Source: Candidatus Poribacteria bacterium (lineage in GTDB: Bacteria > Poribacteria > WGA-4E > WGA-3G). From it: a stretch of DNA of 64,000 nucleotides. This document shows positions 1 to 64,000 of the stretch, one piece after another. Location of the stretch: NCBI GenBank assembly GCA_965247285.1, contig CBDFHD010000002.1, forward strand, positions 364,499 to 428,498. The letters are read 5' to 3'. The notes under the pieces are model-generated. The model was given only the letters and a program-made list of their open reading frames with translations, was not told where the DNA came from and ran no database searches. Made by a program: the position numbers and the translations under genes. Every line of letters starts with the position of its first letter. Position 1 is the first letter of the stretch.

Positions 1-192
1 TGGCAAGAAGGATTTGGGGCGTTTACCTATTCGCACTCTCAGTTGGGAGATGTTGTCACCTACATCCAAAATCAAGAAGCACATCATTCGTGTAGAACGT
101 TTAAAGAAGAATACCTTGAGTTATTGAAGCGTTTTGATGTAACCTATAATGAAAAGTATGTTTTTGATTCGGTTGATAAAGATACTTCCTAA
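1..192 (+). CDS. tnpA: 3' end of IS200/IS605-family Y1 (HUH) transposase, RAYT-like (partial, window edge)
   Basis: Frame 1 reads WQEGFGAFTYSHSQLGDVVTYIQNQEAHH...TFKEEYLELLKRFDVTYNEKYVFD*. WQxGF and the catalytic YIxNQ motif are typical of Y1 transposases. REP hairpins follow immediately. Confidence 0.85.
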   Translation, partial: WQEGFGAFTYSHSQLGDVVTYIQNQEAHHSCRTFKEEYLELLKRFDVTYNEKYVFDSVDKDTS

Positions 193-195
193 ACA

Positions 196-523
196 TGACA
201 TCCTACAACATTACTATGCTTTACATACCGCTCCGCTGGAGCGGAAGAGGAACCTCGAAACCTTTCTATAAACATACCGCTCCGCTGGAGCGGAAGACAT
301 GTTGCAGACTCGCCCATTTGAAGAAAACAATAGCCTTATGCAACTTTACAACACCATAACGTGACATCCTACAACATTACTATGCTTTACATACCGCTCC
401 GCTGGAGCGGAAGAGGAACCTCGAAACCTTTCTATAAACATACCGCTCCGCTGGAGCGGAAGACATGTTGCAGACTCGCCCATTTGAAGAAAACAATAGC
501 CTTATGCAACTTTACAACACCAT
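196..523 (+). repeat. 166-bp tandem direct repeat (2 copies), each with two CCGCTCC-GCT-GGAGCGG REP hairpins
   Basis: 196-357 recurs at 362-523. Palindromes at 228-244, 277-293, 394-410 and 443-459. Confidence 0.95.
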
Positions 524-602
524 GAAAGAGGAACCTCGAAACCTTGACCTACCACTCCGCATGAAGATTAAACAATAAATTAGGTAATTTCATAAAAATG
601 CT

Positions 603-734
603 CGGTGCGGTTAGGAATGCAGATCGCATGAATCAACGTCGAGTGCGCGTATTGCCTCGCATTGTCCCGCAAGCCTCTATAGGAGACCTGCGCAGAAGTC
701 GTCGGGACGAGTACGCCGCAAAACCGCACCTACC
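603..734 (+). repeat. REP-armed miniature element, copy 1 (with internal insertion)
   Basis: GGTGCGGTT...AACCGCACC arms around the core TTAGGAATGCAGATCGCAT...GAGTACGCCGCAAAA. Related copies at 16208-16264 and 54812-54870. Confidence 0.8.
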
Positions 735-820
735 GTGATTGAGTGAATCCGGTCTTACCCGATTAAATTCTTAAACTTCATCTGGAGTGCGGGTATTCAT
801 CCATTGGGATAATGTGATAG

Positions 821-1714
821 ATGCGTAATTTTCTTAAAAATATCGTGGCAATTGTCGTCTGTTTATCAGGCATGCCGCTTCTTATCCGGGAGTGGGTGTG
901 TCGGAATCGGGTGACTATCCTCCTGTATCACGACCCGAAACCGACAGTTTTCGCGAAACATATCGCCTACCTCTCACGTCATTGCACGGTTATCTCACTG
1001 GATACCCTCGTCGCGGCGATCCACCAAAAGGACTTTTCAGAAATCCCCTCGAAAAGCGTTGTGATTACGATTGACGACGGACACGCTGGCAATATCGCGC
1101 TCCTGCCGATTTTCAAGCAGTACGGTATTCGTCCAACGCTCTATGTTTGCACGCAGATTATTGACACACACCGGCATTTCTGGTTTAAGATAGCGGGGCA
1201 GTCCAAAGCAGAAAAGGAGAGACTGAAAAGACTCCCAAATGCAGAACGGTTGATGCACCTCAAGTGGACGGCTGACTTTGAACCTGAAAAGGCGTATCCA
1301 GATAGGCAAGCACTCACTATCGCGGAAATGCAAGCGATGGCAGAGAACGTTGATTTTCAACCGCATACTCGATTCCATCCGATCCTACCGCGATGCCCCG
1401 AAACAGAATGTAAGCACGAGATTCTTGAGAGCAAAACGGATTTGGAAACGTTATTGGGACGCGAGTGTTCGCATTTCAGCTACCCGAACGGCGATTATAC
1501 CGAACGCGAGGTTGAGATTGTGAAAGCGGGTGGATTCCGCTCGGCACGCACAACGGATATCGGGTGGAACACTTTGGATGCACCACTGTATCAGCTGAAG
1601 GCTATTCCGATCACCGATGACGCTGGACTGACGCTTTTCCGCGCGGAACTCACGACGGTTCCGCAACGGATTAGCAGATGGGTGAATTCTTTAGTGTGGG
1701 GAGAAGTCACGTGA
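821..1714 (+). CDS. Polysaccharide deacetylase (NodB/CE4 family)
   Basis: LLYH, TIDDGH, HTRFH and FSYPNG motifs. Confidence 0.9.
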   Translation: MRNFLKNIVAIVVCLSGMPLLIREWVCRNRVTILLYHDPKPTVFAKHIAYLSRHCTVISLDTLVAAIHQKDFSEIPSKSVVITIDDGHAGNIALLPIFKQYGIRPTLYVCTQIIDTHRHFWFKIAGQSKAEKERLKRLPNAERLMHLKWTADFEPEKAYPDRQALTIAEMQAMAENVDFQPHTRFHPILPRCPETECKHEILESKTDLETLLGRECSHFSYPNGDYTEREVEIVKAGGFRSARTTDIGWNTLDAPLYQLKAIPITDDAGLTLFRAELTTVPQRISRWVNSLVWGEVT

Positions 1715-2394
1715 CGAAATGGCACCATGCCTACATTCAGAACGCTTACCGCGAATTAGAAAATGGCGCAACGCGAAGGCAACTCGATACTTTGAACATC
1801 AATGCTACTGGCAAAAGGGCGTTGGATGTCGGATGTGGACCGGGAAATCTTCTGGTTGCCCTCTCCACCGATACCCCGGATCTCCTTGTCGGTGTCGATG
1901 TGGATGCAATCTTCTTAACGTCCGGAAGTTCTCAAGTCGGGAAGTTAATAGAGCCGCCTTCCGCAATTCCTGCTTTGCTACGTGCTTCGCTGCCGACCCT
2001 ACCATTTGCAGACGAAACCTTTGATCTCGTAACCTGCTTCCTCGTCATGCCGCATGTGCCTGATGACAGAGCCGCCTTAACCGAGCTTACGCGCGTCTTG
2101 AAACCGGGTGGGACCCTCGCGATCTCCGGGCACGGCTTGGGGTTTCCGCTTCGGTATCTCAAACGTTTTAGGCTGAAGCCGTTGCAGATGTATCTTGCCA
2201 GTCTAATTTATAGATGCACTGGGAAAAAGTGGATTCGGAACACACTGCAAAACGATAGGAAGATGTGCGACATCTTAAAGAGGCTCGGTGTGGTGCCAGA
2301 GATGCGGCACTATAACAAAAAGGTGTTCGGCTGCGTCGCGACTTATTGGATTAAGGCGATTAAAAGTGAGGTTAGTCCTAAAGCGACACAGTAG
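1711..2394 (+). CDS. Class I SAM-dependent methyltransferase
   Basis: LDVGCGPG motif I, LPFADETFDLV and RVLKPGG. Probable GTG start overlapping the upstream stop (GTGA). Confidence 0.85.
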   Translation: MTKWHHAYIQNAYRELENGATRRQLDTLNINATGKRALDVGCGPGNLLVALSTDTPDLLVGVDVDAIFLTSGSSQVGKLIEPPSAIPALLRASLPTLPFADETFDLVTCFLVMPHVPDDRAALTELTRVLKPGGTLAISGHGLGFPLRYLKRFRLKPLQMYLASLIYRCTGKKWIRNTLQNDRKMCDILKRLGVVPEMRHYNKKVFGCVATYWIKAIKSEVSPKATQ

Positions 2395-3185
2395 TAGGAG
2401 AACAGCGAGAATTTGCCTCGGTTTAGTATAACCAATAGGAATCGCAACGCGATGTAACCAACGATAAACGAGGCGAGCATTCCGGTTCCCACGATGTGAA
2501 GCGGGATCGCGGTGTCTCCAACATCTCGGATTTTGAGTGCAACCGCGCCGAGTATCGCGGGAATTGAGAGCAGGAAGGAGTATTCCGCGGCGGTTTTTGC
2601 GGGAATCCCCAAAAAAAGTGCCAATGAGATTGTCGTGCCGGAACGGGAGATGCCGGGTGTGATTGCGCATCCTTGTGCGATTCCGATGAGTGGTGCGTGC
2701 CACGTTTTCAATTCTCCGGTGGAAGTATCGGGACTATCTGCTTTCTCTCTGCGGAGTCGGGGTAATTGGAGAATAACGCCTGTGAGGATTAAGGTGATGC
2801 TCACGAGGCGGACCTCATCGAAAAAGGATTCCAGTTGCGTCTTAAACACCACTGCGATAATTCCGGTTGGGATAGAGCCGAGGAGTATCAGCCATATAAA
2901 CTTGAGCTCTGCCGACGTGTTGAGCGTTGCCTTTGGGGGTTTCCGCCAAAATTGGGTATCCCCGAGTGCAGAAAGCCCGCCTATTACTAATCTCCCTATT
3001 GCATCACGATATATGACGAGCACGGCGGCTAATGTTCCGACGTGAAGCATCACATCAAAAAAGACGAGGGGTTCCTTTAGTCCGAGGAATTGCTGTGCCA
3101 AGACAAGGTGTCCTGAACTGCTAACGGGTAGGAATTCGGTTAAACCCTGTAAAATCCCGAGAAGAATCGCTTCAAGAAAGGTCAT
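2343..3185 (-). CDS. uppP: Undecaprenyl-diphosphate phosphatase (BacA/UppP)
   Basis: GILQGLTEFLPVSSSGHL and PGISRSG motifs. Confidence 0.95.
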   Translation of the reverse strand: MTFLEAILLGILQGLTEFLPVSSSGHLVLAQQFLGLKEPLVFFDVMLHVGTLAAVLVIYRDAIGRLVIGGLSALGDTQFWRKPPKATLNTSAELKFIWLILLGSIPTGIIAVVFKTQLESFFDEVRLVSITLILTGVILQLPRLRREKADSPDTSTGELKTWHAPLIGIAQGCAITPGISRSGTTISLALFLGIPAKTAAEYSFLLSIPAILGAVALKIRDVGDTAIPLHIVGTGMLASFIVGYIALRFLLVILNRGKFSLFSYYCVALGLTSLLIALIQ

Positions 3186-3264
3186 GCGGTTATTGTAGCA
3201 CTTAATGTGTTGGCTTGCAAGGGCAATTTGGGCGGGTATAGGGTATTTGGTTTTCGATTGTCAG

Positions 3265-3497
3265 CGCGTAGGTTGGGTTGAACAGAAGATCGAAAGCAAG
3301 CACATTCGTGCAGAAACCTACAGATTTTCAGGCAACGTGAAGTCTCCAAAAAACCGAGTGAAACCCAACACTGCATGGCACGCCGGTGGTGAAAATGTTG
3401 GGTTTCTGAAAGTATCTCGCAATACATTCCATTGGCAAAAGATCGGTTCTCTTGGTATTGGTAATGTTTTGCCTTTCACCGTTCAACCCAACCTACG
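3265..3497. repeat. REP composite element (GTAGGTTGGG...CCCAACCTAC family)
   Basis: GCGTAGGTTGGGTTGAAC at the left, GTTCAACCCAACCTACG at the right, with an internal GAAACCCAAC / GTTGGGTTTC pair. Confidence 0.8.
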
Positions 3498-3560
3498 AGG
3501 ATTTAAAAGGTCTGCGTATTGGACAGCTGCCGACAACCGATTGCCGACAGCCGATTGCCA

Positions 3561-3589
3561 TTGCTTTAATTCCCGGACTGTGGTATAAT
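3561..3589 (+). promoter_or_regulatory. Sigma70-like promoter for the LamG gene
   Basis: TTGCTT-17 nt-TATAAT with extended -10 (TGn). Confidence 0.55.
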
Positions 3590-3645
3590 GCATTGATGCT
3601 GTTCGATATTTATGTTAAAATTCTTGTTAAAACTCTTGGGGGGAA

Positions 3646-4428
3646 ATGAAAATGCGTAGAAATATAGTCTTGTTGGGGCTTACGGCGATCTGTGTATTTG
3701 CGGTGAGTCTCTCTTATGCTGTCGAGGAAGAGGATATCCTCGTCTATTATTCTTTTGATAAGCTGAGTGGTAATAAAGTCATCGATGATTCCGGCAACGG
3801 GAATGATGCAGAACTAGCCGGAAAGGGTTCGCTAGTTGATGGTGCATTTAAGAAGGGCATCCATCTGAACGGTGGTGTCGTCCAAATGGAGGCGAATGAC
3901 TTTATCGTTCCAATTGGTGTGAACGGCGAAATCACGATGGAAGCATGGTTTTTCCTTAATCAACACGCCTCATACGATGGGATCATCTCGATAGAAGCCG
4001 CTGCCGGTGGCTGTTGCGAGTTCCGTACGATGGTGAACCCCGGTTTCAACCCATTTTGGGATGCTGGGCATCACGCTGATAAAAGTCTTGCGAACTACCA
4101 ATTTGAATTGAAAGAGTGGTACCACTACGTTATGGTTGCCGATGGGAAAGATGGTAAAATCTATGTCAACGGTAAATTTATCGGTGAGCAGCCAGAGAAT
4201 TTTGAGTGGCCCAAGTTCAAAGAGGCGGCGATTTACATCGGAGCAGGCGAAAATCCGACGCTCCACAAAGTCGAAGATGCGATTATTGATGAGGTCGTCA
4301 TATACGCGAAAGCGTTGACTGAAGAAGAGATTCGGGAATCGATGGACCTGAGTGTGCCGGTGGTGCTTGCCGTTGAAGCCCACGACAAATTGGCAGTGAC
4401 GTGGGGAGAACTGAAAACCGATTTCTAA
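3646..4428 (+). CDS. Secreted LamG-like jellyroll protein with C-terminal TWGxLK motif
   Basis: Signal peptide, YYSFD...D.SGNGND and IIDEVVIY motifs; ends AVEAHDKLAVTWGELKTDF. Confidence 0.85.
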   Translation: MKMRRNIVLLGLTAICVFAVSLSYAVEEEDILVYYSFDKLSGNKVIDDSGNGNDAELAGKGSLVDGAFKKGIHLNGGVVQMEANDFIVPIGVNGEITMEAWFFLNQHASYDGIISIEAAAGGCCEFRTMVNPGFNPFWDAGHHADKSLANYQFELKEWYHYVMVADGKDGKIYVNGKFIGEQPENFEWPKFKEAAIYIGAGENPTLHKVEDAIIDEVVIYAKALTEEEIRESMDLSVPVVLAVEAHDKLAVTWGELKTDF

Positions 4429-4484
4429 AATAATTTGTAGGGCGAGGCATTTCCACCTCGTCCCTACACTCATTCGGAGACGCT

Positions 4485-4877
4485 ATGAAATTAGGATTCT
4501 TATCAAAGATTTTTGAAGGTGCGTTGAGTATTGAAAAAACATATAACCAATGCGATGCGGCACTGAGTGAACTAAAAGCCTACAACCAAAAACGCCAAGA
4601 GGCGGATTTTCGTATCTCAAATGAGGACAAAGCGGCATTAGACGAGGTTGTCAATACCGCTATTACAGATGCTACCCGTATCATTGACAAGGAAGGCGAA
4701 CGGAATTGGCCCGGTGTGTTTCGGGAAATGCACAAGAATTTGGCAAGTCTCTATTTGGAACTTGACGAACACGATAAGGTCCGAACCGCCTGTGAACGCC
4801 TCCAAGACTATGGCGAGACCGGTAGGCTGGATGCCGATGAGGTGCTGCAGAGCCTCAAGGAGAAAGAGGATTCTTAA
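4485..4877 (+). CDS. Hypothetical alpha-helical protein
   Basis: 130-aa ORF with GGAG RBS; no family recognised. Confidence 0.65.
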   Translation: MKLGFLSKIFEGALSIEKTYNQCDAALSELKAYNQKRQEADFRISNEDKAALDEVVNTAITDATRIIDKEGERNWPGVFREMHKNLASLYLELDEHDKVRTACERLQDYGETGRLDADEVLQSLKEKEDS

Positions 4878-5158
4878 TGTTCCTTGCGGTTCGGTAAGAT
4901 AGGCTGGAGACTTCACGTTCCTTTACGTAGACCCGCCTTCCACTACGTTTCAGGCTACGCATTTTGGAAGAAGGGAAGAAAGGAGGAAGGCAAAAGCACT
5001 TCTTAACAGCAAGTTTTAATAGTTTTCGGTTCGCCTGCTGCGCAGGAAACCTTCAGTTATCGGTTTTCAGTGAAGAGGTTTTCGTTTAATAAGAGAAACA
5101 CCCAAGCAAAAACACCCTCTTGTAACCGACAACTGACAACTGACAACTAATTTAAAAA

Positions 5159-7075
5159 ATGCAATTCCTAAACCCTGCCGCGTTTTATTTGCTGGGTGTT
5201 GTTCCGATTGTGGTGGCACTTCACTTTCTGAAATTACGCCGTCACACCCGCCTCGTTCCCAGCATCATGTTTTGGCTCTCCACTGACGAAGACCGGAGAG
5301 CGAATGTCCCTTTCCAACGACTCCGTAACCTACTCCTTCCATTGCTACAGGTGCTGTTTTTGCTGCTCCTCATATCCAGCGTCGCGCGCCCGGCGCTGCG
5401 TAGACCCGGATTTATGCCCGGGAAAGCGATTCTCATCGTTGATAATTCCGCGAGTATGTTGGCGAAGGAGATGGGGCAGACCCGCCTCACACTTGCCAAA
5501 CAGGAAGCGCAGCAGTACATTAAAGCGGTATCTGCGAGTGGTGGGATGATGCTCATGGTGACGAATTCCCCTGAAACCTATATCCAACAAGTTTTTACAA
5601 CGGATACCTCGAAACTCCACCAGGCGATAGAGGACATCGCTGAGACCCATGCCCCGCGGAATCTACGTCCTGTCTTCGATGCGGCAACACGCTATGCGGA
5701 TTCGCCGCAAGACAAGATTGTCTTTATCAGTAGGACGTTTGAAAACCTACCGGACATATCGCTGCCGGTGCAGGAAATTGGCGTAGGTGGAGATGCAGAG
5801 AATATCGGTATCGTTCGGTTCAGCGTTGAAATGTTAGAGGATCGTTATGAAGTCCTAATCGGCATTCAAAATTTCACGGATACACCGCGGGAATTAGACG
5901 TTCAATTGGCGGTGGAAGATGTTCCTCTTGATGATAGGACGGTGTCTATTTCTCCGGGTGAAACCAAATCGGTGCTGTTTTCAGGTGATCCGAGCGGTTT
6001 AGAGGGAAAGGTTCTTAGCGGACACCTTGGTGTGGATGACGACTTTCCACTTGATAACAGTGCGTGGGCACTCCTATCTGCTGTGTCTCCGCTGCGAATT
6101 TTGCTTGTGAGTGACAATCGAAAGTCTTTACTGCCCGAACTTTTGAAATCATACGGGGATCACGTGCGACTGGATTTGGTTGATCCGGCGGATTATCACG
6201 GGACTGGCGATGCGGATGTCGCAATTTTCGATGGTGGCACGCTCGCCGGACGCGAGGCTTTCGGGCCCCCCATATTATATGAAGCGTCTAAGACTGCCTC
6301 TGGATCGCATTTGGTCTTCATCGCACCGGGTAACAACCTACCCTTCATTCGAGAAGGTGCTCCGATTGTCGAAACGGAGACAACACCTGTGCGCGTTATC
6401 AAAGAGGATGGGAATCACCCGCTCATGGGTGGTGTATCGCTGCAAGGGTTACAGGTGAGCGAGTCTATGTACCGAGCGTTACCACTCTGGGGACATTCGC
6501 TTGTTGAAACGGAGAAAGGAGCATTGATATGGCTCGGCAACAAAGCGGACACTCGGCTTCTTGTTTTCGAGTTCGATGCGTTTAACCCCGAAGTCTCTAC
6601 CTTTGCGCTGACCGTCCCTGACGGACCGCAATTTATCTATCAGTGTTTAGTGTGGTTTGAAGCAGGAACAGCCCCGCTGCAGCCGCTTCAGTCTCAAGAA
6701 GATGGAACCCGGCACGCATTCCGAACTGGAGAACCGGTGAGAGTCGCGTTGACACGCGAGGGACGCACGCTTCACGTGCAGAAGCCAGATGAAACGACAG
6801 TTAAATTGGAGAATTTGATGTTCACCGAGACGGATCAGATTGGGGTCTACACGCTTTTTGTGGATGATCGCCGACTTGAACGGTTCACGGTCAATTTGCT
6901 GAACGCTACGGAATCGGCACTGTCGCATTCCTCAACTGTATCGGTTACCGAAGTTCCGCTGGAGGTAGGAGGCGGATTACAGCCGATGACACAGGAGATA
7001 TGGCGTTGGTTTGCACTTGGGGCACTCCTGCTTCTCCTATTGGAGTGGTGGTTTTATCATCGGAGTAGCGTGTGA
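5159..7075 (+). CDS. BatA/vWA domain membrane protein
   Basis: N-terminal BatA-like MQFLNP...LHFLK, vWA IVDNSASM and a C-terminal IWRWF...LLEW TM helix. Confidence 0.8.
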   Translation: MQFLNPAAFYLLGVVPIVVALHFLKLRRHTRLVPSIMFWLSTDEDRRANVPFQRLRNLLLPLLQVLFLLLLISSVARPALRRPGFMPGKAILIVDNSASMLAKEMGQTRLTLAKQEAQQYIKAVSASGGMMLMVTNSPETYIQQVFTTDTSKLHQAIEDIAETHAPRNLRPVFDAATRYADSPQDKIVFISRTFENLPDISLPVQEIGVGGDAENIGIVRFSVEMLEDRYEVLIGIQNFTDTPRELDVQLAVEDVPLDDRTVSISPGETKSVLFSGDPSGLEGKVLSGHLGVDDDFPLDNSAWALLSAVSPLRILLVSDNRKSLLPELLKSYGDHVRLDLVDPADYHGTGDADVAIFDGGTLAGREAFGPPILYEASKTASGSHLVFIAPGNNLPFIREGAPIVETETTPVRVIKEDGNHPLMGGVSLQGLQVSESMYRALPLWGHSLVETEKGALIWLGNKADTRLLVFEFDAFNPEVSTFALTVPDGPQFIYQCLVWFEAGTAPLQPLQSQEDGTRHAFRTGEPVRVALTREGRTLHVQKPDETTVKLENLMFTETDQIGVYTLFVDDRRLERFTVNLLNATESALSHSSTVSVTEVPLEVGGGLQPMTQEIWRWFALGALLLLLLEWWFYHRSSV

Positions 7076-7121
7076 GTAGAATCTTTTTTGTAGTAAAATA
7101 TATAATTGCCGATAAAGTGTT

Positions 7122-7184
7122 GCTGGCGAAGGGTTTTTGCTTGGGCATTTCCCTGCGGATTTTCCCACGGAAACCTCGCCAGCG
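7122..7184. repeat. REP hairpin (GCTGGCGA..CCTCGCCAGC family) between convergent genes
   Basis: Inverted arms GCTGGCGAAGG / CCTCGCCAGC. Confidence 0.65.
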
Positions 7185-7230
7185 ATAGCGTGAAAGTCTA
7201 AATTCTCCTATTTCTACGTATTATCTGGTT

Positions 7231-8847
7231 TTACTCGATGTTTATGACGCTAAGAATATTCTTAAGCAGCTGGGCTTTGGTCATCCTTCCCGTGTAACTT
7301 CTAACAAATTTTCCATCTTGGAACACAATATAAGTAGGATGTGTCCTAACCTGATATTTTCCGGTTGTTTGTCGACTATCCGCATCACTAACATTCATTT
7401 TCGCGACAGCAAACGTGTTCCGGTTCTCTAAAGCAATTTCGGCGACAACTGGCGCCATTTGTTGACAGAACGGTCAGCCGTCCTTTATAAACTCAAGCAC
7501 GATAGGGATTTCTGATCCAAGCACAAGCGTATTAAACGTCGCATCGGTGACTTCAAATGGGATGCCGGAGGTTTTACTGGCGGTGGTAAACCTAATGTCG
7601 ATGTCGGTTGAATTGCCAGCCGCGTCCTTGACTTTTCCCGCAATGACGTAGGTTATCTCGTTGTCAAGTTCTTTCCCTTTGACTAACTCAAGCGTCCCTT
7701 TCTTGCCTGCAATTTTGCCGAGCCAACCCGCATCAGCACCTGCTGTGGTTTGCAGTGCGATGTTGCCAGTTACCTCTTCGCTGAATTCAACTTCGATCCG
7801 CCCACTGCTGTTAAGTGCTTCGGGGTCAACGTCCTTATCACCGTCGTTGACGCTTCCGCTGGTAATTTTGGGTGCCTCGGTATCTGGAACACGGACGGTA
7901 TAGGTGAGCGTTTGGACGCCATCCGCCCAAACGATGGTCAATGCGAGTGCCCCTGGGTCGAAGGGACCCGTGATCTCCACAGTTTTGCGAATAGTTGTGG
8001 CATCACCCGTACTCACAGTAACGTCCTCTGGTGGGTTGTCAAAGGTAAGTGTGATGGTATCATCCACAGTAAGTTCCGAGTTGCCTGCTGGGTTCGCACT
8101 AACGAATGCGGCAGGGGGTCTGATGGTATAGTTGAGGGTCTGTGTGCCATCCACCCAGGTGACAGTCAATGTGAGTGCCCCTGGGTCGAAGGGACCCATG
8201 ATTTCCACAGTTTTGTCAGTGACTGTAGCGATGCCTGCGCTCACAGTAACGTCCTCTGGTGGATTATCAAAAGTAAGAGTGATGGCATCGTCGACAGCAA
8301 GTTCCGAGTTGATTGCTGGGTTCGCACTAACGAACGCTGCGGGGGTTCTGATGGTATAATCGAGCGTTTGGGTGCCGTCTGTCCAAGCAATCGTCAACGT
8401 AAGGGGACCCGAATTAAAGGGACCTGTAATTTCCACGGTTTTGTCAGTGACTGTAGCGACACCTGTGCTTACTGTAACGTCCTCTGGTGGGTTGTCAAAT
8501 GTAAGGGTGATAGTATCGTTCACAATCAGCGGCGAGCCGATGGCTGGGTTCGCGCGAACGAACGCTACAGGTGGGCGGACAGTTTTACCCAAGTGACTCG
8601 CGACAAGCGTCAAATCGAGGATATTGACGGTGCCGTCCCCGTTGACATCCGGGTTAGGGGTCTGATCTGCAGTGGATGTCGTGCCAAAATGCGCGGCGAC
8701 CAACGTCAGATCAAGGATGTTTATCACTCCGTCGGCGTTGACATCGGATGCTCTTAAAGCGTCGAGTTCCGCATCTTGTGTATAGCCTACGGTTAAATTA
8801 GTGAAAATTAAACAGGTCGTTAGGAATAAAAAAATGATTTTTCTCAT
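7231..8847 (-). CDS. Secreted dockerin + 3x76-aa repeat + Ig-like + thioredoxin protein, predicted selenoprotein (U-P-F-C), 538 aa
   Basis: ORFs 7474-8847 and 7231-7458 join in frame: VLEFIKDG-TGA-PFCQQMAPVV. The TGA (7474-7476) is at the first Cys of the Trx CxxC. A GGCGCC-AGTT-GTCGCC hairpin starts 17 nt downstream. Confidence 0.85.
7891..8574 (-). repeat. Three intragenic 228-bp (76-aa) repeats
   Basis: PxAFVxANPA...TITLTFDNPPEDVTVS...TVEIxGPF...xDGxQTLxYTxR occurs three times. Confidence 0.95.
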
Positions 8848-8971
8848 CTGTTTTTCTCCGTGGATAGTTTATGCTTGCGTGCTGTACCAATCTTGCACTA
8901 CTTCGGGAATCGTTTGCAGATTTTCGATTGTGGTTTTACCACCGAAGTTACAAGCAGGAAATGATATAACT

Positions 8972-9580
8972 TTATTCGGTTTCATCAATCCCTAAGATTC
9001 CAAGGATACGTTGCACCAATTCAGCCTTAGGCATTGCCCCACTGAAGCCTTGGGCAATTTCTCCGTCTTTGAATACGATATAGGTCGGTGTTCCACGAAT
9101 ATGATATTCGGCTGTTTTCTCCGGTTGGGTGGTTACATCTACCTTGACGAAACTAAAAATCTCGCGATATTCCAATGCTACTTCTGCGACCACCGGTCTC
9201 ATTAGTATGCAATATATTCAGGCATCGTTTTTAAATTCTACGACAATAGGCAGTTCAGAACCCAAGACGACATCGTCAAAAGTTGCATCCGTGACTTCAA
9301 ACGGGATGCCGGATCTCCTACCAAAATGGCTCGCGACGAGCGTTAAATCGAGGATATTGACGATGCCATCGCCATTGGCATCCGGGTTAAGGCTCTGATC
9401 TGCGGTGGGGGGCTCGCCGAAATGCGCGGCGACCAGCGTCAGATCAAGGATATTTATTACGCCGTCAGCATTGATGTCGGACGCGCTTAAGGGGTCAAAA
9501 TCCGTGTCCTGTGTGTAGCCTACGGTTAAAGGACTCAAGATTAAACAGATCGTTAGCAGTAAAACCGTAATTTTTTTCAT
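8972..9580 (-). CDS. Secreted dockerin-thioredoxin paralog, predicted selenoprotein (U-I-Y-C), 202 aa
   Basis: ORFs 9218-9580 and 8972-9202 join in frame: VVEFKNDA-TGA-IYCILMRPVV, with the TGA at 9218-9220. A GACC-GGT-GGTC hairpin lies at the matching position. Confidence 0.85.
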
Positions 9581-9600
9581 CTGTTTTTTCCCTTAAGGGT

Positions 9601-10629
9601 TTATATTTGTGCTTGGTGCCATTCTTGAACTGCTTCCGGAATTGCTTGCAGATTTGCGATTGTCGTCTGAAGTGGGATAGCGCACTCCGGTCCAATCAGT
9701 GGCACCCCTGCGTCAAGATTCTTTACAACCTCTGCTTTAACGTCTTCCGGTCCTTTGGAAAACAGTGTTTCAGGATTGTTAATGTTTCCAACGAGCGCAA
9801 TGCGCTCTTTCACAATGTCCATAGATTCCTGCGGCTCGTTTTTGGAGTCGTAATGGAAGGCGGACATGCCGGTTTGCGCGATGTATTCCATTCTGTCAAC
9901 GGTGCGCCCACAGATGTGCAGGATTAAGGGGATCGGGATACGTTCAACAAATTCGATGTGGAGGTCCCGTAGGTAGCGTTGGTAGTATTCGCCACTGACG
10001 AGATCGCCTGTGGCGTGGTCGGGGAGCGTAAGCGCATCGGCACCTGCCTCGATTTGTGCGACACCAAATTGCACAGTGGCTTCCTTCATCCGATCGAGTG
10101 CGAGTTTCGTTTTACCCGGGTCATCGAGCGAGAGCAACAGGAAAGGTTCAACGCCGAAGCAGTGGTAACCGAGCGACCAGGGTCCCATGGTTTTCCCGAT
10201 GACAGCGACTTCATCACCGTATTCTTTTTTCAGGATTTTAATCGCTTCGAGTACGCATTGGGTATCTGGATGTGTCAAGAAGTCGTCAGGTATAACGACA
10301 TCGTCAACGTCTTCCCAGATCGGTTCTCGCATTCTAACCGTGGGCCAGTTGTCCTTCTGTTCCCACTGAATTTTACAACCGAGTGCGCTCGATTCTTGGA
10401 TAATTGTGAAAACGGGCATGATGGTATCGAACCCGAGTTCGGTATATCCTGTCGCGGCGAGTCGTGCCATGAGTTCTGGCTCTCGGTTTGCTTGTGGGAA
10501 AGGGGCATCGACGAGATCCATCAGTTCAACGGTCGCGACGGAAGTCGGATTGCAGATAGGTGTGCGATCGGTGGGTTCATTATTGAGCGCAGCGAGCACC
10601 CGTTCACGCCCTGTCATTGGTGTTTGCAT
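9601..10629 (-). CDS. MtaA/CmuA-type methyltransferase (uroporphyrinogen decarboxylase superfamily)
   Basis: MTGRERV.AAL, EAGAD, LHICG, GNI.NP and GPECAIP motifs. Confidence 0.85.
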   Translation of the reverse strand: MQTPMTGRERVLAALNNEPTDRTPICNPTSVATVELMDLVDAPFPQANREPELMARLAATGYTELGFDTIMPVFTIIQESSALGCKIQWEQKDNWPTVRMREPIWEDVDDVVIPDDFLTHPDTQCVLEAIKILKKEYGDEVAVIGKTMGPWSLGYHCFGVEPFLLLSLDDPGKTKLALDRMKEATVQFGVAQIEAGADALTLPDHATGDLVSGEYYQRYLRDLHIEFVERIPIPLILHICGRTVDRMEYIAQTGMSAFHYDSKNEPQESMDIVKERIALVGNINNPETLFSKGPEDVKAEVVKNLDAGVPLIGPECAIPLQTTIANLQAIPEAVQEWHQAQI

Positions 10630-10641
10630 CTTCAGTTTCCT

Positions 10642-11298
10642 TTAGGTTTGTTGACTTGGGGCGGCAAGTACGCCGCGTGCGGCACCCATCTCCTCTTCTC
10701 GTAGGATGACTCTGACGTTCGGGGCGCGGATCAGTAGAAGTCCGATAAGTGCGTCGTGGGAATGCCCACAGGCAAAACTGACAGTATCATTGTTATCGGT
10801 TTCAATGTTGTCCATTTCGCCCAATTTCATTAAGCCGCCAGCTATCGCTGAGATTCGCCGTGCTGCGCCTCTGCCTTCATCATTTGCGTTAACCCGATAG
10901 ATACCGTTTCCAGTTGAATCGACCGTGATGGTGAGTCGTGATTTCCTATCCAGTATGTTTAAAGGGCGTGGTTCGGTATGGGTGTTTGATGCGAGTTTGC
11001 ATGCCTCTAAGAAGACGCGACGACATGCGGCTTCATGGATATTCTTACAAGGGAAATAGAGCAGACCTTCGGGGGTTTTTAGCATGCCACCGAGTGTTTG
11101 CATTGTTTGTGCAATTGCCTCAATTCTCTCGGTAGCCCCCGTCATTTGGCTATAGGTATGAACAAGGAAAGCAGGGAAATCCGTTCCAGTCGTTGCATCG
11201 GCAATTTGCTGGTGATAGAGTCCAATAGTAATATCGTGGAAGTGTGGATCAATGGGTATGAGTTCAATACGTCTGCCGATGTCAACAATGCGTCGCAT
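10642..11298 (-). CDS. Conserved hypothetical protein
   Basis: Long ORF. The ATG at 11298 (MRRIVDIGRR) avoids overlap with the upstream gene. Confidence 0.65.
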   Translation of the reverse strand: MRRIVDIGRRIELIPIDPHFHDITIGLYHQQIADATTGTDFPAFLVHTYSQMTGATERIEAIAQTMQTLGGMLKTPEGLLYFPCKNIHEAACRRVFLEACKLASNTHTEPRPLNILDRKSRLTITVDSTGNGIYRVNANDEGRGAARRISAIAGGLMKLGEMDNIETDNNDTVSFACGHSHDALIGLLLIRAPNVRVILREEEMGAARGVLAAPSQQT

Positions 11299-11317
11299 AG
11301 GGATTCCCTCACAGCAA

Positions 11318-12253
11318 TTAGCGACGGGCGAGTCGACCGCCGTAGTGATTTTCATAGATATACTTGTAGGCGCGTTCGGAGAGCCGCCGCAGGATATAGG
11401 TGCGCCGATTTCTCCATTTGGTAAAGGACTGCCACCGATTCTTTCGGTTTGTCTTGGTCCTGTCCTCCATCAACCCGATAAAAACATAAGGTCTCGATTT
11501 GCCTTGCGGGTCTCGGAATACTAATATGCCGCCGTCTCCTACCAATCCGTAAACAGTCCCAGTTTTATTGTAAACCGCCACCGATGAAGGGATGTAGGTT
11601 TTTTTAAAGATATAGTCTCCATTTTTGAGTTTGAAGTACCACTTCATTTTTTCAGAATGGGGGAGTTGCTCGTGCCACAACCGCATAAAGAACGTGCCGA
11701 GATCACTCGCAGAAGTCATATTCCTGTAAGTCCGTCCTCCCTGTGGTATGTATTCAACAATGTGGGTCTGCTTAAAATAGGGGTAATTAACTTTCAGTAT
11801 CCGATTTACCCGTGCCGGTCCCCCAAGTAATCGAATAAAATAGTTGGTTGATGGATTTGAACTCCGTTGGATCATTGCTGTCAGGTGTCCCCGATTTATA
11901 GCAGTGTGTGCTTGCCGTCTGTGTTTAACTTCATGAAAATAGGCGAGCATAACGAAGTTCTTAATAAGTGAGGCTGCCATCATCTGCCGATCTTCGTTGA
12001 TCGATACTATTTTTTTATTTTTTGAAATGTCGTAGACGACAAAGCTTGTTCGATCGGTTGTTGACAGAATCCGGCGACTCCGCCGGTTTTTGATATAGAG
12101 CTCGAAGGTTGCCTCCAGAGGCGAATCAATTGTTCCCCGGAGTTTACTTGGGATGCTCCAATATTTTGCCGCTGGCGCGCTACATATCGGAAATAATAGC
12201 GCGATACTACAACAGATCACAAGAAGGTTTAACTTTCGTATATATCTAAACAT
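11318..12253 (-). CDS. Serine hydrolase, class A beta-lactamase-like
   Basis: SxxK (ASLIK), SxN (SSN) and KTG motifs in order; N-terminal signal peptide. Confidence 0.8.
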   Translation of the reverse strand: MFRYIRKLNLLVICCSIALLFPICSAPAAKYWSIPSKLRGTIDSPLEATFELYIKNRRSRRILSTTDRTSFVVYDISKNKKIVSINEDRQMMAASLIKNFVMLAYFHEVKHRRQAHTAINRGHLTAMIQRSSNPSTNYFIRLLGGPARVNRILKVNYPYFKQTHIVEYIPQGGRTYRNMTSASDLGTFFMRLWHEQLPHSEKMKWYFKLKNGDYIFKKTYIPSSVAVYNKTGTVYGLVGDGGILVFRDPQGKSRPYVFIGLMEDRTKTNRKNRWQSFTKWRNRRTYILRRLSERAYKYIYENHYGGRLARR

Positions 12254-12341
12254 TTGCCGTCTATTTCCTTTCTTATACTTGTCTTTCTAACAGATAAAGG
12301 GAATGTTATTTATAAGTGCAAGTATACATCTGAGTTGTGAA

Positions 12342-13883
12342 TCACTCAATGTTGGAATTAATATCCGGATTAATAGTTGGTAACTGATAACACGCCGCCT
12401 CGCGGTCGCTTCGAACGAGAAGATAATCACCGGCAAGTGCGGGTGTGTTCCAAGCTCTACCCTTTACGGCTGCGAAACGTGCGTGTTCTATATGGGTGTT
12501 CGGGTTTGGATCTACGAGTACAACTTCGCCGGATTCGGTCAGGACGAGGAGAACATCGGAAATCAGGAGAGTCTGTCCATGTCCATATCTACCTCGTTTC
12601 CATTGACGTGTGCCGTCGGCTGGGTTTATACAGGCAAAAATCCCATCGTCCAGTCCATATAGATAGTCGTTGTAGTAAATGATGTTAGTGAATTTGGCTT
12701 TTAGATATATGGTTTCCCATATAATAGAGACGTTGAATTCACCCATCGGGTTACGAGAAATTTGGAACAGTTTAGCACCGACACCGTAACCGCTTGAGAC
12801 GAGAAGTTTGTCATCAGGTAGCGGGACCGGTTGCGATACACATTCCACTGAGGGGGGCCACGGTTGCTTCCATAAGAGTTCACCGCTCAACGGTTCATGC
12901 GCCGTGACGAGTCCTTGGTTAAAAATTACGATTTGCTCTACACCCGCCAGGGTTGTGAGGAGTGGTGAGCTGTAACCGCTCTTGTTCCTGTATCCTACCC
13001 AAACGATTTCGCCGGTCTCTCTGTGGTATGCAACTGCGCCGCCAGCACTGACGACAACGAGTTCACCGAAAACGAGCGGCGAAATGCTTACGCCCCAAGG
13101 TGGTGCTTCTGCCTCGTGCTCTTCAAAGATGTTGGTTGTCCAGAGTTGTTCTCCCGTCTCAAAATCGAGGCAGTTGAGAATCCCTGTTGAACCGACGGTA
13201 TAAACCCTGCTCCCTGAAATCGTTGGTGTTGCTCGCGGCCCGAGCCCAGCGGGAGGGGCGTGGTATCTCGCGTTATCTTCGCGGCTCCACTGGACATCGC
13301 CGGTGTGTAACTCATAACAGACGACTTTTTCCCAGTCGTCTTCCTGTTCTTGCGTGATTGCTGAGTTACCGGCAATTGCGAATCCTGACCAACCCGCGCC
13401 GACAGGTCGCCGCCACACTAACTTCGGTGGAGAGGATTCCCAATCAAGTTTCAATTGCGTCGTAGATATGACACCGTTTCGATTCTGTCCGAGGAATTGT
13501 GGGTAGTCCGTTGCGGACATTTGCGGATCCGACGTGTTTTCAGAACTTGGTCGGAAGGTAGTTTGACTCTCTTGCCAACGCCATTCAAATATCGGCACGA
13601 GGTCGCCGCTGAATCCTTTGAATTGGAATAGGTTGGTGCTGAGAAAAACACCCAAGACGATCACCGCAAGAGCAAGTAACTTAACCCGCCGTCTCATCTC
13701 AGAGAGGAATAACAACCATAATATACCCAAGATGATTGTGCCGATGACAATCATGGTGGTTAAGAGAATCTTGTCTTGGCGATGGCCCGCGTCCGAAATC
13801 CATGTCACCAGCGTGCCTAAAATGGCTAAGATGATGACAACCCAAAGGGGCCACCAGCGGATCGATTTTGGGGTGTGTTCCAC
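12342..13883 (-). CDS. Membrane-anchored PQQ-like beta-propeller protein
   Basis: N-terminal TM helices, YPQFLG.NR and repeated W-containing propeller motifs. Confidence 0.85.
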   Translation of the reverse strand: MEHTPKSIRWWPLWVVIILAILGTLVTWISDAGHRQDKILLTTMIVIGTIILGILWLLFLSEMRRRVKLLALAVIVLGVFLSTNLFQFKGFSGDLVPIFEWRWQESQTTFRPSSENTSDPQMSATDYPQFLGQNRNGVISTTQLKLDWESSPPKLVWRRPVGAGWSGFAIAGNSAITQEQEDDWEKVVCYELHTGDVQWSREDNARYHAPPAGLGPRATPTISGSRVYTVGSTGILNCLDFETGEQLWTTNIFEEHEAEAPPWGVSISPLVFGELVVVSAGGAVAYHRETGEIVWVGYRNKSGYSSPLLTTLAGVEQIVIFNQGLVTAHEPLSGELLWKQPWPPSVECVSQPVPLPDDKLLVSSGYGVGAKLFQISRNPMGEFNVSIIWETIYLKAKFTNIIYYNDYLYGLDDGIFACINPADGTRQWKRGRYGHGQTLLISDVLLVLTESGEVVLVDPNPNTHIEHARFAAVKGRAWNTPALAGDYLLVRSDREAACYQLPTINPDINSNIE

Positions 13884-14130
13884 TATGAGGGTTCCTTTTT
13901 TCCTTCATGAAACGTGAAATTACGCCTAAATTTCAGCGTTCCACGCTACCTTACTAACTATAATAGTGTTTTTGATTAGAATTTGTCAAGGGGAAATTTG
14001 TAGGATGCTGGGATGAACGCATTCTTCCGACCGTAAATCGCGTGAAACTTTGCAAAGTGAAGGAACGTTATGATAAAATAATGTAACACAGAAGAACGAA
14101 GAACAGGAATTGTGTGAAAGGGGGAACTGG

Positions 14131-14904
14131 ATGCGTTTTGAGAACAAGGTTGCCTTTGTAACAGGCGGCGGTGGACCGTTAGGTATCGGGAGAGCTGCGT
14201 GTTTGGCGTTCGCGCGTGAAGGCGCGTCTGTCGTTGTTGCCGGTGGTAGGAGTGCAGATGCTGTTGCCGCCGAAGTCCGCGCCGAGGGTGGAAAAGCTAT
14301 TGCTGTTCCATTAGATGTCACCGTGCCTGAGGCAGTTCAGGAAGCCGTAGAGATTGCAGTGGGGACATTTAAACGGATCGATATTCTCTTCAATAACGCT
14401 GGAATTCTCGGTGGACAGCCGTTGTTTGAAGTAACACCGGAGCAGTTTGACAGGGTAATGGCAGTGAATGTGAAGGGATGTCTTCTGTGTGCACAGGCGG
14501 TCGCTCAAGTGATGATTGCTCAAGGCATACGGGGACGAATCATTAACAACTCGTCTATTTTTGCCGAGGAATCTCACGTCGGTGTTTTGAGTTATTGTGT
14601 GAGTAAAGCTGCCCTGAATAGGCTCACGCGGAGTCTTGCACTGGAGCTTCGTCCACACGGTATCACCGTGAATGCTGTCGCACCCGGAGGTGGTGCCCCG
14701 ACCGGAATGAATGCTTCACGGAATCTTCCTGAAGATGATACCCTACCTGATTTACGGCCTGCTTCACCGGACACGCCGCCGCTTGAACGGGGGGCAACAG
14801 TATGGGACTATATCGGTGCAGTGTTGTTTCTTGCCTCTGATGAAGCCGCTTATATTAGTGGTGATATTATAACTATTGACGGGGGTGCCGTCTCGCGTCG
14901 ATGA
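14131..14904 (+). CDS. SDR family oxidoreductase
   Basis: VTGGGG..GIG, NNAG and YCVSK (YxxxK) motifs. Confidence 0.9.
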   Translation: MRFENKVAFVTGGGGPLGIGRAACLAFAREGASVVVAGGRSADAVAAEVRAEGGKAIAVPLDVTVPEAVQEAVEIAVGTFKRIDILFNNAGILGGQPLFEVTPEQFDRVMAVNVKGCLLCAQAVAQVMIAQGIRGRIINNSSIFAEESHVGVLSYCVSKAALNRLTRSLALELRPHGITVNAVAPGGGAPTGMNASRNLPEDDTLPDLRPASPDTPPLERGATVWDYIGAVLFLASDEAAYISGDIITIDGGAVSRR

Positions 14905-14927
14905 ATTGTGATTAGGAGAAAACTTTC

Positions 14928-15371
14928 TTGTCATTTGCTGACCCGTTGAAAGCTTACTGGCTCATTTTTTTTGGATGGTTAAAACTGCATGGGGTAATGC
15001 TAATTTTCGTCTCCGTCGCGAGTATTGTCGTTAGTATCCTCTTTTGCACGCTGGTTATTGCCTACTTACCTTCTGACTATTTCTCGCCTAATAGACGATT
15101 GCGTCGCATCAGACAACCCGTTTTGCGGATAAGCCTCAAGTGCTTAAAAAATCTATTCGCGGTGGTCCTTATTATTGTAGGGATTATTCAGCTACTCTTG
15201 CCGGGACAAGGTGTTTTGACGATGCTGATAGGAATTATCATCAGCGATATTCCCGGAAAGCGGAGGTTGGAACGTCGGATTATACGTTCGCCGGTCATCT
15301 TAGCCACCGCAAACGGCATTCGTTCTCGTTTTAAACGTCCGTTGCTTGTGTTGGATGAATCGGTGGAATAG
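14928..15371 (+). CDS. PGPGW-like small membrane protein
   Basis: TM helices with LLPGQG motif. Confidence 0.65.
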   Translation: MSFADPLKAYWLIFFGWLKLHGVMLIFVSVASIVVSILFCTLVIAYLPSDYFSPNRRLRRIRQPVLRISLKCLKNLFAVVLIIVGIIQLLLPGQGVLTMLIGIIISDIPGKRRLERRIIRSPVILATANGIRSRFKRPLLVLDESVE

Positions 15372-15438
15372 AAGCGATTCACCGGATGGGATCATCTTGT
15401 TCAGAGTCGTTATCACGATGGGGATGAAGATGATCGGG

Positions 15439-16149
15439 CTACCGTGGTACCAGTTGCTTGTGAATCTCCAATAACCGTTGGAGTTCTTCGATCGGCTTCT
15501 CGGCATCGTCCACCCGTAGATCGATGTACCGGTCATTGAACCCCCCGTAGCCACTGCTTTCTTGAACGACGAGCAGAGCGGCTGACTGTTGTCCACGGAC
15601 ATCACCACCTGCTTCTTGCCCTGCGAAGAGTGCTACCATTAATTTATCCGCCAGTTCACCGTCTGTTTCCTCAAACGCTTTGCTCATCGCCTTGACGACC
15701 TCTTCACCAGCGAGGATATTGCCTTGAGCGGTATAGTGTTTACCTGAGACAGCACCTGCCCACTCGTTACATTCATCACCCGTGTAGTGAGCAACATTGC
15801 CCTTCGCATCCACGATACCTACCTGACGCGTTGCACGTCCCGAATCATCCGCGATGAGACGTTCCAAAGTCTGTTCAGCGGAGAGTCCGCTTTTGAGCAG
15901 TTTTAACCCGTTGGGTCCGAAGGTCGTATTTGCCCAAGATTGGGTCGCAATCGCACCAACACCTGCCTCTGCCCACGGCACAACCGAGCCAACAGCGAAA
16001 AATTTGGATTGCACGGCAATCCCAAGAGCACCGGTTTCTGCGTCATATCCGACAATTGAAAACGTCGCGACGGGCGGCAGCGCAGGTCTTTCATGGGATA
16101 TGTCGGGATCGGAAAGGTGGAACAGTAGGCTAAAGGGAATCAAAAACAT
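15439..16149 (-). CDS. DUF1028 family (Ntn-hydrolase-like) protein
   Basis: TFSIVGYD, VGAIATQS, QGNILAGE, GGDVRG.QSAAL and DLRVDD motifs. Start placed at MFLIPF. Confidence 0.85.
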   Translation of the reverse strand: MFLIPFSLLFHLSDPDISHERPALPPVATFSIVGYDAETGALGIAVQSKFFAVGSVVPWAEAGVGAIATQSWANTTFGPNGLKLLKSGLSAEQTLERLIADDSGRATRQVGIVDAKGNVAHYTGDECNEWAGAVSGKHYTAQGNILAGEEVVKAMSKAFEETDGELADKLMVALFAGQEAGGDVRGQQSAALLVVQESSGYGGFNDRYIDLRVDDAEKPIEELQRLLEIHKQLVPR

Positions 16150-16207
16150 CTTGCGTATCTCCCATGACAACGTATTAGTGAAGTATACGATGACTGAGTC
16201 GTTGTGG

Positions 16208-16264
16208 GGCGAGGTTAGGAATGCAGATCGCATTTGGGCGAGTACGCCGCAAAACCTCGCCAGC
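16208..16264 (+). repeat. REP-armed miniature element, copy 2
   Basis: Same core as 603-734 but with GGCGAGGTT / AACCTCGCC arms. Confidence 0.8.
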
Positions 16265-16276
16265 GATGGTGGGGGC

Positions 16277-17575
16277 TTAATCTTCTTCAAATCGGATTTT
16301 CATAGCCGCGGCGTGTCCTTCGAGTCCTTCAACCTCAGCCAGTTTAATAACTGATGGTGTGACTTCCTCTAAAGCCGCTTTGGTGTATGAGATGAGACTT
16401 GACTTCTTTAGGAAATCGTCAACGCTGAGAGGCGAGGCATAGCGTGCGGCTGTTCCTGTAGGTAAGACATGGTTTGGTCCTGCAATGTAATCCCCAACGG
16501 CTTCTGGCGAATAGGGACCTATGAAGATAGCCCCCGCATTATGCACGTCTCCGAGCCAATCAAATGGGTTTTCAATATGTAGTTCAAGGTGTTCCGGTGC
16601 GATTTCGTTGGCGAGGGTGAACGCCTCCGATAGATTTGAGGTGATAAACGCGGCACCGAAGTTTGCAAATGCCTCTGTAAGTTCGTCGCGACGAGGTAAG
16701 GATTCGCCCTGAACTTCGATAGCGGATTTGACTTGTTCGGCGAACCCAAGTGAAGGCGTGATGAGGATTGCAGCGGAGTCAGATTTGTGTTCTGCTTGTG
16801 AGATAAGATCCGCGGCGACGTAATTTGGGTCAGCTGTGCTGTCGGCAATGACAAGGATTTCGCTGGGACCCGCTAATTTGTCTATATCAACATGCCCATA
16901 GACCTCTTTCTTGGCAAATTGGACATAGAGGTTCCCCGGTCCGACAATTTTATCGACAGATGGGATGGTCTTGGTGCCGTACGCCATCGCCGCGACGGCT
17001 TGTGCACCACCACATTTGTAGATTTCTTGGATACCACATTCTGCGGCAGCAACCAACATATAGGGGTTAATGTCCCGATTTCGCATCGGGGGGATACAGA
17101 CGGCGATTTCTTCAACACCGGCAACGGTAGCGGGGATAACGTTCATCAGCAATGAAGAGACGAGGAGTTGGCTGATGGATGGAACACAAACACCGACACG
17201 CCTGAGGGGACGAATCAGAAGTCCGAGCAGTACACCCTTGGGTTCTATTGACATCCATGAAGTCCGTAACTGTTTCTGGTGGAATTTTTCGATGTTTGTT
17301 CTCGCGTGCGTGATTGCGTCTATAAATTCAGATGGAACTTCTAAATAGGCTTCCCCAAATTCTTCTCGTGATACCTTGAGCTCCTTTGCTGAGATACGGG
17401 GTGCGTCGAGTTTGCGTGTATATCGAACAACCGCTTTATCCCCTTCCGCTTGCACATCACTCAAAGTACGCCGGACGACCTTCAAGATACCTTCATCTGT
17501 TAGTTTACCCCGTGCCTTCAACTTTGAGAGAAAATCCGCAGCTTCTTGGGTCCGTGTCTCAACAATTTGTAACAT
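16277..17575 (-). CDS. hisD: Histidinol dehydrogenase
   Basis: GGAQAVAA, KIVGPGN.YV, AGPSE, QAEH, APEHLEL and GPNHVLPT motifs. Confidence 0.97.
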   Translation of the reverse strand: MLQIVETRTQEAADFLSKLKARGKLTDEGILKVVRRTLSDVQAEGDKAVVRYTRKLDAPRISAKELKVSREEFGEAYLEVPSEFIDAITHARTNIEKFHQKQLRTSWMSIEPKGVLLGLLIRPLRRVGVCVPSISQLLVSSLLMNVIPATVAGVEEIAVCIPPMRNRDINPYMLVAAAECGIQEIYKCGGAQAVAAMAYGTKTIPSVDKIVGPGNLYVQFAKKEVYGHVDIDKLAGPSEILVIADSTADPNYVAADLISQAEHKSDSAAILITPSLGFAEQVKSAIEVQGESLPRRDELTEAFANFGAAFITSNLSEAFTLANEIAPEHLELHIENPFDWLGDVHNAGAIFIGPYSPEAVGDYIAGPNHVLPTGTAARYASPLSVDDFLKKSSLISYTKAALEEVTPSVIKLAEVEGLEGHAAAMKIRFEED

Positions 17576-17652
17576 CCTTCAATAATCCTTCCTCTTCGTT
17601 GGTGACGTTTATAGAGCGGGTTTTAGGAACTGACAAACGTTGCCAAAAGCGG

Positions 17653-18933
17653 CTAAACTTCTTCATTGCTGTCGCTGACTCTTTTAATGTTTGCGCCGAT
17701 GTTGTTAAGTTTTCCCTCAATGGATTCATATCCACGGTCAATGTGATAGATTCGTGATACGACGGTTTCACCGACTGCTGCCATTCCAGCTGCAACAAGG
17801 ACAGCACCGGCACGTAGATCGGAAGCCATCACGGGTGCACCACTGAGTTTGGAAACGCCGTTAATCACTGCCTTGCTACCATCAAGCATAATGTCCGCGC
17901 CCATCCGGTTCAGTTCCGCTGCATGGATGTAGCGATCTGTGTGTACGTTTTCTGTGATAACGCTGGTCCCGGATGCGAGGCAGAGCAATCCCATAATTTG
18001 TGCCTGCATATCTGTCGGAAAGCCGGGGAAGGGTTCTGTGATGACATCAATACCTCTAATCTCGCGTGGTGTTGTAACGCGGACGCCATTGTCATCCCAA
18101 TCTAACTCGACACCTGCTTCAGTGAGTTTTTCTGAGATGGCGGGAATTTGTTGCGGTGTGATGCCTTTGACATAGACATCGCCTCTGGTAATAGCCCCTG
18201 CGACAATGAAAGTGCCAGCCTCGATATCGTCAGATATAACGGTGTGTTCGGTTCCGCGCAGTTGCTTGACTCCGTGAATCGTCAGGACAGAAGTGCCGAT
18301 GCCTTCTATATCTGCTCCCATCGCGCTGAGGAAACGGGCGAGATCAGAGATATGCGGTTCACGTGCCGCGCCACGGATAACCGTAGTGCCTTCAGCTAAG
18401 GTGGCAGCCATCATAACGTTCGCAGTTGCACCGACGCTGGGTCCGTGTTGTCCCATGAGATACATCTCTGTGCCGACCAGCCGTTCCGCTTGCGCGTAAA
18501 TGTATCCGCTTTCCACTGTGACTTCTGCGCCTAAGTGCTCCAAACCTCGGGTATGCAAGTCGATCGGTCGGGGTCCAATGGCACATCCGCCGGGGAATGA
18601 GACTTTTGCCTTTCCTAATTTCGCCACGAGTGGACCGAGGACATAGATAGATGCGCGCATTTTTCGCACGAGTTCGTAAGGCGCTTCGTACTCTAAGTGG
18701 TTTATTGGTTCAATATAGAGCGAGGAATTTTTTATTTTTGTTGTTGCCCCGAGCCCTTCCAGCACGGCACTGAGGGTTTTTACGTCTGTTAGATTTGGCA
18801 CATTGTGGAGCACACTGGAACCATCGCCGAGAATCGCAGCGGCGACAGCGATAGGTAGGACTGCGTTTTTGCAACCGCTGACTGGGATTGTTCCTTGAAG
18901 TCGAGTGCCCCCTTTGACAATTAATTTTTCCAT
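17653..18933 (-). CDS. murA: UDP-N-acetylglucosamine 1-carboxyvinyltransferase
   Basis: KNAVLP, PGGCAIGPRP, FPTDMQAQ, DLRAG and HIDRGYE motifs. Confidence 0.97.
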   Translation of the reverse strand: MEKLIVKGGTRLQGTIPVSGCKNAVLPIAVAAAILGDGSSVLHNVPNLTDVKTLSAVLEGLGATTKIKNSSLYIEPINHLEYEAPYELVRKMRASIYVLGPLVAKLGKAKVSFPGGCAIGPRPIDLHTRGLEHLGAEVTVESGYIYAQAERLVGTEMYLMGQHGPSVGATANVMMAATLAEGTTVIRGAAREPHISDLARFLSAMGADIEGIGTSVLTIHGVKQLRGTEHTVISDDIEAGTFIVAGAITRGDVYVKGITPQQIPAISEKLTEAGVELDWDDNGVRVTTPREIRGIDVITEPFPGFPTDMQAQIMGLLCLASGTSVITENVHTDRYIHAAELNRMGADIMLDGSKAVINGVSKLSGAPVMASDLRAGAVLVAAGMAAVGETVVSRIYHIDRGYESIEGKLNNIGANIKRVSDSNEEV

Positions 18934-18962
18934 TTCCTACTCCTTCACAAATTTTCGTCACC

Positions 18963-19159
18963 GAATGTAATGGGTTGTGTTAACCCTACTTGCATAAACG
19001 ATGCCAATCGGTTACTTGTTACAGGTTATAGACACTATATGGCTTTATATGGCTTTTTATATGCAAGGAATGTAAGGGTTTCATTAACCCTATCGCGTAA
19101 TTGATACCAATCGATTACTTGTTAGACACTATAGACACTATATGGCTTTATATGGCTTT
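18963..19159 (+). repeat. Imperfect ~104-bp tandem duplication in the divergent promoter region
   Basis: GAATGTAA...TTAACCCT...CCAATCG.TTACTTGTTA...ATAGACACTATATGGCTTTATATGGCTTT occurs twice. Confidence 0.85.
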
Positions 19160-19215
19160 TGGCTTTAAAAAATGTGTCAAAAAGGACACATGTTATCTAT
19201 TCTCGCAGAATTTGC

Positions 19216-19244
19216 TTGTATTGACGGACAATTTTTGATAAAAT
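19216..19244 (+). promoter_or_regulatory. Sigma70-like promoter
   Basis: TTGTAT-17-TAAAAT with TGn extension. Confidence 0.45.
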
Positions 19245-19407
19245 GTGAGTCCAGTAGAACTTACGTCAATTTCTTTGATGGCTCGGTTTCCAATTGAGGT
19301 TTTTTCAGAAACAGTGTGTTTGAGAAGTTCGGTTGAGACCTCACTGTGTCACATCGGCGTAAGTCCTGTTCACAATCTATTTTGAGGATGAGGATAAGGT
19401 AAAACAG

Positions 19408-20460
19408 ATGGCAGACAAGACATATCGTGTTGGAATTATTGGGTGCGGTGGCATGGGACGTTCCCATGTGAATAATTGGACAAGTACGGGTCGTGCCGAA
19501 GTTGTCACGGCTTCAGACATTAGCGCGGCGTCCGCGGCGAAATTTGCGGAAGAGTTCGCTCTCCCAACGCACTATACCGATTTCGGTGAAATGTGCGAGA
19601 AAGAGGACTTGGACATCGTCAGTATTACGACATGGCAGAGTGTCCGCGCCGAACCGACTATCGCCGCTGCAGCGAGCGGTGTACTCGGTGTTATTACCGA
19701 AAAACCGATGGCGGCTTCGGTTGGCGATGCGCAGGACATGATGGATGCCTGTGAGAAGCACAGTGTGAAGTTGGTCGTTGGACACCAACGGCGTTTCAGC
19801 CCCCAAAATTGCGAGGCGCGCCGCCTCATCCAAGAAGGTGCCATCGGTCAACCGCAGGCGATGCTTCGTCGCGATGGACACGGATTGTTGAATCGTGGCA
19901 CCCATGAAATCGACGAAATGCGCTACATCCTCGGTGATCCGGATCCGTTGTGGCTTATTGGTCAGGTTGCACGCAAAACTGATCGCTGGGAACGACGTGT
20001 AAGAACTGAAGACCTGTGTATGGCAGAAATCTGCTTTGAAGGCGGTATCCGCGGTATCTACGAAAGCGATTTACCGGAACCCGTGCTCCGAGGCGATGTC
20101 GTCTATGGAGACGATGGGCAACTCCGCCGTGGTAACAACGGCACGATTGAATTGCTCAGTAGCAAAGCCGAAGGATGGCAGGTTATTGAACCCCGCCAAG
20201 GTGAACCGAATCAATTTGATGAGATGTTAGCCTGGATTGAAGGTGATGTTGATGAACACCGCAATGCTGGCAGACATGGACTTTGCACGATAGAAATCCT
20301 GATGGCGATTTATGAATCGTTGCGTCTCCAAGATGTCGTTACTTTCCCGCTAAAAACGCGCCCCAACCCGCTTGACCTTTTGGTTGAAGGTGGAAAGTTA
20401 CCGGTATTTGTTGAGGGACGTTACGATATCCGTGCGCCGTTCCCCGAAGAGACGAAGTAG
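19408..20460 (+). CDS. Gfo/Idh/MocA family oxidoreductase
   Basis: VGIIGCGGMG, EKPMA and GHQRRF motifs. Confidence 0.9.
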   Translation: MADKTYRVGIIGCGGMGRSHVNNWTSTGRAEVVTASDISAASAAKFAEEFALPTHYTDFGEMCEKEDLDIVSITTWQSVRAEPTIAAAASGVLGVITEKPMAASVGDAQDMMDACEKHSVKLVVGHQRRFSPQNCEARRLIQEGAIGQPQAMLRRDGHGLLNRGTHEIDEMRYILGDPDPLWLIGQVARKTDRWERRVRTEDLCMAEICFEGGIRGIYESDLPEPVLRGDVVYGDDGQLRRGNNGTIELLSSKAEGWQVIEPRQGEPNQFDEMLAWIEGDVDEHRNAGRHGLCTIEILMAIYESLRLQDVVTFPLKTRPNPLDLLVEGGKLPVFVEGRYDIRAPFPEETK

Positions 20461-20565
20461 CATAATGGTTGTCAGTCTTCGGCTATCGGTTTTCGGTAGG
20501 AGGTTCTCGTTTAAGAAGACCCTCTTGTAACCGATAACCGATAACTGATAACCGATAACTAATAC

Positions 20566-21429
20566 TCAGCAATCTACCTCTTTTCCTTCACTCCCGTAAA
20601 CATCCATCCGTTCCTGTGTTGTGATCTCTCCGGCACTCGCCGGTTTGTAATGGAGCTGTAGCGCGCGCCGTCGTTGTTCCGATTGGTTGACAGGGCTCCC
20701 GTGATGGGTCAAGCCGTGCCAGAAAAGGCATCCGCCCGGCTTAAGAGGAACCATCGTGTCCCGTGCAACTGGTACATCCGTATCGCAAATCTGCCAATCC
20801 CGTCGTTTGAAATGGATCATCGGTCCCTCGTTATTTGAACCCGGTATGACGTGCAAACATCCGTTTTCAGGCGTGGCTTCGTCTAAGGCGATCCATACAC
20901 CGACAACCGTTGTTCCCTCCGGTAGGTTAAAATAGGCGCAATCCTGATGCCACGCCTTTTCTGAACCGTGACGCGGCGGTTTGACGAGTGCCATGTCTTG
21001 GAACAGCTCAGGCGTATCTCCCATCATTTGGTCAAGCACACCGAGGAGTCCTGAATGGGCTGCCATCGCGTTCAGACGAGGTTCGTAGTCAACAAAACCG
21101 AAGATTTTCCTGATAGCGTCACGGCGTGCTTGACCCTCCAACTCATCCTTCTTCTTGACGAGTTTCGGTTCAAATTGGATCGCTCGGAAATCAGGACACT
21201 TCCCATCCATGAGATGGAGCATACCTGCCAATGCGTCCTCGATTTCGGTAGGACTGAAGGCATCGTTGATGACGAGGTAGCCGTGGCGATGAAAGTATTC
21301 GATGTCTGCCTCGGTTACGGCTGGAAATCCACCAGTAATCCCCTTCGCAGTCGTGTCAAAACGATAGAGATCGAGTGGATATGGGATTTGGGCGATGTCT
21401 GTCCGTTCGCTTGTCGCTGGGGTGTTCAT
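20566..21429 (-). CDS. Phytanoyl-CoA dioxygenase (PhyH) family protein
   Basis: WHQD, WIALDEAT.ENGCL.VIPGS and HGSPVN motifs. Confidence 0.92.
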   Translation of the reverse strand: MNTPATSERTDIAQIPYPLDLYRFDTTAKGITGGFPAVTEADIEYFHRHGYLVINDAFSPTEIEDALAGMLHLMDGKCPDFRAIQFEPKLVKKKDELEGQARRDAIRKIFGFVDYEPRLNAMAAHSGLLGVLDQMMGDTPELFQDMALVKPPRHGSEKAWHQDCAYFNLPEGTTVVGVWIALDEATPENGCLHVIPGSNNEGPMIHFKRRDWQICDTDVPVARDTMVPLKPGGCLFWHGLTHHGSPVNQSEQRRRALQLHYKPASAGEITTQERMDVYGSEGKEVDC

Positions 21430-21458
21430 ACATAAACTCCTTTTTGGCGAGCTACGCT

Positions 21459-22472
21459 TTAAATTTCTCCGTCGCTTTCGCGGGTCATTAGGGTCAGAAA
21501 ATCGTCAACCCGATCGATTGCGGCTTGGGCGCGATCGCGTGCCGATCCGTCCTTCTCCTCTTCAGCCAGCCATTGTCGTCGCTGTGGAAGCCACTCGTTT
21601 TTCAGGTAGTCGAGTTGGTTCAGGAAGTGGGGATCTTCAGTTACACTCACAAAATACTCAATGATGCCGAGTAACCCGTATTTTCGATTTATCTCCATAT
21701 CGTCTAATTCATCCACCATTTGCAGGAAAAGATGTTGATTTCTATCTTGTCGTGCTTGGGCGACTTCACGGGAGGATTCGGTCAGGAGTTTGTCAACGAA
21801 TTCCTGCTTGGAATTAATCCAACGTGGTAGGCTCCGGACGTAGTCCTCCAGGTCAAAATTTCCGCGTTGGATCGCGAAATAGGAGTGGATGTGAATGTTT
21901 CGGAAGAAAGCGGTATAACCAACATTTGGATCCATGGTGTCAGCATCATAGAGGATCTGGTTTTCAATCCTATTATAAAGCAGTTTAAAGTCCTCCGCTG
22001 TGAGATTCATCGGCTTTAGGTGCGCGAGGACAACAGACGTTGCAGCTTCCACGAAATCGGATTCAAAGTCGTACATTCCCAAGATGTTCTCGGTAATGAC
22101 TGCCCCGGATTCGTGATGTACCTTGCCGTGGAGGTTGTGCTTATTGTAAAGCTCGGTAACGACGTTCTGACCAGCAGGGGTGAGTGTCTCGTTTAACCAG
22201 AAACCGCTGTGGTCAAGGACACGTTGTCCGTTGTCGTCAGTCAAGATAACGCCGTCGTATCGTTTGGTGATGTCGTGCAGGGTGCCGGCGACTTCAAGTA
22301 GCTTCACATCGCCACCTTCCCGCTTACCTAGTTCCATGCCCATCGCACGCACACGCATGGTGTGGTTCCATGTATAGTGTCGCCACTGGAAACCTACGCG
22401 GTTGTGTTCCCAGAGTCCGAAGGTGTCATTGACTAATGTTTCCAATTCATTCAAGACTTGGCTGTAGTTCAT
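21459..22472 (-). CDS. HD domain protein
   Basis: NHT.RV, LHDI, HH and DAD motifs. Confidence 0.8.
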   Translation of the reverse strand: MNYSQVLNELETLVNDTFGLWEHNRVGFQWRHYTWNHTMRVRAMGMELGKREGGDVKLLEVAGTLHDITKRYDGVILTDDNGQRVLDHSGFWLNETLTPAGQNVVTELYNKHNLHGKVHHESGAVITENILGMYDFESDFVEAATSVVLAHLKPMNLTAEDFKLLYNRIENQILYDADTMDPNVGYTAFFRNIHIHSYFAIQRGNFDLEDYVRSLPRWINSKQEFVDKLLTESSREVAQARQDRNQHLFLQMVDELDDMEINRKYGLLGIIEYFVSVTEDPHFLNQLDYLKNEWLPQRRQWLAEEEKDGSARDRAQAAIDRVDDFLTLMTRESDGEI

Positions 22473-22658
22473 TTTTTAATTTTTCCTTGCGGTTAAAGTT
22501 CGTGCGTTTCGATTTTGACGGGCGTTGCTTATATCCACCCTCCACTACGTTACGGGCTACGGATTTTGAGTCTATTTCAAGAGGAAACCTTTGTAGGACG
22601 AAACCCTCTTTACTGACTACTGATTGCTGGCTGCTGATTGCCATCCGCCAAATCCGCG

Positions 22659-23438
22659 TCAGGCGTTATATTTGACTTGAATGAGGGACAATCCGTGCGC
22701 AGGGACTGACATCCCTGCTGCGGCTCGGTCTTTGGCATCTAAAATGCGACGGAGTTGCGTTTCAGCGTCTTGGCATTTCATATTTTTGGCGCAGCTTGTA
22801 GGTTTCCAACACTTTCTATTAAGAGTTAAAACGGTACCGGTGATGGCGCGAACCATACCTCGCAGAAACGAATCCGCTTCGATCTCAAAATAGAGGTACG
22901 GTTCTTTTTTCCTCCAGCGTGCCTCATAAATCTCGCAAACGGGGTTTATTCGGTCACTCCCTGCCTTTTGGAAGGAGGAGAAATCGTGTTTGCCGACCAG
23001 CATTTGGCAAAGATCATTGGTTCGCGGGACGTTGATTTCTGTCGGGAAGCAGTAACTTGCTTGTCGCATAAGTACGCTCCGATATTCCCGATTCAAAATC
23101 GTGTAGCGGTATCGCCTGCTTGTCGCACTGAAACGGGCATGAAACTCGGTGGACACCTCTGTTGCGGAACAAACGACGATATCCCGAGGCAGAATCGCGT
23201 TGAGTCCTTTCTGAAATGCGACGATGGGTATCTGTGAATCCGTATGGAAGTTGGCGACCTGCCCCTCTGCGTGGGCGCCGGTATCGGTCCTCCCCGCCCC
23301 GATGATCTGTATCGGGGTTTGGGTTAGTTTTGCCAAGGTCTCCTCGATTGTGCCTTGGATTGTTGGCAAGTTCGGTTGCGTCTGCCAGCCGTGGTAATTC
23401 GTGCCGTCGTATTCAAGCACGAGTTTAATGTTTCGCAT
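22659..23438 (-). CDS. truA: tRNA pseudouridine(38-40) synthase
   Basis: YDGTNYHGWQ, GAGRTDTG.HA, FHARFSA and FLRGMVR motifs. Confidence 0.97.
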   Translation of the reverse strand: MRNIKLVLEYDGTNYHGWQTQPNLPTIQGTIEETLAKLTQTPIQIIGAGRTDTGAHAEGQVANFHTDSQIPIVAFQKGLNAILPRDIVVCSATEVSTEFHARFSATSRRYRYTILNREYRSVLMRQASYCFPTEINVPRTNDLCQMLVGKHDFSSFQKAGSDRINPVCEIYEARWRKKEPYLYFEIEADSFLRGMVRAITGTVLTLNRKCWKPTSCAKNMKCQDAETQLRRILDAKDRAAAGMSVPAHGLSLIQVKYNA

Positions 23439-23959
23439 TGTGTCACCCTGTTGTAGGGTTCGTAGGAGTCTGATAAATAAAGGGTATCACATTCCAGTAT
23501 TAAGTGTCAAATCAATTGTGGAGCGAAGCTTAGACACCTGGATAGAATTATTTAGGTTTCCATTTTTTAGGACGCTTTTGGTCGCCTTGGACCCGATAGG
23601 AGTGGTTGATGGAGATTAAAAATTGAGTTAGGAAATGCGTATGTTTGTAGTAGTGCGATTCATCGCACGTTCTTAAGGTCCAGCTAACGGGCAATAAATG
23701 GTTTCCCTACTACGAACCAGAGGACTTGAAATATAGAAAACTATGGTGAATTCTATAATTATTGGGCATGTAGGAGGGGTTTGCAACCCCGATTGCGGGT
23801 CGGGCTTACAAAGCCCTCCTACAAAGACTACCGGAGAAGTGTCCACTTATTTATAGGGTTTATCATACAAGAACTTGATAATTTCTTTCACGATATGCTA
23901 TTATATTTTTAGTGAGAGACAGTGGCGAATACAGGTCGTGGTGATAGGAGGGATTGTTT

Positions 23960-24769
23960 ATGATCAGCCGACAAGAGATTCAGGCTACTTGTGATGACAT
24001 CGTGCGCGAATTCGCGCCGTTACAAGTGATCCTCTTTGGTTCTTATGGGTATGGCACCCCTACGGAGGATTCAGATGTCGATTTACTCGTCGTCATGGCG
24101 ATTCCGGAGTCGGAGACGCGTCGCCAAGCGTCAGAAATTAGACGGCGCATCCCCCACCGCTTCCCGATGGATTTGCTTGTCCGGTCGCCGGAAGAGATTG
24201 CGTATCGCCTCTCATATAATGACTGGTTTCTTCGTGAGATAACTGAAAAAGGAGAGGTCCTTTATGGCACTGCGGATCCCTTGCAACGTGCGTTTGCGAG
24301 ATGCTCTGTTACACGCCGCGATGCGTTGGAAAAGGAGAAGGATGCAATGAATCCGTTGACATTGGAGTGGATTCAAAAAGCTGAGGGTGATTATACTATC
24401 ATGCACCAGAATTATTACTCATCGAATCCAATACACGATGCCATCTGCTTCCATGCCCAGCAGTGTGTTGAAAAATATCTCAAGGCGTGGCTTCAAGAAG
24501 CGAACATTCCCTTTACAAGGACACACGATTTAGAAAGGCTACTGAGTTTGATTATCCCTACGCTCCCTGATTGGGAAGCTTGGCAAGCCGATTTCTCGAC
24601 AATTTCTGAACATACGGTGGATTTCCGGTACCCGGGCAAAGCGGCGACTGCGGCTGATGTCCAAGACGCTATAAGAACTTGTGTTCGGGTTCGCCGATCG
24701 GTTCGGGAACAGTTGGGATTACCTCCCAATGTAGCAAGCGATGATCAGCTGCTGACCCCTGATGAATAA
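23960..24769 (+). CDS. Fused minimal nucleotidyltransferase (MNT) - HEPN protein, toxin-antitoxin-like
   Basis: LFGSY.YG...DSDVDL, then HAQQCVEKYLKA...THDL...RYP in one frame. Internal AAGGAG RBS before MNPLTLEW. Confidence 0.85.
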   Translation: MISRQEIQATCDDIVREFAPLQVILFGSYGYGTPTEDSDVDLLVVMAIPESETRRQASEIRRRIPHRFPMDLLVRSPEEIAYRLSYNDWFLREITEKGEVLYGTADPLQRAFARCSVTRRDALEKEKDAMNPLTLEWIQKAEGDYTIMHQNYYSSNPIHDAICFHAQQCVEKYLKAWLQEANIPFTRTHDLERLLSLIIPTLPDWEAWQADFSTISEHTVDFRYPGKAATAADVQDAIRTCVRVRRSVREQLGLPPNVASDDQLLTPDE

Positions 24770-24893
24770 CCATTTTTGACTACAACTACCCCGACTTTTA
24801 CCTCTGACCCGAATTGGTCTGAAAAGCGTGGGAAATTCTTGTGTGCGAACGATTTACAGGTATCAGTTGTGCAGATAGGTGTGGTGTTCCGCG

Positions 24894-25874
24894 ATGAAAA
24901 ACGAAACGCAGGTCTATGACATCCAAGAAAGTCAACGCGGGACACGTCTCGATCGCTTTCTTATCAACGCAACGGAAGGGGTATCTCGCACCTATCTCCA
25001 GCGGTTGATTCGCGATGGTGATGTCACCGTCAATGACAAGATCGCTAAACAGCCGAGTTATGTGCTGCGAGACGGTGACCGGGTGTGCTTGACGATTCCA
25101 CCGCCGCGCCCTTTGGACACTGCTCAACCTGAGCGAATTTCGCTCGACATCCTTCACGAGGATAGCCACTTAATCGTTCTGAATAAACCGGCGGGTATGC
25201 TGGTTCATCCTGCGAATGGGGTGAATGTTGGAACGCTTGTGAATGCATTGCTGGCGCATTGCACAGACCTGTCCGGTATCGGAGGTGTGGAGCGACCTGG
25301 GATTGTTCACAGGCTGGACAAGGGGACGTCAGGGGTGCTTGTTGTTGCGAAAACGGATATAGTGCATCGGGAACTCTCTGTTCAATTTGAACGACATAGC
25401 ATCACACGCCAGTATGTCGCAGTGGTGTGTGGTGCTCCTACGGAAACCGCGGGGACGATTGATGCCCGAATTGCGCGGAGCCGAAGGGATCGACGGCGGA
25501 TGACAACGGTCAAAACGAACGGACGGCATGCTGTCACACACTATGAGGTATTAGAGAGGTATCCCCAATTCGCGCTCGTTCAACTTACGTTAGAAACCGG
25601 GCGACTCCATCAGATCCGCGTGCATCTACAACATATTGGGCATCCAGTGGTTGGTGATGCCGTTTATGGTGGCGAACAACGTGCTATGAACGATGCCGAT
25701 ACACCGGAACTGAAACATGTGCTCTCGCAACTGAAGCGTCAGGCGTTGCATGCGCGCTTGCTCGGATTTGAGCATCCAGCAACGGGGGAACACTTGACTT
25801 TTTCAGCAGAGGTGCCGAAAGAAATACAACGGGTTGTGGATGTCTTACAGCAGTCGGAAACCGTCAGCGCGTAG
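24894..25874 (+). CDS. rluD: RluA-family (RluD-like) pseudouridine synthase
   Basis: S4 domain RLDRFL, HRLDKGTSG, GRLHQIRVH and QALHA motifs. Confidence 0.9.
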   Translation: MKNETQVYDIQESQRGTRLDRFLINATEGVSRTYLQRLIRDGDVTVNDKIAKQPSYVLRDGDRVCLTIPPPRPLDTAQPERISLDILHEDSHLIVLNKPAGMLVHPANGVNVGTLVNALLAHCTDLSGIGGVERPGIVHRLDKGTSGVLVVAKTDIVHRELSVQFERHSITRQYVAVVCGAPTETAGTIDARIARSRRDRRRMTTVKTNGRHAVTHYEVLERYPQFALVQLTLETGRLHQIRVHLQHIGHPVVGDAVYGGEQRAMNDADTPELKHVLSQLKRQALHARLLGFEHPATGEHLTFSAEVPKEIQRVVDVLQQSETVSA

Positions 25875-26061
25875 GTTGGGTTGAACGGAAACCCTGAGAA
25901 GTCCAATGCTGATATTCCAAAGGTCCGTCAAACCCGTAGTCTATTATATAACGTGAGTTCGATACTAAAAATCGTGAGTGTGGATGTCGGTTCCATAAGC
26001 GAGTTGTTATGCGGTTTTGGGAGTAAGCATAGGTGAAACGCGACATCATACCCAAAACGCA

Positions 26062-26216
26062 TACCTTTGCTCTGGAAGAGCAACATGTTTATAGCAGCGC
26101 GTTGACTTGGTGCTTCCGCTCCAGAGGAGCGGTATGTTGACCATACATAGCACTCCGCTGGAGTGCCAGAACTTTGGCATTGGGTTTTCTATAAACATAG
26201 CACCCCGCTGGAGTGC
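26062..26216. repeat. Cluster of four REP hairpins of the RAYT-adjacent family
   Basis: CCGCTCCAGAGGAGCGG, GCACTCCGCTGGAGTGC and TTTCTATAAACATAGCACCCCGCTGGAGTGC, in both orientations. Confidence 0.8.
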
Positions 26217-26463
26217 GGGCATTTACCCGTCAACAAATCTGTGATAGACATAATATATAGCGTCAACTTCTTCTAAATCCTTTTATAGTAAAGCCTATAA
26301 TTACTTGGACGCTCTAAAGAGGCGAGGATACAATCCTCGCCAGCGGCGGTGGGGTCGTTGTTCACTGACGAACTGTCCACATATTTTTGGACTTTACTAT
26401 AATCTATATCCAATCTCGTCCATTTCAAAAAACCAATCTACAAGAAGCGAAGGAAATCTATCT

Positions 26464-27450
26464 ATGGAATATGTCAATTTTGGAAAAGCAGGGGTTAAAG
26501 TGAGTCCACTCGCGTTGGGTTTAGGACTCAGAGGACAAAGCAACGCGAATGATGCCCAAAGACTCATTGAACACGCCATCGATTCCGGTATCAATCTCAT
26601 TGATTGTGCCAACATCTATGGACTTATGGACGATCGCGCCAACACCGGTCGTTCTGAGGAGGTTCTCGGTAGAGCGATTCAGGGCAAACGCGATGACGTG
26701 GTGATTACGTCGAAGGTTTTCAGCCAGATCGGTCCGGGTCCCAACGATAGCGGTTTGTCACGATTCCATATTATGCGGGAAGTGGAGCGTTCTTTATCGC
26801 GTCTCAATACCGATCATATTGATGTTTATCTCATCCACGCGCCTGATGAAACGACTCCGCAGGAGGAGACGATCCGGGCAATGGACGATCTGGTGCGTTC
26901 GGGCAAGGTACGCTATATCGGCTGTTGTAATCATCAAGCATGGCAGGCGTGCAAGGCACTCTGGATCGCCGATCGGATTAACGCAACGCCCTATATGTGT
27001 ATTCAGAACATGTATAACCTGCTGAATCGGGATCTGGAGACTGATATGTTCGGTTTGGTACGTGAGGAAGGGTTGGGGGTTATGTGTTATAGCCCGTTGG
27101 CGGTGGGTTTGTTGAGCGGTGTTTATTCGCCAGATGAACCGCCTCCTGCTGGTACTTTGTGGGGGACACGATTACGTGAGGAATTTTCGCAGCGGATGAG
27201 TGGTGCAACCGGACAGGTGGTCACAACCCTCAAGCGACTCGCAGCGGAGTTAGGCAAAACGCCTGCGCAGCTCGCTGTGGCGTGGGTGTTATCGCATCCA
27301 GAGGTTACCGTTGCGATTAGTGGTAGCGACACGATTGAGCAACTTGATGATACACTCGGTGGTGTCGGTTGGGAACTCGATCCAGCGGTTCGGGATGAGT
27401 TGGACGAGGTTTCTCGTTCGTTCGTCCGTCTCATTGCACCAGCAGCTTAA
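26464..27450 (+). CDS. Aldo/keto reductase
   Basis: DCANIYG, GRSEEVLG, SL.RL.TD.ID.Y and YSPLA.G motifs. Start at MEYVNFG. Confidence 0.92.
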   Translation: MEYVNFGKAGVKVSPLALGLGLRGQSNANDAQRLIEHAIDSGINLIDCANIYGLMDDRANTGRSEEVLGRAIQGKRDDVVITSKVFSQIGPGPNDSGLSRFHIMREVERSLSRLNTDHIDVYLIHAPDETTPQEETIRAMDDLVRSGKVRYIGCCNHQAWQACKALWIADRINATPYMCIQNMYNLLNRDLETDMFGLVREEGLGVMCYSPLAVGLLSGVYSPDEPPPAGTLWGTRLREEFSQRMSGATGQVVTTLKRLAAELGKTPAQLAVAWVLSHPEVTVAISGSDTIEQLDDTLGGVGWELDPAVRDELDEVSRSFVRLIAPAA

Positions 27451-27586
27451 TAGCTATCAGCCATCAGCGATCAGCAGTCGGTAAGCGTCGCGACCGTGAG
27501 GTTGCTCCTACAGAAGGAGATCGGTGGTCGGCTTAAAAAACAAAAGAGGCGGATCTTCTCTGGATCCGCCTCTATGTTTTGTGCCG

Positions 27587-28759
27587 TTAGGATACGGTTT
27601 GGTATCGTTCCCACGCTTCGCCTGTGGCGGCGGCTTGGCGTTCCAATTCCGTTCGCCATCCGACGACTTCGCCTGCTTTGATGCGTTGGATGTCAAAGCC
27701 TGCGTAGCGGTCTTCAAGTCTGTCGCCGAGTTTGAGATTTGCTGCCCAGCGGTCCCATGCTGTTTTCATCCATTCATGCGGCAGTGCCTCACGGACGGCG
27801 GGGTCGAGCTGCCATGCGAATCGCGCATCTGCAGCCTTTGGTTCCTCGTCGGAGGGACCGTCCCACTTCGACCAACCGATGGAGAGGGTATTGCGTTCGC
27901 GCTCAGGCACGGTCTGTCCGGTATGGATCGTCGTGCCGTTACGGATGAGTGCCTCGCCTGCCTTGAGCCGAATCGCAACCTGTCCGGGGAGCGGATCTGT
28001 CCCGTTCCAACTTGGTGTGTAGGGAACCCCCTGATCCTTCATGGATTGTGGGAGTAGTACGTCGTGCTCAAGCGGGGTGCGCCATCGATGATGACTACTG
28101 GAAATGAGTTCATGACATTCGTCGTCCGCAAGTGCCAAGAACATACCCACACCGTTCCGTTCGGTAATTCGCTTCTCATTGTCTTCTTGAATTTCTTTCC
28201 ATCGGATCCGTTCGACCTCCTCGGAATAGGCTTTGGGCCCTTCTTGGCGATCTTCTTGTGAGAAGTAACTCTCTCCAGTGCCCCACCATGTTGTGTCTCT
28301 GTGCCATCCGAGTCTATTCTCTTTTTTACGGGGATTGCACCAGAGAAGTATGTTCGTCATGACGAGGTCTTCAAGCTCCGCGCCACACCACGCCTTGACG
28401 AAGCCGGTGAAATCTGGCGATCCGTAAAATTCAGTGAAAACGGGTTCTTTAAATGCTGGATGGATTATGCCTCGGATTGCCCAAGGTTCATTCTCACCTG
28501 CGCGGTGGACATATCCCTTTGAGCAGTCGATGATGTCGTAGCCGCTTTCTGGCGCGCACGCTTGTGTAACCCGTCTGCCTGCTTCTCGGAGGATTGGAAT
28601 CCACGGATTGTCAACGAAGTCGGTGATGATGACGAAACCGTGCTCCTTCAAGTGTGCCAACCTTTCAGGTGTGGCACCGGGTGCCGAGAGTTCGGGTTTT
28701 GAATCCGCAAAAGCCGGGGCGCGGTAAACTTCCTTCGCTTGTGATTGATCGGTACTCAT
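27587..28759 (-). CDS. PhyH-like 2OG-Fe(II) dioxygenase-fold protein
   Basis: GWHRD, HGFVII and IHTG motifs. Confidence 0.65.
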   Translation of the reverse strand: MSTDQSQAKEVYRAPAFADSKPELSAPGATPERLAHLKEHGFVIITDFVDNPWIPILREAGRRVTQACAPESGYDIIDCSKGYVHRAGENEPWAIRGIIHPAFKEPVFTEFYGSPDFTGFVKAWCGAELEDLVMTNILLWCNPRKKENRLGWHRDTTWWGTGESYFSQEDRQEGPKAYSEEVERIRWKEIQEDNEKRITERNGVGMFLALADDECHELISSSHHRWRTPLEHDVLLPQSMKDQGVPYTPSWNGTDPLPGQVAIRLKAGEALIRNGTTIHTGQTVPERERNTLSIGWSKWDGPSDEEPKAADARFAWQLDPAVREALPHEWMKTAWDRWAANLKLGDRLEDRYAGFDIQRIKAGEVVGWRTELERQAAATGEAWERYQTVS

Positions 28760-28922
28760 TATCAGAACTCCTTTTGAGCCTTATGGAAAAGTAGTTGAAA
28801 CTTGGCGTTGTATTATGAGACTCCTTCACAAATTTGTCAAGAATTACGATGTTTTCTATTGAAGGTTTCCAAATCTGGACTCTTTCTGGGGCTGATTGCC
28901 GACTGCTGACCGCTGATAGCTT

Positions 28923-29960
28923 TTAAGGCATCGCAATTGAAAGGACATAACTCAGGATTGTCACCAGGAGCCATGTGCCGACCAGTACGATCCCGAACGG
29001 ACGTTTCAACTGATCGCCGGAGACAAAAATCCCACACCGGAAGATGATTAGGATAAACAGCATCGCAGGGAACAGGAACTGGAAGAACTGACCGTCTGCC
29101 TGCAAACCGCCTTGCGTTGCCGAAGCGGAGACACCGGCGACAAAAAGGACGTTGAGGATATCCGCGCCGATAATGTTGCCGACTGCCAACTCGCCGTGTC
29201 CGCGTCTGACTGCGGTTATTGCCGTCACCAGTTCTGGGAGCGATGTGCCGAACGCAACAAGTGTTGCGGAGATAATGTGTTTCGGGACCCCAAACCTTTC
29301 TGCCATGATACTCACAGTTGGAATCAGAATCTGAGCGGAGACAACGATGATGGCAATTGACCCGATGAGTTTAATGAGCGTTCCGAATGTACCTGATGCT
29401 TCGCCGTCTGCTTCTTCTGTGTCCTCAGCGTCTGACGGTGTTGAACCTGCCCATCGGATGGACTGCCAGATGTATAACGCCAGAAGCACAACGAAGACGA
29501 CACCTACAAGTTGTGGCAGAACGCCGCCTTGCGTGAAGACTTTCGCTGGAGAGGTCCACGGAAAACATCCGAGCACCAAAAGGATGCCGGCACCTACCTG
29601 TACGTTTGACAACCGTGAAGTCAACTGGCGGTTGAGGGGTAGCGGACCGATGAGGGATGCCAATCCGAGAATAAGTCCCGTGTCGCAAATAATTGAACCG
29701 ACTGCGTTGCCGAGCGCAAGTCCCGGTTTCCCTTGTATTGCTGACAGTACAGAGACTGCCGCCTCTGGGGTTGTGGTGCCGATGCTCACGATCGTTGCAC
29801 CGATGACCGCTTTTCCTAAACCCCATCGGGTTGAAAGGAGAACGGCTTCATCGACGAGCCGATCTGCACCTTTGCCGAGTGTGTAAAGTGTTACGGCTAT
29901 TATCGCAAAAAGAGCCAGGCTGGGTAACCCACCAATAAGATCTGTGATCCAGTGTTCCAT
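28923..29960 (-). CDS. Ca2+/Na+ antiporter (YrbG/CaCA family)
   Basis: GTTTPE and GTSLPE alpha repeats, GN..GS/A motifs. Confidence 0.92.
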   Translation of the reverse strand: MEHWITDLIGGLPSLALFAIIAVTLYTLGKGADRLVDEAVLLSTRWGLGKAVIGATIVSIGTTTPEAAVSVLSAIQGKPGLALGNAVGSIICDTGLILGLASLIGPLPLNRQLTSRLSNVQVGAGILLVLGCFPWTSPAKVFTQGGVLPQLVGVVFVVLLALYIWQSIRWAGSTPSDAEDTEEADGEASGTFGTLIKLIGSIAIIVVSAQILIPTVSIMAERFGVPKHIISATLVAFGTSLPELVTAITAVRRGHGELAVGNIIGADILNVLFVAGVSASATQGGLQADGQFFQFLFPAMLFILIIFRCGIFVSGDQLKRPFGIVLVGTWLLVTILSYVLSIAMP

Positions 29961-30061
29961 TAACTTAACCTTTCGAGAAGATACAGGATATTTATTTCCA
30001 AAGGATAGATTAGCATATACCTATGGTGAAGTCAATTAGTTTTCAGTTGTTGATTATTAGT

Positions 30062-30308
30062 GCGTAGGTTGGGTTGAGCGAGCATGGAAAGTTAAACACA
30101 TTTGCCGCGTAAGATTTTGCATTTTCGGAATACTTGAACACTTCTAAATTCCAGCGAAACCCAACACTTTATCATACGCGTGTCTCTTTGATCAAGATGT
30201 TGGGTTTCACTCCGTCCGTGAGGATATATGATGGTATATGGGTTTGACGTGTGTTTGGAACGTCATCATTAGACTTAGCAGAGTCGTTCAACCCAACCTA
30301 CGCGCTGA
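30062..30308. repeat. REP composite element (GTAGGTTGGG family) followed by a CTGAAGA heptamer array
   Basis: GCGTAGGTTGGGTTGAGC...GTTCAACCCAACCTACGC, then (CTGAAGA)n at 30320-30350. Confidence 0.8.
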
Positions 30309-30597
30309 CAGTCTTTTCTGCTGAAGACTGAAGACTGAAGACTGAAAACTGATGGCTAACGGCTATCTGTTTGAAGTTATACCCAACTCTTTTTCCGAAA
30401 TCGGGATGTTAAAGACGGCACGATGTACTTGCATGATGGCTTTTCTAAATGTTGGCAGGGGCTTTTGTTTCGGGTTCAAATCCCTCCACTCCCAACGAGA
30501 TGATCTTTTTACGGGACTTCACGGAATGAAAGCCCAATGCTTTAGCTTTGGGATGAAATTCCGCCCTCTTGGAAAGGACCAAACGCCTAAAATAGAT

Positions 30598-30626
30598 TTG
30601 ACTTTCAGTCCAAATTGTGGTATAAT
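30598..30626 (+). promoter_or_regulatory. Element-internal sigma70 promoter for tnpB
   Basis: TTGACT-17-TATAAT with TGn. Confidence 0.7.
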
Positions 30627-30729
30627 TAGAGTATCACGTTGGAGACCGACATTTGTAGCGTTACCGCTTGGTAACGTGTCGGTTTCCTACCCACTACAAA
30701 GGGGTTAAAGGCGTGATACGTGAAAACCC

Positions 30730-31842
30730 ATGAAAACCTATAAATACCCGTTGGGTAAACAACTGAACACAATACGCATTGGTAATTTGCTTGACGATAT
30801 GTGGCAAGTGCATGAGTATTTCCATAAATGGCATCGTCAACGGTATAAAGACGGGCTGCCGTATGCGAACTACGCGGCAATGTGCACGCACCTCACTGAA
30901 CTTAAGAAAACCACACACCCACATTGGAACGCCTTGCCGAGCCAAGCGATCCAACAAGAGTTGAGACGGATTGACGCAGCGTATGACAGATTTTTCAAGA
31001 AACTCGGTGGTAGACCGAAAATCAAAAAGAGACACAAGTTTAAGTCTATCACCTATCCAGGAGAAGCGGGTTGGTCTCTGAAAAACAATCGTATCACCCT
31101 CACATTTCGCAAGTGGGATAAGGGTAAGTGGCGATTTGATAAAGTGCCTTACACTTTCCATAAACACCGCCAGTGGCACGGAACTATTAGTCGTATCACC
31201 ATCAAGCGAGATGCCTGTGGAAACTATTGGCTTTACATCATCACAACCTACACGGATTTTAAACCGCTGCCGACAACAGGTCAAAGCGTTGGGGCAGACT
31301 TCGGTATGAAAGACGCATATTTGACGCTTAGCACGAGTGAGAAGATACAACACCCACAACCTTTGAAACAGTCCTTGACGAAACTCCGCAAACTCAACAA
31401 AGCATTGAGCCGTAAGCAAAAAGGTTCGGGCGGTTGGTGGCGTGCTGTTCGTGAACTCGCACGGCTTTATCGAAAAATCATCAACCAACGCAAAGACTTT
31501 CATTGGCAACTCGCCACCGATCTTTGTAAGGCTTTCGACACAATCGCCATTGAAACTTTGAACCTGAAGGGCATGAAGAAACTTTGGGGATGTAAGGTCT
31601 CCGATCTCGCCTTCTACCAGTTCGTTGAGATATTGAAGTATAAGTGTATCAAACATAAGCGTCTTTTGAAGCAAGTCGGTCGATGGACTGCTACAACGAA
31701 ACCGTGTAGCGATTGTGGTTTTCACAACGAAACCCTAACACTTTCTGACAGACAGTGGATATGCCCTGAATGTGGTTCACACCACGATAGGGACATAAAC
31801 GCTGCGATAAACATATTGCGGGCAGGGATAGCCGTTATTTAA
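30730..31842 (+). CDS. tnpB: RNA-guided endonuclease TnpB
   Basis: RuvC VGADFG / IAIETLN / DRDINAAINI plus CSDC...CPEC zinc finger. Confidence 0.95.
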   Translation: MKTYKYPLGKQLNTIRIGNLLDDMWQVHEYFHKWHRQRYKDGLPYANYAAMCTHLTELKKTTHPHWNALPSQAIQQELRRIDAAYDRFFKKLGGRPKIKKRHKFKSITYPGEAGWSLKNNRITLTFRKWDKGKWRFDKVPYTFHKHRQWHGTISRITIKRDACGNYWLYIITTYTDFKPLPTTGQSVGADFGMKDAYLTLSTSEKIQHPQPLKQSLTKLRKLNKALSRKQKGSGGWWRAVRELARLYRKIINQRKDFHWQLATDLCKAFDTIAIETLNLKGMKKLWGCKVSDLAFYQFVEILKYKCIKHKRLLKQVGRWTATTKPCSDCGFHNETLTLSDRQWICPECGSHHDRDINAAINILRAGIAVI

Positions 31843-31989
31843 CGATATGCCTACGGTTTCCGTAGGGAAATGCCCACAGGTGGAGCGAAAATAAGACGGT
31901 GGACTCTACGAGAAAACCGCAGTCGCTATGAAACCGAAGCCCACGCCTTCAGGCGTTGGGTGCTATCACCGCACACCTGACCCCCATTG
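31800..31989 (+). ncRNA. Predicted omegaRNA (reRNA) scaffold plus guide of element 1; 5' end approximate
   Basis: Inferred from established TnpB biology: the scaffold spans the tnpB 3' end and right end, and the guide starts at 31970 (CGCACACCTGACCCCCATTG). Confidence 0.55.
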
Positions 31990-32031
31990 TGCTGAGTGTC
32001 AATGTCGCCTTCGCCGGGCATTTTAGTCATT

Positions 32032-33993
32032 TTAACTCAGCAAGATTCGATAACCCGTGCTGACGCCCGTTGCCATTCCAACAAGTGCCCAGATTCCAGC
32101 GCAGGTCATCTCGCCAAGCACAAGCCCAAGGAATATCGGCCTCGCACCTCGATACATTCTCAATCCCCCGTACCTGACGAGAATATACTTTATCATCCAG
32201 CCTATAAAGATTGAGGGCCACAGCTTTAATGAGGCCCAAGAACTAAGCATTGTATACCCGATTGGATGAAGCGGCCACCACACGAAAACCCTTCTCAGCC
32301 ACATCAACAGCCCCATGAAAAGGCTGCCTCCGACCATAAAACCTGTGTTCGTCCAGTCCGTCCCGGTCTCGGCGTTAACGAGCACAGAAGTCAGCCACCG
32401 CATGTCGCCCGCCCCGCCTGTGTACGGCGCACGATGTGCATAGCTGACCTTGAGGACGGAATAATATGAGACAAGGGTTCCGATAACCATCGCCGCGCCC
32501 ATACCTATTAACAGCCCCCTCCGTTTGACCTTGACTTCATCGGCCGCCTTGAGACCGTTTGCGACATACGGCATCATAATCTCCCTCAAGTCGCGCGTTA
32601 GAGAGACCGGATGCATAAACAGCGATGTCATGGTTGAAGGATTGATTCTCGCCGAACCCAGCGTGGTAAAGAGAACGTAATGCGCTGAATACGAAGGATT
32701 GACAAAAGGAATTCCTCCGTGGATGACTTGCCATGTCAAGACAATGTAAATTCCTAAAAGCACCAGCACAAAAAGCAGTGCGAATCCCAACGACATTCCC
32801 ATCAGATGATTTGCAAACGCTAGCAGCAATATCCCGCCGACGAGACCGGTAATTGCCAAACCAGAGGGCATCGCCTCGTTTGAGTCATCGCTTTTGCGAA
32901 AGGCACTGACAAGCATGCTTCTGATGTGATGCCGTGCTATGAAAAGGGTGTAGATGACAAAGGTGAGGCACGCACCGATTTCCTGAGAAGCGCTGAATGA
33001 ATACGCGTTCCACTGCACGCCTGGACCTTGGGTGATTTGGAAACCGAGCATCGAGCCGATAAGACATTGGAGTTTGAAGAATAGAAAGAAAAACCACAGG
33101 CTAAACGACACCTCAAGCGGCAGTAAATAGCTGAACCCCACTATCGAACAATACAAGTTGAGTTGCAAAGGTCTCAGTGCACTCCAAGGCTTTTCAATTA
33201 AGTAGGGATGGGGATTGAATCGGACGGGAAATTCCGGCACGCCAGGGAAGAACGCATGAAGGCCGTTCAACGTGTGAATGCATAGGGGAACGGCAAATCC
33301 GACCCATAATGCTTTGTTCCTGAAGAGTGAATTTCTCGCTCCCGGCGGGTTGTTTGCCATCTCCACAGGCAACACAACCAGCGGAAAGCTACACCGCTCA
33401 ATCTCGACCCATTGTCTGCGCAGCAGCACCGAGAGGCATATCACAACGAAGTAGAGGACAAACACGTAAAGTGTCCAAGCGAATAGAGGTATCAGCCATG
33501 CTCCCCAGGGGATGGATTCACCCAAAAAAATGCCTTCATAAAAGGATTTGATAGCATTCTCATCACGAACAACGCGCCAGTGGGGAATATATTGATGGAA
33601 AAGTGCTTCCCAATCATTTTCGGGTGTTGCAAAATACTGGTAGGCGACAAGCGGGCGAAACGCATATCTCATCATGCCTGTCGAAGGAATGCCGGAGGCG
33701 GCTGCCATGATACACCAGATCGTCACCAATTCACCCGCCGACAGTGCGAGTTTGGGAGAAACTGCGCTCAAGATGCGGTTGCCAATCAGCACCAGGATGG
33801 TCAGGACAAAAAATGGACCGACAGGAAAATGACCACCAGCGAGAAAGACATTGCGAATCACGTAATCATTGTAAGGCGCAATCATACATTCCCCGGCGGC
33901 ACAGACGAGCCCAATGAGAACTGCCCGCGATGATATGCCAACAGATTTGCTCGTGGGGTTTAAGTAAGTATCGAACCGTTTTGACTTGTTCAT
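32032..33993 (-). CDS. DUF6785/DUF6784-type polytopic membrane protein
   Basis: L...ELVTIW, FATPEN.W and C-terminal WWPLHPIGY...RP.FLGL.LG motifs. Paralog at 45033-46973. Confidence 0.75.
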   Translation of the reverse strand: MNKSKRFDTYLNPTSKSVGISSRAVLIGLVCAAGECMIAPYNDYVIRNVFLAGGHFPVGPFFVLTILVLIGNRILSAVSPKLALSAGELVTIWCIMAAASGIPSTGMMRYAFRPLVAYQYFATPENDWEALFHQYIPHWRVVRDENAIKSFYEGIFLGESIPWGAWLIPLFAWTLYVFVLYFVVICLSVLLRRQWVEIERCSFPLVVLPVEMANNPPGARNSLFRNKALWVGFAVPLCIHTLNGLHAFFPGVPEFPVRFNPHPYLIEKPWSALRPLQLNLYCSIVGFSYLLPLEVSFSLWFFFLFFKLQCLIGSMLGFQITQGPGVQWNAYSFSASQEIGACLTFVIYTLFIARHHIRSMLVSAFRKSDDSNEAMPSGLAITGLVGGILLLAFANHLMGMSLGFALLFVLVLLGIYIVLTWQVIHGGIPFVNPSYSAHYVLFTTLGSARINPSTMTSLFMHPVSLTRDLREIMMPYVANGLKAADEVKVKRRGLLIGMGAAMVIGTLVSYYSVLKVSYAHRAPYTGGAGDMRWLTSVLVNAETGTDWTNTGFMVGGSLFMGLLMWLRRVFVWWPLHPIGYTMLSSWASLKLWPSIFIGWMIKYILVRYGGLRMYRGARPIFLGLVLGEMTCAGIWALVGMATGVSTGYRILLS

Positions 33994-34037
33994 AACGCTT
34001 TGGCTGAAGCCGGATTTTGTCCAGTTGAAATGTCCAA

Positions 34038-35162
34038 TCAGTCGAGGGGATTGTCCGCCTCAAGCACTCGGCGTGCCGCAGAGGAGAGCCTTCCTTCCGC
34101 CGCGGCCCGTTCCACCCAATGGGCAGGTATGCCATTTGTCCACTTGGCCGGGCTTGCGTCGGGGTCTGGTGTCCGATAGGCTATCAGCAAGCCACATCGG
34201 GTCGGGGTTCCTGGCTTGCGATGGCCGACATGATGCGGCATGTGATGGGGAAACGAGACCATGCTCCCGGGCGGTAGCGAGAAGCGTACCATTTCCAACG
34301 GCTTGCGGGTGAAGGCGTGGATCTTTCCCTTCAGCCAGCCCGCTTTCATGGCGGCGTCATCATCGGGTCGCTCGGTGTTCCATTTGTACGGAATGCGGTA
34401 GAGATGAGCGCCCGGGATGACCCCAAGTTCGCCACCCTCCTCGATGGTTGCACCTTCTGGGTAGCAGAGCGTCCGAATACACTGCCGTTGCAGAAACTCG
34501 GTGGTAAGGGCGTGTCCGGTACCGATCGGATCTTCGACCTCGTACTGCCCCTGCCGATACTGGTGAGCATGCCACCGCCGCCCTATTGAGCCCGGCGTCC
34601 GGTTGAGCATGTTGCAGTGGTCGAGTATGAAGCGGTCACCGAAAAGTTTGGTGAATAGCTCCATCATCTGAGGGTGGGCGGTGGCGACATCCCTGATGAA
34701 GTCGTCGTATCCAATCGAGAAATGTTCCGGCATGACTCCCTGCGACTCGTACCGGCGTGTCACCAACGCAGGACCTGGGCCGAACAGCCCGGGGTCGCGC
34801 ATGTATTGCATCAGTCCTCGTGGCATGAAGCGCATCTGCTCTGAGCCCCCGCAACAAGTCGCCAAAAACTCCGGGGTGATTTGCTCCGGCAACGGCGGCT
34901 GTAGCCCCCGGCCCGCGAAGTCGATGGCAGCCCAGTCGGTGTCCATGACGATCTCATCGTTCATCTGCTGTAGTTTCTGCAAGCTCTCCGTCCACCGCTT
35001 GCGGCCGGCGTCGGTCAGTATACCCTCCCACACCCAATATCCTTCGCGCTCGAAGAATGTGCGGTCAAATGCCTGAAGCACTTCCGGCCGCAGCAGGTCA
35101 TGCACGCGGCTTGCTGGGGCGACGTTGTCGGTTTGACTCCAATGTATAGATGATGTGTCCAT
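34038..35162 (-). CDS. PhyH-like hypothetical protein (GC-rich)
   Basis: FEREGY.VW, RWHAH, VIPGAH and HHVGH motifs. Confidence 0.6.
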   Translation of the reverse strand: MDTSSIHWSQTDNVAPASRVHDLLRPEVLQAFDRTFFEREGYWVWEGILTDAGRKRWTESLQKLQQMNDEIVMDTDWAAIDFAGRGLQPPLPEQITPEFLATCCGGSEQMRFMPRGLMQYMRDPGLFGPGPALVTRRYESQGVMPEHFSIGYDDFIRDVATAHPQMMELFTKLFGDRFILDHCNMLNRTPGSIGRRWHAHQYRQGQYEVEDPIGTGHALTTEFLQRQCIRTLCYPEGATIEEGGELGVIPGAHLYRIPYKWNTERPDDDAAMKAGWLKGKIHAFTRKPLEMVRFSLPPGSMVSFPHHMPHHVGHRKPGTPTRCGLLIAYRTPDPDASPAKWTNGIPAHWVERAAAEGRLSSAARRVLEADNPLD

Positions 35163-35191
35163 TCGCTGTTCCTTTGATAGAAGTTCGACAG

Positions 35192-36811
35192 TTAAGATCT
35201 TTCGAGCGGATTCTTAGATACAGAAGAGCCAACGGTATCAATGGCAGTGCTAAATCCTGGACCTCCAGCCGCCACATAGCCATCGCTGGCGCCTGTTAAA
35301 TCGGGACTGACCCAGAAAGAATATAACTGTCCGTTTGTTAAATAAAACCTAAATTTCACCGACTTACCCGCCAGAGAAGATAAATCTTCTCCTTTTTTCC
35401 ACCTTACTAATTGACAGGTAGTATCCTTGCTTATGGGAACGCAGTTTATATGGGAATATGGCTCAATCACATTGCCTTGATCGTCTAAAATTTCAACTTG
35501 GAGCATACCCTTTTTTGTATTCGTATTCACAAAAAGATGCTTGCCCTTATTAAATATCACGGGTCTCGTTGTTAAAGATTCAGTAGATAAACCGGCATTC
35601 ATGGAAGCAAAACCGTCTCGGCGAAGTATTGCTAGTCCAGTCGTACCTCCTGCATACATATGTCTACCGAGTGTAGGTGACTCTCCGGACCAGGCGCCAA
35701 AATAAAAGTAAATCTTATCATTGACTACCAAACATCCACCACCTGCCGCATGAATATAACCCCTATTCCATCTGCCTTCCTTTCGCGATGCGGCTATAAA
35801 AGGACTGCGAACAGGTCTATGCCAGTGGAAACCATCGCGGCTATAACCTAACACCAGTTCATTAATCTTAGGGAATCCCCCTATGGCACATAGCTCATTG
35901 GGTGGACCTTTAAAAATTGCAAACAAGCCCAGAAGCAAGCTCTCATAGGCAACTGCGTTAACGTCATATAGCTGAGGTGAGTATCCGAGGTCAGGGTCAG
36001 CTGGGTCCAGTTCATCAGCTCTCGCCCAGAATACCACATCTTCCTTCTTCCATGAAGCGCCTTTGATAAAATCCTCGTGTTCGCGATAACTTCGGGTGCG
36101 TCCAAGCGTACGATGAGAGGTCCTAATACTGTAAACCCACTTTTTCCTGAAGGCATTATAGAAGAAAGTCGTATTATCCCCACAAGGACCCGTTCTTACT
36201 GGCTTCCCCCAGTGGATACCATCAAATGAGGTATAAACTTCCCCGCCTTCCCCGTCAGGAGAACGGAAGTATACAAACATTTTAAACCTTTGATTCGGGT
36301 CGTCTGTTTGGGGGTCTAACCAGACTGTGGCTCCATCTCGCCGATATCCTTCCCTTACCGGAAGTACCCTGTTAGTAGCTGGCACTACATCTAACATGGG
36401 TCTATCCCAATGTAAGCCATCTTCACTTATTGCATAACCAACACCATCGAACCATCCAGCATGATACCACATTTTAAATAACTGTTCTTCGGGATCATAA
36501 AAAACGCCGTCATTAAACGGAGAGGCAACCGGACATTTCCCATTATTGATCTCCAGTTGCGTTTCAGGCTTTAAAACCGGATTATCTTCATATAAGCGTG
36601 GTTTGTGAAAATCCCTTTTTAGATTGGTATTTTCAATGAGAAAGTCATCTACAAACAGTTGTCTTCCCTTATCTATATAAATAACTGTCGGGGGATTTTC
36701 TAAGTAGGGTACTGAGATAGGTGAAAGGGTTGTGTCACACAAATTTCGTGGGGGCCACTCTTCCGGCAGACGAATTCCATTATATAGAATTTCTTTCTCA
36801 TTATTTTCCAT
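35192..36811 (-). CDS. Five-bladed beta-propeller glycoside hydrolase (GH32/43-like clan)
   Basis: RQLFVDDFLI, S.DG.HW repeats, DNTTFFY and RRDGFAS motifs. Start at MENNEK. Confidence 0.7.
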   Translation of the reverse strand: MENNEKEILYNGIRLPEEWPPRNLCDTTLSPISVPYLENPPTVIYIDKGRQLFVDDFLIENTNLKRDFHKPRLYEDNPVLKPETQLEINNGKCPVASPFNDGVFYDPEEQLFKMWYHAGWFDGVGYAISEDGLHWDRPMLDVVPATNRVLPVREGYRRDGATVWLDPQTDDPNQRFKMFVYFRSPDGEGGEVYTSFDGIHWGKPVRTGPCGDNTTFFYNAFRKKWVYSIRTSHRTLGRTRSYREHEDFIKGASWKKEDVVFWARADELDPADPDLGYSPQLYDVNAVAYESLLLGLFAIFKGPPNELCAIGGFPKINELVLGYSRDGFHWHRPVRSPFIAASRKEGRWNRGYIHAAGGGCLVVNDKIYFYFGAWSGESPTLGRHMYAGGTTGLAILRRDGFASMNAGLSTESLTTRPVIFNKGKHLFVNTNTKKGMLQVEILDDQGNVIEPYSHINCVPISKDTTCQLVRWKKGEDLSSLAGKSVKFRFYLTNGQLYSFWVSPDLTGASDGYVAAGGPGFSTAIDTVGSSVSKNPLERS

Positions 36812-36857
36812 TATTTGAAAGCCTCCTTGCCTCTTCGTTCTCTCGAACTTTTTTATT

Positions 36858-38309
36858 TTAATGCTCATAAATTGGATTTGGGGGTATGCCCTGATCTTTG
36901 AATCGCTGGTAATCTCCGCTCCGAATGGGGATAAAATTACCGCGGATGCTGTAGATCCTGCCGTTGAAGAGTTTTACCTCGAGCCGCACCACCTTCTCCA
37001 TAAATTCTGAGACGGATGGGTGATTCTTCCACTTTGGTTCCCAAAAAAGATCATCACCCGTAAACGGTATGCAATCTTCAAAGGTATAACCTGGGTGAGG
37101 TTTCCCATCTGGATCTGTTATCTGAACCCGGACCTCCCCCTGAGGGGTCTCGACGTTGAGGATGAGTTTTTCACCGTGGAAGAAGAACAGCCGCGTCGTA
37201 AAAGATCCTGGACCGCTCTGCGGTTCAAAATAGGAAAATCCATCGAGCCTTAACTCGTGGGTTAATATTGCCCCTTCACCTAGATCCGGACGTGCGTGGA
37301 TCTGGGCATGTTCTCCCTTTGAGGCGCTGGAATAGATCCTGATCTTTTTGTCTTCAGTAATGACCATACTCGATGGGTAGATACAACCATACCCGAATTC
37401 ACCTGGCTCGGCGTTCGGTAAAAACGGCTCTCTGAGGGCTCGCTGGAAGTGCAACCCATTATAACTGTAAGCCAGTTGGCACCGCACCTTCCCATGTATG
37501 TACTTATTCGGGCTGTCAACAATAGGGGACACTTGATATATCCACAGGAATCCGACAAATATGCTCTCATAGGGGAAAACGGGCATACCATAGACCTCAG
37601 AGGCTGGCGTATCCTGGGCATCGGTCCGGATAGCCACCTCGGGTTGGGAGAAGGTACGCCAATCCTTGGTTTCATAAACCGAGATCCGGCGATCTCCCCC
37701 TTTAGGCCTTGCTGCAATAACGTAGCTACCCCGGATAGGGTTCCAGAAACCCGATACCGCCGGGTCTATTCCAAATGGGTGCCACCTAGCATCTTCGATG
37801 AGTTTCCAGGATAAACCATCGGGTGAAACATACAAAGGAGAGTGTCTTTGGGAGCCTTTTTTTAGGTTACTAGAACTGACAAAAGCCTTAATCCGCTCAG
37901 CGGCGTTATCCGTATGGGCATCAAAGAAACACGGGCCCCATTCGCCGAACCCTTCAAGAGGAAGGACCTGGTGAGAACAAGCACGATCTGGGATTTGTAT
38001 TTTATCCGATAGGTCTTTAATCTCCCATCTGACGCCGTCATCGCTTTCGACTGCTACCGCGACGTGCTGCATCCGACGGCCTGGCCTTGTGTATTGAGTA
38101 GCGAGTTGACCCTGATACAGACAACGCCAGCGACCGGTATTGGCGTCTACAAAGACAGTTGGATAGCCCCAGGAAGGATCGAGATGAGGGTCTATAAATA
38201 TCCCCTCAGTTACTAATTTAGGACGTCCGACATGACGGACGAGGTTTTCCCGGCGATGCAGGTACCAATCGTCAAAGAATAGTAGGGTCGAACTACCGTT
38301 ATTGTCCAT
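36858..38309 (-). CDS. Beta-propeller glycoside hydrolase-like paralog
   Basis: LLFFDD, SDDGVRW, SPDGLSW and RLDGFS motifs. Confidence 0.65.
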   Translation of the reverse strand: MDNNGSSTLLFFDDWYLHRRENLVRHVGRPKLVTEGIFIDPHLDPSWGYPTVFVDANTGRWRCLYQGQLATQYTRPGRRMQHVAVAVESDDGVRWEIKDLSDKIQIPDRACSHQVLPLEGFGEWGPCFFDAHTDNAAERIKAFVSSSNLKKGSQRHSPLYVSPDGLSWKLIEDARWHPFGIDPAVSGFWNPIRGSYVIAARPKGGDRRISVYETKDWRTFSQPEVAIRTDAQDTPASEVYGMPVFPYESIFVGFLWIYQVSPIVDSPNKYIHGKVRCQLAYSYNGLHFQRALREPFLPNAEPGEFGYGCIYPSSMVITEDKKIRIYSSASKGEHAQIHARPDLGEGAILTHELRLDGFSYFEPQSGPGSFTTRLFFFHGEKLILNVETPQGEVRVQITDPDGKPHPGYTFEDCIPFTGDDLFWEPKWKNHPSVSEFMEKVVRLEVKLFNGRIYSIRGNFIPIRSGDYQRFKDQGIPPNPIYEH

Positions 38310-38321
38310 GAAATTTTCTCC

Positions 38322-40295
38322 TTAATTCATCGGATACTCAGTAATAGAAGGTCCGTCTGCTATGTAGAACTTTCTGTCCGTAAACTGCCTCATAAGTTCG
38401 CCATTCTTTCTCTCGTCGAGAAACCTTGCATAGATAACATCGGATTTCAAAAGCGGATGGTTCTGTGGAAATACACTTCTATAACCCATAGGCCTATCTG
38501 ATCTGACGAACACGATGGCGTTCTCTATCTGCATCTTTTTGACGGCTTTCAGAATCTGCGCGTTTGCGCCCCAGTAGCCGTCCGAGTAGACTCTCAACAG
38601 ACTCGGTATGTTCGATGCGAAACCCAGGCAAAAGCAGGCTATGAGGATAATGGCAATGTAACCTTTCACTCTGCTTTTATCGACGATACCGAAGAGGTTG
38701 TGGACAATATCTGGCACGGCGGCTATTCCACGTGCGGTGAGCAGAACGAAGCCAGCAGTTGATGAAAACAGAACCCGGGGACCCAAACACCAGTCCTGAT
38801 GCCAGTAGGTAAAGTAGGCAAGTATCAGCGACGAGGCATAACCTATGAGAAGCAAATCCCAGGTATTTGCTTTTAAAGAGACGAATGCAAGGAAAACGAA
38901 GATCAGAGATGGAATAGGAAGCTCAAAGAGAAACTTGTTCAAGGCATTGAGGTTGTTGAGGGTCTGGATGAGACCCTGCCGGGGTGTATGAGGTTCACCC
39001 CAGCCACTATGACCAAAGCCGGGATTATGATCCTTGCCATGCAGGACGTGGTACCCGAAGGTAAGCGGATCGCCGTTCGTGAGAGAGTTGAACGTTAGGA
39101 GTCCTCCTAACATCACTCCGAACATTGCCAGCGCCGTGAAGCAGAGCACTGTAAAGCGAAATGATTCCTTCCTCGATGTCATAAACAGCATAACAAGTTT
39201 GGATATGGCATAGATAAGAAACGGAATGCCAATAGCAACAGCAGTCAGTGGGCGCATGTTGATCACATATCCCAGAGCAAACCCAGCCAGTAAAGCGTCC
39301 CTTGTCCTGAGTCTCTTTACCATACGCACAAATCCGAGCAGGAAAAGCTCGAAGAAGAAGAGTGTGGGTGTATGGTTCATATACTCAGACGACATGAAGA
39401 CCAAGAACGGTGACAAAGCACCCAGGAGTGCGGCCAGCCTTCCTATTCTTTCAGAGTATATTTCTTTCCCGATGAAATAGAGCACAACGATGCAGAGGGA
39501 TCCAAGCAAAGGGTTAATAATCCAGGGGGCGTGAAGAATGTGACCGAGACTCAGTAAGAGGGTCTGTCCCGGCGGATACTGGGAGTACCACCTGCCATTG
39601 TTAATCATGAGTGTGAAGTCGAAGAGTTCTCTGGGTTCAGGCGATGGAACAGTGAGCCTGCCCAGAAGAAATATCTTGGCATGGAAGACCTGGTCAACGC
39701 TGTCTGCGACGTGGGGTATGTGCTCGAAAAGGAAATAAGAACCCAGATTTGTTGCGGTGAAGACCAGGGCGAAAAGTGACGCGAGCAGCGTCCAAGCCGG
39801 CATCCCATAGAACCATCGCTCAATCTTTTGTCCTAGACTTCTCAGCTTAAAGATTAAAGTGTCCACCAGGGATGAGGCGCCGACGAATATCATCGTTATC
39901 CCCGCTGTTCCAAGCGTGAGGTATAACACAATTGGCCAGCCTTTCTCACTTGGCTTCAACGTGAAGAGTAGATATCCCAAAGCGAGAAGCAGAAGAGTCA
40001 GCCGCCGAGGCTGGCGGATAAGCGACTTAAGGCATTTCCGGGCCGAGGGGGTTATCAGAATCATGCCGACAAATAAAGCGGCTAACGACAGTAGAAAGGC
40101 ACCCGCAGATAAAGTGAACTCGGATCGGAAGAATTTAACCTCGATGAGCATATTCTCGCCAAGCGCGCTCTGGATATACTTCATCTTATAGGCCATTCCA
40201 GTTTCTCTAGCAGGATAAGTGATTTCGTTTGGCGCGCTCAGAGCCAGTATCAAGAAACCCGTTATTATCAGGATTAAACGCCAGATATATCTCAT
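38322..40295 (-). CDS. GT-C fold glycosyltransferase (ArnT/PMT, family 39-like)
   Basis: Multiple TM helices; PHVADS..QVF.AKIF, YSQYPPG, SSEYMNH and GPR motifs. Confidence 0.75.
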   Translation of the reverse strand: MRYIWRLILIITGFLILALSAPNEITYPARETGMAYKMKYIQSALGENMLIEVKFFRSEFTLSAGAFLLSLAALFVGMILITPSARKCLKSLIRQPRRLTLLLLALGYLLFTLKPSEKGWPIVLYLTLGTAGITMIFVGASSLVDTLIFKLRSLGQKIERWFYGMPAWTLLASLFALVFTATNLGSYFLFEHIPHVADSVDQVFHAKIFLLGRLTVPSPEPRELFDFTLMINNGRWYSQYPPGQTLLLSLGHILHAPWIINPLLGSLCIVVLYFIGKEIYSERIGRLAALLGALSPFLVFMSSEYMNHTPTLFFFELFLLGFVRMVKRLRTRDALLAGFALGYVINMRPLTAVAIGIPFLIYAISKLVMLFMTSRKESFRFTVLCFTALAMFGVMLGGLLTFNSLTNGDPLTFGYHVLHGKDHNPGFGHSGWGEPHTPRQGLIQTLNNLNALNKFLFELPIPSLIFVFLAFVSLKANTWDLLLIGYASSLILAYFTYWHQDWCLGPRVLFSSTAGFVLLTARGIAAVPDIVHNLFGIVDKSRVKGYIAIILIACFCLGFASNIPSLLRVYSDGYWGANAQILKAVKKMQIENAIVFVRSDRPMGYRSVFPQNHPLLKSDVIYARFLDERKNGELMRQFTDRKFYIADGPSITEYPMN

Positions 40296-40530
40296 TGCAG
40301 TGTTCTATCCATGCCTTTCGGGGGCTATCAGAAGAATGGATCAGGGAAAAGGGACGAGGGACGAGGAACGAGCAAGCGTCTGCTTTTTCATAACATGTTT
40401 GCTGCCAAAGAACCCGGGGAAATGAGAAAGCGGTGAAACCTCCGCTTTCTCACTTCCAAAAACTCGGCTTATGCGCTTCGCGGAGCATCTCATCTGCCGT
40501 TTGCGCCATAAGTTGTATCACAGGCAGGGT

Positions 40531-41343
40531 CTATTGGGAAGCCTGCTTAACCTTACCCCATGTGGTCGTGAGGTGCCCCAATGGAGAAACTGGGAGAAAT
40601 TCCTCCATATTATTCATGACCGTCTCGATATCGTCTTTATCCAGCTCGCCTTTGAAAATGGCGACCTCGTCAATGACGCCGTTGAAAAATGAACCGCCTC
40701 TGTGATCACCCATGCTGACTCCGATTGCAAAGCCGTTCTCGTGATCAATGCTACCTTTGACCACGCCATGGTCAATAGGGCCTCCCTGCTGTTCTCCATC
40801 GACGTAGATATATCGCTCACCCTTTGTTCTGCTAAAAACCACCGCAAGATGATGCCACTTCCCGTCGTCAAGACCCGCGCCTCTGTTGTCACAAACTGTG
40901 ACAGGTTCAGTCTGCAGTCAGGTCCTGATTTGTCCTCCGCCACTGAACTTGACTTCAAACCCAGTCCAGTCTCCAGCCAGCCTTGTTTTACTCATTACGA
41001 AACCCGTGCCCGCATCCGTTTTAAACCAAGCGGTGGCCGTAAAGTCGGTCTTATCGCCGAGTTCAAACTCTTTCAGTTTGTCAGCACTTTCCGTCTCGAC
41101 CGAGGTCCCGCTGCCATCAAATTCCAGAGCACCGCCGAACTTACCTTCAACCCATTTGGGTCCGGCTATGAGCTCGCCGTCATTGCCATTGGGTGAGGAA
41201 TCTTTAGCTACATTTCCTTTACCTTCGTCAAAGAGCCATACCCCGATTGCGTCATCTACGCTAACTTCAGCTGCGCTTAGTAAAGGGAAGGCAGAAGTTA
41301 GACATGCGCAAGCTATGACCTGTATCACCAATACCCGTATCAT
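40531..41343 (-). CDS. Secreted LamG protein with in-frame TGA (Sec recoding or nonsense allele), 270 aa if read through
   Basis: GGQIRT-TGA(40918-40920)-LQTEPVTVCD...KWHHLAVVF is continuous in frame; ends TTTWGKVK. Confidence 0.7.
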
Positions 41344-41419
41344 CGATAGTTCCTCCTTACTTTCTGAGATAGAATGAAAATGGAAAAACCTGAGATAGAA
41401 TAGAAAATGGGAAAACCGT

Positions 41420-41605
41420 CCTCTTACAGCTTAATCTTACCCCATGTAATGGCAAGATTACCAGACGGTTTAACAGCCGTAATGGAAACTGCCAGCCCTG
41501 CATCAGGGTTCTAATATCAGCATCGGATAGAGCGATGTTGAAGAGGGCGACCTCATTGATGACTCCGTTGAAAAACGATCCTGCTCTGAGATCACCCAGA
41601 CTCAC
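41420..41605 (-). pseudogene. LamG C-terminal remnant with frameshift
   Basis: SFFNGVINEVALFN...LMQG then shifts frame to LAVSITAVKPSGNLAITWGKIKL*. No N-terminal part is present. Confidence 0.7.
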
Positions 41606-41938
41606 TCCACCTCTTCCACGTTGGTTTCCAAACTGTATTATCCAATTATACCCAACTCGATATATAATGTCAAGTTAACACCTCGATTTCGCCCAAATAA
41701 GCCAGTTGTCGATTGCAAAGATAACAGGAGTTGACCCAGCAACACTTCATCATTTCATCCGAACTAGTGTTGTGTCAACCCTCTGTTGAAGGATAGAGTC
41801 GCTTGAGTTTGATACGCGCATCTTTGGTAGTAAACCGCCATTGGACAGTCTCACGTCGCTCATTTCTTCGATTTTGCCATGCCTGAACCTCGCGCTTTAG
41901 GGTCTGTTGGTCAGATATACGTCGTCAACTACCCAAGC

Positions 41939-43231
41939 CTAAAGACTTGGGCTTGCGATAGCACTAAACAGCATTAGCTGTGTTGCGTTTTGCAAGTCCA
42001 AATCTCGTGCTTCGTTCGTGTTTCCCGCTTCAGTGAGGGTGGTAACCCACCGCTCTCCACGAAGGGCCGCAGCAGCCCTGAAAAGTATGTTTATCGCAGC
42101 GTTGTGGTCTCGGTCTAAAGACGTGTCACAAGACTGACAATCGAAGGTGCGTATCGCCAGAGAGAGCTTCTTTGGCGACTTCTGACCGCAGCAAGAGCAA
42201 GTTTGTGAGGTGTTCTTGGGATTCACTTGGTGGAAGTGGAAACCGTCTCTTTCGGCTATGTTTCCACACCACTCAAAGAACTTACCCCAAGACGCATCAG
42301 AGATACTCTTGCTGAGGTGTTTATTCTGAACCATATTGGAAATGCCCAAATCTTCAGCGATAAGGACGTTATTCTTCTGATGATGATAAAGTTTGTAAAC
42401 GAGTTTACCCATAAAATCTTTTCGCTTGTTTGTTGTGCGCTCATGGTGCAGGGCAGTCGTGTGAACGGCTTTTTGCCAGCGGTTGCTCCCTTTCTTTCGG
42501 CGCGATTGTGTTTTAGAGTGTTTATGGAGCAAGCCTTCTGCTTTACGATACCAACGTGGGTTATCCTCTTTTTCGCCTTCAGAAGTCGTCAGATAGTGCG
42601 TTGTCCCCATATCCACGGCAATCGCAGCAGTCGGTTCAACTTTCGCGGTGTTAGGCATCTCAGAAGTGATATGAGCATACCAACCCGACGCTTTTTTCAC
42701 AAGAGACACTTCTTTCGGGTCTCCTTCTAAAGGACGATGCATGTATATCTTAACTTCGCCTAACTTCGGCACTTTTAAGCGATTGTGCCGGTAGTTGGTT
42801 TCTATGATTGGGTTCTCGCGAACGCGTATTGTCTGTTTGTCAGTGTCTTTCGTCTTTTTACGAACCACTTTGGTATATTTTCGTAGACTCCATGTCAGAG
42901 AACGCACGCGCTTTTTGTAGCGAGGGTATCCTTTTTTCGCAGCGTTTTCTTTACAACGTTTACGGAAGGCAGCAAACGCTTTATCGTTTCTCCGTAGGGC
43001 ATGGTTCTGAAAATCTTGGGGAACCTCGCGGAAATCGTCATATTTCTCACGCGCTGCCGTGAGAAGTGTCTGCTGGTCAGTGAGCGAAACAAAAATGCCT
43101 TCTGTTTCATACGCCACAGTCCGATCATGGCGGGCAGAGTTCTGTAACTCACATAGGTGGTCTAACCACGCTAATAATGTCGTTTCCTGTGCTTGTGTCG
43201 GATACACAGGATAGGTAAAAGTCAATTTCAT
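41939..43231 (-). CDS. tnpB: RNA-guided endonuclease TnpB
   Basis: TFTYPVYPT HTH start, RuvC AVDMGT / IAEDL / DRDHNAAINI and CSCC...CQSC finger. Confidence 0.95.
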   Translation of the reverse strand: MKLTFTYPVYPTQAQETTLLAWLDHLCELQNSARHDRTVAYETEGIFVSLTDQQTLLTAAREKYDDFREVPQDFQNHALRRNDKAFAAFRKRCKENAAKKGYPRYKKRVRSLTWSLRKYTKVVRKKTKDTDKQTIRVRENPIIETNYRHNRLKVPKLGEVKIYMHRPLEGDPKEVSLVKKASGWYAHITSEMPNTAKVEPTAAIAVDMGTTHYLTTSEGEKEDNPRWYRKAEGLLHKHSKTQSRRKKGSNRWQKAVHTTALHHERTTNKRKDFMGKLVYKLYHHQKNNVLIAEDLGISNMVQNKHLSKSISDASWGKFFEWCGNIAERDGFHFHQVNPKNTSQTCSCCGQKSPKKLSLAIRTFDCQSCDTSLDRDHNAAINILFRAAAALRGERWVTTLTEAGNTNEARDLDLQNATQLMLFSAIASPSL

Positions 43232-43327
43232 GGTATATCGTGTATCGTGCGTTTATCCCCTAACGAGTGGGAGGCAAGCACGCCACCAAGCGGTGACGCT
43301 CGTTATGCTTGCCAACACGATACTCTA

Positions 43328-43356
43328 ATTATACTACATTTTGGACGGAATGTCAA
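43328..43356 (-). promoter_or_regulatory. Consensus sigma70 promoter inside element 2
   Basis: Minus strand TTGACA-17-TATAAT. Confidence 0.75.
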
Positions 43357-43853
43357 ATATATTTTGGTGTTTTGGTCCTTTCCAAGAGGGCGGTTTTTCC
43401 TCCCAAAGCTAAAGCATTGGGATTCCAAACCGAGAATTCCCTTGAACAAACCAGAGCGATCAGATGTGCTTCTTTTTCGCCATCAAACTTTTCGGGTCTT
43501 GAGGCTTTACGTTCTTTCGGATTCAGTAGCAGTGTGTGGCGGTAGACTCGAAAGTCTTTCTCAGTTGTGTGTTTCCGCAATTAGTGAGATCATAGCATGT
43601 TCTGAGAAAAAAGTGAAGAATTGATCGGCATTTAGTCAGAGCACACTTTAAAAAACGTTTGACTTTGGTCAGAAATTCTGGTAGAATAGGCGTATCTGTT
43701 GCAACCTGACACCTATCAGTGTTTTCGTCCACGCCTCACAATGGACAAAGTAGATGCAGAAAACCATAGACAATGCGAAAAAACGTTACTCGGTGGACTC
43801 TGCAACAGAAATTGTCTCTTTGAAAATCCGACACGTTAACGTTTAGGAGGCTT

Positions 43854-44588
43854 ATGATGATGATGTTAAAGCGAAGTTTGGTATTCAGTTTCGGACTCCT
43901 GTTTTTGGGGGTCAATGCGTTTTGCGACGTGTGGTACAGTGAGGGTTTTGACAACTTCAAAGATGGTGACATCGCTGGGCAAGATGACTGGGAAACAGCA
44001 ATGAACCAAAAAACTTGCCAAATTGGAAGCGAGGTGAAGCGCGGTGACATAGGCAAAAGCATTCTGGTCATAGAAAACACAATGGTCACCAGAAGTTTCA
44101 AAGGTACGCATGATGGAATTCAGTATGTTTCATTGTTCACGCAGCGGGAAAAGGGCGCGGGCACAATGCTGTTTTATATCGGTGGAGATGCCATCAAGTG
44201 GGGAGGGGCTGCCGTGTTTAATATTTCGCCGGATGCCACTATCAATGCGCTCGACGGCACTGCGGGGCAACCGGTGGCGCAGGGGGAACTGGGTGAATTG
44301 CATCATTTCCGCATCGTGCTTGACTTTAAAAAGAAAACTTACGACTTTTACGTTGATGACGAACAAGTCGTCGATGATTTCGGTTTTAGAGGCGAAGGGG
44401 GCAAAGGCGGCGTGAATCCGAGTCTAAGCTGGATCTTCTTCGGTTGGGACCACCCCACTGCTCTGACTGCTTATATTGACGATATTGAAATGGGAGACGG
44501 TGAGGGCGAAACGGCTGGCAAACCTCAAGCTGTTTCCGTCTCAGACAAACTCACGACCACTTGGGGAAGAATCAAGCAGCGATTGTAG
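43854..44588 (+). CDS. Secreted jellyroll-like hypothetical protein with TTWGRIK tail
   Basis: Signal peptide; ends AVSVSDKLTTTWGRIKQRL. Confidence 0.75.
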   Translation: MMMMLKRSLVFSFGLLFLGVNAFCDVWYSEGFDNFKDGDIAGQDDWETAMNQKTCQIGSEVKRGDIGKSILVIENTMVTRSFKGTHDGIQYVSLFTQREKGAGTMLFYIGGDAIKWGGAAVFNISPDATINALDGTAGQPVAQGELGELHHFRIVLDFKKKTYDFYVDDEQVVDDFGFRGEGGKGGVNPSLSWIFFGWDHPTALTAYIDDIEMGDGEGETAGKPQAVSVSDKLTTTWGRIKQRL

Positions 44589-44937
44589 CATTTGTTCATG
44601 TGATGGTCAAAGTCTGTCAGTTAACGGTAGCAATTTGCAATCAACGGGAGCTTGAAAAAAGTTTAGAACTTACAAAAGCACGGGTAAGCCATAAATTTTA
44701 GGTTTCGCGGACGGGGAGAAAAAGGATGACAGGAAGAAACGCTGTGTTCTTTATCTTCCCGACTTCCAATCTTCCAATGGATCTGCGGATCAAATCTCTC
44801 GTTACATGAAGAAATATTTTGGTAATTCAGGGTGCTTCCTCTCCCACAAGAAGAGGGTTCTCACAGTTCCGGTTTAATAACCCAAGTTGCTACTAACAAA
44901 TTTTGGACGTTTCAATGGAGTTTTTCAGCCACTTCCC

Positions 44938-45016
44938 CACCCCGTAGGGGTGCTATGTCTATAGAAAGCGGTTTATGCAAGTAATCGCACCCCGTAGGGG
45001 TGCTATGTCTATAAAA
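44938..45016 (-). repeat. Two REP hairpins of the RAYT-adjacent family
   Basis: CACCCCGTAGGGGTGCTATGTCTATA occurs twice. Confidence 0.8.
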
Positions 45017-45032
45017 GGTGGCAACTTGGGTT

Positions 45033-46973
45033 TTAATAGTAAAAGGTGTACGTCGGTCTGTCAAGAATAATGCTTAAGATATTCCAGAAGCTTCCCATGA
45101 CAAAATCGCCGAGTGCCAATCCGAGAAAGAGCGGCACTGCTTTCCGGTAGAGACCAAGCCCGCCATATTTTAAGACACTCCATTTCGCGAGCGCGCTGAT
45201 GATAAACGCCGCCCAGAAAAGGTGCAGATGGAAGGATACTCCGTAACCGAGCGGATGAATGGGCCACCAGAAGAGTCGACTCCGCACTGCTGAAAGCAGA
45301 GTTGTAAGAGAGAAACCGAATATTATCGCAGCGATATGACCGCTGTTTGCGTCTCGTGGCGAAGTGAGCCAGCCCTCAAGAAAGCGATACGCCCGTCCAC
45401 CGAAGCTGTTAATCTGCCCACCCACCTTGCCAGTATTAACCCCAAGTTCAAAGAATGTATCTACCAGCATGAAGATGCACAACGGCATCGCGATGATTGT
45501 TAGCATAATCATCAAACGAGAGAGACCTTTTACGTCAAGGTTGCCGCGTTCAGCAAGTTTAAACGCTTCAAGTTGATGCGGCATTGGGTGACTCCGGTTG
45601 TCTCGATTGAACCAGAAAAAGAGGGCAAACCATGTCAGATTTCGTGCGCCGATGCGCCGCGTGCCGAGTATACTGACAAGGCTATGGTGCGGACCGATAA
45701 AGGTTGTTGAGTGAATCGGGAAACCGATTTGTGCTCGAATGCGTGTAAGTGGAATCGCAATCGTTGCAAAATGTGCGGCGAAAAATAGCACCGCGATCCA
45801 CATCGCCATTCCACCGCGCATCGCGAATCCGATGATGAATATTCCACCGAAAATAATCCCCAAAAGTGCGGTTCGATAGCGCATCGGTTCTTCTGCGTCC
45901 GCTGTTTGGTTTCGTCCAAACGCTGTGCGGAATGCCCGCCAAATCTGCCGTCGTGTGCTCCAAAGGGCGATTGTGCAGATACCGATGTATGCCCCGGTAT
46001 TCTGCTCGTACGGATAGGGAAAGCCAGGGACGTTTTCCAATCCGGTGAGGATAGCGATAAAATATTGCACTTTATAAAGAAAGAAAAAGAGCAGGCATGA
46101 TGAAAGCAAATCTAATGGCATTAGGAAGCCGAGTCCGACGGCAAACGGATAGATAATGATTGCATTCCCACCGCGGAGAAAGGCTGTCCACGGCCTTTCA
46201 GTGAATAATGCATCGAGAGGTATATGCTTATTTGGGAAAGTCGGAATTGAAGGAAAAAAGATGTTAAGCCCGTTGGCAAGACTGATGATGGACGCGATGC
46301 CGAACCCCCACCACATCGCCCGGCTCCGAAGGAATTGATTTGTGTTATAAGCGAGTTGATACGGAAGTTCAACAATCGGATACACGAGACGTTCCTGCTC
46401 CGTCCACTGTTTTCGGATGATAACATTGATACACTGCATCACGAAGATAAGCGCAAAAGTGAAGGTGCACCACCAGAACGTCGGTGTTACCCATTTCTTC
46501 ACATAATGGGTTTCAAAAAACGGTGCATCGCCGAGATAGAACGCACGGAGCACTTTCGGATCGTTGATTGTTAACCAATCCGGCAGATACCCCCAAAACA
46601 ACTCGCGCCATTCGTTTTCAGGCGTGCCGAAATAGGAAGCGTGAACGATAATTGAGACGAGCGGAAGAAACATGTCGTAAGACATGAACAGCAATGTTAT
46701 TGACATCAGGACATAGAGGCTGATCAGTTCACCACTGGTTAGCGCATGCTTCGCGGCGTATTTCTTTACAGCGATGTTGAGCACCGCAATGATCAGGAGT
46801 GTAAACACTACGCTGTAGAAGGGTGCCATCAATGTTGGAAAGGTGTATCGGAGGGCTTCACATTCAATATGCCATTTGTAGATGAACGGCAGGAGTAGCA
46901 GGGATATGAGGATGGTACGCGCGGTGATTTTTTCGGGTGTCGGCATGCGTGTCGGTGGACTTAAAGGAGACAT
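45033..46973 (-). CDS. DUF6785/DUF6784-type polytopic membrane protein
   Basis: GTPENEW and WWPIHPLGY...PLFLGLALG motifs; paralog of 32032-33993. Confidence 0.75.
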   Translation of the reverse strand: MSPLSPPTRMPTPEKITARTILISLLLLPFIYKWHIECEALRYTFPTLMAPFYSVVFTLLIIAVLNIAVKKYAAKHALTSGELISLYVLMSITLLFMSYDMFLPLVSIIVHASYFGTPENEWRELFWGYLPDWLTINDPKVLRAFYLGDAPFFETHYVKKWVTPTFWWCTFTFALIFVMQCINVIIRKQWTEQERLVYPIVELPYQLAYNTNQFLRSRAMWWGFGIASIISLANGLNIFFPSIPTFPNKHIPLDALFTERPWTAFLRGGNAIIIYPFAVGLGFLMPLDLLSSCLLFFFLYKVQYFIAILTGLENVPGFPYPYEQNTGAYIGICTIALWSTRRQIWRAFRTAFGRNQTADAEEPMRYRTALLGIIFGGIFIIGFAMRGGMAMWIAVLFFAAHFATIAIPLTRIRAQIGFPIHSTTFIGPHHSLVSILGTRRIGARNLTWFALFFWFNRDNRSHPMPHQLEAFKLAERGNLDVKGLSRLMIMLTIIAMPLCIFMLVDTFFELGVNTGKVGGQINSFGGRAYRFLEGWLTSPRDANSGHIAAIIFGFSLTTLLSAVRSRLFWWPIHPLGYGVSFHLHLFWAAFIISALAKWSVLKYGGLGLYRKAVPLFLGLALGDFVMGSFWNILSIILDRPTYTFYY

Positions 46974-47116
46974 AGTGAAAGTTTAGCGAATGAATAGGCG
47001 GTCGGTGAAAAGTCGTGGTGTGTTCTGGCAGAAATGTGAACCTTCTCCTTGTATTTTACGTTTATTCAGGTAAAAGTTCAAGAAAATCCATTGTGAGCAT
47101 CGGGGGATGTTTGGTT

Positions 47117-48259
47117 ATGAAAATTACACAGGTTGAAGCGTTCGCGCTCCGATACCAAACGGAGAAATCATCAGAAGAACACGCTGACAATTATTACTTG
47201 CCTGACGAAGGATGGCGTTGCATCTACGCACGTCACCATGAAACGATGGTTGTGCGGATCACTACGTCAGATGGCATCGTAGGATATGGCGAAGGACAAA
47301 GTCCTGTCTCACCGCGCACGTCGAAGACAATCGTCGAAGATTTGTGTCGTCCGATACTGATGGAGAAAGACCCGTTTGACGTGGAATACCTTTGGCAACG
47401 TATGTTTACGGCGATGCGGGAACGTGGACACTATACCGGCTTTTTTATCGATGCACTCGCTGGGTGTGACATTGCCCTGTGGGACATCATCGGGAAAGCG
47501 ACAGGTAAACCCGTTCACAAAGTGCTGGGTGGCCGCTATCGGGATCGGATTCCTTTATACGCCGGTGTAGGAGGCAGCACACCGGAAGCGGCGGCGGCAC
47601 AAGCGGCTAAATATGTCTCACAGGGTTATGGCGGATTGAAGATTCACGCGACACACAGTCGCGCCGAGATTTTGGAGATCGTCGCAGCCGTGCGCGAACA
47701 GGTCGGTCCACAGATTAAGTTGATGGTGGATGTCCATACCCAGTACAGTGTTCCAGAGGCGACGCTGCTCGGACGCGGGCTTGAGAAATTAGACGTGATG
47801 TGGTTAGAGTCGCCGACGGCACCAGAGGACATCCCCGGACAAGCGGCATTGGCACAGGCACTGGATATGTCAGTCGCTATCGGGGAATGGACACGCACCC
47901 GTTATGAGTTACGGGAGGTATTTGAGCGTCGCGCCTGCGACATTACCATGCCCGATATTGCCCGTACTGGACTCACGGAAGGGAAACGCATCGCAAGCCT
48001 CGCCGATACCTATAACATTCCGGTGACACCGCACATCGGTGGCGGTGGCATCCTCTCGATTGCCGCAACGGTGCAATTTTCAGCGACGATCCCCAACTTC
48101 TTGATTATGGAGCATTCCCCTGAGGCGTATGAATCGAAAGGGCAAATCACCACGCGAATGCCGACGGTCGAGGATGGGGCTTTCGTCATTGATGATATGC
48201 CCGGACTCGGTATTGTTATTGACACGGAAGCGTTGGAAGCCTTCGCAATAGGCAGTTAA
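47117..48259 (+). CDS. Mandelate racemase/muconate lactonizing (enolase superfamily) dehydratase
   Basis: D.ALWDI.GK, LMVD, WLE.P, IGE, PH and PGLG motifs. Confidence 0.9.
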   Translation: MKITQVEAFALRYQTEKSSEEHADNYYLPDEGWRCIYARHHETMVVRITTSDGIVGYGEGQSPVSPRTSKTIVEDLCRPILMEKDPFDVEYLWQRMFTAMRERGHYTGFFIDALAGCDIALWDIIGKATGKPVHKVLGGRYRDRIPLYAGVGGSTPEAAAAQAAKYVSQGYGGLKIHATHSRAEILEIVAAVREQVGPQIKLMVDVHTQYSVPEATLLGRGLEKLDVMWLESPTAPEDIPGQAALAQALDMSVAIGEWTRTRYELREVFERRACDITMPDIARTGLTEGKRIASLADTYNIPVTPHIGGGGILSIAATVQFSATIPNFLIMEHSPEAYESKGQITTRMPTVEDGAFVIDDMPGLGIVIDTEALEAFAIGS

Positions 48260-49203
48260 TACCCTTTTTCCTTATCTACAACATTCGTGAGCGGTTCTCC
48301 CTTCACGTATTTGCGCATGTTGTCGATAAACAGTTCCATCGCGCGTTTGGCGATATTCTGCGAGGCACCAGCGGTATGGGACGTTAGGATCACGTTCGGA
48401 AGTGTCCATAATGGATTGTCTTCTGGACACGGTTCCGTATAAGTCACGTCCAGTCCAGCACCCGCCAATTTCCCACTTTTCAGCGCGGCGATAAGTGCGT
48501 CCTCGTCGACCACCTTACCGCGACTGACGTTGACGAAGAAGCAGCCATCTGGTAAGGCATCGAATTCTGCATGGGATAGCAGTTTATGGGTTTGCGGTGT
48601 GATTGGACAGCATACCGTCAAAACGTCGCAGCGAGACAGGAACTCCGGTAGCCAGTCGAGTTGCCCCAATTCATCGACGGTGTCTGGCTTCTCCATCGGT
48701 TCGGGATCGACAGCAATTACGTTGAATTCGAAGGCTTTGGCACGTTGCGCGACCGCTCTGCCGATACCCCCAAGTCCGAGAATGCCCATCGTCATTCCGG
48801 ATACCTCAACGCATAGTGTCCACTTCCACTCCTTATCACGCATCAAATCGAGTTGTGCGTTAATCCCACGTGTCAGGGACAGTAGCAACGCGAAGGCGTG
48901 TTCGGCGAGTTGGGGTCCATACAGACGCTTGCTGTTTATCAGTGTGATGGGGCTTTCCTTGAAGGCGGGGTACATTGACCTTTCTACCCCCACGAAAGGT
49001 TGCATCACCCACTGTAGGGATTTCGCATGAGGGAGTGCATCTTCCGACACCACTCCGTAAAGAATTTCAACATCTGAAAGGTGGTCTTTAAGTTGCTCAC
49101 CTTCCGGTAGAAAGCTGATTTCCATTTCCGAGGGTGCGCCCCCCAGCATATCCGCGACCTCTTGGCTAATTCCACTGGCAATCAAGACTTTGATTTTCGC
49201 CAT
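48256..49203 (-). CDS. D-2-hydroxyacid dehydrogenase
   Basis: GILGLGGIG, NVSRG.VVDE, LDV..EP and HTAG motifs. Confidence 0.92.
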   Translation of the reverse strand: MAKIKVLIASGISQEVADMLGGAPSEMEISFLPEGEQLKDHLSDVEILYGVVSEDALPHAKSLQWVMQPFVGVERSMYPAFKESPITLINSKRLYGPQLAEHAFALLLSLTRGINAQLDLMRDKEWKWTLCVEVSGMTMGILGLGGIGRAVAQRAKAFEFNVIAVDPEPMEKPDTVDELGQLDWLPEFLSRCDVLTVCCPITPQTHKLLSHAEFDALPDGCFFVNVSRGKVVDEDALIAALKSGKLAGAGLDVTYTEPCPEDNPLWTLPNVILTSHTAGASQNIAKRAMELFIDNMRKYVKGEPLTNVVDKEKGY

Positions 49204-49614
49204 TGATAATCTCCTTCGTTATAGAATGTTCTGTGATGATGGTTCACATAAACCGAAGTTTATCACAAATCAGGGAGACTGTCAACAGGAACATTTACAT
49301 AATTTTTCTTGAAAAATAATGCAGGAATTGTTAATATTGTTAGTATCAACAATACCTTCGCCAACTTATCCAGGCCTGAGTTGAGCAGGTGTTTGATGAA
49401 TAGAGCCAATAGAATTCAGATGTTCAGTGAGTTGGTCAATAACAATAGGTTCAGGTTTTTGTGGAAGCCTTTTTAATGTTTCTTGTAAATACTTCAGTCC
49501 ACGGTAGTGCGTTTTGAGATCTAAGACGCTAAAGTCAGTGTTTTGTATTGGTAAAGCGAGGAGAAAAACAAGCGCAATGAAGTGCGCTATTACAAACCTA
49601 AGGAGGATATACGC

Positions 49615-50214
49615 ATGAAATATATGCGGTTGTTATTGATTCAATTTGTACTGCTTGTATTGGGATTGGTCGGTTATTGCATTGCTACTGAGATTGGCTT
49701 TGAAGCCGAAGATGCAGATGAAATTGTAGAAATCATGGAAATTTATGAAGATAAGAAAGCTTCAGGCGGTATGTATATATCGGCGGGAAAGGGCGGGGGT
49801 GGTCGCCACCCCGGTAAAGCCGATTTCGTGATTAACGTTAGAACACCCGGTCAGTACACGATGTGGGGGCGGGTGATTGCCCAAGATACGGCGAAGGACT
49901 CTTTCCATATCACAGTCGATCAGAAGAAAAGTCCACAACCGGGTGATGCCAACATGATCTGGGATACAGGTCAGCATCAGGAGTGGACGTGGGCAAAAGT
50001 AAAATGGCGCGAAAAGAATCCGTTGACCTTTGATCTGAAACCGGGGAAACATACCGTTACATTTTGGTCTAGGGAAGGCGATACCCGTTTGGATGCCGTT
50101 TACATGGCAATAGACCCCAACGCTGTCCCCAAACTACCGAATGAAATTGAGGGTTTTGCTGTGCATCCCCGGAATCGCTTAACGACAACTTGGGCGGAGC
50201 TAAAAAAACGGTAG
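49615..50214 (+). CDS. Secreted CBM-like (galactose-binding fold) protein with TTWAELK tail
   Basis: AGGAGG RBS, signal peptide, FEAED, G.YT.W.R, DSF and L.PG.HT motifs. Confidence 0.7.
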   Translation: MKYMRLLLIQFVLLVLGLVGYCIATEIGFEAEDADEIVEIMEIYEDKKASGGMYISAGKGGGGRHPGKADFVINVRTPGQYTMWGRVIAQDTAKDSFHITVDQKKSPQPGDANMIWDTGQHQEWTWAKVKWREKNPLTFDLKPGKHTVTFWSREGDTRLDAVYMAIDPNAVPKLPNEIEGFAVHPRNRLTTTWAELKKR

Positions 50215-50289
50215 GGCTGGACTCAAGCACTGTGACATCAGAGCTGTTAGTCCTAACGGGTGGAGACCAGATGACTTGACACAACTTAA

Positions 50290-51471
50290 CACAAGTCAAC
50301 GCAATTTGGCGGTTCCAGCAGGAGTGGCACTGGACTCGGCTCTTTTGGTTCAGGCTCCGGTTTTGAACAAGGACGGACACAAGGCAGTGGCAAGCTAAAT
50401 GCACTCGTGGAGGGTGCGGGTGCTGCGAATATCAATGCTTCGTTATCAGATGTAACAGGGAACATGGTTCTGGGTAACGGTGTACCACAGCTTTCCAAGG
50501 GAAGCCCTGGTGCTATTATTCAGGGGCGCGGCAAAGAGATTATTGGAAGCCTCAATCTCGTCCGTCTTGATGACCCGTTACATCCGAACCTTGATTTCTG
50601 AGGCAGCGGCATCGGACACCTCCGATTCGGGGCAGGTCTGCCCTATTTAGTCAAGTCGCTGAATACAGAAACAGGCATCCAAACCCAAATGGTTGACGCG
50701 GTCCAAATTACGGATGCAGCGTTCTTTGAGTCACCGATTATCTTTATGGAACCGATTTCCGGTTCCTCAGGAAAACTCCAGAACGGATTACTGAACGGTC
50801 AGGCTATCTGGCAAACGAAAGGGGATCGTCCTTCCTTCGGTTATACTGATCGGGAGGCGCAGCGGATTCGCGAATATGTCATAAACCGTGGCGGGTTTAT
50901 CTATATGCCCACGCACGGAAACACGGAATTGGCAATGCAACCCGCGCTTCGCATCCTGCGTCAAATTCTCCCTGAATACCACTTGACCACTATTCCTAAG
51001 GATCACGAGATTTACAATGCTTTCTATGAGTTGAACGGACCGCTCCGATTTCCTGTTCGGAAAATGGGGAGTACCATTCTCCATCACGGTCCCTACGGTC
51101 AGTTACAGGGCGTTTTCATTGACGACCGACTCGCTGTTCTCGTTGATACGGAAGCAATGATACACGTGATGGATGGGGCAGTGCAGAAACCTTTCTTCGG
51201 TCACTATCAGGACCGGAATAAGATTTTAGAGGAGTTCGCACCCGCTGCCGCACGGCAACTCATTAACGTTGTCATCTACGCGGTAACACATGGGAGTATC
51301 TCGGATTATAGCAACTATATCCCCGAAGACGCGCTCGCCGGTGGAGAGACAGACAACATTCCGAAAAAGGCACCGGCTGCCGCAAATCTCTTTAAAATCC
51401 GTGCAATCCCTGTACTCCGAGATTCACACAGGAAAATCTTTGAGGTAACGCATCTCAATCCTAATCTTTGA
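50290..51471 (+). CDS. DUF4159-like protein, apparently 5'-truncated, with in-frame TGA at 50599-50601
   Basis: The frame opens after TAA at 50287 with a Gly/Ser linker. PNLDF-TGA-GSGIGHLRFGAGLPYL continues into GGFIY, IP.DHEIY and G.FIDDRLAV. Confidence 0.6.
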
Positions 51472-51520
51472 CAAAATATTTACACACCCACATAAACATA
51501 AACCTTTTCCTCCACAACAA

Positions 51521-51950
51521 CGGTAGGTGCGGTTTGATGAAGTTTCAGAAAATATTTCGGTAATGCTATGCTTCCCTCAGACCCGGTAGGGTTTTTGCTT
51601 GGGGGTTTCTTCACGGTTTGTAACCGCACCATAAGTGTCAATTTAAGAAAAAACTGTGACATCGCATCGTAGGTTGGGTAGAGCGGGATAGAAAAATAAT
51701 AGACAACCCACCAGAACCCCTATGGTTTCAAGAGACTTTGGAAACACCCTAAACGCAGCGAAACCCAACTTGACGGCTAACCGATCTGTGATGTGTTGGG
51801 TTTTACTATTTTCTTGGGTGTATACGAGGCTATGTTGGGTTTCAGGTGTATTTGGCACACCGACATCTGTTTTCTCAGTTCCGTTCAACCCAACATCATA
51901 CCATCAGGTGCTTGAAGTGATAGGCGTATATCGTTGGGTTTCACTACGTA
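51521..51950. repeat. Cluster of REP elements (GTAGGTGCGG and GTAGGTTGGG families)
   Basis: GGTAGGTGCGGTTT...AACCGCACC and CGTAGGTTGGG...GAAACCCAAC...GTTCAACCCAAC. Confidence 0.7.
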
Positions 51951-52030
51951 TCTCTGTTTTTTAGGGTATGAAGGATTAGATGCCGGTTTGACGGCACACG
52001 GCATGTGCCTACTACTGTAACTGTTTATGC

Positions 52031-52059
52031 TTGACAGATTCTGCCAGAACGGGTATTCT
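52031..52059 (+). promoter_or_regulatory. Sigma70-like promoter
   Basis: TTGACA-17-TATTCT. Confidence 0.6.
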
Positions 52060-52106
52060 CAAGAAAAACCGACGTCTCTCTACCCCGTGAAAGCGAGTAA
52101 CATACC

Positions 52107-54791
52107 ATGCTACAGGTCAGATACGCACGCTATACCCCACACGATGCCTACCTCCGTTTGACGAATGAACATTACATCCTCGATGTGGACAGACGCAGCG
52201 GTGTTATCAAAGGTCTGTACCTGACAGAGGACGCACAAGGCACGAACTTCGTCGGAAATGAGCAGAACATGCGCCTCAACATCTGGTGGAAGCAACAGCA
52301 CGTTCCTGAAAAGGCGCAACGCATTCCGATGCACACTTGGACTGGCGATCTTGTGCTGAAAGCGCGTCTCGCCGGTGAAGCGGCGTGGTGCGCGATGCAC
52401 ACCTTCCTCAGCGACGATGTCCGTACGGTGACGTACGACGATGATTTCATAACGACCCGTTATGAGGGCAATTCTGTCAACCGAGGTGGACTCCAGCATC
52501 TCAATATCGAACAACGTTACGAGTTTAGGGGAAACCCACAGAGCGGCGATGCCATTCTATGGACGATCACGCTTCACAACACTTCGCAGGAACATGTCGA
52601 AATCGGAGAACTCGGACTCCCGATCACACTGAATACGAACTACAGTATCGGTGATGAGAAACAGGGTTTCAACCATCGGTCGATTGAGTCTACGAAGTAT
52701 GTCTTTGAGCAACGCGTGATTGAGAGCTCGTTTGTCTCTGGACATTCGTCCTATATCCTCGCGACCCGTGCGAGCGGTAAAGGCGACCACTTACTGATTG
52801 TCCCACAAGGCGACACCGCACTGGAGGCGATTTCTGGGTATGGACTTTTCCCTAACACCGAGATGGTGACGGGTGCTGGCTCCATGTTTTACCTGTTTTC
52901 CGAAGCCACTGCGGAGGAACCTTGGTACAATGGACACCGTTCGCTCACTTTGGCACCCGATGAAAGACGGACTTTCAGCTTCACACTGTGTCGCGTCAAG
53001 GACTATGCCGATGTCAACGAGAAGTTGTATCAGAACGGGAACATTGCCGTGAAGATCGTGCCGGGGATGGTGTTACCTGTTAGCACGACGGCACATCTTC
53101 TGCTCCGATGCAAGAAGCCGATTACGGCTATTGAGACCGCTAACGGCATTGAGGTTGAACCCGTAGCAGTGATGGGCGACCGTTACACCTATACCGTCCG
53201 TCTCACTTCCATGGGGGAACAGAAGGTGACAATCCGCTACGGCAATGGCGAGTGGACACACCTGTTGTTCAACGGTATCGCGGAGATAGAGACCTTGATG
53301 AAGGCGCGCGCCAAATTCGTCGTGGAGAATCAGCGTGTCGAAGATCCTGACGACCTCTGTCACTACAGTTTTCGCATCTGGAATAACGAGGATGAAAGAC
53401 GCATTGTGGAGGAGGAGGCGCCTTGCGGCTCGATTGATATGGGGGGCAGCGATGACTGATGCTTTGCAGCACCCGTATTCCTCGCCGGAAAAAACGCCTA
53501 TTATCCCGACGAGCAGGAGATCCACGCACTCGATGAATTCATTGAGAAATTTCTCTACGGGAAGTTGCAGAACAAAGACAACTATCAGGTGCTGAATTCG
53601 CTCATCGGACTCCGACCGGGGTCGTGGCGGCGATGGGATTACGTCTGGCGCATCTATAACTATCCGCACGTCTATAATATCTACTATCAGATGTATCGGA
53701 TCACCAAGTTGCACGGGATAAAAACGAGTCGCGAACCGTTGTGGTATCTCAACCTCGCCTATAACACCGCACTCGCCTCTTACCTCGATTCTACCTACGA
53801 GAGCGTCTATGAGACGAAGAATTACATCGACTACCACCGTGGCAACATGTCCAAAACGCATGCACCGATGGGTTCACCGATTCTGGCGCATCTCCTGAGA
53901 TCGCTGAAAACGGAAGGCATGGTTCCTGAATACTGGACGCTTCGAGAGGCTATTGAAGGGTGTCTCCCGTTTTTCCTTGAGGAGGAGTACCCGTTCGCAT
54001 CGGAGTATTGCTTCGATCACGCCTCGAAAGCGGCGTTATACTATTTAGCACAGGTCGCCGATGATGAATCGCTGAAGCAGCGCACTGTGCAGACGATCCT
54101 CGCCAGCCGCGACGCAACCCCGATGTGGTTCTCCTACTGCACGAACATGCGATTTATCGGATGCTACCCAACGCCACTATTGGCGCGTCCGCTTTTCGAT
54201 AGATATGAGCAGACAGGGGATCTACACTTCCTGCAGAAGGCTTATGGTGCAACCTTGGCTGTCTGGAGTTGTGTTGATCCTTCGGGGAAAGGCTACAACG
54301 GTAGAGAGTGGCGGTTCAACCCGCCGGAGAAGGGGTCACCGGAATACAACTACTATCGGAACGGCTGTTTCTCTGGTGAGGTCGGTATGGGACTTTACGG
54401 CAACTTGAGCATGCTGAAATCCTACCTCGTTCAAGATCCGGATTTCGGGCTCGTCGGATATGGATGTGCTGTTTCGGAGACGGCGGACGGCTATACGCTC
54501 GTCCCGCAGGATGGGTTAGGGGTTAGGGCATCCTTTGTGCCGCTCGGTGTGGCGTTGGAGACGGTGAAGGCTCGTATTGAGAAGGCGACACTCACGAAGG
54601 ATTTGCGACAGTTGGAGCTCGTTTTGTCGAAGCCGTCCAGGCATGCGGAATGTGCGCATATTTCTGTCCGTGGGATGCCATCAGGCTCATATCGGTGTAG
54701 CACAGGTCGCATCGAGATCCGCGAGCAAATTGAATGGGATGTTCCTTATGCAGAGGGGCAGGATTCCGTTGTCGTGACGTTAGTCCGCTAA
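52107..54791 (+). CDS. DUF5695-like large protein with in-frame TGA at 53457-53459, 894 aa if read through
   Basis: GGSDD-TGA-CFAAPVFLAGKNAYYPDEQEIHALDEFIEKFLYGKLQ joins both ORFs in frame; R.YNYPHVYN motif downstream. Confidence 0.65.
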
Positions 54792-54811
54792 ACGATTTGC
54801 GTCTCAGGTCC

Positions 54812-54870
54812 GGTAGGTGCGGTTTTGCGGCGTACTCGCCCAAATGCGATCTGTATTCCCAACCGCACCG
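54812..54870 (-). repeat. REP-armed miniature element, copy 3
   Basis: Reverse complement of the 603/16208 core with GGTGCGG arms. Confidence 0.8.
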
Positions 54871-55115
54871 GTGTCCGCCTGAATCGCGGATTTTCGCAAC
54901 TTTGGACCGCTATGACTTCAACTCCAGCGGGTTCTCACTGCGAAGCAATCTGTGTAGAAAGGATGCTGTGTAGGGGTCAGCGATTGGTATTCAGCCCCGT
55001 AGGGGCGATATGTTGATAGAAACCATGGGATATAAAATGATAGCCCTATAAGGGCGGCATGTGTATATCGTAATACATCAAATCACACCAGCGCGGTAGG
55101 AACATTGCGTCGTAC

Positions 55116-55149
55116 AAAAAAAGAGACCGGTAAAACCGGTCCCCTTTTT
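55116..55149. terminator. Intrinsic, probably bidirectional, terminator
   Basis: A-tract, GACCGG-TAAAA-CCGGTC hairpin, T-tract; downstream of the STAS gene. Confidence 0.7.
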
Positions 55150-55171
55150 ATATATCACTGAACTTTAGGTG

Positions 55172-55513
55172 CTATGCCGATAGTGCTGAGACTGCGGCAT
55201 CCTCGCTGTCGAAACACTCAAAGAGACTCATTAACCGATTCAGAGCGACCAGGTTTTTGATGTGTTTACCGACATTGATAACCCCGATACGCCCTTTCTT
55301 GCGGGTTGCGGCGACACGTGCTTCCATAAGGGCACTGAGCCCTGAACTATCGATTCGATTGACGCGCTCGAAATTGATGAGGACGCGTGGCTCATCGTAA
55401 GCCTCTATCTGTGGTGAAATTGCCTTCCGTAATTCTGATGCTGAGGATCCCACTATCTTTCCACTCGGTTCCAAAATCGTGATGCCATTTTGCTGACGAA
55501 TTTGCGTTGCCAT
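55172..55513 (-). CDS. STAS-domain anti-sigma factor antagonist
   Basis: LINFERV..IDSSGL motif. Confidence 0.9.
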   Translation of the reverse strand: MATQIRQQNGITILEPSGKIVGSSASELRKAISPQIEAYDEPRVLINFERVNRIDSSGLSALMEARVAATRKKGRIGVINVGKHIKNLVALNRLMSLFECFDSEDAAVSALSA

Positions 55514-55820
55514 GATTTTTCTCCTTCTCCATTTTTTAGAACACTGTAAATCTCAATTCATTTTTCTAACTTTTACACTCTTTTAACGTTCAATTGCTGT
55601 GTTTGTTTACATTAGTCAGATTTTGTGAGAAAAGGTTCGTTTTTTTAAGTGTATCTCGCAGATCGTTCATCGTCCTCACATGGCTATCAGCCATCAACCG
55701 TCAGCGATCAGCAAGAGTCGGGATTCGGAGATCCCTCCTACAAAGAGGCTGTCAGCGGTCAGCGGTCAGAAGTCAGGATAGGGAGTCGGGGTTACAAACC
55801 CCTCCCACATAAAGAGGCTC

Positions 55821-58800
55821 CTACAAGGGTGGCAGGTTTTTGACAATCTCCACGGTTTTCAGGCTGACGGTGATGACGCTGGCAATCAGATCCACAATAT
55901 ACCGCGGCTCCGACTCACGGTTCGGGTCGTTCACAATCCCGCTCCGTTTGTCCGTCTTGACCCGATACTGATCCACCACCCACTCCAACGCAGAACGATT
56001 GCCGAGCCGATAGTCGTACGCCTCGGCAGGGATACCGTCCAACGTCAGGAAATCGTTGTATACCAACTGCGTCTTGTCTTTGGAGAGTTTCATCTTCTCA
56101 ACCCGCCAATCGACTGTCATCCCCGGCGTTTCAATGTATTTCAGTTTATCGTATTTGGGAACGGATTCATAGTTGACGTGGAGGTCTGCTAACTGCGCAC
56201 CTGCGTTGGCGAATCCCCAGAAATCCTCGGCGAACGGGATATGCGGAAGGTCGCGCTTGAGGTTCATCTGATACTTCTCGCGGTAGTCGGGATGGTGCAG
56301 GAGACTGTAGTTGTAGTGGAAGATGTCCCATTTGGTGATGGTGTCATCGTCGTAGTGGGTTCGGAATTCCGTCAACGCCCAATCGGTGATGTTCTCCTGT
56401 GGGTTCGTGCCGTCCTCGTTGTAGATATAGAAGGGGAAGCATTGAGAATCGCCTGTAAGATGGAGATCTGGAATCACGTCAACCATCAACGATTGAAACG
56501 GTTTGTTACTTCCAATGCCACTGACACAAATCACCCGATTTTCCGTTTCGGATGTCGGAAATATGGAAGGGAAGTGGGAAACCTCATCATTCATAATTCG
56601 GTCGAAAAATAGGTAAGATTTTGTGAAAGGACGGTAAAGTAGATTTCTTACTTTATCTTCAGCATACTCAGCGATTCTAATTCGTTTTAATTCCCGTTTT
56701 AAGTTACGACTCCACTTGATTTTTGTGTCATCAGAAATCACGAAATCATCAACATTGGTATCCCGGTCTAGTCTTCGTTCCCACTTAAACGCTTGATCGT
56801 TGTAGGTCTCAATCATTTTGTGCATGTTGTCAGTCAGTGTGTTATGGGTGAAATTACATACCCATGCGTCACGGTTCGTGCTAACACCAAGACTGTAAGC
56901 TTTGAAAACTACATCTATTGCTTCCTTTTTTACGCGTCTTGCTTCTTTACTTCCCATCGGCAGAAAGGTGTCAAATTCAGCATGGAGTCCTTCAGTTAGC
57001 CATGTATGTTTTTTATCCGGTGTGATTTCTTTCCACTCAATCCCGTTGATTGAAATCGCACTTTCGACTCGGTTGAACTTTTCTTGTCTTGTGGCTTTCC
57101 AATCCGTCCCACTATAGTAAATCTTGTGGTCATGATAGTGCCGACTTTTCACAAAGAAGGTCACGGTAATCCCAACCATCGCCGCAAGTCCAAATACGGT
57201 ATGCTTTTCTCCAATGGGAATCCCCTCTCGCATTGAATCTTTACGGACATTGCCTTTCAAATCCAAAATGTAGATACGGTTAAAATCCTGATAAAGATGT
57301 TTCCGCATCCCGTCGAACGCGATACCGTCGAGAAATCCGTTGTTCGTCACAAATGCAACAACACCTTCCTCGCCAATCCGTTCCGATGCCCATCGGATCG
57401 CCTTCACATACGGATCGTGGAGTTTATTTCTGAGTGTTGCCTTAGAATCTTTTACGTACGTCTCCGTAATCCGCTGGTCCATTACCTCATACTTACGATT
57501 TTTGTTATTATCGTTTTCATTTACTTGCTGCGTGTTATAGGGCGGGTTGCCAATAACGACAAACATATCCGCCGCCTTCTGTCGTTCCACGCGTTCTGTG
57601 TTCTCCTGCGTGAACATAATATGCTGCTGCTGTCCCTCAAACAGCTCAAACGTGTCCGCAAGCGCGATTCCTTCAAACGGCAGATACGTCCCCATCCGTT
57701 CAAAGTACTCCTGTTCGATGTTCAGACTGGCGATGTAGTAGGGTAGGAGCATCACCTCGTTGCAGTGGAGTTCGTGGCGGTATTTCGCCTCCAATGCTGT
57801 GCCTTGGATGTCCTGCATGAGTCGGACGATGAAGTTACCTGTCCCGACGAACGGATCGATGATATGCACACCGGTATCCGACAGTGACCGACCGAATTCG
57901 GTTTCCAAGATGTGTGCGACGCTGTTCACCATGAAATCGACGATCGGTTGTGGTGTGTAGACGATGCCGTGTGTATCTGCTACATCCTCGGAGAACCCTT
58001 GAAAGAACTTCTCGTAAAATGTATTGAGAAAGTGCTGTTTCTGGGAGAAGTCTTGGCAGAGCGTCGCCGCCTGTTCAATGGCGACGTAGAATCGGTTCAG
58101 CGGTCCAAGAAACTCGTCGCGACTCATAGATTGCCGCATGAGCACATCGCTGACGTTTTCGATCTCGCGTGCGATGATGTTTCGACGCGTGAAGTCCGAC
58201 CTGTCAAAGACGGTGCGGAAGATGCGTTCGGTGAGGATATGTTGGATGAGCATCTCCTCGACGGCATCCTGTGAGAGTTCTGGATTGATGGAGGTGCGGC
58301 AGGTCTCGTAGAAATCGGTGAACGCCTTTTTGAAGGCTGGATCGGTTTCGTGGCGTTGCTCGATCCGTTCTTTCAACTCGCTTGCGAGGTCTGGTACATG
58401 CGTTCTGAAATCGGCGACGGCGGTCTGCCAATTGTCGAGTGCGGGTGCGGTGTAGGAGCACAGGTATTGGAGTGCCGCAATCAGATTTGCGGGTTCGGTG
58501 ATGTCGAGATCCAGCACCTCATGCCCGTTCTGATACAGGATGGCGCGCTGTGGGTTCTGGAAGAGGATGTTGTCGAGCGGATAGCCCGCCTCACGCTTGT
58601 CAATTACGGACCTTGACAGGTCGTCGTCCATATCCTTCGCTTCCCAGTAGGCGAACGGAAGTCCGTATTCGTCGAGTATGGTGCCGTCGATGATGATGCG
58701 GTTGTCTGCGGCAGTGCGCATCGGATATTGTGGGACGAAGGTACCGTTCACCTGTTTTGCACAGGTGTGTAGGAGTGTATCGAAAGGGGAGCTGACCGCG

Positions 58801-58895
58801 CCTTCGTGTGTAATGTCGTGTTTATTGTATTGCTGCAGCGTGGCGTAGTAGTCTCGGACTGCTTTGTGATTGGGTTTGAGGTTGAGTTGCGGCAT
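55821..58895 (-). CDS. Type ISP-related (helicase-less, IIG-like) restriction-modification enzyme: nuclease + N6-adenine MTase + specificity domain
   Basis: N-terminal DG...YWEAKD nuclease-like motif, YTPQPIVDF, DPFVGTG, GNPPY and an ISP-type C-terminus (YRPF, GNRSALEWV). Start at MPQLNL. Confidence 0.85.
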   Translation of the reverse strand: MPQLNLKPNHKAVRDYYATLQQYNKHDITHEGAVSSPFDTLLHTCAKQVNGTFVPQYPMRTAADNRIIIDGTILDEYGLPFAYWEAKDMDDDLSRSVIDKREAGYPLDNILFQNPQRAILYQNGHEVLDLDITEPANLIAALQYLCSYTAPALDNWQTAVADFRTHVPDLASELKERIEQRHETDPAFKKAFTDFYETCRTSINPELSQDAVEEMLIQHILTERIFRTVFDRSDFTRRNIIAREIENVSDVLMRQSMSRDEFLGPLNRFYVAIEQAATLCQDFSQKQHFLNTFYEKFFQGFSEDVADTHGIVYTPQPIVDFMVNSVAHILETEFGRSLSDTGVHIIDPFVGTGNFIVRLMQDIQGTALEAKYRHELHCNEVMLLPYYIASLNIEQEYFERMGTYLPFEGIALADTFELFEGQQQHIMFTQENTERVERQKAADMFVVIGNPPYNTQQVNENDNNKNRKYEVMDQRITETYVKDSKATLRNKLHDPYVKAIRWASERIGEEGVVAFVTNNGFLDGIAFDGMRKHLYQDFNRIYILDLKGNVRKDSMREGIPIGEKHTVFGLAAMVGITVTFFVKSRHYHDHKIYYSGTDWKATRQEKFNRVESAISINGIEWKEITPDKKHTWLTEGLHAEFDTFLPMGSKEARRVKKEAIDVVFKAYSLGVSTNRDAWVCNFTHNTLTDNMHKMIETYNDQAFKWERRLDRDTNVDDFVISDDTKIKWSRNLKRELKRIRIAEYAEDKVRNLLYRPFTKSYLFFDRIMNDEVSHFPSIFPTSETENRVICVSGIGSNKPFQSLMVDVIPDLHLTGDSQCFPFYIYNEDGTNPQENITDWALTEFRTHYDDDTITKWDIFHYNYSLLHHPDYREKYQMNLKRDLPHIPFAEDFWGFANAGAQLADLHVNYESVPKYDKLKYIETPGMTVDWRVEKMKLSKDKTQLVYNDFLTLDGIPAEAYDYRLGNRSALEWVVDQYRVKTDKRSGIVNDPNRESEPRYIVDLIASVITVSLKTVEIVKNLPPL

Positions 58896-58985
58896 AGGGG
58901 TATGATAGCAGGTTTTGAGGGGATACGTCAAGGGGAATTTGGCAGATGTCGCCTGTCTGGGGCTTTGTTTTTTTGGTGATATGCG

Positions 58986-59250
<265 letters not shown>

Positions 59251-59312
59251 GACTGCCAGCGAAGCGTTTTCATTGGCAAACGGGGTCCGAACCTGTTATA
59301 CTTATCTCAGAG

Positions 59313-60191
59313 GTGCAAACGAAAAACCACACAATGCGCGATACCAAACTCGAACCCCGTACCAAAATCCTGATGATGCTCATTAGCGGATGCCTCGTCA
59401 TTCTGCTGGACAGCCCGACGGCACTGCTTGTCTGTTTCCTTGGGAGCCTCGCGTTGGTCGCACTGTCCGTCCCGACGTGGCGGCAGATCGGGTTGCTCTG
59501 TGCTTTCCTCTTTTTTACGACGTGGGGTTTGATTTACAGCCAAGCGATCTTCTATAACGAATTTCCACGCACCGTGCTGTTCACGCTCGTGCCTGCAGAC
59601 CTACCGCTCATTGGGAAGATGACAGGTGGCATCCGTGTCTATCGAGAGGGGCTGTTCCACGGAATCGTCCAATCCCTCCGTTTCAACACGACACTCGTCA
59701 TCGGGTGTTTTATCGTTTGGACGACGCAACCCCGCGATCTGCTCCTCGCGTTGGCACAGTTGCGCGTGCCAGCGACCCTCGCTTTTATGGTGACGACGGC
59801 GTTACATTTCATTCCTGTCATTGCGAATGAAGCAATGACTGTGTTTCGTTCCCAAAGGTTAAGGGGATTTCGTTACTTCCGTCTCAATCTGTTTGCGACC
59901 TGCCGCGGGATTCTCAACAGTTTTCGTCCTATCTTAGCGGGTAACATCCGGCACGCGACGCACCTCGGCGAATCCGTTGAAAGTCGCGGGTTCTCACCGG
60001 AGACAGTGACACAACGCACCTCACTACGGGCTTTGAAGATGAGTGCTTGGGATTTCAGTCTGCTCGCGGTGTTATCTGTCTGTTTGATGGGTGTTGTTGG
60101 GTTGAAGATACTCTATTTCTTCTATGCGAACGGTATCTATTACGCCTCGTGGTTGCGGCATGCGTATACCTTCACCCGTGAGGTTTTGTGA
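59313..60191 (+). CDS. ecfT: Energy-coupling factor transporter T component
   Basis: LEPRTK, TT.P.DL..AL, ALHFIP, AQ-equivalent SQRLRG and ESRGF motifs. Confidence 0.85.
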   Translation: MQTKNHTMRDTKLEPRTKILMMLISGCLVILLDSPTALLVCFLGSLALVALSVPTWRQIGLLCAFLFFTTWGLIYSQAIFYNEFPRTVLFTLVPADLPLIGKMTGGIRVYREGLFHGIVQSLRFNTTLVIGCFIVWTTQPRDLLLALAQLRVPATLAFMVTTALHFIPVIANEAMTVFRSQRLRGFRYFRLNLFATCRGILNSFRPILAGNIRHATHLGESVESRGFSPETVTQRTSLRALKMSAWDFSLLAVLSVCLMGVVGLKILYFFYANGIYYASWLRHAYTFTREVL

Positions 60192-60560
60192 ATAGTTGTC
60201 AGTTATCAGTAGTCGGCAATCAGTTATAGTAAAATCCAAAAATATATTTACAGTTCGTCAGGGAACAAACACCTCACCCCCGCTGGCGAGGATTGTATCC
60301 TCGCCCATCTTTTAGTGTATAAGTAATTACGGGTTGGCTCATGTAAAGACTGTGTGCTAATGAAGATGCCCAACCCGCGTGGGGACTGCCTTCGCACAAA
60401 ACAATCGCACATACTTTTTACATGAACGAGTAATTACGGGTTTTACTATAATAGGCGTTTTGTAACAATCTACCCTAACTTGATATGCTCCACAAAGAGA
60501 TAAATTCTTACAGAAGTCCCTCTTTAACTGAAAACTGAAAACTGAAAACCGAAAACTATT

Positions 60561-61082
60561 TTAGCGTCCGACTTCCCATGCCAGATGTTGCAATTCCGGT
60601 CCAATCAACTTTTCCCATGCCAATTGCACTGCGGCAGTTGAACCCGGTGTGGAGATCACCACTTTTCCGCGATAGACACCCGCTGTCGCGCGTGAGAGCA
60701 TCGCCGCGGCACCGACCTGATCGTAACTGAACATCCGAAAGAGTTCGCCGAATCCGGGCAAGGTCTTTTCCAGTTTGCGACTGAGAATGTCAAAAGTGGT
60801 GTCGCGCGGGGCGATGCCAGTGCCACCGTTGAAGAGAATAACCTGTGCGTCGCTTTCCGCCATTTTATCTAATACTGCCGCGACTTGGTCGGGTTCATCT
60901 TTTATGATTTGATATGCGGCGACGCTGTTTCCCTCTGCCGCGAGTTGTTCGCGTAGGAATGCGGCGTTTTTATCTGTTTCAGGGGTGCGTGTGTCGCTCA
61001 CGGTGACGATCGCAACGGCGACAGGTCCCTCCTCGGTTGCCATTTCTCGGTGTTGTTGTGTACTTGTAGAAGTTGTTGACAT
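60561..61082 (-). CDS. moaB: Molybdenum cofactor biosynthesis protein MoaB/Mog
   Basis: [26 protein letters not shown] and A.LSRA motifs. Confidence 0.92.
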
Positions 61083-61347
61083 TATATTGTTGTCTCCTTT
61101 CGATGGTTAACTTTTCAATCAGTTTGGGTCCCGTGGTATTGGGACATCCGGCAAGGAAAACCTTAGCGTTGCATTCGGTCTCTTATCAATATAACTGTGA
61201 GAAGCCACATCAGATGAGGCAGCGGGATCAATAAGTTCAATGTGATAGTCTGTGATTTTGGGGCTGTCGAGGTTAATCCACCTTCGCCAAAATATTGAAC
61301 ATGTTTTCTATGTGGGAGCGAATTGTTGCATCCATAATGACAACTAA

Positions 61348-63561
61348 TTACTGATTCCGGTAGATTCTATTGAGATGTTTCGGCATTGTGAAGAAGCGTC
61401 CGCCCGTCTGCTCTGCGAGGGTTTTCTGAAAATCTGTAGGACCCGGATGTCCGATAACATAGGCACGGATGCCTAACGACAGGCACAGACTGAGTGCGCG
61501 TTCAGGCGGGTATTTTCCTGTTGTCGGTTCATCTGTCAGAATAAGCAGGAATCGGCTGGCATACGGACTGAATTTTACTCTCGGAACCCCTTCCACGATT
61601 GCATCGATGAGGTGTTCGTCTCCCCCAAATGGGTCCTCCATGTAGCTTTCGAGCATGGATTCGTTGAGCGGCATCTGCGTCACAACCGCGCCGTTGATGA
61701 CTTTGATGGCATCCTTCGCCTCCGCGAAACGGATTAGCCCAATCCGATACCTGATGGGTAGGATTTCTAACCTGCCGATAAGTGTGCTTAAACCGAGCAT
61801 GATCGCTTCGGATTTGCCGCCCATACTCCGACTATAATCGAGCATTACTACAATATCCACGACAGGTTCATATCCTTTCACTGCGTTGTCAGGAGACGCA
61901 CTGAGTGCCGCCCCGTTGTAGATGTTCAGTCGATTCTTTTCACTTCGGATGGTATACATGCGATGCCGGGTTGGGTCGTTTACGAGCCATCTGTTGCCGC
62001 GTTTTTGCGTCATTGCAGTGAGACTGTTAGAAGGGTTCCAACTTTCAGGGTAGATCCCGGCGAAAACGTTCAGTTTATTACCCTGTTTGCGGATGGTGTA
62101 GATGCGCCCGTTTGTATAATCGGTAATTACCCACAAATCATTCTTCTGTTTCTCCCAGACCGTGGAACTCCCAAACAGGTTGTCGGCACCGGCTAAAGAG
62201 ACACCGTTTTTCTTGAATTCGCGTTGCAACTTTTTGATTGGGACATCGCCATCTTCGAGTAGCACCTCGAATTGGGACTCCATACTGAATAGCAATTGAC
62301 CGCTGTTTCGGCGAAGGTCGGTGACAATGTCCCGAAATACCTTCATAAATGCTGCATTGGCGACGCGATCACTTGGAAGCGAGGTTGCCTTACCGAAGCC
62401 TCCCGGAATGCGCTGCCAGAGTCCACCCGTCATTTCCGCTAACTCTTGTTGAAACGGTTCTGGAACCCCAAGAACGTTGACATGGATACCCTGAAGTTGA
62501 TATTCCTTGATAACCTTTTCCCGCATCTTGGTGTGGGCATCTTCCTTTTTAAAAGCAGTCGTTGCGGGTTCATCGGTTACGAGGATGATGTATTGGTCCG
62601 CATCGGCGTGGAAGTCGATACGGTAGGGTGTATCCATGAGTGCGTCGAGCGCATGTTCATCGCCGCTGAGTGCGGCTTTTTGCATCCGTCTGCGCAGCAT
62701 CCCGACATCGGGTAACAAAGTGCGGATCTCCAGTTTTTGACCTTCGTACCTGACACTGAATTCCGACATGCCGAAGTGGTACTCCAGATTGACGAGATCG
62801 AACGCATCGACCATGGCGAACAGGTTTGCGGCGACTTCTTGGACGTTATCGCGCATGCTCGCGCTCGTGTCGAGTACGAAAACGACGTTCACCTTGTCCA
62901 CTTCTCGTGTTCCGATGATGTGGTCGGCGATACGTTTGAGTGCTTTCGCGAACGGGTTGTTACTATCTCCACTGCCGGTTCCTTCGCCCTCGCCGTCTCC
63001 ATCACCGTCCCCGACAGTCCCAATTTCAGAAGCACCCGTAGATTCGAGTTTGTGAAATCCGCCACCACCATCACCTTTGACGCGTTGCCGCAGACTGTCT
63101 ACACCTGCCCCCGCAGTCGTCTGAAAAGGGCTCGCGACCTCTTCTGAGATCGGTGTTTCTCGGCTATTGATCCGTTTTGCGTCCGTTGTCACATCGGGGA
63201 GAGTCGTTTCAACGTCAGACACGGATCTCGTTGCGCTGTGTAGAAGTGCCTCCTCCGATTGCCGTCGGGTTTCATCGATTAAATTCGCGGAAGCCATGAG
63301 GTCCAGGTGCCGTTGGTTTGTCTCGGTAGACGGATCTGTGTGCTGTGGCGTTCGTAGTTTTTTGGGTGGCGGTGGTTTGAGGGTACGCCGTTGTTCCCGA
63401 AGGGCTTCCGGCTTGATGAGTTCCACTGCCAGCGCGTCTTCACTGTTGTTCTGCCTTTGGGTATAGAACGAGAACATAAAGGTGATGGCGAGGCAAAGAT
63501 GGACGATACTCGAAAAGAGCAGCGCGCGCATGGAACGGTGTCGCCTGTAGGAACGGTTCAT
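61348..63561 (-). CDS. Membrane-anchored double-vWA domain protein
   Basis: N-terminal TM (SS..HL), vWA motifs VLDTSASM and MLDYSRSM, two LVTDE/LTDE motifs. Confidence 0.8.
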   Translation of the reverse strand: MNRSYRRHRSMRALLFSSIVHLCLAITFMFSFYTQRQNNSEDALAVELIKPEALREQRRTLKPPPPKKLRTPQHTDPSTETNQRHLDLMASANLIDETRRQSEEALLHSATRSVSDVETTLPDVTTDAKRINSRETPISEEVASPFQTTAGAGVDSLRQRVKGDGGGGFHKLESTGASEIGTVGDGDGDGEGEGTGSGDSNNPFAKALKRIADHIIGTREVDKVNVVFVLDTSASMRDNVQEVAANLFAMVDAFDLVNLEYHFGMSEFSVRYEGQKLEIRTLLPDVGMLRRRMQKAALSGDEHALDALMDTPYRIDFHADADQYIILVTDEPATTAFKKEDAHTKMREKVIKEYQLQGIHVNVLGVPEPFQQELAEMTGGLWQRIPGGFGKATSLPSDRVANAAFMKVFRDIVTDLRRNSGQLLFSMESQFEVLLEDGDVPIKKLQREFKKNGVSLAGADNLFGSSTVWEKQKNDLWVITDYTNGRIYTIRKQGNKLNVFAGIYPESWNPSNSLTAMTQKRGNRWLVNDPTRHRMYTIRSEKNRLNIYNGAALSASPDNAVKGYEPVVDIVVMLDYSRSMGGKSEAIMLGLSTLIGRLEILPIRYRIGLIRFAEAKDAIKVINGAVVTQMPLNESMLESYMEDPFGGDEHLIDAIVEGVPRVKFSPYASRFLLILTDEPTTGKYPPERALSLCLSLGIRAYVIGHPGPTDFQKTLAEQTGGRFFTMPKHLNRIYRNQ

Positions 63562-63625
63562 GATGTTTTCTCCATTTTAATATAAGTCTGTTTGTCCCTC
63601 AATCCGATCAATTCTATTGGCTATT

Positions 63626-64000
63626 CTATTTAATTTTCACTTTTCCCCACGTGGTTGTTAGCAGTCGGGGTTGTGGCGAAACCGGCAACGCATACGCCGG
63701 GTCAAACCAGTCTCCTCCAGTATTCCATGAAATATGTGTCAATTGCGTCCGAACCTCGCTGTTCAGATCCAGTTTAATGATTTGGAAATCTCCGTTAATT
63801 TCTCGTGTATAGAGGACTTCGTTTCCATCCGGTGATAACACTGGATACTGGGCATAGGGACCTGCTTCTTCGATAAGCTGCTGGAGTCCAGTGCCGTCGC
63901 GATTGATGATGTAGATTGTTATTTTGTCCTTCCATTCATCGTGCAGATGTCTTTCCGCATCTGGAGGTGGCACCCGATGTTTATTCCAAGAGAAGACGAG
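63626..64000 (-). CDS. 3' part of a TolB-like/PD40 beta-propeller protein with TTTWGKVK tail (partial)
   Basis: IY.INRDG, P.LSPDG and ends PVSPQPRLLTTTWGKVKIK. Confidence 0.75.
   Translation of the reverse strand, partial: LVFSWNKHRVPPPDAERHLHDEWKDKITIYIINRDGTGLQQLIEEAGPYAQYPVLSPDGNEVLYTREINGDFQIIKLDLNSEVRTQLTHISWNTGGDWFDPAYALPVSPQPRLLTTTWGKVKIK

Follow-up and report, generated by a model that had tools for sequence, protein, structure and literature searches.

Two tandem genes with one internal UGA each

The stretch of DNA analysed in this study, referred to below as the window, is 64 kb in length and comes from Candidatus Poribacteria, a sponge symbiont. Four open reading frames (ORFs) are listed on the minus strand towards one end of it, at 7231..7458 (75 aa), 7474..8847 (457 aa), 8972..9202 (76 aa) and 9218..9580 (120 aa). 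Translation joins these in pairs. The region 8847..7231 is one open frame with a single internal TGA (LEFIKDG-stop-PFCQQM), and 9580..8972 is likewise one open frame with a single internal TGA (VEFKNDA-stop-IYCILM). The initial annotation of this DNA had described four broken ORFs that it took for two tandem read-through genes, and all four are present where it had placed them. It had also expected standard pipelines to split such an architecture, and the source assemblies of the window do call separate 120-aa (Dockerin), 76-aa (Thioredoxin) and 457-aa (Dockerin) genes. An exact sequence look-up of the 120-aa ORF returned records, and that of the 457-aa ORF returned none. It is most likely that the four fragments in the databases are two genes for exported selenocysteine (Sec) thioredoxins with a dockerin module, which we call the short and the long paralog.

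7231..8847, minus strand: long paralog, read-through coding sequence of 538 codons plus stop, residue 458 being the predicted Sec; signal peptide, dockerin, three Ig-like repeats of 76 aa, Big_5 and thioredoxin
7474..7476, minus strand: UGA of the long paralog, putatively read as Sec (U458), first position of U-P-F-C, placed by translation and comparison with related loci
8972..9580, minus strand: short paralog, read-through coding sequence of 202 codons plus stop, with predicted Sec at residue 121; signal peptide, dockerin and thioredoxin
9218..9220, minus strand: UGA of the short paralog, putatively read as Sec (U121), first position of U-I-Y-C, aligned with C121 of Cys homologs and with the first Cys of WCGPC

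Domain architecture and catalytic site

Pfam searches of both read-through proteins, with Cys substituted for the stop, together with repeat and hydropathy analysis, gave the following features.

7255..7554, minus strand: residues 432-531 of the long paralog, a thioredoxin domain with the UGA inside it; Pfam PF00085, E 2e-16
7582..7884, minus strand: Big_5 bacterial Ig-like domain of the long paralog (residues 322-422); Pfam PF13205, E 1e-12
7906..8524, minus strand: 2.7 tandem copies of a 228-nt (76-aa) Ig-like repeat in the long paralog; Tandem Repeats Finder, 79% matches, score 732, with CopC-like Pfam matches
8590..8748, minus strand: type I dockerin of the long paralog (residues 34-86); Pfam PF00404, E 3.6e-13
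9005..9298, minus strand: residues 95-192 of the short paralog, a thioredoxin domain with the UGA inside it; Pfam PF00085, E 2.6e-19
9329..9481, minus strand: type I dockerin of the short paralog (residues 34-84), in which DxNxDGxxNILDL occurs twice; Pfam PF00404, E 7.1e-11, 42.6 bits
9512..9580, minus strand: N-terminus of the short paralog (about residues 1-23, MKKITVLLLTICLILSPLTVGYT), a Sec-type signal peptide as predicted from sequence features and hydropathy

The thioredoxin matches score 60.3 and 69.6 bits (cutoff 23.5) and cover profile positions 4-101 of 103, and the Dockerin_1 matches score 49.9 and 42.6 bits (cutoff 22.9) over positions 2-56 of 57. The duplicated DxNxDGxxNILDL pair that had been pointed out in each paralog is visible in the translations as a repeated calcium-binding segment. 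Neither protein has a glycoside hydrolase or carbohydrate-binding module (CBM) domain according to Pfam and, as the cargo is a thioredoxin, we do not class them as cellulosome components.

Both paralogs start with MKK or MRK and continue into a hydrophobic core, where the 11-residue Kyte-Doolittle maximum is 3.1 and 2.9. This fits a Sec-type signal peptide and agrees, at the level of prediction, with the signal peptide claimed earlier for each of them. In the AF2 model of a Cys ortholog, residues 2-16 form an N-terminal helix (mean pLDDT 67 for residues 1-10 and 52 for 11-20), and residues 17-26 form a segment with pLDDT below 50. A lipoprotein N-terminus was considered and ruled out, as L-T-I-C is not a lipobox and its Cys is unconserved among homologs.

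Comparison with classical thioredoxins in the PDB by phmmer places the stop at the first Cys of their WCGPC motif, so that each paralog, as the initial annotation had it, contains exactly one TGA at the N-terminal Cys of the CxxC motif. The best PDB match of the short paralog is thioredoxin m (E 2e-18), with whose S-I-P-T cis-Pro loop the G-T-P-T of the Poribacteria proteins is aligned; the corresponding P165 is invariant among full-length homologs. Both the canonical Trp preceding the first Cys and the GP dipeptide are missing from the active site. The syntenic Cys ortholog P0001, at 75% identity, gave an AF2 model with a pLDDT of 85.5, for which the top Foldseek matches in the PDB are thioredoxins (TM 0.91, rmsd 1.1 A). 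In contrast to DsbA, this model of the Cys form has no helical insert and is a plain thioredoxin. The C-terminus of both paralogs would adopt a classical thioredoxin fold in which the attacking Cys is replaced by Sec.

Conservation of the UGA and of the frame beyond it

Across Poribacteria genomes and metagenome assemblies, the codon in the column of the first CxxC Cys is TGA at 28 sites (18 in short and 10 in long paralogs), TGY at five, and TAA or TAG at none. TGA orthologs of the short paralog, 83-84% identical to it, were found in related loci L001 and L080, and those of the long paralog in L001, L002, L004, L005, L006, L008, L018, L080 and L160. At the protein level, the best 120 clusters (90% identity) fall into 87 whose last residue directly precedes the site and 33 that carry CxxC, with no other kind among them. 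Cys is the sole residue at the site in all 33 full-length clusters as well as in the five DNA loci, where it is encoded by TGT or TGC, and C121 is invariant in 13 full-length homologs. The Sec and Cys forms share a gene order of PQQ_2, beta-lactamase2, hypothetical, URO-D, short paralog, long paralog, BatA/VWA, Laminin_G_3 and BacA. Cys-containing orthologs, a search for which had been proposed as a check, do exist at the same syntenic locus, and a residue other than Cys was never seen at the site. The dockerin-thioredoxin family was found in Poribacteria only. A scan of metagenome contigs with dockerin-derived patterns yielded 80 loci, 79 of which are unrelated dockerin proteins, and L080 is the sole family member.

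Beyond the UGA, the frame stays open for 76-91 codons in the TGA forms. Among the 18 short paralogs (dS about 1.3), dN/dS is 0.17 for the 75 codons after the UGA and 0.17 for the 30 codons before it; in the long paralogs it is 0.34-0.47 after the UGA in an ungapped comparison. These values indicate that the region past the UGA is translated and under purifying selection.

It could be supposed that the two genes are pseudogenes created by nonsense mutation, or that their TGAs are errors of sequencing or assembly, and the window does contain one true case of this kind. The DUF5695 gene (52107..54791) has at 53457 a TGA in place of the Arg that all 34 homologs share. We considered this gene as a second selenoprotein and ruled it out, as no hairpin follows its TGA and the change from Arg to stop is private to it; the remaining ORF pairs in the window that are parted by a TGA were ruled out as well, being in non-coding frames. 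At the paired genes, however, the 28 sites come from independent assemblies and are always TGA, always in the catalytic Cys column, and they are followed by an open frame under purifying selection and by a hairpin constrained at the RNA level. Because the TGA is conserved across independent assemblies, neither nonsense mutation, two independent cases of which had already been judged unlikely, nor a misread TGC or TGT accounts for it. Conservation effectively refutes this explanation, which we hold to be highly improbable. As the private Arg-to-TGA change in the same window shows, an in-frame TGA needs to be judged by its conservation and not by its presence alone.

A variant genetic code that assigns TGA to an amino acid, Trp (table 4) or Gly (table 25), has the in-frame TGAs themselves in its favour and nothing more. 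TGA terminates at least nine long ORFs in the window, and those checked by Pfam are complete genes (SDR, PhyH and a BamB-like PQQ_2 protein) whose lengths agree with those of their orthologs; the SDR at 14131..14904, for example, is matched to profile position 234 of 236. These normal stops refute such a code. Moreover, the homologs carry Cys, neither Trp nor Gly, at the site, and just three in-frame TGAs lie within recognisable genes in 64 kb, one of them being the private change in the DUF5695 gene. We find an altered code hardly conceivable.

The extent of constraint also bears on a further suggestion, that the UGA acts mainly as a leaky or regulated terminator. The main products would then be the 120-aa and 457-aa dockerin-only proteins, the full-length form would be minor and dependent on selenium, and the supply of selenium would govern what share of the cohesin ligands is catalytically active rather than dead. 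Bacterial Sec insertion is generally inefficient and in competition with RF2, and the truncated products would keep a complete signal peptide and dockerin, both of which are in keeping with this idea. Nevertheless, the thioredoxin part of the short paralog is constrained as strongly as the dockerin part, Cys orthologs make the full-length protein only, and there is no sign of function for the truncated forms. Termination of this kind would be an addition to recoding of the UGA as Sec, not an alternative to it, and as the main role of the codon we give it a very slim chance.

The SECIS-like hairpin

Hairpins had been noted some 17-19 nt after each TGA (GGCGCC-AGTT-GTCGCC and GACC-GGT-GGTC), and both are present as quoted. 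In each gene the stem begins 17 nt past the UGA, the shorter GACC/GGUC core first described beginning at 19 nt, and the apical loop begins 23 nt past the UGA.

7440..7457, minus strand: SECIS-like stem-loop of the long paralog, UGGCGCC-AGUU-GUCGCCG; pair 23-34 covaries
9177..9210, minus strand: SECIS-like element of the short paralog, with upper stem-loop GAGACC-GGU-GGUCGC at 9200..9186, enclosed by a lower stem that is a weaker candidate; covariation at pairs 22-34 and 23-33

As single sequences the two window hairpins are of unremarkable stability (z = 0.0 and -1.6 to -2.2) and, since neither is unusually stable, it is the comparative data that carry their significance. In the short type 93% of cells are paired, with pair 22-34 occurring as AU6/CG4/GU1 and pair 23-33 as GC7/AU4/CG1. 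In the long type 100% of cells are paired and pair 23-34 occurs as CG5/AU1/UA1. The covariation score of the short type is 0.282, compared with 0.145 in shuffles (0 of 500 reach 0.282) and at most 0.085 in slid controls. Several compensatory changes are non-synonymous on both sides of the stem (R/K/A with A/S; A/V/E with A/T/S). Synonymous sites are frozen within the hairpin, the third codon positions being invariant at 7/7 in the long and 5/7 in the short type, compared with 8/67 and 1/67 outside (p = 4e-6 and 8e-6). The G in column 28 of the apical loop is present at all 28 Sec sites and is replaced by A in 5/5 Cys DNA forms (p = 4e-6), and the Val codon that supplies it is kept in just 2 of 33 Cys proteins. 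As the sequences are related and not independent, the significance of these shuffle and Fisher figures is overstated.

A G at either of the first two positions in the loop is a reported hallmark of the bacterial SECIS (PMC13582414), and the hairpin 3' of the UGA has it. The earlier reading of this hairpin as a bacterial SECIS is supported by its position and loop G, by its covariation and frozen synonymous sites, and by its degradation in the Cys forms. Like E. coli fdhF and the bSECISearch consensus, it is an in-ORF hairpin soon after the UGA, with GGU, AGUU and GGUC as loops. The minimal SECIS of E. coli has 11 nt between UGA and stem, which is shorter than the 17 nt in Poribacteria, and the 23 nt to the loop are within the range of bSECISearch. 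In comparison with the bacterial prototype, the Poribacteria hairpin has an upper stem of just 6 pairs, which is very short, and a loop of 3-4 nt, three registers or loop types occur within one family, and the lower stem is not clearly conserved. A conserved lower stem was accordingly dropped as a candidate, support being found at pair 16-40 alone and pairs 20-36 and 10-45 being unconserved. Among the copies examined, only the short paralog of the window has an A.G mismatch at pair 22-34, and the L004-L009 clade has the hairpin in another register and without covariation. No Rfam family matched the whole window at the gathering threshold, or the region 7100-9700 at E up to 10. A consensus scan labelled the hairpin of the long paralog as terminator-like.

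Probable recoding of the UGA

We consider it very likely that both genes are genuine selenoprotein genes of Poribacteria, in which the UGA is translated as Sec by means of a SECIS hairpin within the coding sequence, and that their products are exported dockerin-thioredoxins. The selenoprotein interpretation of the initial annotation is thus upheld by the conserved TGA, the Cys orthologs, the selection downstream and the hairpin. In the mechanism that we envisage, the in-frame UGA would be recoded during translation, the short hairpin would provide the recoding signal, and SelB carrying Sec-tRNA(Sec) would presumably bind to it.

The Sec machinery of the genome from which the window derives is an inference from published evidence at the level of the phylum. 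Searches of the 64-kb window and of about 1.5 Mb of related Poribacteria loci turned up neither selA, selB, selC nor selD, and ARAGORN detected no tRNA-Sec in the window or in L001-L060. A local tblastn with approximate E. coli SelA, SelB and SelD queries gave translation initiation factor IF-2 in L011 as its sole match, which was dismissed. SelA, SelB and SelD COGs are carried by Poribacteria bins 70 and 44 and by the WGA-3G genome (PMC5649159 Table S4), and a Sec-type hydrogenase has been reported from Poribacteria.

The amino acid inserted by a SECIS- and SelB-dependent mechanism might instead be cysteine, delivered by a tRNA(ReC)/selC*-type tRNA or by Cys-tRNA that replaces Sec-tRNA when selenium is scarce. 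In some Sec-using genomes tRNA(ReC)-like tRNAs with UCA or GCA anticodons recode UGA given a SECIS (PMC13582414), and the conserved UGA, the hairpin and the translated downstream region would fit Cys insertion equally well. Against this, a plain Cys codon would serve at no cost, and TGA and TGY have replaced each other repeatedly, the hairpin G being lost in the process, which suggests functionally distinct states. In addition, SelA and SelD, which are needed for Sec only, are present in the published Poribacteria bins (PMC5649159). We regard cysteine insertion as very unlikely, and treat both proteins as selenoproteins in what follows. The repeated Sec/Cys switches at an orthologous locus offer a natural experiment in SECIS evolution, in which the hairpin forces correlated amino acid changes and the loop G is lost with the change to Cys.

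Relationship to known families

To our knowledge, the Sec-thioredoxins known so far are single-domain proteins and presumably cytoplasmic. Among the bacterial selenoprotein families listed as verified by experiment is the Sec-containing thioredoxin (PF00085, UxxC), represented by WP_010956703.1 (PMC9312934); its counterpart in the GOS marine selenoproteome is 'Trx-like 1' (PMC2398784). In the tables of these papers the family is classified by its conserved thioredoxin domain and Sec motif, and signal peptides or extra modules are not mentioned there (PMC9312934; PMC2398784). The Poribacteria proteins resemble it in fold, in having Sec at the first CxxC residue, in their Cys homologs and in a SECIS within the coding sequence right after the UGA. 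What sets them apart is the signal peptide and type I dockerin that both paralogs carry, together with the Ig-like repeats of one of them, and also the dipeptide between U and C, which is IY or PF and not GP. UxxC Sec-thioredoxins are therefore already known, whereas the combination of signal peptide, dockerin and Ig-like repeats, in a phylum that encodes cohesins, is new. For UxxC thioredoxin selenoproteins it adds an architecture of signal peptide, dockerin, thioredoxin and, optionally, Ig-like repeats between the last two.

The Dsb families have an extracytoplasmic location. Other UxxC families on the thioredoxin fold are the thiol:disulfide interchange protein (PF13098), the DsbA-like (PF01323) and the DsbG-like (PF13462) families, according to the same tables (PMC9312934; PMC2398784). 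By analogy, these are probably extracytoplasmic thiol-disulfide oxidoreductases. The Poribacteria proteins share with them the UxxC on a thioredoxin fold but score 60-70 bits with PF00085 as against 32-41 bits with Thioredoxin_2, and none of these families is described with a dockerin.

Type I dockerins occur in cellulosomal enzymes, and non-cellulosomal dockerin and cohesin modules are found across bacteria and archaea. The Poribacteria dockerins are similar to these in their Pfam Dockerin_1 match above threshold, in the duplicated calcium-binding segment and in the presence of cohesin proteins in the same phylum. In contrast to cellulosomal dockerins their cargo is a redox selenoprotein and not a glycoside hydrolase, and the module is N-terminal, immediately after the signal peptide, unlike in the cellulosomal system compared.

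This family, specific to Poribacteria, is mis-annotated wherever we examined it: the 87 truncated clusters among the best 120 are 120-aa dockerin-only hypotheticals, and the catalytic half is called apart or missed. With the annotation corrected, a dominant sponge symbiont would be predicted to export a different set of redox proteins. The family also joins two observations on sponge symbionts that had been unconnected, namely the enrichment of SelA and SelB in these organisms (PMC5649159) and their abundant dockerin and cohesin modules. Our search of the literature on Poribacteria with dockerin or cohesin, and on selenoproteins with dockerin, found nothing relevant.

Possible role of the dockerin-thioredoxins

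The most likely role of these proteins, judged from their domains, is that of an extracytoplasmic thiol-disulfide or selenylsulfide oxidoreductase held by its dockerin on a cohesin-bearing protein. After export by way of the signal peptide, the dockerin would bind one of the cohesin-bearing proteins of Poribacteria and so hold the oxidoreductase in place, and in the long paralog only, the three Ig-like repeats and the Big_5 domain may serve as a spacer. We infer cohesin binding here, and likewise the direction and substrate of the redox reaction. The neighbourhood of the two genes encodes no DsbD, CcdA or other periplasmic reductant.

Proteins with both cohesin (PF00963) and dockerin are encoded in Poribacteria loci L019, L034 and L038, and L019 belongs to the same MAG as the Sec pair of L005. 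Anchoring to a scaffold by the dockerin is plausible because such proteins occur in the phylum and in one MAG together with the selenoprotein pair. A scaffoldin with a carbohydrate-binding module was not seen in the Poribacteria data examined. Other dockerin cargo in Poribacteria includes solute-binding proteins of ABC transporters (SBP_bac_5) and an esterase, both of them exported, as well as WD40 propellers.

It is possible, although we propose it only tentatively, that a non-cellulosomal cohesin-dockerin assembly in the envelope tethers solute-binding proteins, esterases, WD40 proteins and both Sec-thioredoxins, and that it constitutes a scaffold-bound, selenium-dependent redox station at the interface between symbiont and sponge. 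The Ig-like repeats might then set the reach of the long paralog, and the supply of selenium might decide whether a catalytic protein or a truncated, dockerin-only cohesin ligand is made. If such an assembly exists, positioning by a dockerin would be shown for a selenoprotein for the first time.

The gene pair and its reading frames

Judged on sequence, the pair of dockerin-thioredoxin genes is real and its initial reading as selenoprotein genes is supported. The four open reading frames (ORFs) concerned are present in the ORF listing:

9580..9218, minus strand, ORF of 120 aa
9202..8972, minus strand, ORF of 76 aa
8847..7474, minus strand, ORF of 457 aa
7458..7231, minus strand, ORF of 75 aa

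Translated in one frame, they give a short paralog (9580..8972, 202 codons, ...VVEFKNDA-stop-IYCILMRP...) and a long paralog (8847..7231, 538 codons, ...VLEFIKDG-stop-PFCQQMAP...), each with a single internal TGA at the first Cys of the CxxC, as had been proposed. With Cys substituted for the internal stop, Pfam searches of both paralogs placed Dockerin_1 close to the N-terminus and Thioredoxin (PF00085) as one uninterrupted match across the TGA, in agreement with the domains first assigned. The long paralog only has Big_5 and CopC-like Ig domains besides, and a tandem array, 2.7 copies of a 228-nt unit, lies within these. Compared with PDB sequences, the C-terminal 113 residues match classical thioredoxins over their whole length; the TGA coincides with the first Cys of WCGPC, and the loop with the cis-Pro is conserved. 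Both N-termini begin with basic residues ahead of a hydrophobic core, the layout of Sec-type signal peptides, so that the export signals described earlier are present as predictions from sequence features. It had also been expected that standard pipelines would split such genes, and in the ENA metagenome assemblies, on the window's own contigs, the gene callers do give separate 120 aa Dockerin, 76 aa Thioredoxin and 457 aa Dockerin genes. The gene family is systematically mis-annotated.

Conservation of the TGA

A protein search returned 463 relatives. Among the best 120 clusters, 87 terminate exactly one residue short of the active-site column and 33, of about 200 aa, have CxxC there; the active-site Cys is invariant among full-length homologs. 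At the DNA level TGA occupies the column at 28 sites, 18 of them in short-type and 10 in long-type genes (the window included), against five with TGT or TGC and none with TAA or TAG; each TGA is followed by 76-91 open codons. The Cys-containing orthologs whose search had been recommended therefore exist, as 33 clusters and five syntenic DNA sites. Selenocysteine (Sec) and Cys forms share one conserved neighbourhood (PQQ_2/BamB-like, beta-lactamase2, hypothetical, URO-D, short paralog, long paralog, BatA/VWA, Laminin_G_3, BacA), which indicates that they are orthologs. Across the 18 short genes (dS ~1.3), dN/dS is 0.17 for the 75 codons 3' of the TGA and the same 5' of it, and it follows that the downstream part is translated.

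All related loci in the species-representative genome collection are Candidatus Poribacteria MAGs, and as far as seen the family is restricted to this phylum; other proteins of the window are 86-97% identical to Poribacteria proteins. TGA as a general sense codon is ruled out, since it is the stop codon of nine or more of the window's long ORFs, among them Pfam-complete genes for an SDR, a PhyH and a BamB-like protein.

One other gene in the window is interrupted by an in-frame TGA. According to Pfam, 52107..53459 and 53691..54791 (plus strand) are two halves of a single DUF5695 (PF18951) gene of 894 codons (52107..54791), in frame through a TGA at 53457..53459. Its homologs are uninterrupted at 894 aa with Arg at the TGA column in 34/34 (GGSDD-R-CFA), and to judge from this Arg, either a CGA codon has mutated to TGA in this copy alone or the TGA arose in sequencing. 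A hairpin 3' of this TGA was looked for and none was found, which with the Arg homologs rules out a recoded site. The gene serves as an internal negative control, an example in this genome of a non-recoded TGA, from which the thioredoxin sites differ on every criterion.

The SECIS-like hairpins

Both hairpins reported 3' of the thioredoxin TGAs are present and comparatively constrained, but their stability alone is unremarkable: folded singly, neither is stabler than shuffled sequence. Alignment of the UGA and 63 nt downstream gave three forms.

Hairpin forms at related Poribacteria loci (columns counted with the U of UGA as 1)
Short A: window, L001-L003, L010-L016, L080; G-N-N-ACC GGU GGU-N-N-C; columns 21-35
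Long: 10 loci; UGG-N-GCC AGUU GUC-N-CCG; columns 20-37
Short B: L004-L009; CUGU GGUC ACAG, stem displaced 3' relative to type A; columns 26-37

In type A, 93% of cells are paired; pair 22-34 is A-U (6), C-G (4), G-U (1) or mismatched (1, the window copy), and pair 23-33 is G-C (7), A-U (4) or C-G (1). The type A covariation score of 0.282 compares with 0.145 in shuffles, none of 500 reaching the observed value, and with no more than 0.085 in slid controls. All cells are paired in the Long type, where pair 23-34 is C-G, U-A or A-U; in the aligned type B hairpin no covariation was seen. Many of the stem-pair changes are non-silent on both sides (Arg/Lys/Ala with Ala/Ser; Ala/Val/Glu with Ala/Thr/Ser), so that RNA pairing has evidently been kept at the cost of protein sequence. 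Third codon positions are invariant at 7/7 (Long) and 5/7 (type A) inside the hairpin, and at 8/67 and 1/67 outside it. The apical-loop base at column 28 is G in 28/28 Sec sites and A in 5/5 Cys DNA forms, and the Val codon supplying this G is retained in only 2/33 Cys forms at the protein level. A G at the first or second apical-loop position is a reported hallmark of bacterial SECIS elements (PMC13582414). All of these hairpin statistics overstate independence, as they come from related sequences.

Among 12 type A copies, the window's short-paralog hairpin (9186..9200, minus strand) alone is mismatched at pair 22-34 (A.G), and its recoding may be less efficient than in relatives. The long-paralog hairpin (7440..7457, minus strand) was called terminator-like by a consensus terminator scan, a false positive as it lies inside the coding region.

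Active site, likely role and Sec machinery

An AF2 model of P0001, a syntenic Cys ortholog of the short paralog, has a pLDDT of 85.5; its dockerin region is modelled with confidence, and the thioredoxin domain after it fits solved thioredoxin structures (TM 0.91, rmsd 1.1 A). In both paralogs Sec would take the place of the attacking Cys. The U-x-x-C dipeptides, IY (short) and PF (long), each hold an aromatic residue, as do glutaredoxin and DsbA-type sites; cytoplasmic thioredoxin has GP. Together with the predicted export, this suggests a disulfide-exchange, oxidase or isomerase role rather than that of a reductant of the cytoplasmic type. No gene for a reductant lies near the pair.

Dockerins are common in Poribacteria. 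Ten sampled at other loci comprise three cohesin-plus-dockerin proteins (L019:8975..10264, L034:8834..10171, L038:8771..10156) and, at L027, L031, L042, L022, L026, L028 and L039, three ABC-transporter solute-binding proteins with the dockerin N-terminal, after the signal peptide, one esterase and three WD40 proteins. Since such cohesin proteins occur in the phylum, and that of L019 shares a MAG with the Sec pair L005, it is a reasonable inference that the products of the gene pair are tethered to a putative envelope cohesin scaffold. These sampled proteins look like a non-cellulosomal cohesin-dockerin system; a literature search found no account of Poribacteria dockerins or cohesins.

A search of the window and of ~1.5 Mb of Poribacteria loci found no tRNA-Sec, selA, selB or selD. 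Published annotation supports Sec machinery for the phylum: SelA, SelB and SelD COGs are recorded in Poribacteria bin70, bin44 and Ca. Poribacteria WGA-3G (Slaby et al. 2017 Table S4, PMC5649159), sponge symbionts are enriched in SelA and SelB (PMC5649159), and Sec-type group 4 hydrogenases are attributed to Poribacteria, with other phyla, in a 2026 survey (PMC13582414).

Evolutionary relationships

Among the bacterial selenoprotein families listed as experimentally verified is UxxC thioredoxin, and Trx-like proteins with UxxC rank with the most common selenoproteins in the sea; thiol:disulfide interchange, DsbA-like and DsbG-like proteins are listed as further Trx-fold UxxC families (PMC9312934, PMC2398784). 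The Poribacteria pair is therefore of a known kind but, with its dockerin, a new architectural variant; a literature search found no selenoprotein bearing a dockerin.

The thioredoxin domains, placed in a rapid neighbour-joining tree without support values, fall into a short and a long clade, both mostly Sec, and the scatter of the five Cys forms among them implies several Sec/Cys switches. At L160:5001..7089 a Cys (TGT) short paralog is followed immediately by a Sec (TGA) long paralog, so both states coexist in one cell. This Cys form, the closest to the window's clade, keeps 4/6 stem pairs and has lost the loop G, which would fit a recent Sec-to-Cys change. At L169:10732..13203 (ena:ERZ25072854, a 2.15 Mb contig) the short paralog matches the window's at 99% identity, and the long paralog is broken by a DDE transposase gene (DDE_5/DDE_Tnp_1, L169 11082..12095), an insertion by which it is evidently dispensable in at least one strain.

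Other genes in the window

A URO-D family gene (9601..10629, minus strand) lies upstream of the short paralog, with 20 nt between its end and the paralog's start, an adjacency kept in most related loci (L160, L162, L164, L167, L169). It is possible that the two are co-transcribed; a functional link is not evident. The window also contains:

23960..24769, plus strand, fused nucleotidyltransferase-HEPN protein, defence-type
30730..31842, plus strand, and 41939..43231, minus strand, IS605-family OrfB/TnpB genes (OrfB_IS605 and Cas12f1-like TNB domain)
32032..33993 and 45033..46973, minus strand, two large paralogs 11 kb apart, each with DUF6785 plus DUF6784
34038..38309, three long ORFs without Pfam match, after the first of these paralogs
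55821..58895, minus strand, Type ISP restriction-modification enzyme, defence-type (coupler, N6 methylase and Type_ISP_C domains)

A similar OrfB/TnpB gene adjoins the syntenic locus in L164.

Follow-up and report, generated by a model that had tools for sequence, protein, structure and literature searches.

Four of the five in-frame TGA codons found in this DNA very probably specify selenocysteine (Sec), in two thioredoxin paralogues, a LamG protein and a DUF4159 protein, the fifth, in a DUF5695 gene, being a nonsense mutation or a base error. The thioredoxins form a known selenoprotein family, and LamG and DUF4159 are families outside the current selenoprotein catalogues. This reading draws on the alternation of TGA and Cys codons, the conservation of TGA, the selection acting downstream of it, conserved hairpins and the Arg observed at 53457. 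The homologues found bear the name Candidatus Poribacteria, and the source organism is one which we take to be a sponge symbiont. Its genome would decode certain UGAs as Sec by the usual bacterial route, in which a SelB-type elongation factor would bind a SECIS hairpin located in the coding sequence immediately 3' of the UGA.

In-frame TGAs and stop codon usage in the window

The window designates here the whole stretch of 64,000 nucleotides that was analysed. All five in-frame TGAs reported in a preliminary description of this DNA are present at the positions given there. On the minus strand, the TGA at 7474-7476 links ORFs of 457 and 75 aa, the one at 9218-9220 ORFs of 120 and 76 aa, and the one at 40918-40920 ORFs of 141 and about 129 aa. 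On the plus strand, the TGAs at 50599-50601 and 53457-53459 link ORFs of 64 and 260 aa and of 450 and 443 aa respectively. One Pfam domain bridges the TGA at four of these five sites (Thioredoxin twice, Laminin_G_3 and DUF5695), and the remaining one, in the DUF4159 gene, is bridged by full-length homologues.

The 47 gene models of the window end with TAA (26), TAG (12) or TGA (9). As had been proposed, TGA therefore terminates normal genes, including those cited at 1714, 7075, 14904 and 60191, and a global reassignment of UGA comparable to that of Mycoplasma or Gracilibacteria is not observed, the residues aligned with the in-frame TGAs being Cys or Arg. The related claim that TGA is the only interruption is valid for real genes, as no homology-bridged gene of the window contains an internal TAA or TAG, but not for all ORF neighbours, since TAA-separated in-frame pairs are present at 10642 and 38322. 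These pairs are separate genes, because each downstream ORF carries an ATG and a Shine-Dalgarno sequence of its own, and the URO-D gene is matched over the whole of its Pfam profile. A search of the N- and C-terminal extensions of the annotated window genes revealed no additional Sec candidate, and neither selA, selB, selD nor a tRNA-Sec gene lies within the 64 kb. Sec-containing hydrogenases have been reported to be encoded by Poribacteria (PMC13582414), and sponge symbionts are enriched in SelA and SelB (PMC5649159).

In the bacterial SECIS model (PMC13188914), an apical loop of 3-9 nt with a G in its first two positions is found 16-37 nt from the UGA. Hairpins fitting this model are present at sites 7474, 9218, 40918 and 50599, with loops AGUU, GGU, GUU and GGUC located 23, 23, 21 and 33 nt past the UGA respectively, and are conserved in orthologues; they would act as SECIS elements directing Sec insertion. 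No hairpin satisfying the model was found at 53457. For the hairpins previously described near each TGA, the support is comparative, and none stands out from chance when one sequence is taken alone: the single-sequence folding z-scores against shuffles range from 0.0 to -1.1 over all sites. By a simple hairpin score, the level of the thioredoxin sites is reached by 22-33% of all TGA triplets in the window, that of the LamG site by 2% and that of the DUF4159 site by 5.5%.

Secreted thioredoxin paralogues

The long dockerin-thioredoxin gene (7231..8847, minus strand) was delineated from its translation, Pfam matches and repeats. Its secreted product begins with a signal peptide and combines a type I dockerin, Ig-like repeats of 76 aa in three copies (three tandem 228-nt repeats in the DNA), Big_5, and a thioredoxin domain whose active site is G-U-P-F-C. 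The Pfam matches are Dockerin_1, Big_5 and Thioredoxin, the last one covering residues 432-531 across the TGA. The short gene (8972..9580, minus strand) is a tandem paralogue encoding a secreted protein of 202 aa with the active site A-U-I-Y-C, and its first 270 nt, corresponding to the N-terminus, are 81% identical to those of the long gene. The Pfam Thioredoxin profile runs across both TGAs (E = 2e-16 and 3e-19) and places Sec at the first position of C-x-x-C; the NCBIfam thioredoxin models match as well, under their cut-offs. Sec would be the attacking residue of the U-x-x-C active site in these two proteins.

The Sec codon assigned to the long paralogue (7474..7476, minus strand) is also TGA in the orthologues L056 and L058. 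For the short paralogue (9218..9220, minus strand), the assignment relies on the alternation of TGA and TGC across loci: among 52 Poribacteria species loci of this thioredoxin family, 49 carry TGA and three (L037, L054 and L055) carry TGC. The candidate SECIS hairpin of the long paralogue, GGCGCC-AGUU-GUCGCC (7441..7456, minus strand), is not significant by single-sequence energy; in L058, its pairing is preserved by a two-sided change from C-G to A-U. The candidate stem-loop of the short paralogue (9176..9211, minus strand) has the apex GACC-GGU-GGUC, and 83.6% of its alignment cells are paired; sliding the partner columns lowers this to 23-64%. Two-sided changes affect only two pairs of the thioredoxin hairpins, and the shuffle test of this covariation is not significant. 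Throughout the TGA forms, a hairpin with a GGU, GGUC or AGUU loop occurs 23-26 nt past the UGA. It is absent from the Cys forms, the GGU-loop hairpin not being seen in any of the three TGC orthologues.

LamG and DUF4159 proteins

The gene at 40531..41343 (minus strand) encodes a secreted protein of 270 aa with a LamG/concanavalin A-like lectin fold, in which Pfam Laminin_G_3 covers residues 94-239 across the TGA. Its probable Sec codon (40918..40920, minus strand) places Sec141 ahead of Cys151 in a U-x9-C arrangement. The same codon is TGA in L061 and L062 (93% and 80% aa identity, both intact) and in L006 (95%), which has a 4-nt frameshift 50 nt upstream of the TGA. The eight closest full-length or partial homologues (P0058-P0065) have Cys at this site and a second Cys 10 residues on, L007 is likewise a Cys form, and the homologue fragment P0067 has Ser. 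With the window, the evidence comes from four TGA-bearing sequences only, three of them with intact genes and all of them close relatives. Among these TGA forms, dN/dS downstream of the TGA is 0.30-0.33. The candidate SECIS hairpin UGUCACA-GUU-UGUGACA (40887..40903, minus strand, 7 bp) has the same sequence in all four, and its stem is weakened in the Cys form L007 by the changes GTC to GCT and GAC to GAT.

The AlphaFold model of the Cys homologue P0059 (pLDDT 84.6) resembles lectin-like jelly rolls by structural match, and places residues 141 and 151 on adjacent strands (E138-144 and E149-154). The LamG Sec stands in for the first member of a C-x9-C pair specific to the clade, and most likely either forms a selenylsulfide cross-link or creates a novel site for redox chemistry or metal binding. 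The presence of Sec in a non-redox scaffold, as suggested previously, is plausible for this protein.

The DUF4159 gene is present in most Poribacteria, where it appears in public annotation as two separate ORFs. The intact, membrane-anchored form (about 525 aa) consists of a transmembrane helix, a Pro/Ala-rich linker, the Sec-bearing loop and the DUF4159 domain. The window copy (50290..51471, plus strand) is a truncated relic, as revealed by comparison with L001, to which it is 97% identical: 904 bp are missing at the junction 50323-50333, with the start codon and about 168 codons, and 268 bp are missing at the 3' end (junction around 51382-51388), with the native stop and the terminator. The identical 5' deletion allele is seen in contigs of two runs, X18 and X19. 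Since both ends have been lost, the gene is dead in the window and its TGA a Sec codon inherited from the intact form, a state that had escaped the preliminary description.

This ancestral Sec codon (50599..50601, plus strand; motif HPNLDF-U-GSGIG) is TGA in seven other copies from six loci (L001, L003, L004, L141, L142 with two copies, and L143), the identity falling as low as 56%; the sources include two contigs of about 6 Mb that are flagged as circular. L001 has an extra CGA>TGA at codon 89, and L005 is a Cys form with TGC. Among the 90%-identity clusters, 21 N-terminal fragments stop exactly at ...HPNLD[FI] and about 90 are C-terminal fragments; among the 50%-identity clusters, 12 stop at the Sec site and five have Cys. 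A minority of the homologues (P0198, P0218-P0231, P0246, P0298 and P0312) have Cys instead. The Sec residue lies in a subfamily-specific loop, [U/C]-G-S-G-I-G, directly N-terminal to the DUF4159 domain. The dN/dS ratio downstream of the TGA is 0.13-0.19, and 0.1 over the 30 codons preceding any downstream ATG.

The candidate SECIS of the DUF4159 gene (50611..50644, plus strand), proposed on the basis of frozen synonymous sites and of its likeness to fdhF, is made of two adjoining hairpins on the same strand, AUCGGA-CACC-UCCGAU (50611-50626) and GGGGCA-GGUC-UGCCCU (50629-50644), the GGUC loop of the latter being the one that begins 33 nt past the UGA. In nine sequences, the third-codon positions are invariant at codons +4, +5, +7, +8 and +10 to +15 counted from the TGA, and 19 of the 20 codons upstream of the TGA are variable. 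Because the Cys form L005 has the second hairpin too, amino-acid constraint or recent descent could account for part of its conservation.

In LamG and DUF4159 alike, coding constraint is present downstream of the UGA, including the codons ahead of any internal start. With TGA in diverged orthologues, Cys rather than Trp or Arg elsewhere, purifying selection and a hairpin fitting the SECIS model, both TGAs appear from their sequences to behave as true Sec codons, and Sec presumably has a chemical role in both proteins. The suggestion that Sec use extends beyond thioredoxins is thus upheld for these two families and abandoned for DUF5695, in which Arg is the aligned residue and the nearest relative has CGA.

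The DUF5695 stop, rival readings and known systems

The DUF5695 family gene (52107..54791, plus strand; 894 codons) contains a premature stop, and Pfam DUF5695 covers residues 77-884 across it. At least 30 full-length homologues at 85-97% identity are all uninterrupted. The aligned residue is Arg in the 50 closest of 57 homologues and Q, Y, L or P in distant ones; Cys is never found, and none of the 57 has TGA. The codon is CGA in L001, the nearest relative, and CGT in L002, and position 53457 is C in contigs from four public runs. On the basis of the Arg column, the relatives' codons and these runs, the TGA at 53457..53459 (plus strand) was assigned as a nonsense mutation of CGA(Arg). The change from CGA to TGA is either recent and private to this sequence or an error in the base. 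The frame is intact on either side and dN/dS is about 0.1, a low value that reflects the shared history predating a recent mutation.

Sec at 53457 can be ruled out. A broad recoding in which all five TGAs, DUF5695 included, are Sec codons could be argued from the exclusive use of TGA at the five sites, never TAA or TAG, and from the whole frame and low dN/dS of DUF5695. It is barely credible in view of the invariant Arg of the close homologues, the C versus T that alone distinguishes the closest relative, the C found in four other population samples, the lack of a SECIS-like hairpin and the origin of the low dN/dS before the mutation. A sequencing or assembly error at 53457, leaving DUF5695 intact in the organism, is possible even if rather unlikely: all four runs with near-identical sequence give C and the gene bears no other damage, but the adjoining DUF4159 deletion, equally suspicious, proved to be a real allele in other samples.

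The preliminary description also proposed that TGG>TGA or CGA>TGA decay explains the three non-thioredoxin sites. This is what is observed in DUF5695, but the homologues of LamG and DUF4159 have Cys at the site, and decay would there require nonsense mutations of inherited Cys codons (TGC or TGT). One base change suffices for this, and lesions do accumulate in the lineage, as shown by DUF5695, the two deletions of the window DUF4159 copy, the CGA>TGA of L001 and the LamG frameshift of L006. Decay is nevertheless improbable for these two genes. The DUF4159 TGA recurs in no fewer than seven other copies and no fewer than 12 diverged clusters, with selection beyond it; the LamG TGA is retained at 80% aa identity in genes whose two halves are intact, and half a beta-sandwich could not fold alone; conserved hairpins lie at a SECIS-like distance in both. 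A reassigned or leaky TGA, at which a suppressor tRNA would insert Trp, Gly or Cys in the absence of Sec machinery, would account for the frequency of in-frame TGAs and for the absence of Sec genes in the window. This is very unlikely, since the nine ordinary genes stopped by TGA lack conserved read-through extensions, four of the sites align specifically with Cys, the hairpins lie at the SECIS distance, and Sec use in Poribacteria is published (PMC13582414). Selenocysteine at four sites, with decay or error at the fifth, remains the preferred reading.

As regards known systems, the DUF5695 site and codon 89 of the L001 DUF4159 gene, both single C-to-T changes at Arg codons, do not differ from ordinary nonsense pseudogenes. 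The window thioredoxins share with the known, experimentally supported thioredoxin selenoproteins (PF00085, U-x-x-C; PMC13188914) the fold, a Sec where C-x-x-C has its N-terminal Cys, orthologues with Cys and a hairpin after the UGA. They differ in that they are secreted and have a type I dockerin attached, one paralogue having Ig-like repeats in addition; this architecture is absent from the selenoprotein literature searched. The comparison of the DUF4159 element with the SelB-binding hairpin of E. coli fdhF (GGUUGCAGGUCUGCACC), whose sequence was confirmed, shows that the 10-nt apical stem-loop of the latter, GCAGGUCUGC, is identical within the second DUF4159 hairpin, where it forms the stem closing the GGUC loop; this loop also occurs in the type B thioredoxin hairpins. 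The loop begins 33 nt after the UGA in DUF4159 versus about 18 in fdhF, and DUF4159, unlike fdhF, has an additional conserved hairpin between the UGA and the GGUC hairpin, with no equivalent of the bulged U established. Laminin_G_3 (PF13385) and DUF4159 (PF13709) are absent from the 2026 selenoprotein catalogue, no NCBIfam selenoprotein model matches either protein, and their names were not found paired with selenoproteins in the literature searched. The expanded selenoproteomes of marine and symbiotic bacteria (GOS, PMC2398784; Olavius delta-1 symbiont, PMC1976440) are similar in setting, in their many Cys/Sec family pairs and in having genes mis-annotated as split ORFs; the present case differs from them by LamG and DUF4159, two families outside the known catalogue.

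In-frame TGA codons and stop usage in the window

Translation recovers all five in-frame TGA codons listed in the preliminary description. Two lie on the minus strand in thioredoxin paralogues, at 7474 in the longer one (7231-8847, motif G-U-P-F-C, where U is selenocysteine, Sec) and at 9218 in the shorter one (8972-9580, motif A-U-I-Y-C). The others are at 40918 (-) in a Laminin_G_3 protein (LamG, PF13385, 40531-41343), at 50599 (+) in a DUF4159 protein (PF13709, 50290-51471) and at 53457 (+) in a DUF5695 gene (52107-54791). Judging from the sequences, these are very probably four Sec codons, two in a known selenoprotein family and two in uncatalogued families, one of the latter in a dead gene, together with one nonsense mutation. 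Several in-frame TGAs in one window would then not be a single phenomenon: one is plain decay and another a true Sec codon in a dead gene. A Pfam domain crosses the TGA at four of the five sites: Thioredoxin does so in both paralogues, Laminin_G_3 in the LamG protein, and DUF5695 with a match that covers residues 77-884 of the 894. At the remaining site, in DUF4159, the two halves align to single full-length homologues of about 540 aa. When all six frames were searched for stops with 55 or more open codons both before and after them, many instances of all three stop types came up; inside real genes the five TGAs alone remained, and there the claimed absence of in-frame TAA and TAG holds. Two pairs of in-frame neighbours separated by TAA, at 10642 and 38322, do not count as interrupted genes: a Shine-Dalgarno sequence (AGGA or GGAG) and an ATG of its own start each downstream ORF, and the URO-D gene among them is complete. 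TGA does serve as an ordinary stop too, ending 9 of the 47 gene models against 26 for TAA and 12 for TAG. A scan of the TGA-bounded N- and C-terminal extensions of all 47 genes for further Sec candidates yielded junk-like stretches only.

A hairpin had also been claimed at each site. SECIS-like hairpins are indeed present at four of them, none was found after 53457, and their support from single sequences is at chance level, with folding z-scores of 0.0 to -1.1 against shuffles. By a simple hairpin score, 22-33% of the 2,260 TGA triplets in the window are followed by a SECIS-like hairpin as good as those of the thioredoxin sites, 5.5% by one as good as that of DUF4159 and 2% by one as good as that of LamG; this score separates Sec sites only weakly from TGA triplets at large. 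The one feature common to all four hairpins is a generic G in the loop, and the two thioredoxin subtypes lie in different registers, which speaks against a single lineage SECIS covariance model.

The thioredoxin and LamG sites

In both thioredoxin genes a signal peptide and a type I dockerin are joined to a thioredoxin domain, whose C-x-x-C motif has TGA at its first position; the longer gene adds three tandem 228-nt (76-aa) repeats. The two genes are paralogues in tandem (7231-9588) that share 81% identity over the signal peptide and dockerin, and a BatA/VWA gene (5159-7075) lies directly upstream on the other strand. A family scan with one genome per species gave 53 Poribacteria loci, 52 of them readable, in which the codon at the site is TGA (49/52) or TGC (3/52). 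This alternation matches the classical signature of a Sec codon, in which TGA and Cys replace each other across a phylum. In the TGA forms, the hairpin 3' of the TGA exists in three versions (GCGACC-GGU-GGUCGC, CUGU-GGUC-ACAG and GGCGCC-AGUU-GUCGCC); one stem pair is kept through a C-G to A-U double change at the related locus L058, and the GGU motif is gone in all three Cys forms. Pairing reached 83.6% versus 23-64% in slid controls (41-sequence alignment, two registers), and the pair counts showed no excess over shuffles, the 41 sequences being too conserved.

At the LamG site, the eight closest homologues (52-75% identity) have Cys where the window has TGA, followed ten residues on by another Cys; the position is variable in the wider family. 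TGA occupies the same codon in two relatives with intact frames, L061 (93% amino acid identity) and L062 (80%). It is also kept in a third, L006 (95% identical), a Logan contig with a 4-nt deletion at about 1810 (window about 40975), where GGCTGGCTGG becomes GGCTGG and the frame shifts 50 nt before the TGA; this copy is either a pseudogene or an assembly slip. Past the TGA, dN/dS among the TGA forms is 0.30-0.33, and the segment is therefore translated. All four TGA-form sequences have an identical hairpin, UGUCACA-GUU-UGUGACA, whose loop lies 21 nt past the UGA. L007, the Cys form with TGC at the site, has GCT and GAT for GTC and GAC, changes that disrupt two of the seven stem pairs. An AlphaFold model of a Cys homologue (pLDDT 84.6) shows a concanavalin-like jelly roll in which residues 141 and 151 sit on strands next to each other, a geometry that fits a cross-strand disulfide; here the bond would be a selenylsulfide.

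Probable recoding and decay at the DUF4159 and DUF5695 sites

When the best 120 matches to the DUF4159 protein were classed by cluster, 21 clusters were N-terminal fragments of about 259 aa ending exactly in ...HPNLD[FI], about 90 were C-terminal fragments, and eight Cys-bearing clusters spanned the site. Annotation breaks the gene into two ORFs in almost all public Poribacteria genomes, a correctable error that gives more than 100 fragment clusters. Among 50%-identity representatives, 12 clusters stop at the site and 5 carry Cys, and the Sec/Cys residue lies within a loop of about 10 residues unique to this subfamily. The codon is TGA in L001, L003 and L004, the last two from circular-flagged contigs of about 6 Mb, and TGC in L005; more distant copies (56-69% identity) in L141, L142 (two copies) and L143 also have TGA. 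Past the TGA, dN/dS is 0.13-0.19. In nine sequences the third position varies in 19 of the 20 codons upstream of the TGA and is invariant at codons +4, +5, +7, +8 and +10 to +15 past it. These frozen synonymous sites are best read as the footprint of an RNA structure overlying the coding sequence, and the stretch folds into two hairpins, the second being GGGGCA-GGUC-UGCCCU. The AlphaFold model of a full-length Cys homologue was unusable (pLDDT 43).

The preliminary description had proposed Sec beyond the known families and, as the alternative, decay at the three non-thioredoxin sites; each proposal stands in part. At 53457, all close DUF5695 homologues have Arg in the column, distant ones have Q, Y, L or P, and Cys is absent from all homologues aligned. 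The codon is CGA in L001 and CGT in L002, and contigs of four public runs have C at this position. Here CGA has become TGA, either by a nonsense mutation private to this sequence or through a base error. Decay is opposed at 40918 and 50599 by the TGA/Cys pattern and by dN/dS, and it is there, with the TGA kept among relatives, that the proposal of Sec outside the known families survives.

The DUF4159 copy in the window is itself a relic. Against L001, to which it is 97% identical, 904 bp are missing (window 50323-50333, L001 6512-7415), including the start codon and the TM anchor, and so are 268 bp between GCAAATC repeats (window 51382-51388, L001 8482-8749), including the native stop and the terminator; short direct repeats flank both deletions. 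Contigs of two other runs, X18 and X19, carry the same 5' deletion allele, which is therefore not an assembly artefact. L001 itself has an extra in-frame TGA at codon 89 (7176-7178), where other genomes have Arg; it is a second CGA-to-TGA nonsense change in the lineage, so that decay of the gene seems to be under way in both strains.

The surroundings of the gene differ between relatives. Where DUF4159 is intact, in L003 and L004, the next gene downstream (L003 4967-5815, L004 4926-5774) encodes a rhodanese domain; the neighbour in the window is DUF5695. In L142 (504-1895) an ECF sigma-70 factor (r2 and r4) is joined in frame to the N-terminal part of the DUF4159 selenoprotein gene, and a second tandem copy has no sigma fusion. 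The fusion is a hint that the TM-DUF4159 module might act as an anti-sigma-like, possibly selenium-containing, envelope sensor.

Genomic setting and relation to known selenoproteins

The named homologues all come from Candidatus Poribacteria, which are sponge symbionts, and the genes in the window serve ordinary housekeeping and envelope functions, alongside two TnpB genes and one Type ISP restriction enzyme. The TnpB genes (OrfB_IS605/Cas12f-like TNB; 30730-31842, + and 41939-43231, -) are in opposite orientation, one immediately upstream of the LamG gene, and each follows a segment of 142 nt (30501-30642 and 43312-43453); the two segments form inverted arms that are 82% identical to each other. 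The Type ISP restriction-modification enzyme (55821-58931, -; 1036 aa) is intact; its syntenic counterpart in L002 is split into three ORFs. The intergenic region at about 51520-51710 is a high-copy repeat of the MITE or REP kind: contigs from four metagenome runs show it at 10-20 times the depth of its flanks, with many loose ends. Short related copies occur at 27450-27512 and 55680-55742. Near the start of the window (192-523) a stretch of 166 nt is duplicated in tandem, perfect-looking at 99% identity, with weaker inverted copies at 26069-26145. Within the 64-kb window there are no Sec-machinery genes, a tRNA scan returned zero tRNAs and hence no tRNA-Sec, and an Rfam scan gave no match at the gathering threshold. 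SelA and SelB are enriched in sponge symbionts (PMC5649159), and Sec-containing hydrogenases have been reported in Poribacteria (PMC13582414).

A signal peptide or N-terminal TM helix starts all four Sec proteins (7231-8847, 8972-9580, 40531-41343 and, for DUF4159, L003 3001-4575), which are predicted to be extracytoplasmic; their sequences suggest an envelope theme. A broader proposal, which we regard as tentative and rather unlikely, is that Poribacteria place Sec in exported non-oxidoreductase folds of two unrecognised families, as a structural selenylsulfide in LamG and a lone loop Sec in DUF4159. If so, the LamG Sec would stand in for one Cys of a cross-strand C-x9-C pair, with a structural function and not catalytic redox; Sec at an apparent structural-disulfide position of a lectin-like beta-sandwich would be an unusual use. 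The Sec form of DUF4159, with its single Sec in a subfamily-specific loop, would be the majority state across the phylum, and the whole would amount to a programme of envelope selenoproteins.

Sec decoding in bacteria is a well-understood mechanism, and the recoding seen here is of this ordinary kind, not new. Neither PF13385 nor PF13709 is listed in the 2026 catalogue, which covers more than 100 families of prokaryotic selenoproteins; no NCBIfam selenoprotein model matches LamG or DUF4159, and in the literature searched on DUF4159, LamG and concanavalin-like selenoproteins no paper connects these names with selenoproteins. On these grounds LamG and DUF4159 are probable new selenoprotein families that use a known mechanism. 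The second DUF4159 hairpin includes GCAGGUCUGC, the 10 nt that form the apex of the fdhF SECIS in E. coli; the fdhF sequence was confirmed across 5,419 E. coli genomes. A search on Poribacteria dockerins found nothing relevant. Thioredoxin with U-x-x-C is a known selenoprotein family (PMC13188914); compared with its members, the pair in the window belongs to the same family and has a domain architecture that is new against the selenoprotein literature searched.

Follow-up and report, generated by a model that had tools for sequence, protein, structure and literature searches.

Prokaryotic selenoproteins, of which 119 families and subfamilies are counted in a 2026 review, are overwhelmingly oxidoreductases or proteins of thioredoxin fold (PMC13188914). 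They are customarily recognized by an in-frame UGA, a stem-loop, the machinery for selenocysteine (Sec) and the existence of Cys homologues (PMC13188914, PMC12013277). For the stem-loop, the rules of the bacterial SECIS (bSECIS) model specify an apical loop of 3–9 nt with G in the first two loop positions, a stem of 4–16 bp, a distance of 16–37 nt from UGA to loop and a minimum free energy (MFE) of –7.5 kcal/mol or lower (PMC13188914). A gene sharing SelA, SelB, SelD, tRNA-Sec and Cys homologues with the known SelB/bSECIS systems is described here from a window of 64,000 nucleotides (the whole stretch of DNA analyzed) of a Candidatus Poribacteria genome, a group of known sponge symbionts. In contrast to the proteins of those systems, its product is not an oxidoreductase but a lectin-type jelly roll, and the putative recoding element is a minimal stem of 6–7 bp with a triloop.

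Two TGA-containing thioredoxin genes are located in the same window at about 7231–9580. With the UxxC/CxxU thioredoxin-fold selenoproteins (thioredoxin-, DsbA- and Prx-like), the LamG protein would have in common its export and a Cys partner close to the Sec. However, membership in this class of redox selenoproteins was rejected because of the jelly-roll fold and the U-x8-C motif, in which the pair is predicted to span a β-hairpin instead of forming a U-x-x-C at the N-terminus of a helix; besides, the ancestral Cys pair of the LamG protein looks structural, not catalytic. In overall build, the protein corresponds to the secreted LamG family of Poribacteria (about 250–280 aa, PF13385; database name ‘LamG domain-containing protein [Candidatus Poribacteria bacterium]’), with the same signal peptide, VGxWLFDEG...NGNDG block, LamG domain and AVSPxGxLxTTWGxIK tail. 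About 85 matches to LamG paralogues are present in this genome. None of these paralogues exceeds 40% identity or possesses an internal TGA, and only the subfamily described here has the IRT[U/C]LQTxPxTVCDNRG hairpin with its Cys/Sec pair.

Gene and protein architecture

The original prediction had placed a LamG gene with signal peptide, in-frame TGA, SECIS-like hairpin and intact tail at positions 40531–41343, next to a decayed LamG remnant. All of these elements were found there, and the remnant is real. The features of the locus, with the evidence for each, are as follows.

40531–41343, minus strand: complete CDS of the LamG protein, very probably a selenoprotein, 270 codons plus TAG stop, UGA at codon 142 (translation, orthologues, dN/dS of 0.23)
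41269–41343, minus strand: putative signal peptide, codons 1–25 (sequence; N-terminal helix 3–17 and low pLDDT at 18–24 in the AF2 model)
40627–41064, minus strand: Laminin_G_3 domain (ConA-like jelly roll), residues 94–239 (Pfam PF13385, AF2, Foldseek)
40918–40920, minus strand: UGA codon 142, very probably read as Sec (TGA in 19 of 19 orthologues, Cys in seven of seven homologues)
40887–40903, minus strand: bSECIS-like hairpin U-GUCACA-GUU-UGUGAC-A (fold energies, published bSECIS rules)
40891–40893, minus strand: Cys151 codon (TGT), within the 3′ arm of the hairpin (Cys inventory, strand register, co-conservation)
40546–40572, minus strand: C-terminal motif LTTTWGKVK, residues 258–266 (family alignment)
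41352–41358, minus strand: Shine-Dalgarno sequence AAGGAGG, 8 nt upstream of the ATG (sequence; GGAG core conserved)
41645–41673, minus strand: sigma-70-like promoter TTGACA-17-TATAAT, about 300 nt upstream (12 of 12 consensus matches)
About 41424–41605, minus strand: decayed C-terminal LamG remnant (differing frameshifts, stops and deletions between species)

The minus-strand frame from 41343 to 40531 encodes 270 residues with codon 142 as the sole internal TGA, the surrounding residues reading ...GGGQIRT*LQTEPVTVCDNRG..., and is split in the ORF list of the window into two ORFs (141 and 103 aa). Its N-terminal signal peptide is intact (MIRVLVIQVIACACLTSAFPLLSAA/EV), with cleavage predicted after LSAA, while the signal-peptide Cys residues are not conserved, C12 and C14 being replaced in several orthologues. 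Pfam assigns PF13385 to residues 94–239 with a score of 81 bits (cut-off 27.6; E = 1.3e-22). The C-terminal tail LTTTWGKVK is intact as well, W262 being invariant in all 136 sequences of the family alignment. Upstream of the gene, the GGAG core of the Shine-Dalgarno sequence is conserved in 19 of 19 loci. A TTGACA-N16-18-TAnnnT site precedes 18 of the 19 orthologous loci, with the –35 hexamer kept, TATAAT as –10 element in most and a spacer of variable length. The remnant is situated between promoter and gene, and a PMT_2-type glycosyltransferase and a transposase are encoded in the neighbourhood. A separate translation of the C-terminal half from a GTG at 40842 was considered and rejected, as this codon has no Shine-Dalgarno sequence and codons 143–167, upstream of the GTG, are equally conserved.

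Conservation and probable decoding of codon 142

TGA occupies codon 142 in 19 of 19 orthologues, found in 19 species genomes among the 65 of the genus, and is thus not specific to one strain. The orthologues align over 813 nt without gaps at 93.7–97.7% nucleotide identity and have no further internal stop. Their 201 variable sites are distributed over codon positions 1, 2 and 3 as 52, 36 and 113, respectively, and dN/dS amounts to 0.23 for the whole CDS, 0.227 for codons 26–141 and 0.198 for codons 143–270. Moreover, none of at least 240 substitutions has created a new stop, an outcome with P ≤ 4e-4 under neutrality when estimating that 3.2% of random changes would make one. In the same species, the upstream LamG remnant, which serves as internal neutral control, has been disrupted independently several times by frameshifts, stops and deletions. 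As judged from these substitution patterns, both sides of the TGA are under purifying selection, in line with the earlier statement that both halves of the gene are intact. One Logan contig carries an orthologue with a 4-nt deletion, explained by loss of this copy or by an error in assembly.

This genome encodes the full Sec machinery: SelA (E = 1.5e-157), SelB beside tRNA-Sec, and a SelD with its own TGA. At the level of the genus, SelA is found in 62 of 65 genomes; of the 19 genomes with the LamG gene, 18 have SelA, the exception being a genome of 83% completeness.

A choice between Sec and Trp could not be derived from the paralogues, as their column 142 is without Cys and the loop is hypervariable (W, F, Y, G, R and H are seen among about 75 full-length paralogues of this genome); closer homologues from metagenomes decided it. 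In seven full-length homologues with 52–76% identity (P0001–P0007), Cys is aligned to the TGA, never Trp, and Cys151 is kept in all of them. The corresponding codon is TGC in each of the five Cys-form loci with DNA read (L046–L050). A homologue of 39% identity has Tyr at both Cys positions, and across the family alignment the two Cys are gained and lost together. The caveat of the original prediction that IRT-W-LQ would be equally plausible holds insofar as the column is often W, F or Y in distant paralogues of 35–40% identity, where the loop is differently built, but does not extend to the close homologues. The Cys forms stem only from unbinned metagenome contigs of 1.3–11.9 kb, and none was found among 176 Poribacteria species genomes. 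Between Sec-form and Cys-form loci there is no synteny, the former having the PMT_2 glycosyltransferase and the latter DUF6785 or a histidine kinase as neighbours. Internal stops indicated by tblastn in three paralogues turned out to be normal terminal stops.

The SECIS-like hairpin and competing readings of the TGA

Exactly 15 nt past the TGA, at 40902–40888, the sequence GTCACA-GTT-TGTGAC can form a perfect stem of 6 bp, or 7 bp with a flanking U-A pair, closed by a GUU triloop which starts 21 nt after the UGA (MFE of –7.7 kcal/mol). The hairpin announced in the original prediction, with G in the loop, is therefore present and passes the published bSECIS rules, albeit with a narrow energy margin (–7.7 versus –7.5 kcal/mol). 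The UxxC thioredoxin TGAs of the window are followed by similar small hairpins, for example, GACC-GGU-GGUC, at a distance of 17–19 nt. The same arrangement of an in-frame UGA and a coding stem-loop with G-U apical loop about 20 nt downstream is known from E. coli formate dehydrogenase H (fdhF). The fdhF SECIS element has a bulged U, whereas the LamG hairpin does not.

Seventeen species with the Sec form have a folding energy of –7.7 kcal/mol, one has –6.5 kcal/mol and another (L022) –2.6 kcal/mol, the latter having a stem mismatch and matching the value of one Cys form, while the Cys forms range from 0 to –2.6 kcal/mol. Of 10,076 sampled genomic TGA triplets, 1.7% precede a comparable perfect stem (6 bp or longer) that obeys the same loop and spacing rules. 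The hairpin is short, partly forced by the T-V-C-D codons and, being almost invariant in the 19 orthologues, displays no compensatory changes. Invariance of five third-codon positions within it is marginal (about 0.07, estimated from overall third-position variability). An Rfam scan of positions 40700–41100 at E ≤ 10 gave no SECIS match, which says little for a hairpin comprising only 15–17 nt. Hence, the hairpin alone is uncommon but not decisive, and it is the comparative evidence that carries the weight.

On this comparative basis, the gene very probably encodes a genuine selenoprotein with Sec at UGA142. A leaky termination, in which a near-cognate tRNA (for example, Trp, Cys or Arg) would decode UGA142 with low efficiency and without selenium, yet yield sufficient full-length product to be selected, would be favoured by the weak termination context UGA-C and by the aromatic residues frequent in the column of distant paralogues. 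However, it is improbable in view of the TGC-encoded Cys, not Trp, in close homologues, a hairpin strengthened specifically in the TGA clade and complete Sec machinery, alongside which the genome has further UxxC selenoprotein genes whose hairpins are similar. Furthermore, a leaky nonsense allele would hardly be expected to become fixed in 19 species without once reverting to TGC or TGG. Still less credible is an inherited nonsense mutation, by which the gene would be a shared pseudogene or yield only a 141-residue N-terminal fragment, even if this genome uses TGA as an ordinary stop and the orthologue on one metagenome contig has lost 4 nt. The dN/dS of 0.20 past the TGA, the third-position bias and the lack of indels and added stops speak against it, as does the true pseudogene next door, which visibly decays in the same genomes; in addition, a single-domain β sandwich would hardly fold from one half of its sequence. 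A genetic code in which TGA stands for Trp or Gly throughout the genome (code 4 or 25), for which nothing speaks except the open frame, is refuted: TGA terminates 22% of the open frames with 400 codons or more, SelA and SelB contain no internal TGA, the about 75 paralogues of this genome with at least 180 aligned residues show no internal stop, and the single tRNA with UCA anticodon is tRNA-Sec.

The residue 142–151 pair and its possible role

AF2 predicts an all-β sandwich with a pLDDT of 82.9 and a pTM of 0.80, the pLDDT exceeding 90 around residues 142–151. Foldseek returned 363 PDB matches at E ≤ 1e-3, and those listed are ConA-like jelly rolls. At the top are the lectin-like N-terminal subdomain in the binding domains of clostridial neurotoxins and in NTNH, and domain 4 of the GH43 arabinanase AbnA (query-based TM of about 0.55–0.64, lowest E of 5e-11, identity of 12–17%). 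This likeness is one of generic fold, as the LamG protein shows no toxin architecture and the matched proteins are without Sec. Apart from Cys151, nine residues past the TGA, the mature protein has no Cys. In the model, strands 138–144 and 149–154 form a β-hairpin setting residues 142 and 151 in register, which agrees with the U–C proximity for which a structure prediction had been proposed as check. Sec142 and Cys151 would most likely form a selenenylsulfide, the contact being deduced from strand register. Of the earlier idea of a Sec–Cys cross-strand pair in a jelly roll, Sec and fold are supported, and the cross-strand part is backed indirectly by the AF2 register and the co-occurrence of the two Cys. 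In peptides and small proteins, engineered selenenylsulfides or diselenides replacing structural disulfides form readily and have a lower redox potential. Those are synthetic, whereas the LamG case would be naturally evolved in an exported bacterial protein.

We infer the following course for selenium insertion, Se–S bond formation and the order of evolutionary events. When the ribosome arrives at UGA142, the small hairpin would recruit SelB and Sec-tRNA(Sec), and with the GU-containing apical loop located 21 nt downstream, Sec would be inserted instead of termination taking place. The 270-aa precursor would then be exported via its signal peptide and fold as a ConA/LamG-type β jelly roll, in which Sec142 faces Cys151 and a Se–S bridge takes the place of the disulfide of the Cys–Cys homologues, sited in the subfamily-specific conserved loop IRT[U/C]LQTxPxTVCDNRG. 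The Sec form may have arisen from a Cys ancestor by a TGC to TGA change within a single clade of a Poribacteria genus that uses Sec, where the T-V-C-D codons provided a pre-existing weak palindrome at suitable distance, and a replacement of Ala148 by Val (GCC to GUC) might have completed the stem afterwards.

If the Sec reading is accepted, residue 142 could also be a reactive centre, either redox-active with Cys151 as resolving residue or a metal or metalloid site, and not a structural cross-link. This we regard as possible but doubtful. When windows of 17 residues are compared along the subfamily, the U/C loop (residues 139–155) ranks in the top three for conservation. In the wider LamG family this region is hypervariable, as would be expected for a specificity or active site, and Sec is catalytic in most known selenoproteins (PMC13188914). 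On the other hand, the protein has neither a thioredoxin fold nor a CxxU or UxxC motif, the U-x8-C spacing across a β-hairpin resembles the position of a structural disulfide, and neither a reductase that could act as partner nor another redox gene is evident beside the gene. Equally tentative is the wider proposal that Sec142 and Cys151 constitute a redox-active or chalcogen- or metal-binding centre in a ligand-specificity loop of the first lectin-type, non-thioredoxin exported selenoprotein, and that the locus records the birth of a selenoprotein from a T-V-C-D proto-SECIS, with the TGC to TGA change decodable at once and the Ala to Val replacement following.

Returning to the structural selenenylsulfide as preferred reading, the LamG subfamily apparently represents an undescribed selenoprotein family and would be the first to be built on a fold of lectin type and not on that of a redox enzyme. 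In line with the original view that it is not a recognized selenoprotein class, a LamG, laminin, lectin or concanavalin-type protein is absent from the text of the 2026 review (PMC13188914), and no relevant paper on selenoproteins of LamG, laminin G or concanavalin-like type emerged from a literature search. If true, selenium use would be extended to an extracellular binding scaffold and a natural model of a cross-strand selenenylsulfide would be at hand, while Sec and Cys forms together would offer a clean, testable picture of a SECIS element emerging from existing coding sequence. The gene also adds to the signs of a large, mostly unannotated Poribacteria selenoproteome that is fragmented by gene callers; here, the internal TGA of all 19 carrier species genomes is taken as stop by standard gene callers. 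The predicted tryptic peptide containing residue 142 is T-U-LQTEPVTVCDNR.

An in-frame TGA conserved in 19 species of the genus

The frame of the LamG gene, running from 41343 to 40531 on the minus strand, encodes 270 residues with one internal stop, a TGA at codon 142 (40920-40918) lying in the context ...FSGGGQIRT*LQTEPVTVCDNRGAG... and followed nine residues later by Cys151. The N-terminus retains an intact signal peptide and the C-terminus its LTTTWGKVK tail, and residues 94-239 match Pfam Laminin_G_3 (E=1.3e-22). The original prediction had listed the TGA, a hairpin behind it, the downstream Cys, signal peptide, tail and a nearby remnant, and every one of these elements proved correct. 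The surrounding features are as follows.

41939-43231, minus strand: TnpB/OrfB_IS605 protein of 430 aa with a Cas12f1-like TNB domain
41645-41673, minus strand: promoter TTGACA-17-TATAAT (12/12 matches in the window), about 300 nt upstream of the LamG gene
41424-41605 (approximate), minus strand: decayed C-terminal remnant of another LamG gene, between promoter and LamG gene
8 nt 5' of the LamG ATG, minus strand: Shine-Dalgarno sequence AAGGAGG, its GGAG core conserved in 19/19 loci
40902-40888, minus strand: hairpin GTCACA-GTT-TGTGAC, 15 nt 3' of the TGA, with a perfect 6-bp stem (7 bp with the flanking U-A) and loop GUU
38322-40295, minus strand: multi-pass membrane protein of 657 aa matching PMT_2/STT3-type (GT-C) glycosyltransferases, immediately 3' of the LamG gene

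Related genomes were searched in six frames, which revealed a LamG orthologue in 19 of the 65 species of the genus and none in the remaining 111 Poribacteria genomes covered. All 19 align without gaps over 813 nt at 93.7-97.7% nucleotide identity, carry TGA at codon 142 and have no further internal stop; the codon is not private to this strain, an outcome that the original prediction had named as refuting, but shared by 19 species. The 201 variable sites fall on first, second and third codon positions in numbers of 52, 36 and 113, and pairwise Nei-Gojobori dN/dS values are 0.227 for the mature N-terminal part (codons 26-141), 0.198 for the part after the TGA (codons 143-270) and 0.39 for the signal peptide (codons 1-25). 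Since at least 240 substitutions have occurred between the orthologues (tree length 0.51 per site) and a stop would arise from about 3.2% of random changes to the gene, the complete lack of new stops has a probability of P <= 4e-4 under neutrality.

An internal control is provided by the remnant, which is common to most orthologous loci and shows, depending on the species, differing frameshifts (4-nt, 2-nt and 1-nt indels), in-frame stops or complete deletion. Hence, pseudogenes in these genomes decay visibly over this time span, whereas the TGA-containing gene does not. The putative expression signals are also maintained across the orthologous loci, with TTGACA-N16-18-TAnnnT found upstream in 18/19, the -35 hexamer being conserved, the -10 hexamer reading TATAAT in most and the spacer varying; the remnant, lying 3' of the promoter, probably belongs to the 5' leader. 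From the conserved TGA, the selection on both halves, the decaying control and the kept expression signals, all read from sequence, it follows that translation must proceed past codon 142.

In two species (L038, L040), no more than about 120-135 nt separate a similar GTTAACTTGACA...TATAAT cassette from the ATG, the remnant being lost there. Synteny of the PMT_2/STT3-type gene extends to at least seven orthologous loci. The TnpB gene occurs in this genome alone, and homology to the other 18 loci ends at about 41767. A further orthologue (L053, on a Logan contig from SRR22586459; 95% identical) has TGA and hairpin intact and a frame-shifting 4-nt deletion at about nt 362, which reflects either loss of this copy or misassembly.

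Probable identity and structural role of residue 142

A search of 5.8 billion proteins returned seven full-length homologues (265-270 aa; 76, 73, 62, 58, 59, 53 and 53% identity), all from metagenome contigs, which are short and unbinned; a Cys-form contig (L054) bears a 1-nt insertion. In the alignment, all seven have Cys at the TGA position and keep Cys151, giving the motif IRT-C-LQTxPATV-C-DNRG, and wherever the DNA was read (5/5) the codon is TGC, one base from TGA. Insertion of Trp, which the original prediction had held equally plausible (IRT-W-LQ), is therefore rejected: Trp, Phe and Tyr are frequent at this column solely in paralogues of at most 40% identity, in which the loop is built differently. 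Tyr occupies both positions 142 and 151 in a homologue of 39% identity, and Cys is essentially never found in either column among 110 more distant family members, so that the two residues appear and vanish as a pair in the sequences compared. A reassigned genetic code is likewise excluded, because TGA terminates 22% of the open frames that span 400 or more codons and no internal stop was found among about 75 full-length LamG paralogues checked in the genome.

The Sec machinery is complete in this genome (5.65 Mb, three contigs), which the database names of homologues assign to Candidatus Poribacteria; it comprises SelA (E=1.5e-157), SelB, SelD and a single-copy tRNA-Sec, no other tRNA having a UCA anticodon. 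Of the genus's 65 species genomes, 62 contain SelA, among them 49/49 of high quality. The other genes are located at:

G000:C2:471145-473188: tRNA-Sec and selB, adjacent, about 43 kb past the window's right end on the same contig
G000:C3:3606087-3607010: selD, itself a selenoprotein gene with a classic in-frame TGA (...KSAG*ASKL...)

Selenoproteins are recognized by TGA orthologues in Sec users, Cys homologues and a downstream SECIS (PMC12013277, PMC13188914). By its sequence, the LamG gene shows this standard signature of a true selenoprotein and is very probably a genuine selenoprotein gene.

For the structural context of residue 142, an AlphaFold2 model was computed from an alignment of 136 sequences in which Cys stood for U. 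It is confident and all-beta (mean pLDDT 82.9, pTM 0.80; pLDDT >90 around residues 131-160), strands 138-144 and 149-154 forming a hairpin with a four-residue turn. From the strand register, the pairs 144/149, 143/150 and 142/151 are predicted to face each other, in agreement with the U-C proximity for which structure prediction with substituted Cys had been proposed as a check. As Cys151 is the only Cys of the mature Sec proteins, those of the signal peptide not being conserved, Sec142 has only one possible intramolecular partner. Residues 139-155 make up one of the subfamily's three most conserved windows, and the same stretch is the hypervariable loop in the wider family. A structural Se-S bridge between Sec142 and Cys151 is slightly favoured, by which the original cross-strand disulfide of a specificity loop would have become a selenenylsulfide. 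The latter might be only a cross-link that forms more readily and better resists reduction, an option on which the chemistry of Se-S versus S-S bonds bears, or else a reactive centre. In Foldseek, the model groups with ConA-like jelly rolls at 12-17% identity (lectin-like subdomain of clostridial neurotoxin binding domains and NTNH, GH43 arabinanase accessory domain), a resemblance of the general fold and no more than that.

The hairpin and the probable origin of the Sec form

The published model of bacterial SECIS elements calls for a loop of 3-9 nt, an upper stem of 4-16 bp, a UGA-to-loop distance of 16-37 nt, a G in the first two loop positions, usually with G or U next, and an MFE <= -7.5 kcal/mol (PMC13188914, Fig. 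2 legend). The LamG hairpin agrees with all of these (3-nt loop GUU, stem of 6-7 bp, G then U, spacing 21 nt), its MFE of -7.7 kcal/mol barely passing the threshold. Comparable small elements follow the UGA of selD in the same genome (GCUC-CGGGU-GAGC, 12 nt after UGA) and of two UxxC thioredoxin genes in the window (GGCGCC-AGUU-GUCGCC from 17 nt and GACC-GGU-GGUC from 19 nt after UGA), all sharing G-U in a small loop that begins 16-23 nt 3' of the UGA. Of 10,076 TGA triplets sampled from the genome, 1.7% precede a perfect stem of 6 bp or more that obeys the same loop and spacing rules; hence, the hairpin is unusual but on its own not decisive. Rfam gave no match to it.

Hairpin strength tracks the codon at position 142. 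Folding energies of the Sec forms are -7.7 kcal/mol in 17 species, -6.5 in one and -2.6 in another (L022, where Val148 is Ala), compared with 0, 0, -0.9, -1.5 and -2.6 kcal/mol in five Cys forms. The difference is mostly due to one base, Ala148 (GCY) in Cys forms being Val148 (GUC) in Sec forms, which completes the stem. In part, the palindrome follows from the codons for T-V-C-D (ACA/UGU, GUC/GAC). Among the orthologues the hairpin is too invariant to show compensatory changes, and its five invariant third positions are marginal evidence (about 0.07), 42% of third positions varying overall.

With the Cys forms as outgroup and TGC only one base from TGA, a single origin of the Sec form, in the ancestor of the clade that carries it, is most likely. 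The Cys homologue P0003 already possesses a 4-bp-plus-1 hairpin at the right distance (GCCACA-GUU-UGUGAC), which suggests that TGC to TGA came first and would have been decodable at low efficiency from the start, with Ala148Val later improving decoding.

Classification and further in-frame TGAs

The mechanism would be that of ordinary bacterial Sec recoding, and the protein falls outside the thioredoxin-fold UxxC/CxxU selenoproteins. In line with the original prediction of an unfamiliar class, neither a 2026 review cataloguing 119 prokaryotic selenoprotein families and subfamilies nor the deep-Sep paper mentions a LamG, laminin-G, lectin or concanavalin-type selenoprotein, and full-text searches brought up none. 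The putative LamG selenoprotein is therefore classed as a new family within known bacterial Sec recoding.

About 85 tblastn matches to secreted LamG paralogues of about 260 aa are present in the genome holding the window, and these paralogues all end in an ...AVSPxGKLxTTWGxIK tail with an invariant Trp (residues 258-266 of the LamG gene), which may be a sorting or anchoring signal. Two Poribacteria LamG paralogues, L051 (G010:C17:241800-243100) and L052 (G027:C20:700-2000), contain one in-frame TGA each, one in the context ...IGGCGV*DAGGNFF... (a C-x-x-U arrangement) and the other in ...ANSHG*TIHLD... without a nearby Cys; these are either Sec codons or nonsense mutations. Four more in-frame TGAs occur in the window, at 7474-7476 and 9218-9220 on the minus strand and at 50599 and 53457 on the plus strand. 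Two have UxxC thioredoxin-like surroundings (G*PFC, A*IYC) and small hairpins with a G-U loop, one lies 5' of GGGCA-GGUC-UGCCC, and one is a TGA-TGC with a weak hairpin only.

Follow-up and report, generated by a model that had tools for sequence, protein, structure and literature searches.

A tnpB-only transposon behind TCAA in a sponge-symbiont Poribacteria genome, with IS608-like guide words and a kissing-loop leader RNA

Element 2 is a complete tnpB-only transposon of 1518 bp (43441..41924, minus strand) without a tnpA gene. It is best explained as a non-autonomous, IS1341-type member of the IS200/IS605 family that carries IS608-like guides and inserts 3' of TCAA, a reading to which we give a probability of about 0.85. 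Positions are those of the window, the whole stretch of 64,000 nucleotides that was analysed, which comes from the genome of a sponge-symbiont Candidatus Poribacteria bacterium (a MAG of 5.65 Mb in three contigs, 96% complete). An earlier note on this DNA had placed a TnpB element at 41904-43445, a range that comprises element 2 together with the 20-nt would-be guide on the 41904 side and TCAA on the 43445 side. Everything that it observed of the element's anatomy is borne out, and the coordinates alone need trimming. The parts of element 2 and its immediate flanks are as follows.

43442..43445, minus strand: TCAA, the host target word directly 5' of the left end, read from the sequence and from family copies
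43441-43426, minus strand: 16-nt spacer of the left end
43422..43425, minus strand: GAAT, the left guide tetranucleotide, adjoining the left hairpin on its 5' side and pairing with TCAA by the IS608 rule
43402..43421, minus strand: left-end subterminal hairpin of 20 nt, the same as that of element 1
43427-43432 with 43391-43396, minus strand: outer 6-bp stem around the left hairpin, with compensatory changes between elements
43328..43356, minus strand: sigma-70-type consensus promoter (12/12 hexamer matches, 17-nt spacer), present in ~49 copies in the genome
43232..43323, minus strand: kissing-loop (pseudoknotted) leader RNA of ~92 nt, from the promoter to the tnpB ATG, supported by covariation
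41939..43231, minus strand: tnpB2 ORF of 430 aa, with RuvC D/E/D motifs and a zinc finger
41924..42078, minus strand: conserved folded 3' region, the presumed omegaRNA scaffold, with consensus helices in 23 family copies
41952-41955, 41932-41951 and 41924-41927, minus strand: right end, made up of guide CAAG, hairpin and, after a 4-nt spacer, TGAC
41904..41923, minus strand: right flank, the would-be 16-20-nt omegaRNA guide, assigned by position only from the ISDra2 mechanism

In IS608, bases 1, 2 and 4 of the site pair with bases 2, 1 and 4 of the guide, respectively, and guide bases 1 and 2 also enter into triples with the two bases that follow the hairpin on its 3' side (PMC3201880). The pairing rule holds at both ends of element 2, with GAAT/TCAA on the left and CAAG/TGAC on the right. 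On the left, GAAT is seen at 43425-43422 and TCAA at 43445-43442, 16 nt upstream as the earlier note had it; its claim that the right end obeys the same rule agrees with both the coordinates and the base pairing. The element has subterminal imperfect palindromes at both ends and no terminal inverted repeats, a trait of IS200/IS605. The loop of the right-end hairpin is formed by the stop codon of tnpB2 (TAG, 41941-41939), which lies 15 nt from the end of the element; the earlier note had likewise placed it in this hairpin.

Sister genomes of the genus contain many copies of the element 2 family, at 72-82% DNA identity. TCAA stands directly before all 12 copies that have a readable left end, and these occupy independent sites in more than 10 genomes of the genus. 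Homology among the 12 left ends begins right after TCAA, and the flanks upstream are unrelated. The possibility, raised in the earlier note, that other copies do not follow TCAA has no example among them. At the other end, 32 of 32 family copies finish in TTGAC (cleavage word TGAC), after which unrelated DNA begins. The host site of element 2 is a remnant of an IS630-like transposase gene. This gene is unique in its own genome, where no empty site was found, so sister genomes were compared. With uninterrupted IS630-like homologues from other genomes, the right flank can be aligned starting at precisely 41923, and the four bases before the junction are TCAA in the closest informative homologue (TCGA and TGTA in two more diverged ones). 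Taken together, the family flanks and the empty-site comparison show that element 2 inserts 3' of TCAA without target duplication. The flanking peptides gave a weak HTH_32 hint only in Pfam and no match in NCBIfam.

About 0.66 kb of the IS630-like gene is missing at element 2. Its two flanks (43442-43580 and 41775-41923, both minus strand) lie ~666 nt apart in intact sister-genome copies of the gene, and TTC is present at both junction sites of the deletion. The missing segment and the repeated TTC suggest that the element first inserted at the downstream TCAA and that a deletion by microhomology then removed sequence on its left.

The same rule can be followed across the genome, which has ~50 tnpB loci and ~49 left ends. 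The word that it predicts was found in the expected 18-nt interval at 40 of 47 left ends, against a chance of ~6% for each. Seven target words are in use (TTAC, TTAA, TTAT, TCAA, TCAC, TCAT and TGAA), all of which begin with T and have A as their third base. The two bases on the 3' side of the hairpin track guide base 1 without exception, AG going with G, AT with A and TC with C; element 2 has AG. This covariation is the pattern of the two IS608 ends. Two left ends of the element 2 family (L003 and L076) have TCCT in place of the guide GAAT. TCCT can pair with the bases on the 3' side of the hairpin, zipping the guide's internal loop into a continuous helix, and both ends are probably dead. 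A TnpB2-clade left end on contig 3, near 950109, combines the guide GAAG with TTAT where the rule predicts TCAC, the result of either a left-end swap or a decayed flank.

The insertion words are distributed by nuclease lineage. In a maximum-likelihood tree of the 36 full-length TnpBs of the genome, each well-supported clade keeps one target word; the TCAA clade consists of element 2 and two paralogues, and its sister groups use TCAC. The target labels require 12 changes on this tree versus 23.9 when shuffled, and none of 200 shuffles was as low. Since related copies share labels, the test shows clustering and not independent events of co-evolution. Word switches between neighbouring TnpB clades are single-base (TCAA/TCAC, TTAC/TTAA and TTAC/TCAT).

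A second element in the window allows these differences to be seen side by side.

30513..31969, plus strand: element 1, the comparison element
30509-30512, plus strand: TTAC before its left end, with the guide AAAG in the element
30533-30552, plus strand: its left hairpin
30730-31842, plus strand: tnpB1, followed by the right end, GAAG-hairpin-TCAC

The left hairpin of element 2 is identical to that of element 1, as the earlier note had observed, letter for letter over 20 nt. It occurs exactly twice in the window, at 43402-43421 (minus strand) and 30533-30552 (plus strand), where shuffled sequences lead one to expect 0. The left ends of the two elements are 85% identical by alignment column and their nucleases 28% identical. 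Copies of the element 1 clade stand after TTAC in 6/6 cases and those of the element 2 family after TCAA in 12/12, and the claim that different insertion specificities lie behind an identical hairpin is upheld by the guide words. Indeed, the same 20-nt hairpin is found with at least four guides (AAAG, GAAT, GAAG and CAAT). What sets the targets of elements 1 and 2 apart is the guide word and not the hairpin.

IS608 of Helicobacter pylori resembles element 2 in its subterminal hairpins with TTTAG-type loops, the four-base guide at their 5' foot, the base-triple dinucleotide AT or AG 3' of the hairpin and the lack of target duplication. The two systems even share word pairs, namely AAAG/TTAC, which is the left end of element 1, and GAAT/TCAA. 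The latter pair is the left end in element 2, TCAA being the insertion target, whereas in IS608 it belongs to the right-end cleavage site. Unlike IS608, element 2 is without tnpA, has an outer stem around guide and hairpin, and carries a promoter and a structured leader before tnpB. By the IS608 mechanism, a Y1 transposase supplied in trans would bind the subterminal hairpins and move the element as single-stranded DNA. Cleavage and target words would be found by pairing with the guide tetranucleotide of each hairpin, GAAT reading TCAA on the left and CAAG reading TGAC on the right, with insertion 3' of TCAA as the outcome. When IS608 is engineered, a change of the left guide yields a predictable insertion word while hairpin and transposase stay constant (PMC5934647 and earlier work cited there). 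The retargeting seen here is this established guide rule in nature, richly replicated; unlike the engineered series, this one is natural, comprises seven variants in a single genome and is coupled to distinct TnpB clades.

Where the transposase would come from is less straightforward. Pfam's Y1_Tnp identifies four loci in the genome, and one of them, at 1805329-1805748 of contig 3, is a canonical tnpA with HUH motif and tyrosine, followed by a 412-aa tnpB. The other three are probably RAYT-type genes, as which we take them by their N-terminal motifs. The 3' part of one of these three (PF01797, E = 4e-19) spans the start of the window at 1-75 on the plus strand. At its left end, the resident tnpA element is built in the usual way (TTAT, outer stem, AAAA), except that the loop of the inner hairpin is different; this left end matches some tnpB-only left ends in all but the inner hairpin. 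Across the genus, left ends could be read at 29 of the 30 tnpA-bearing loci surveyed (L095-L124). Hairpin type follows TnpA clade, and the resident clade is the only one without the TTTAG-loop hairpin. Guide and target differ even within one TnpA clade (AAAA/TTAT versus AAAG/TTAC), and a tnpA element of a sister genome, L122, has exactly the hairpin of element 2 with the guide CAAT and the target TGAA. A TnpA of element 2's hairpin type was not found in this 96%-complete genome and is present in sister genomes. Since transposase clade and hairpin type go together, they predict which elements a genome can still mobilise.

The earlier proposal that elements 1 and 2 share one trans-acting TnpA therefore stands in part. 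The hairpin is common to elements with different guides, as sharing would have it, but the ends of the resident tnpA element carry a different one. Each of the two elements is an old single copy. For element 2, the closest paralogue has 82% DNA identity, which is also the best match anywhere searched, with no near-identical copy among the sequences covered. Given the single canonical tnpA with its different hairpin, the match of clade and hairpin and the age of the single copies, stranded relics of a once-shared transposase type are more likely than a pair that is currently co-mobilised. The current mobility of element 2 is doubtful, as a hairpin-matched TnpA was not found in the genome, near-identical copies are missing and the element sits at the junction of the ~0.66-kb deletion.

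Taken to its conclusion, this would make elements 1 and 2 immobile fossils whose cognate transposase type has been lost, with the resident TnpA serving elements that have its own hairpin, and the pair would record past, not present, retargeting. The chances of this are about even. It is favoured by the hairpin loop at the resident ends, by the agreement of TnpA clade and hairpin type over the 30 loci and by the distance of element 2 from its nearest relative; moreover, the closest pair of copies in the TnpB tree (end branches 0.005 and 0.015) has the resident hairpin type. However, the ORF, catalytic motifs, promoter, leader, both hairpins and both guide words of element 2 are all intact, the resident left end is nearly identical apart from its hairpin so that cross-recognition is possible, and the 96% completeness of the assembly has to be borne in mind.

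A different history could also lie behind the contrast between ends and nucleases. If left-end cassettes were swapped by recombination, an identical hairpin in ends that are ~80% identical beside nucleases that are 28% identical would be explained without shared descent under one transposase. Left-end modules are 73-85% identical across all clades, and the left end of element 2 is nearer to those of GAAA-guide elements of the TnpB1 superclade than to some TnpB2-clade ends. Strong purifying selection on hairpin, promoter and leader would, however, give the same pattern, and we hold module exchange to be a possible account with somewhat less than an even chance.

TnpB2 has 430 aa and is divergent, as the earlier note had described it; its ORF is intact and its identity to TnpB1 is 28%. 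It matches OrfB_IS605 (PF01385) and Cas12f1-like_TNB (PF07282) in Pfam, and its alignment with the ISDra2 TnpB (8bf8/8exa/8h1j) spans residues 5-389 (E = 8e-40) and shows the RuvC motifs. The basic insertion that had been noticed is a Lys/Arg-rich segment of ~20-22 aa, which alignment gaps place roughly in residues 113-150; it is absent from TnpB1 and from ISDra2-type TnpB. In ISDra2, the measured TAM is the full TnpA target (PMC8612924). Because TAM and TnpA target are identical there, TCAA is the predicted TAM of TnpB2, and by the same published identity (PMC8612924) TnpB1 and TnpB2 would be expected to have different TAMs. The fourth base varies in the TnpB2 clade (TCAA, TCAC), so that TnpB2 might read fewer than four bases. 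It is unlikely that the insertion words differ while the TAMs overlap, both nucleases reading a shorter or degenerate motif such as T-Y-A and the nuclease not being truly retargeted: close relatives of TnpB2 (70-84% identical) do stand behind TCAA or TCAC, those of TnpB1 behind TTAC, TTAA or TCAT, and all target words share T at position 1 and A at position 3, but ISDra2 reads its full target as TAM (PMC8612924), and the single word kept by each well-supported TnpB clade would be unneeded with a relaxed TAM.

The omegaRNA (reRNA) system of ISDra2 from Deinococcus radiodurans is the nearest guide to the 3' part of element 2. The two TnpBs are homologous over their full length, in both systems a structured RNA region reaching as far as the right boundary overlaps the gene's 3' end, and the TAM is expected to equal the transposase target. 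The differences are the target itself (TTGAT in ISDra2, a predicted TCAA tetranucleotide here), the basic insertion of TnpB2 and an ORF that runs into the right hairpin. Its last ~165 nt (about 42078-41924) contain conserved helices with compensatory changes in 23 family copies, and this fold overlaps the last ~46 codons of tnpB2 and stops at the right boundary. An omegaRNA scaffold almost wholly within the CDS, where the earlier note had placed it entirely, would fit such a conserved 3' fold. The element's own promoter would drive the leader, tnpB and a 3' omegaRNA scaffold running into the right flank, and on the ISDra2 model TnpB2 with its omegaRNA would restore element 2 by cutting the joint left empty in the donor (TCAA plus right flank). 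Rfam gave no match for the 3' region or for the leader, either at the gathering threshold over the whole window or at E <= 10 over the element.

The mechanism is textbook IS608 and ISDra2 biology, and element 2 by itself is accordingly ordinary. Its value lies in the data set to which it belongs: one genome and about 60 sister genomes with dozens of related TnpB elements whose insertion word is readable, takes seven values and tracks the nuclease clades. Closely related nuclease pairs with predicted TAMs one base apart lend themselves to the mapping of TAM-reading residues in compact genome editors.

Downstream of the promoter lies a structured leader that ~49 copies in this genome have in common.

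43316-43323 with 43242-43249, minus strand: stem P1 of the element 2 leader
43299-43305 and 43261-43267, minus strand: its kissing strands
43236-43242, minus strand: heptamer repeat of the P1 3' strand
30630-30729, plus strand: leader of element 1, between a consensus promoter and the tnpB start

The fold of the leader is closed by stem P1 and comprises a long arm (P2-P3), interrupted by an internal loop of 7 nt, and a short hairpin (P4). In every copy the P4 loop is perfectly complementary to the 7-nt internal loop, though the sequence of both is hypervariable. Among 25 distinct copies, 94% of cells are paired and 23 of 33 pairs show double changes; none of 500 shuffles reached such pairing, and slid registers did not come close either. 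The kissing helix is 99% paired and includes all four Watson-Crick types. Immediately upstream of the ATG, a tandem heptamer repeats the 3' strand of P1 and covaries with P1.

With a covariance model, the leader was found in 84 of 151 Poribacteria genomes, belonging to two families only. None of the 30 tnpA-bearing loci of the genus has it. Beyond the phylum, a narrow pattern scan of genome contigs returned five Poribacteria records and one Pseudophaeobacter MAG contig, and the latter was not confirmed by the covariance model. Several identities were considered and rejected. Pairing of a leader strand with the omegaRNA region finds no third copies of the variable strands elsewhere in the elements. 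A tRNA-like leader, with a stem followed by CCA, fails since CCA is missing in many copies. Hammerhead, twister and HDV-type ribozymes do not match it in junction sequences and topology, judged by their consensus folds, and Rfam is silent. Our literature search turned up no publication on the TnpB of Poribacteria and none on a kissing-loop leader 5' of tnpB.

Eight mini-elements of ~500 bp consist of left end, promoter, leader, omegaRNA-like region and right end and are gene-less (e.g., L017:1500-2080 and L015:1030-1610 on contig 3 of the same genome). Their omegaRNA-like region resembles the 3' end of element 1, and their right ends finish in TCAC. Judged from their sequence, they would make guide RNA without encoding a nuclease. 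That they retain the leader speaks for a fold with a role for the RNA of the element itself, beyond the translation of tnpB. There is roughly one chance in three that the leader is a 5'-terminal stabilising and folding domain in which the duplicated heptamer offers an alternative pairing over the start region.

Combining these observations, one may imagine a natural reprogramming series in the genus, a speculative scheme that we regard as less likely than not. Cassettes of hairpin, promoter and leader would move between TnpB clades, single-base changes of the guide would retarget insertion, and matching changes in related nucleases (70-84% identical; TCAA versus TCAC) would retarget the TAM. 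The leader, confined to tnpA-less elements and under structural selection even in the mini-elements, which have lost the gene and retain only the omegaRNA region, may be a new class of RNA that acts in RNA stability or TnpB loading as well as in the control of tnpB translation.

Structured 5' leaders are familiar from the mRNAs of IS transposases, such as the stem-loop of IS200 that covers the ribosome site. Like these, the tnpB leader is a fold between promoter and gene, and one of its possible pairings covers the start region. It differs from them in its kissing-loop fold with a hypervariable, complementary pair of loops, in its restriction to tnpA-less elements and in being kept in mini-elements, and it is a structured RNA, so far undescribed, that accompanies a nuclease family in wide use. 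In the mini-elements the leaders have diverged to five different kissing sequences, which are always complementary.
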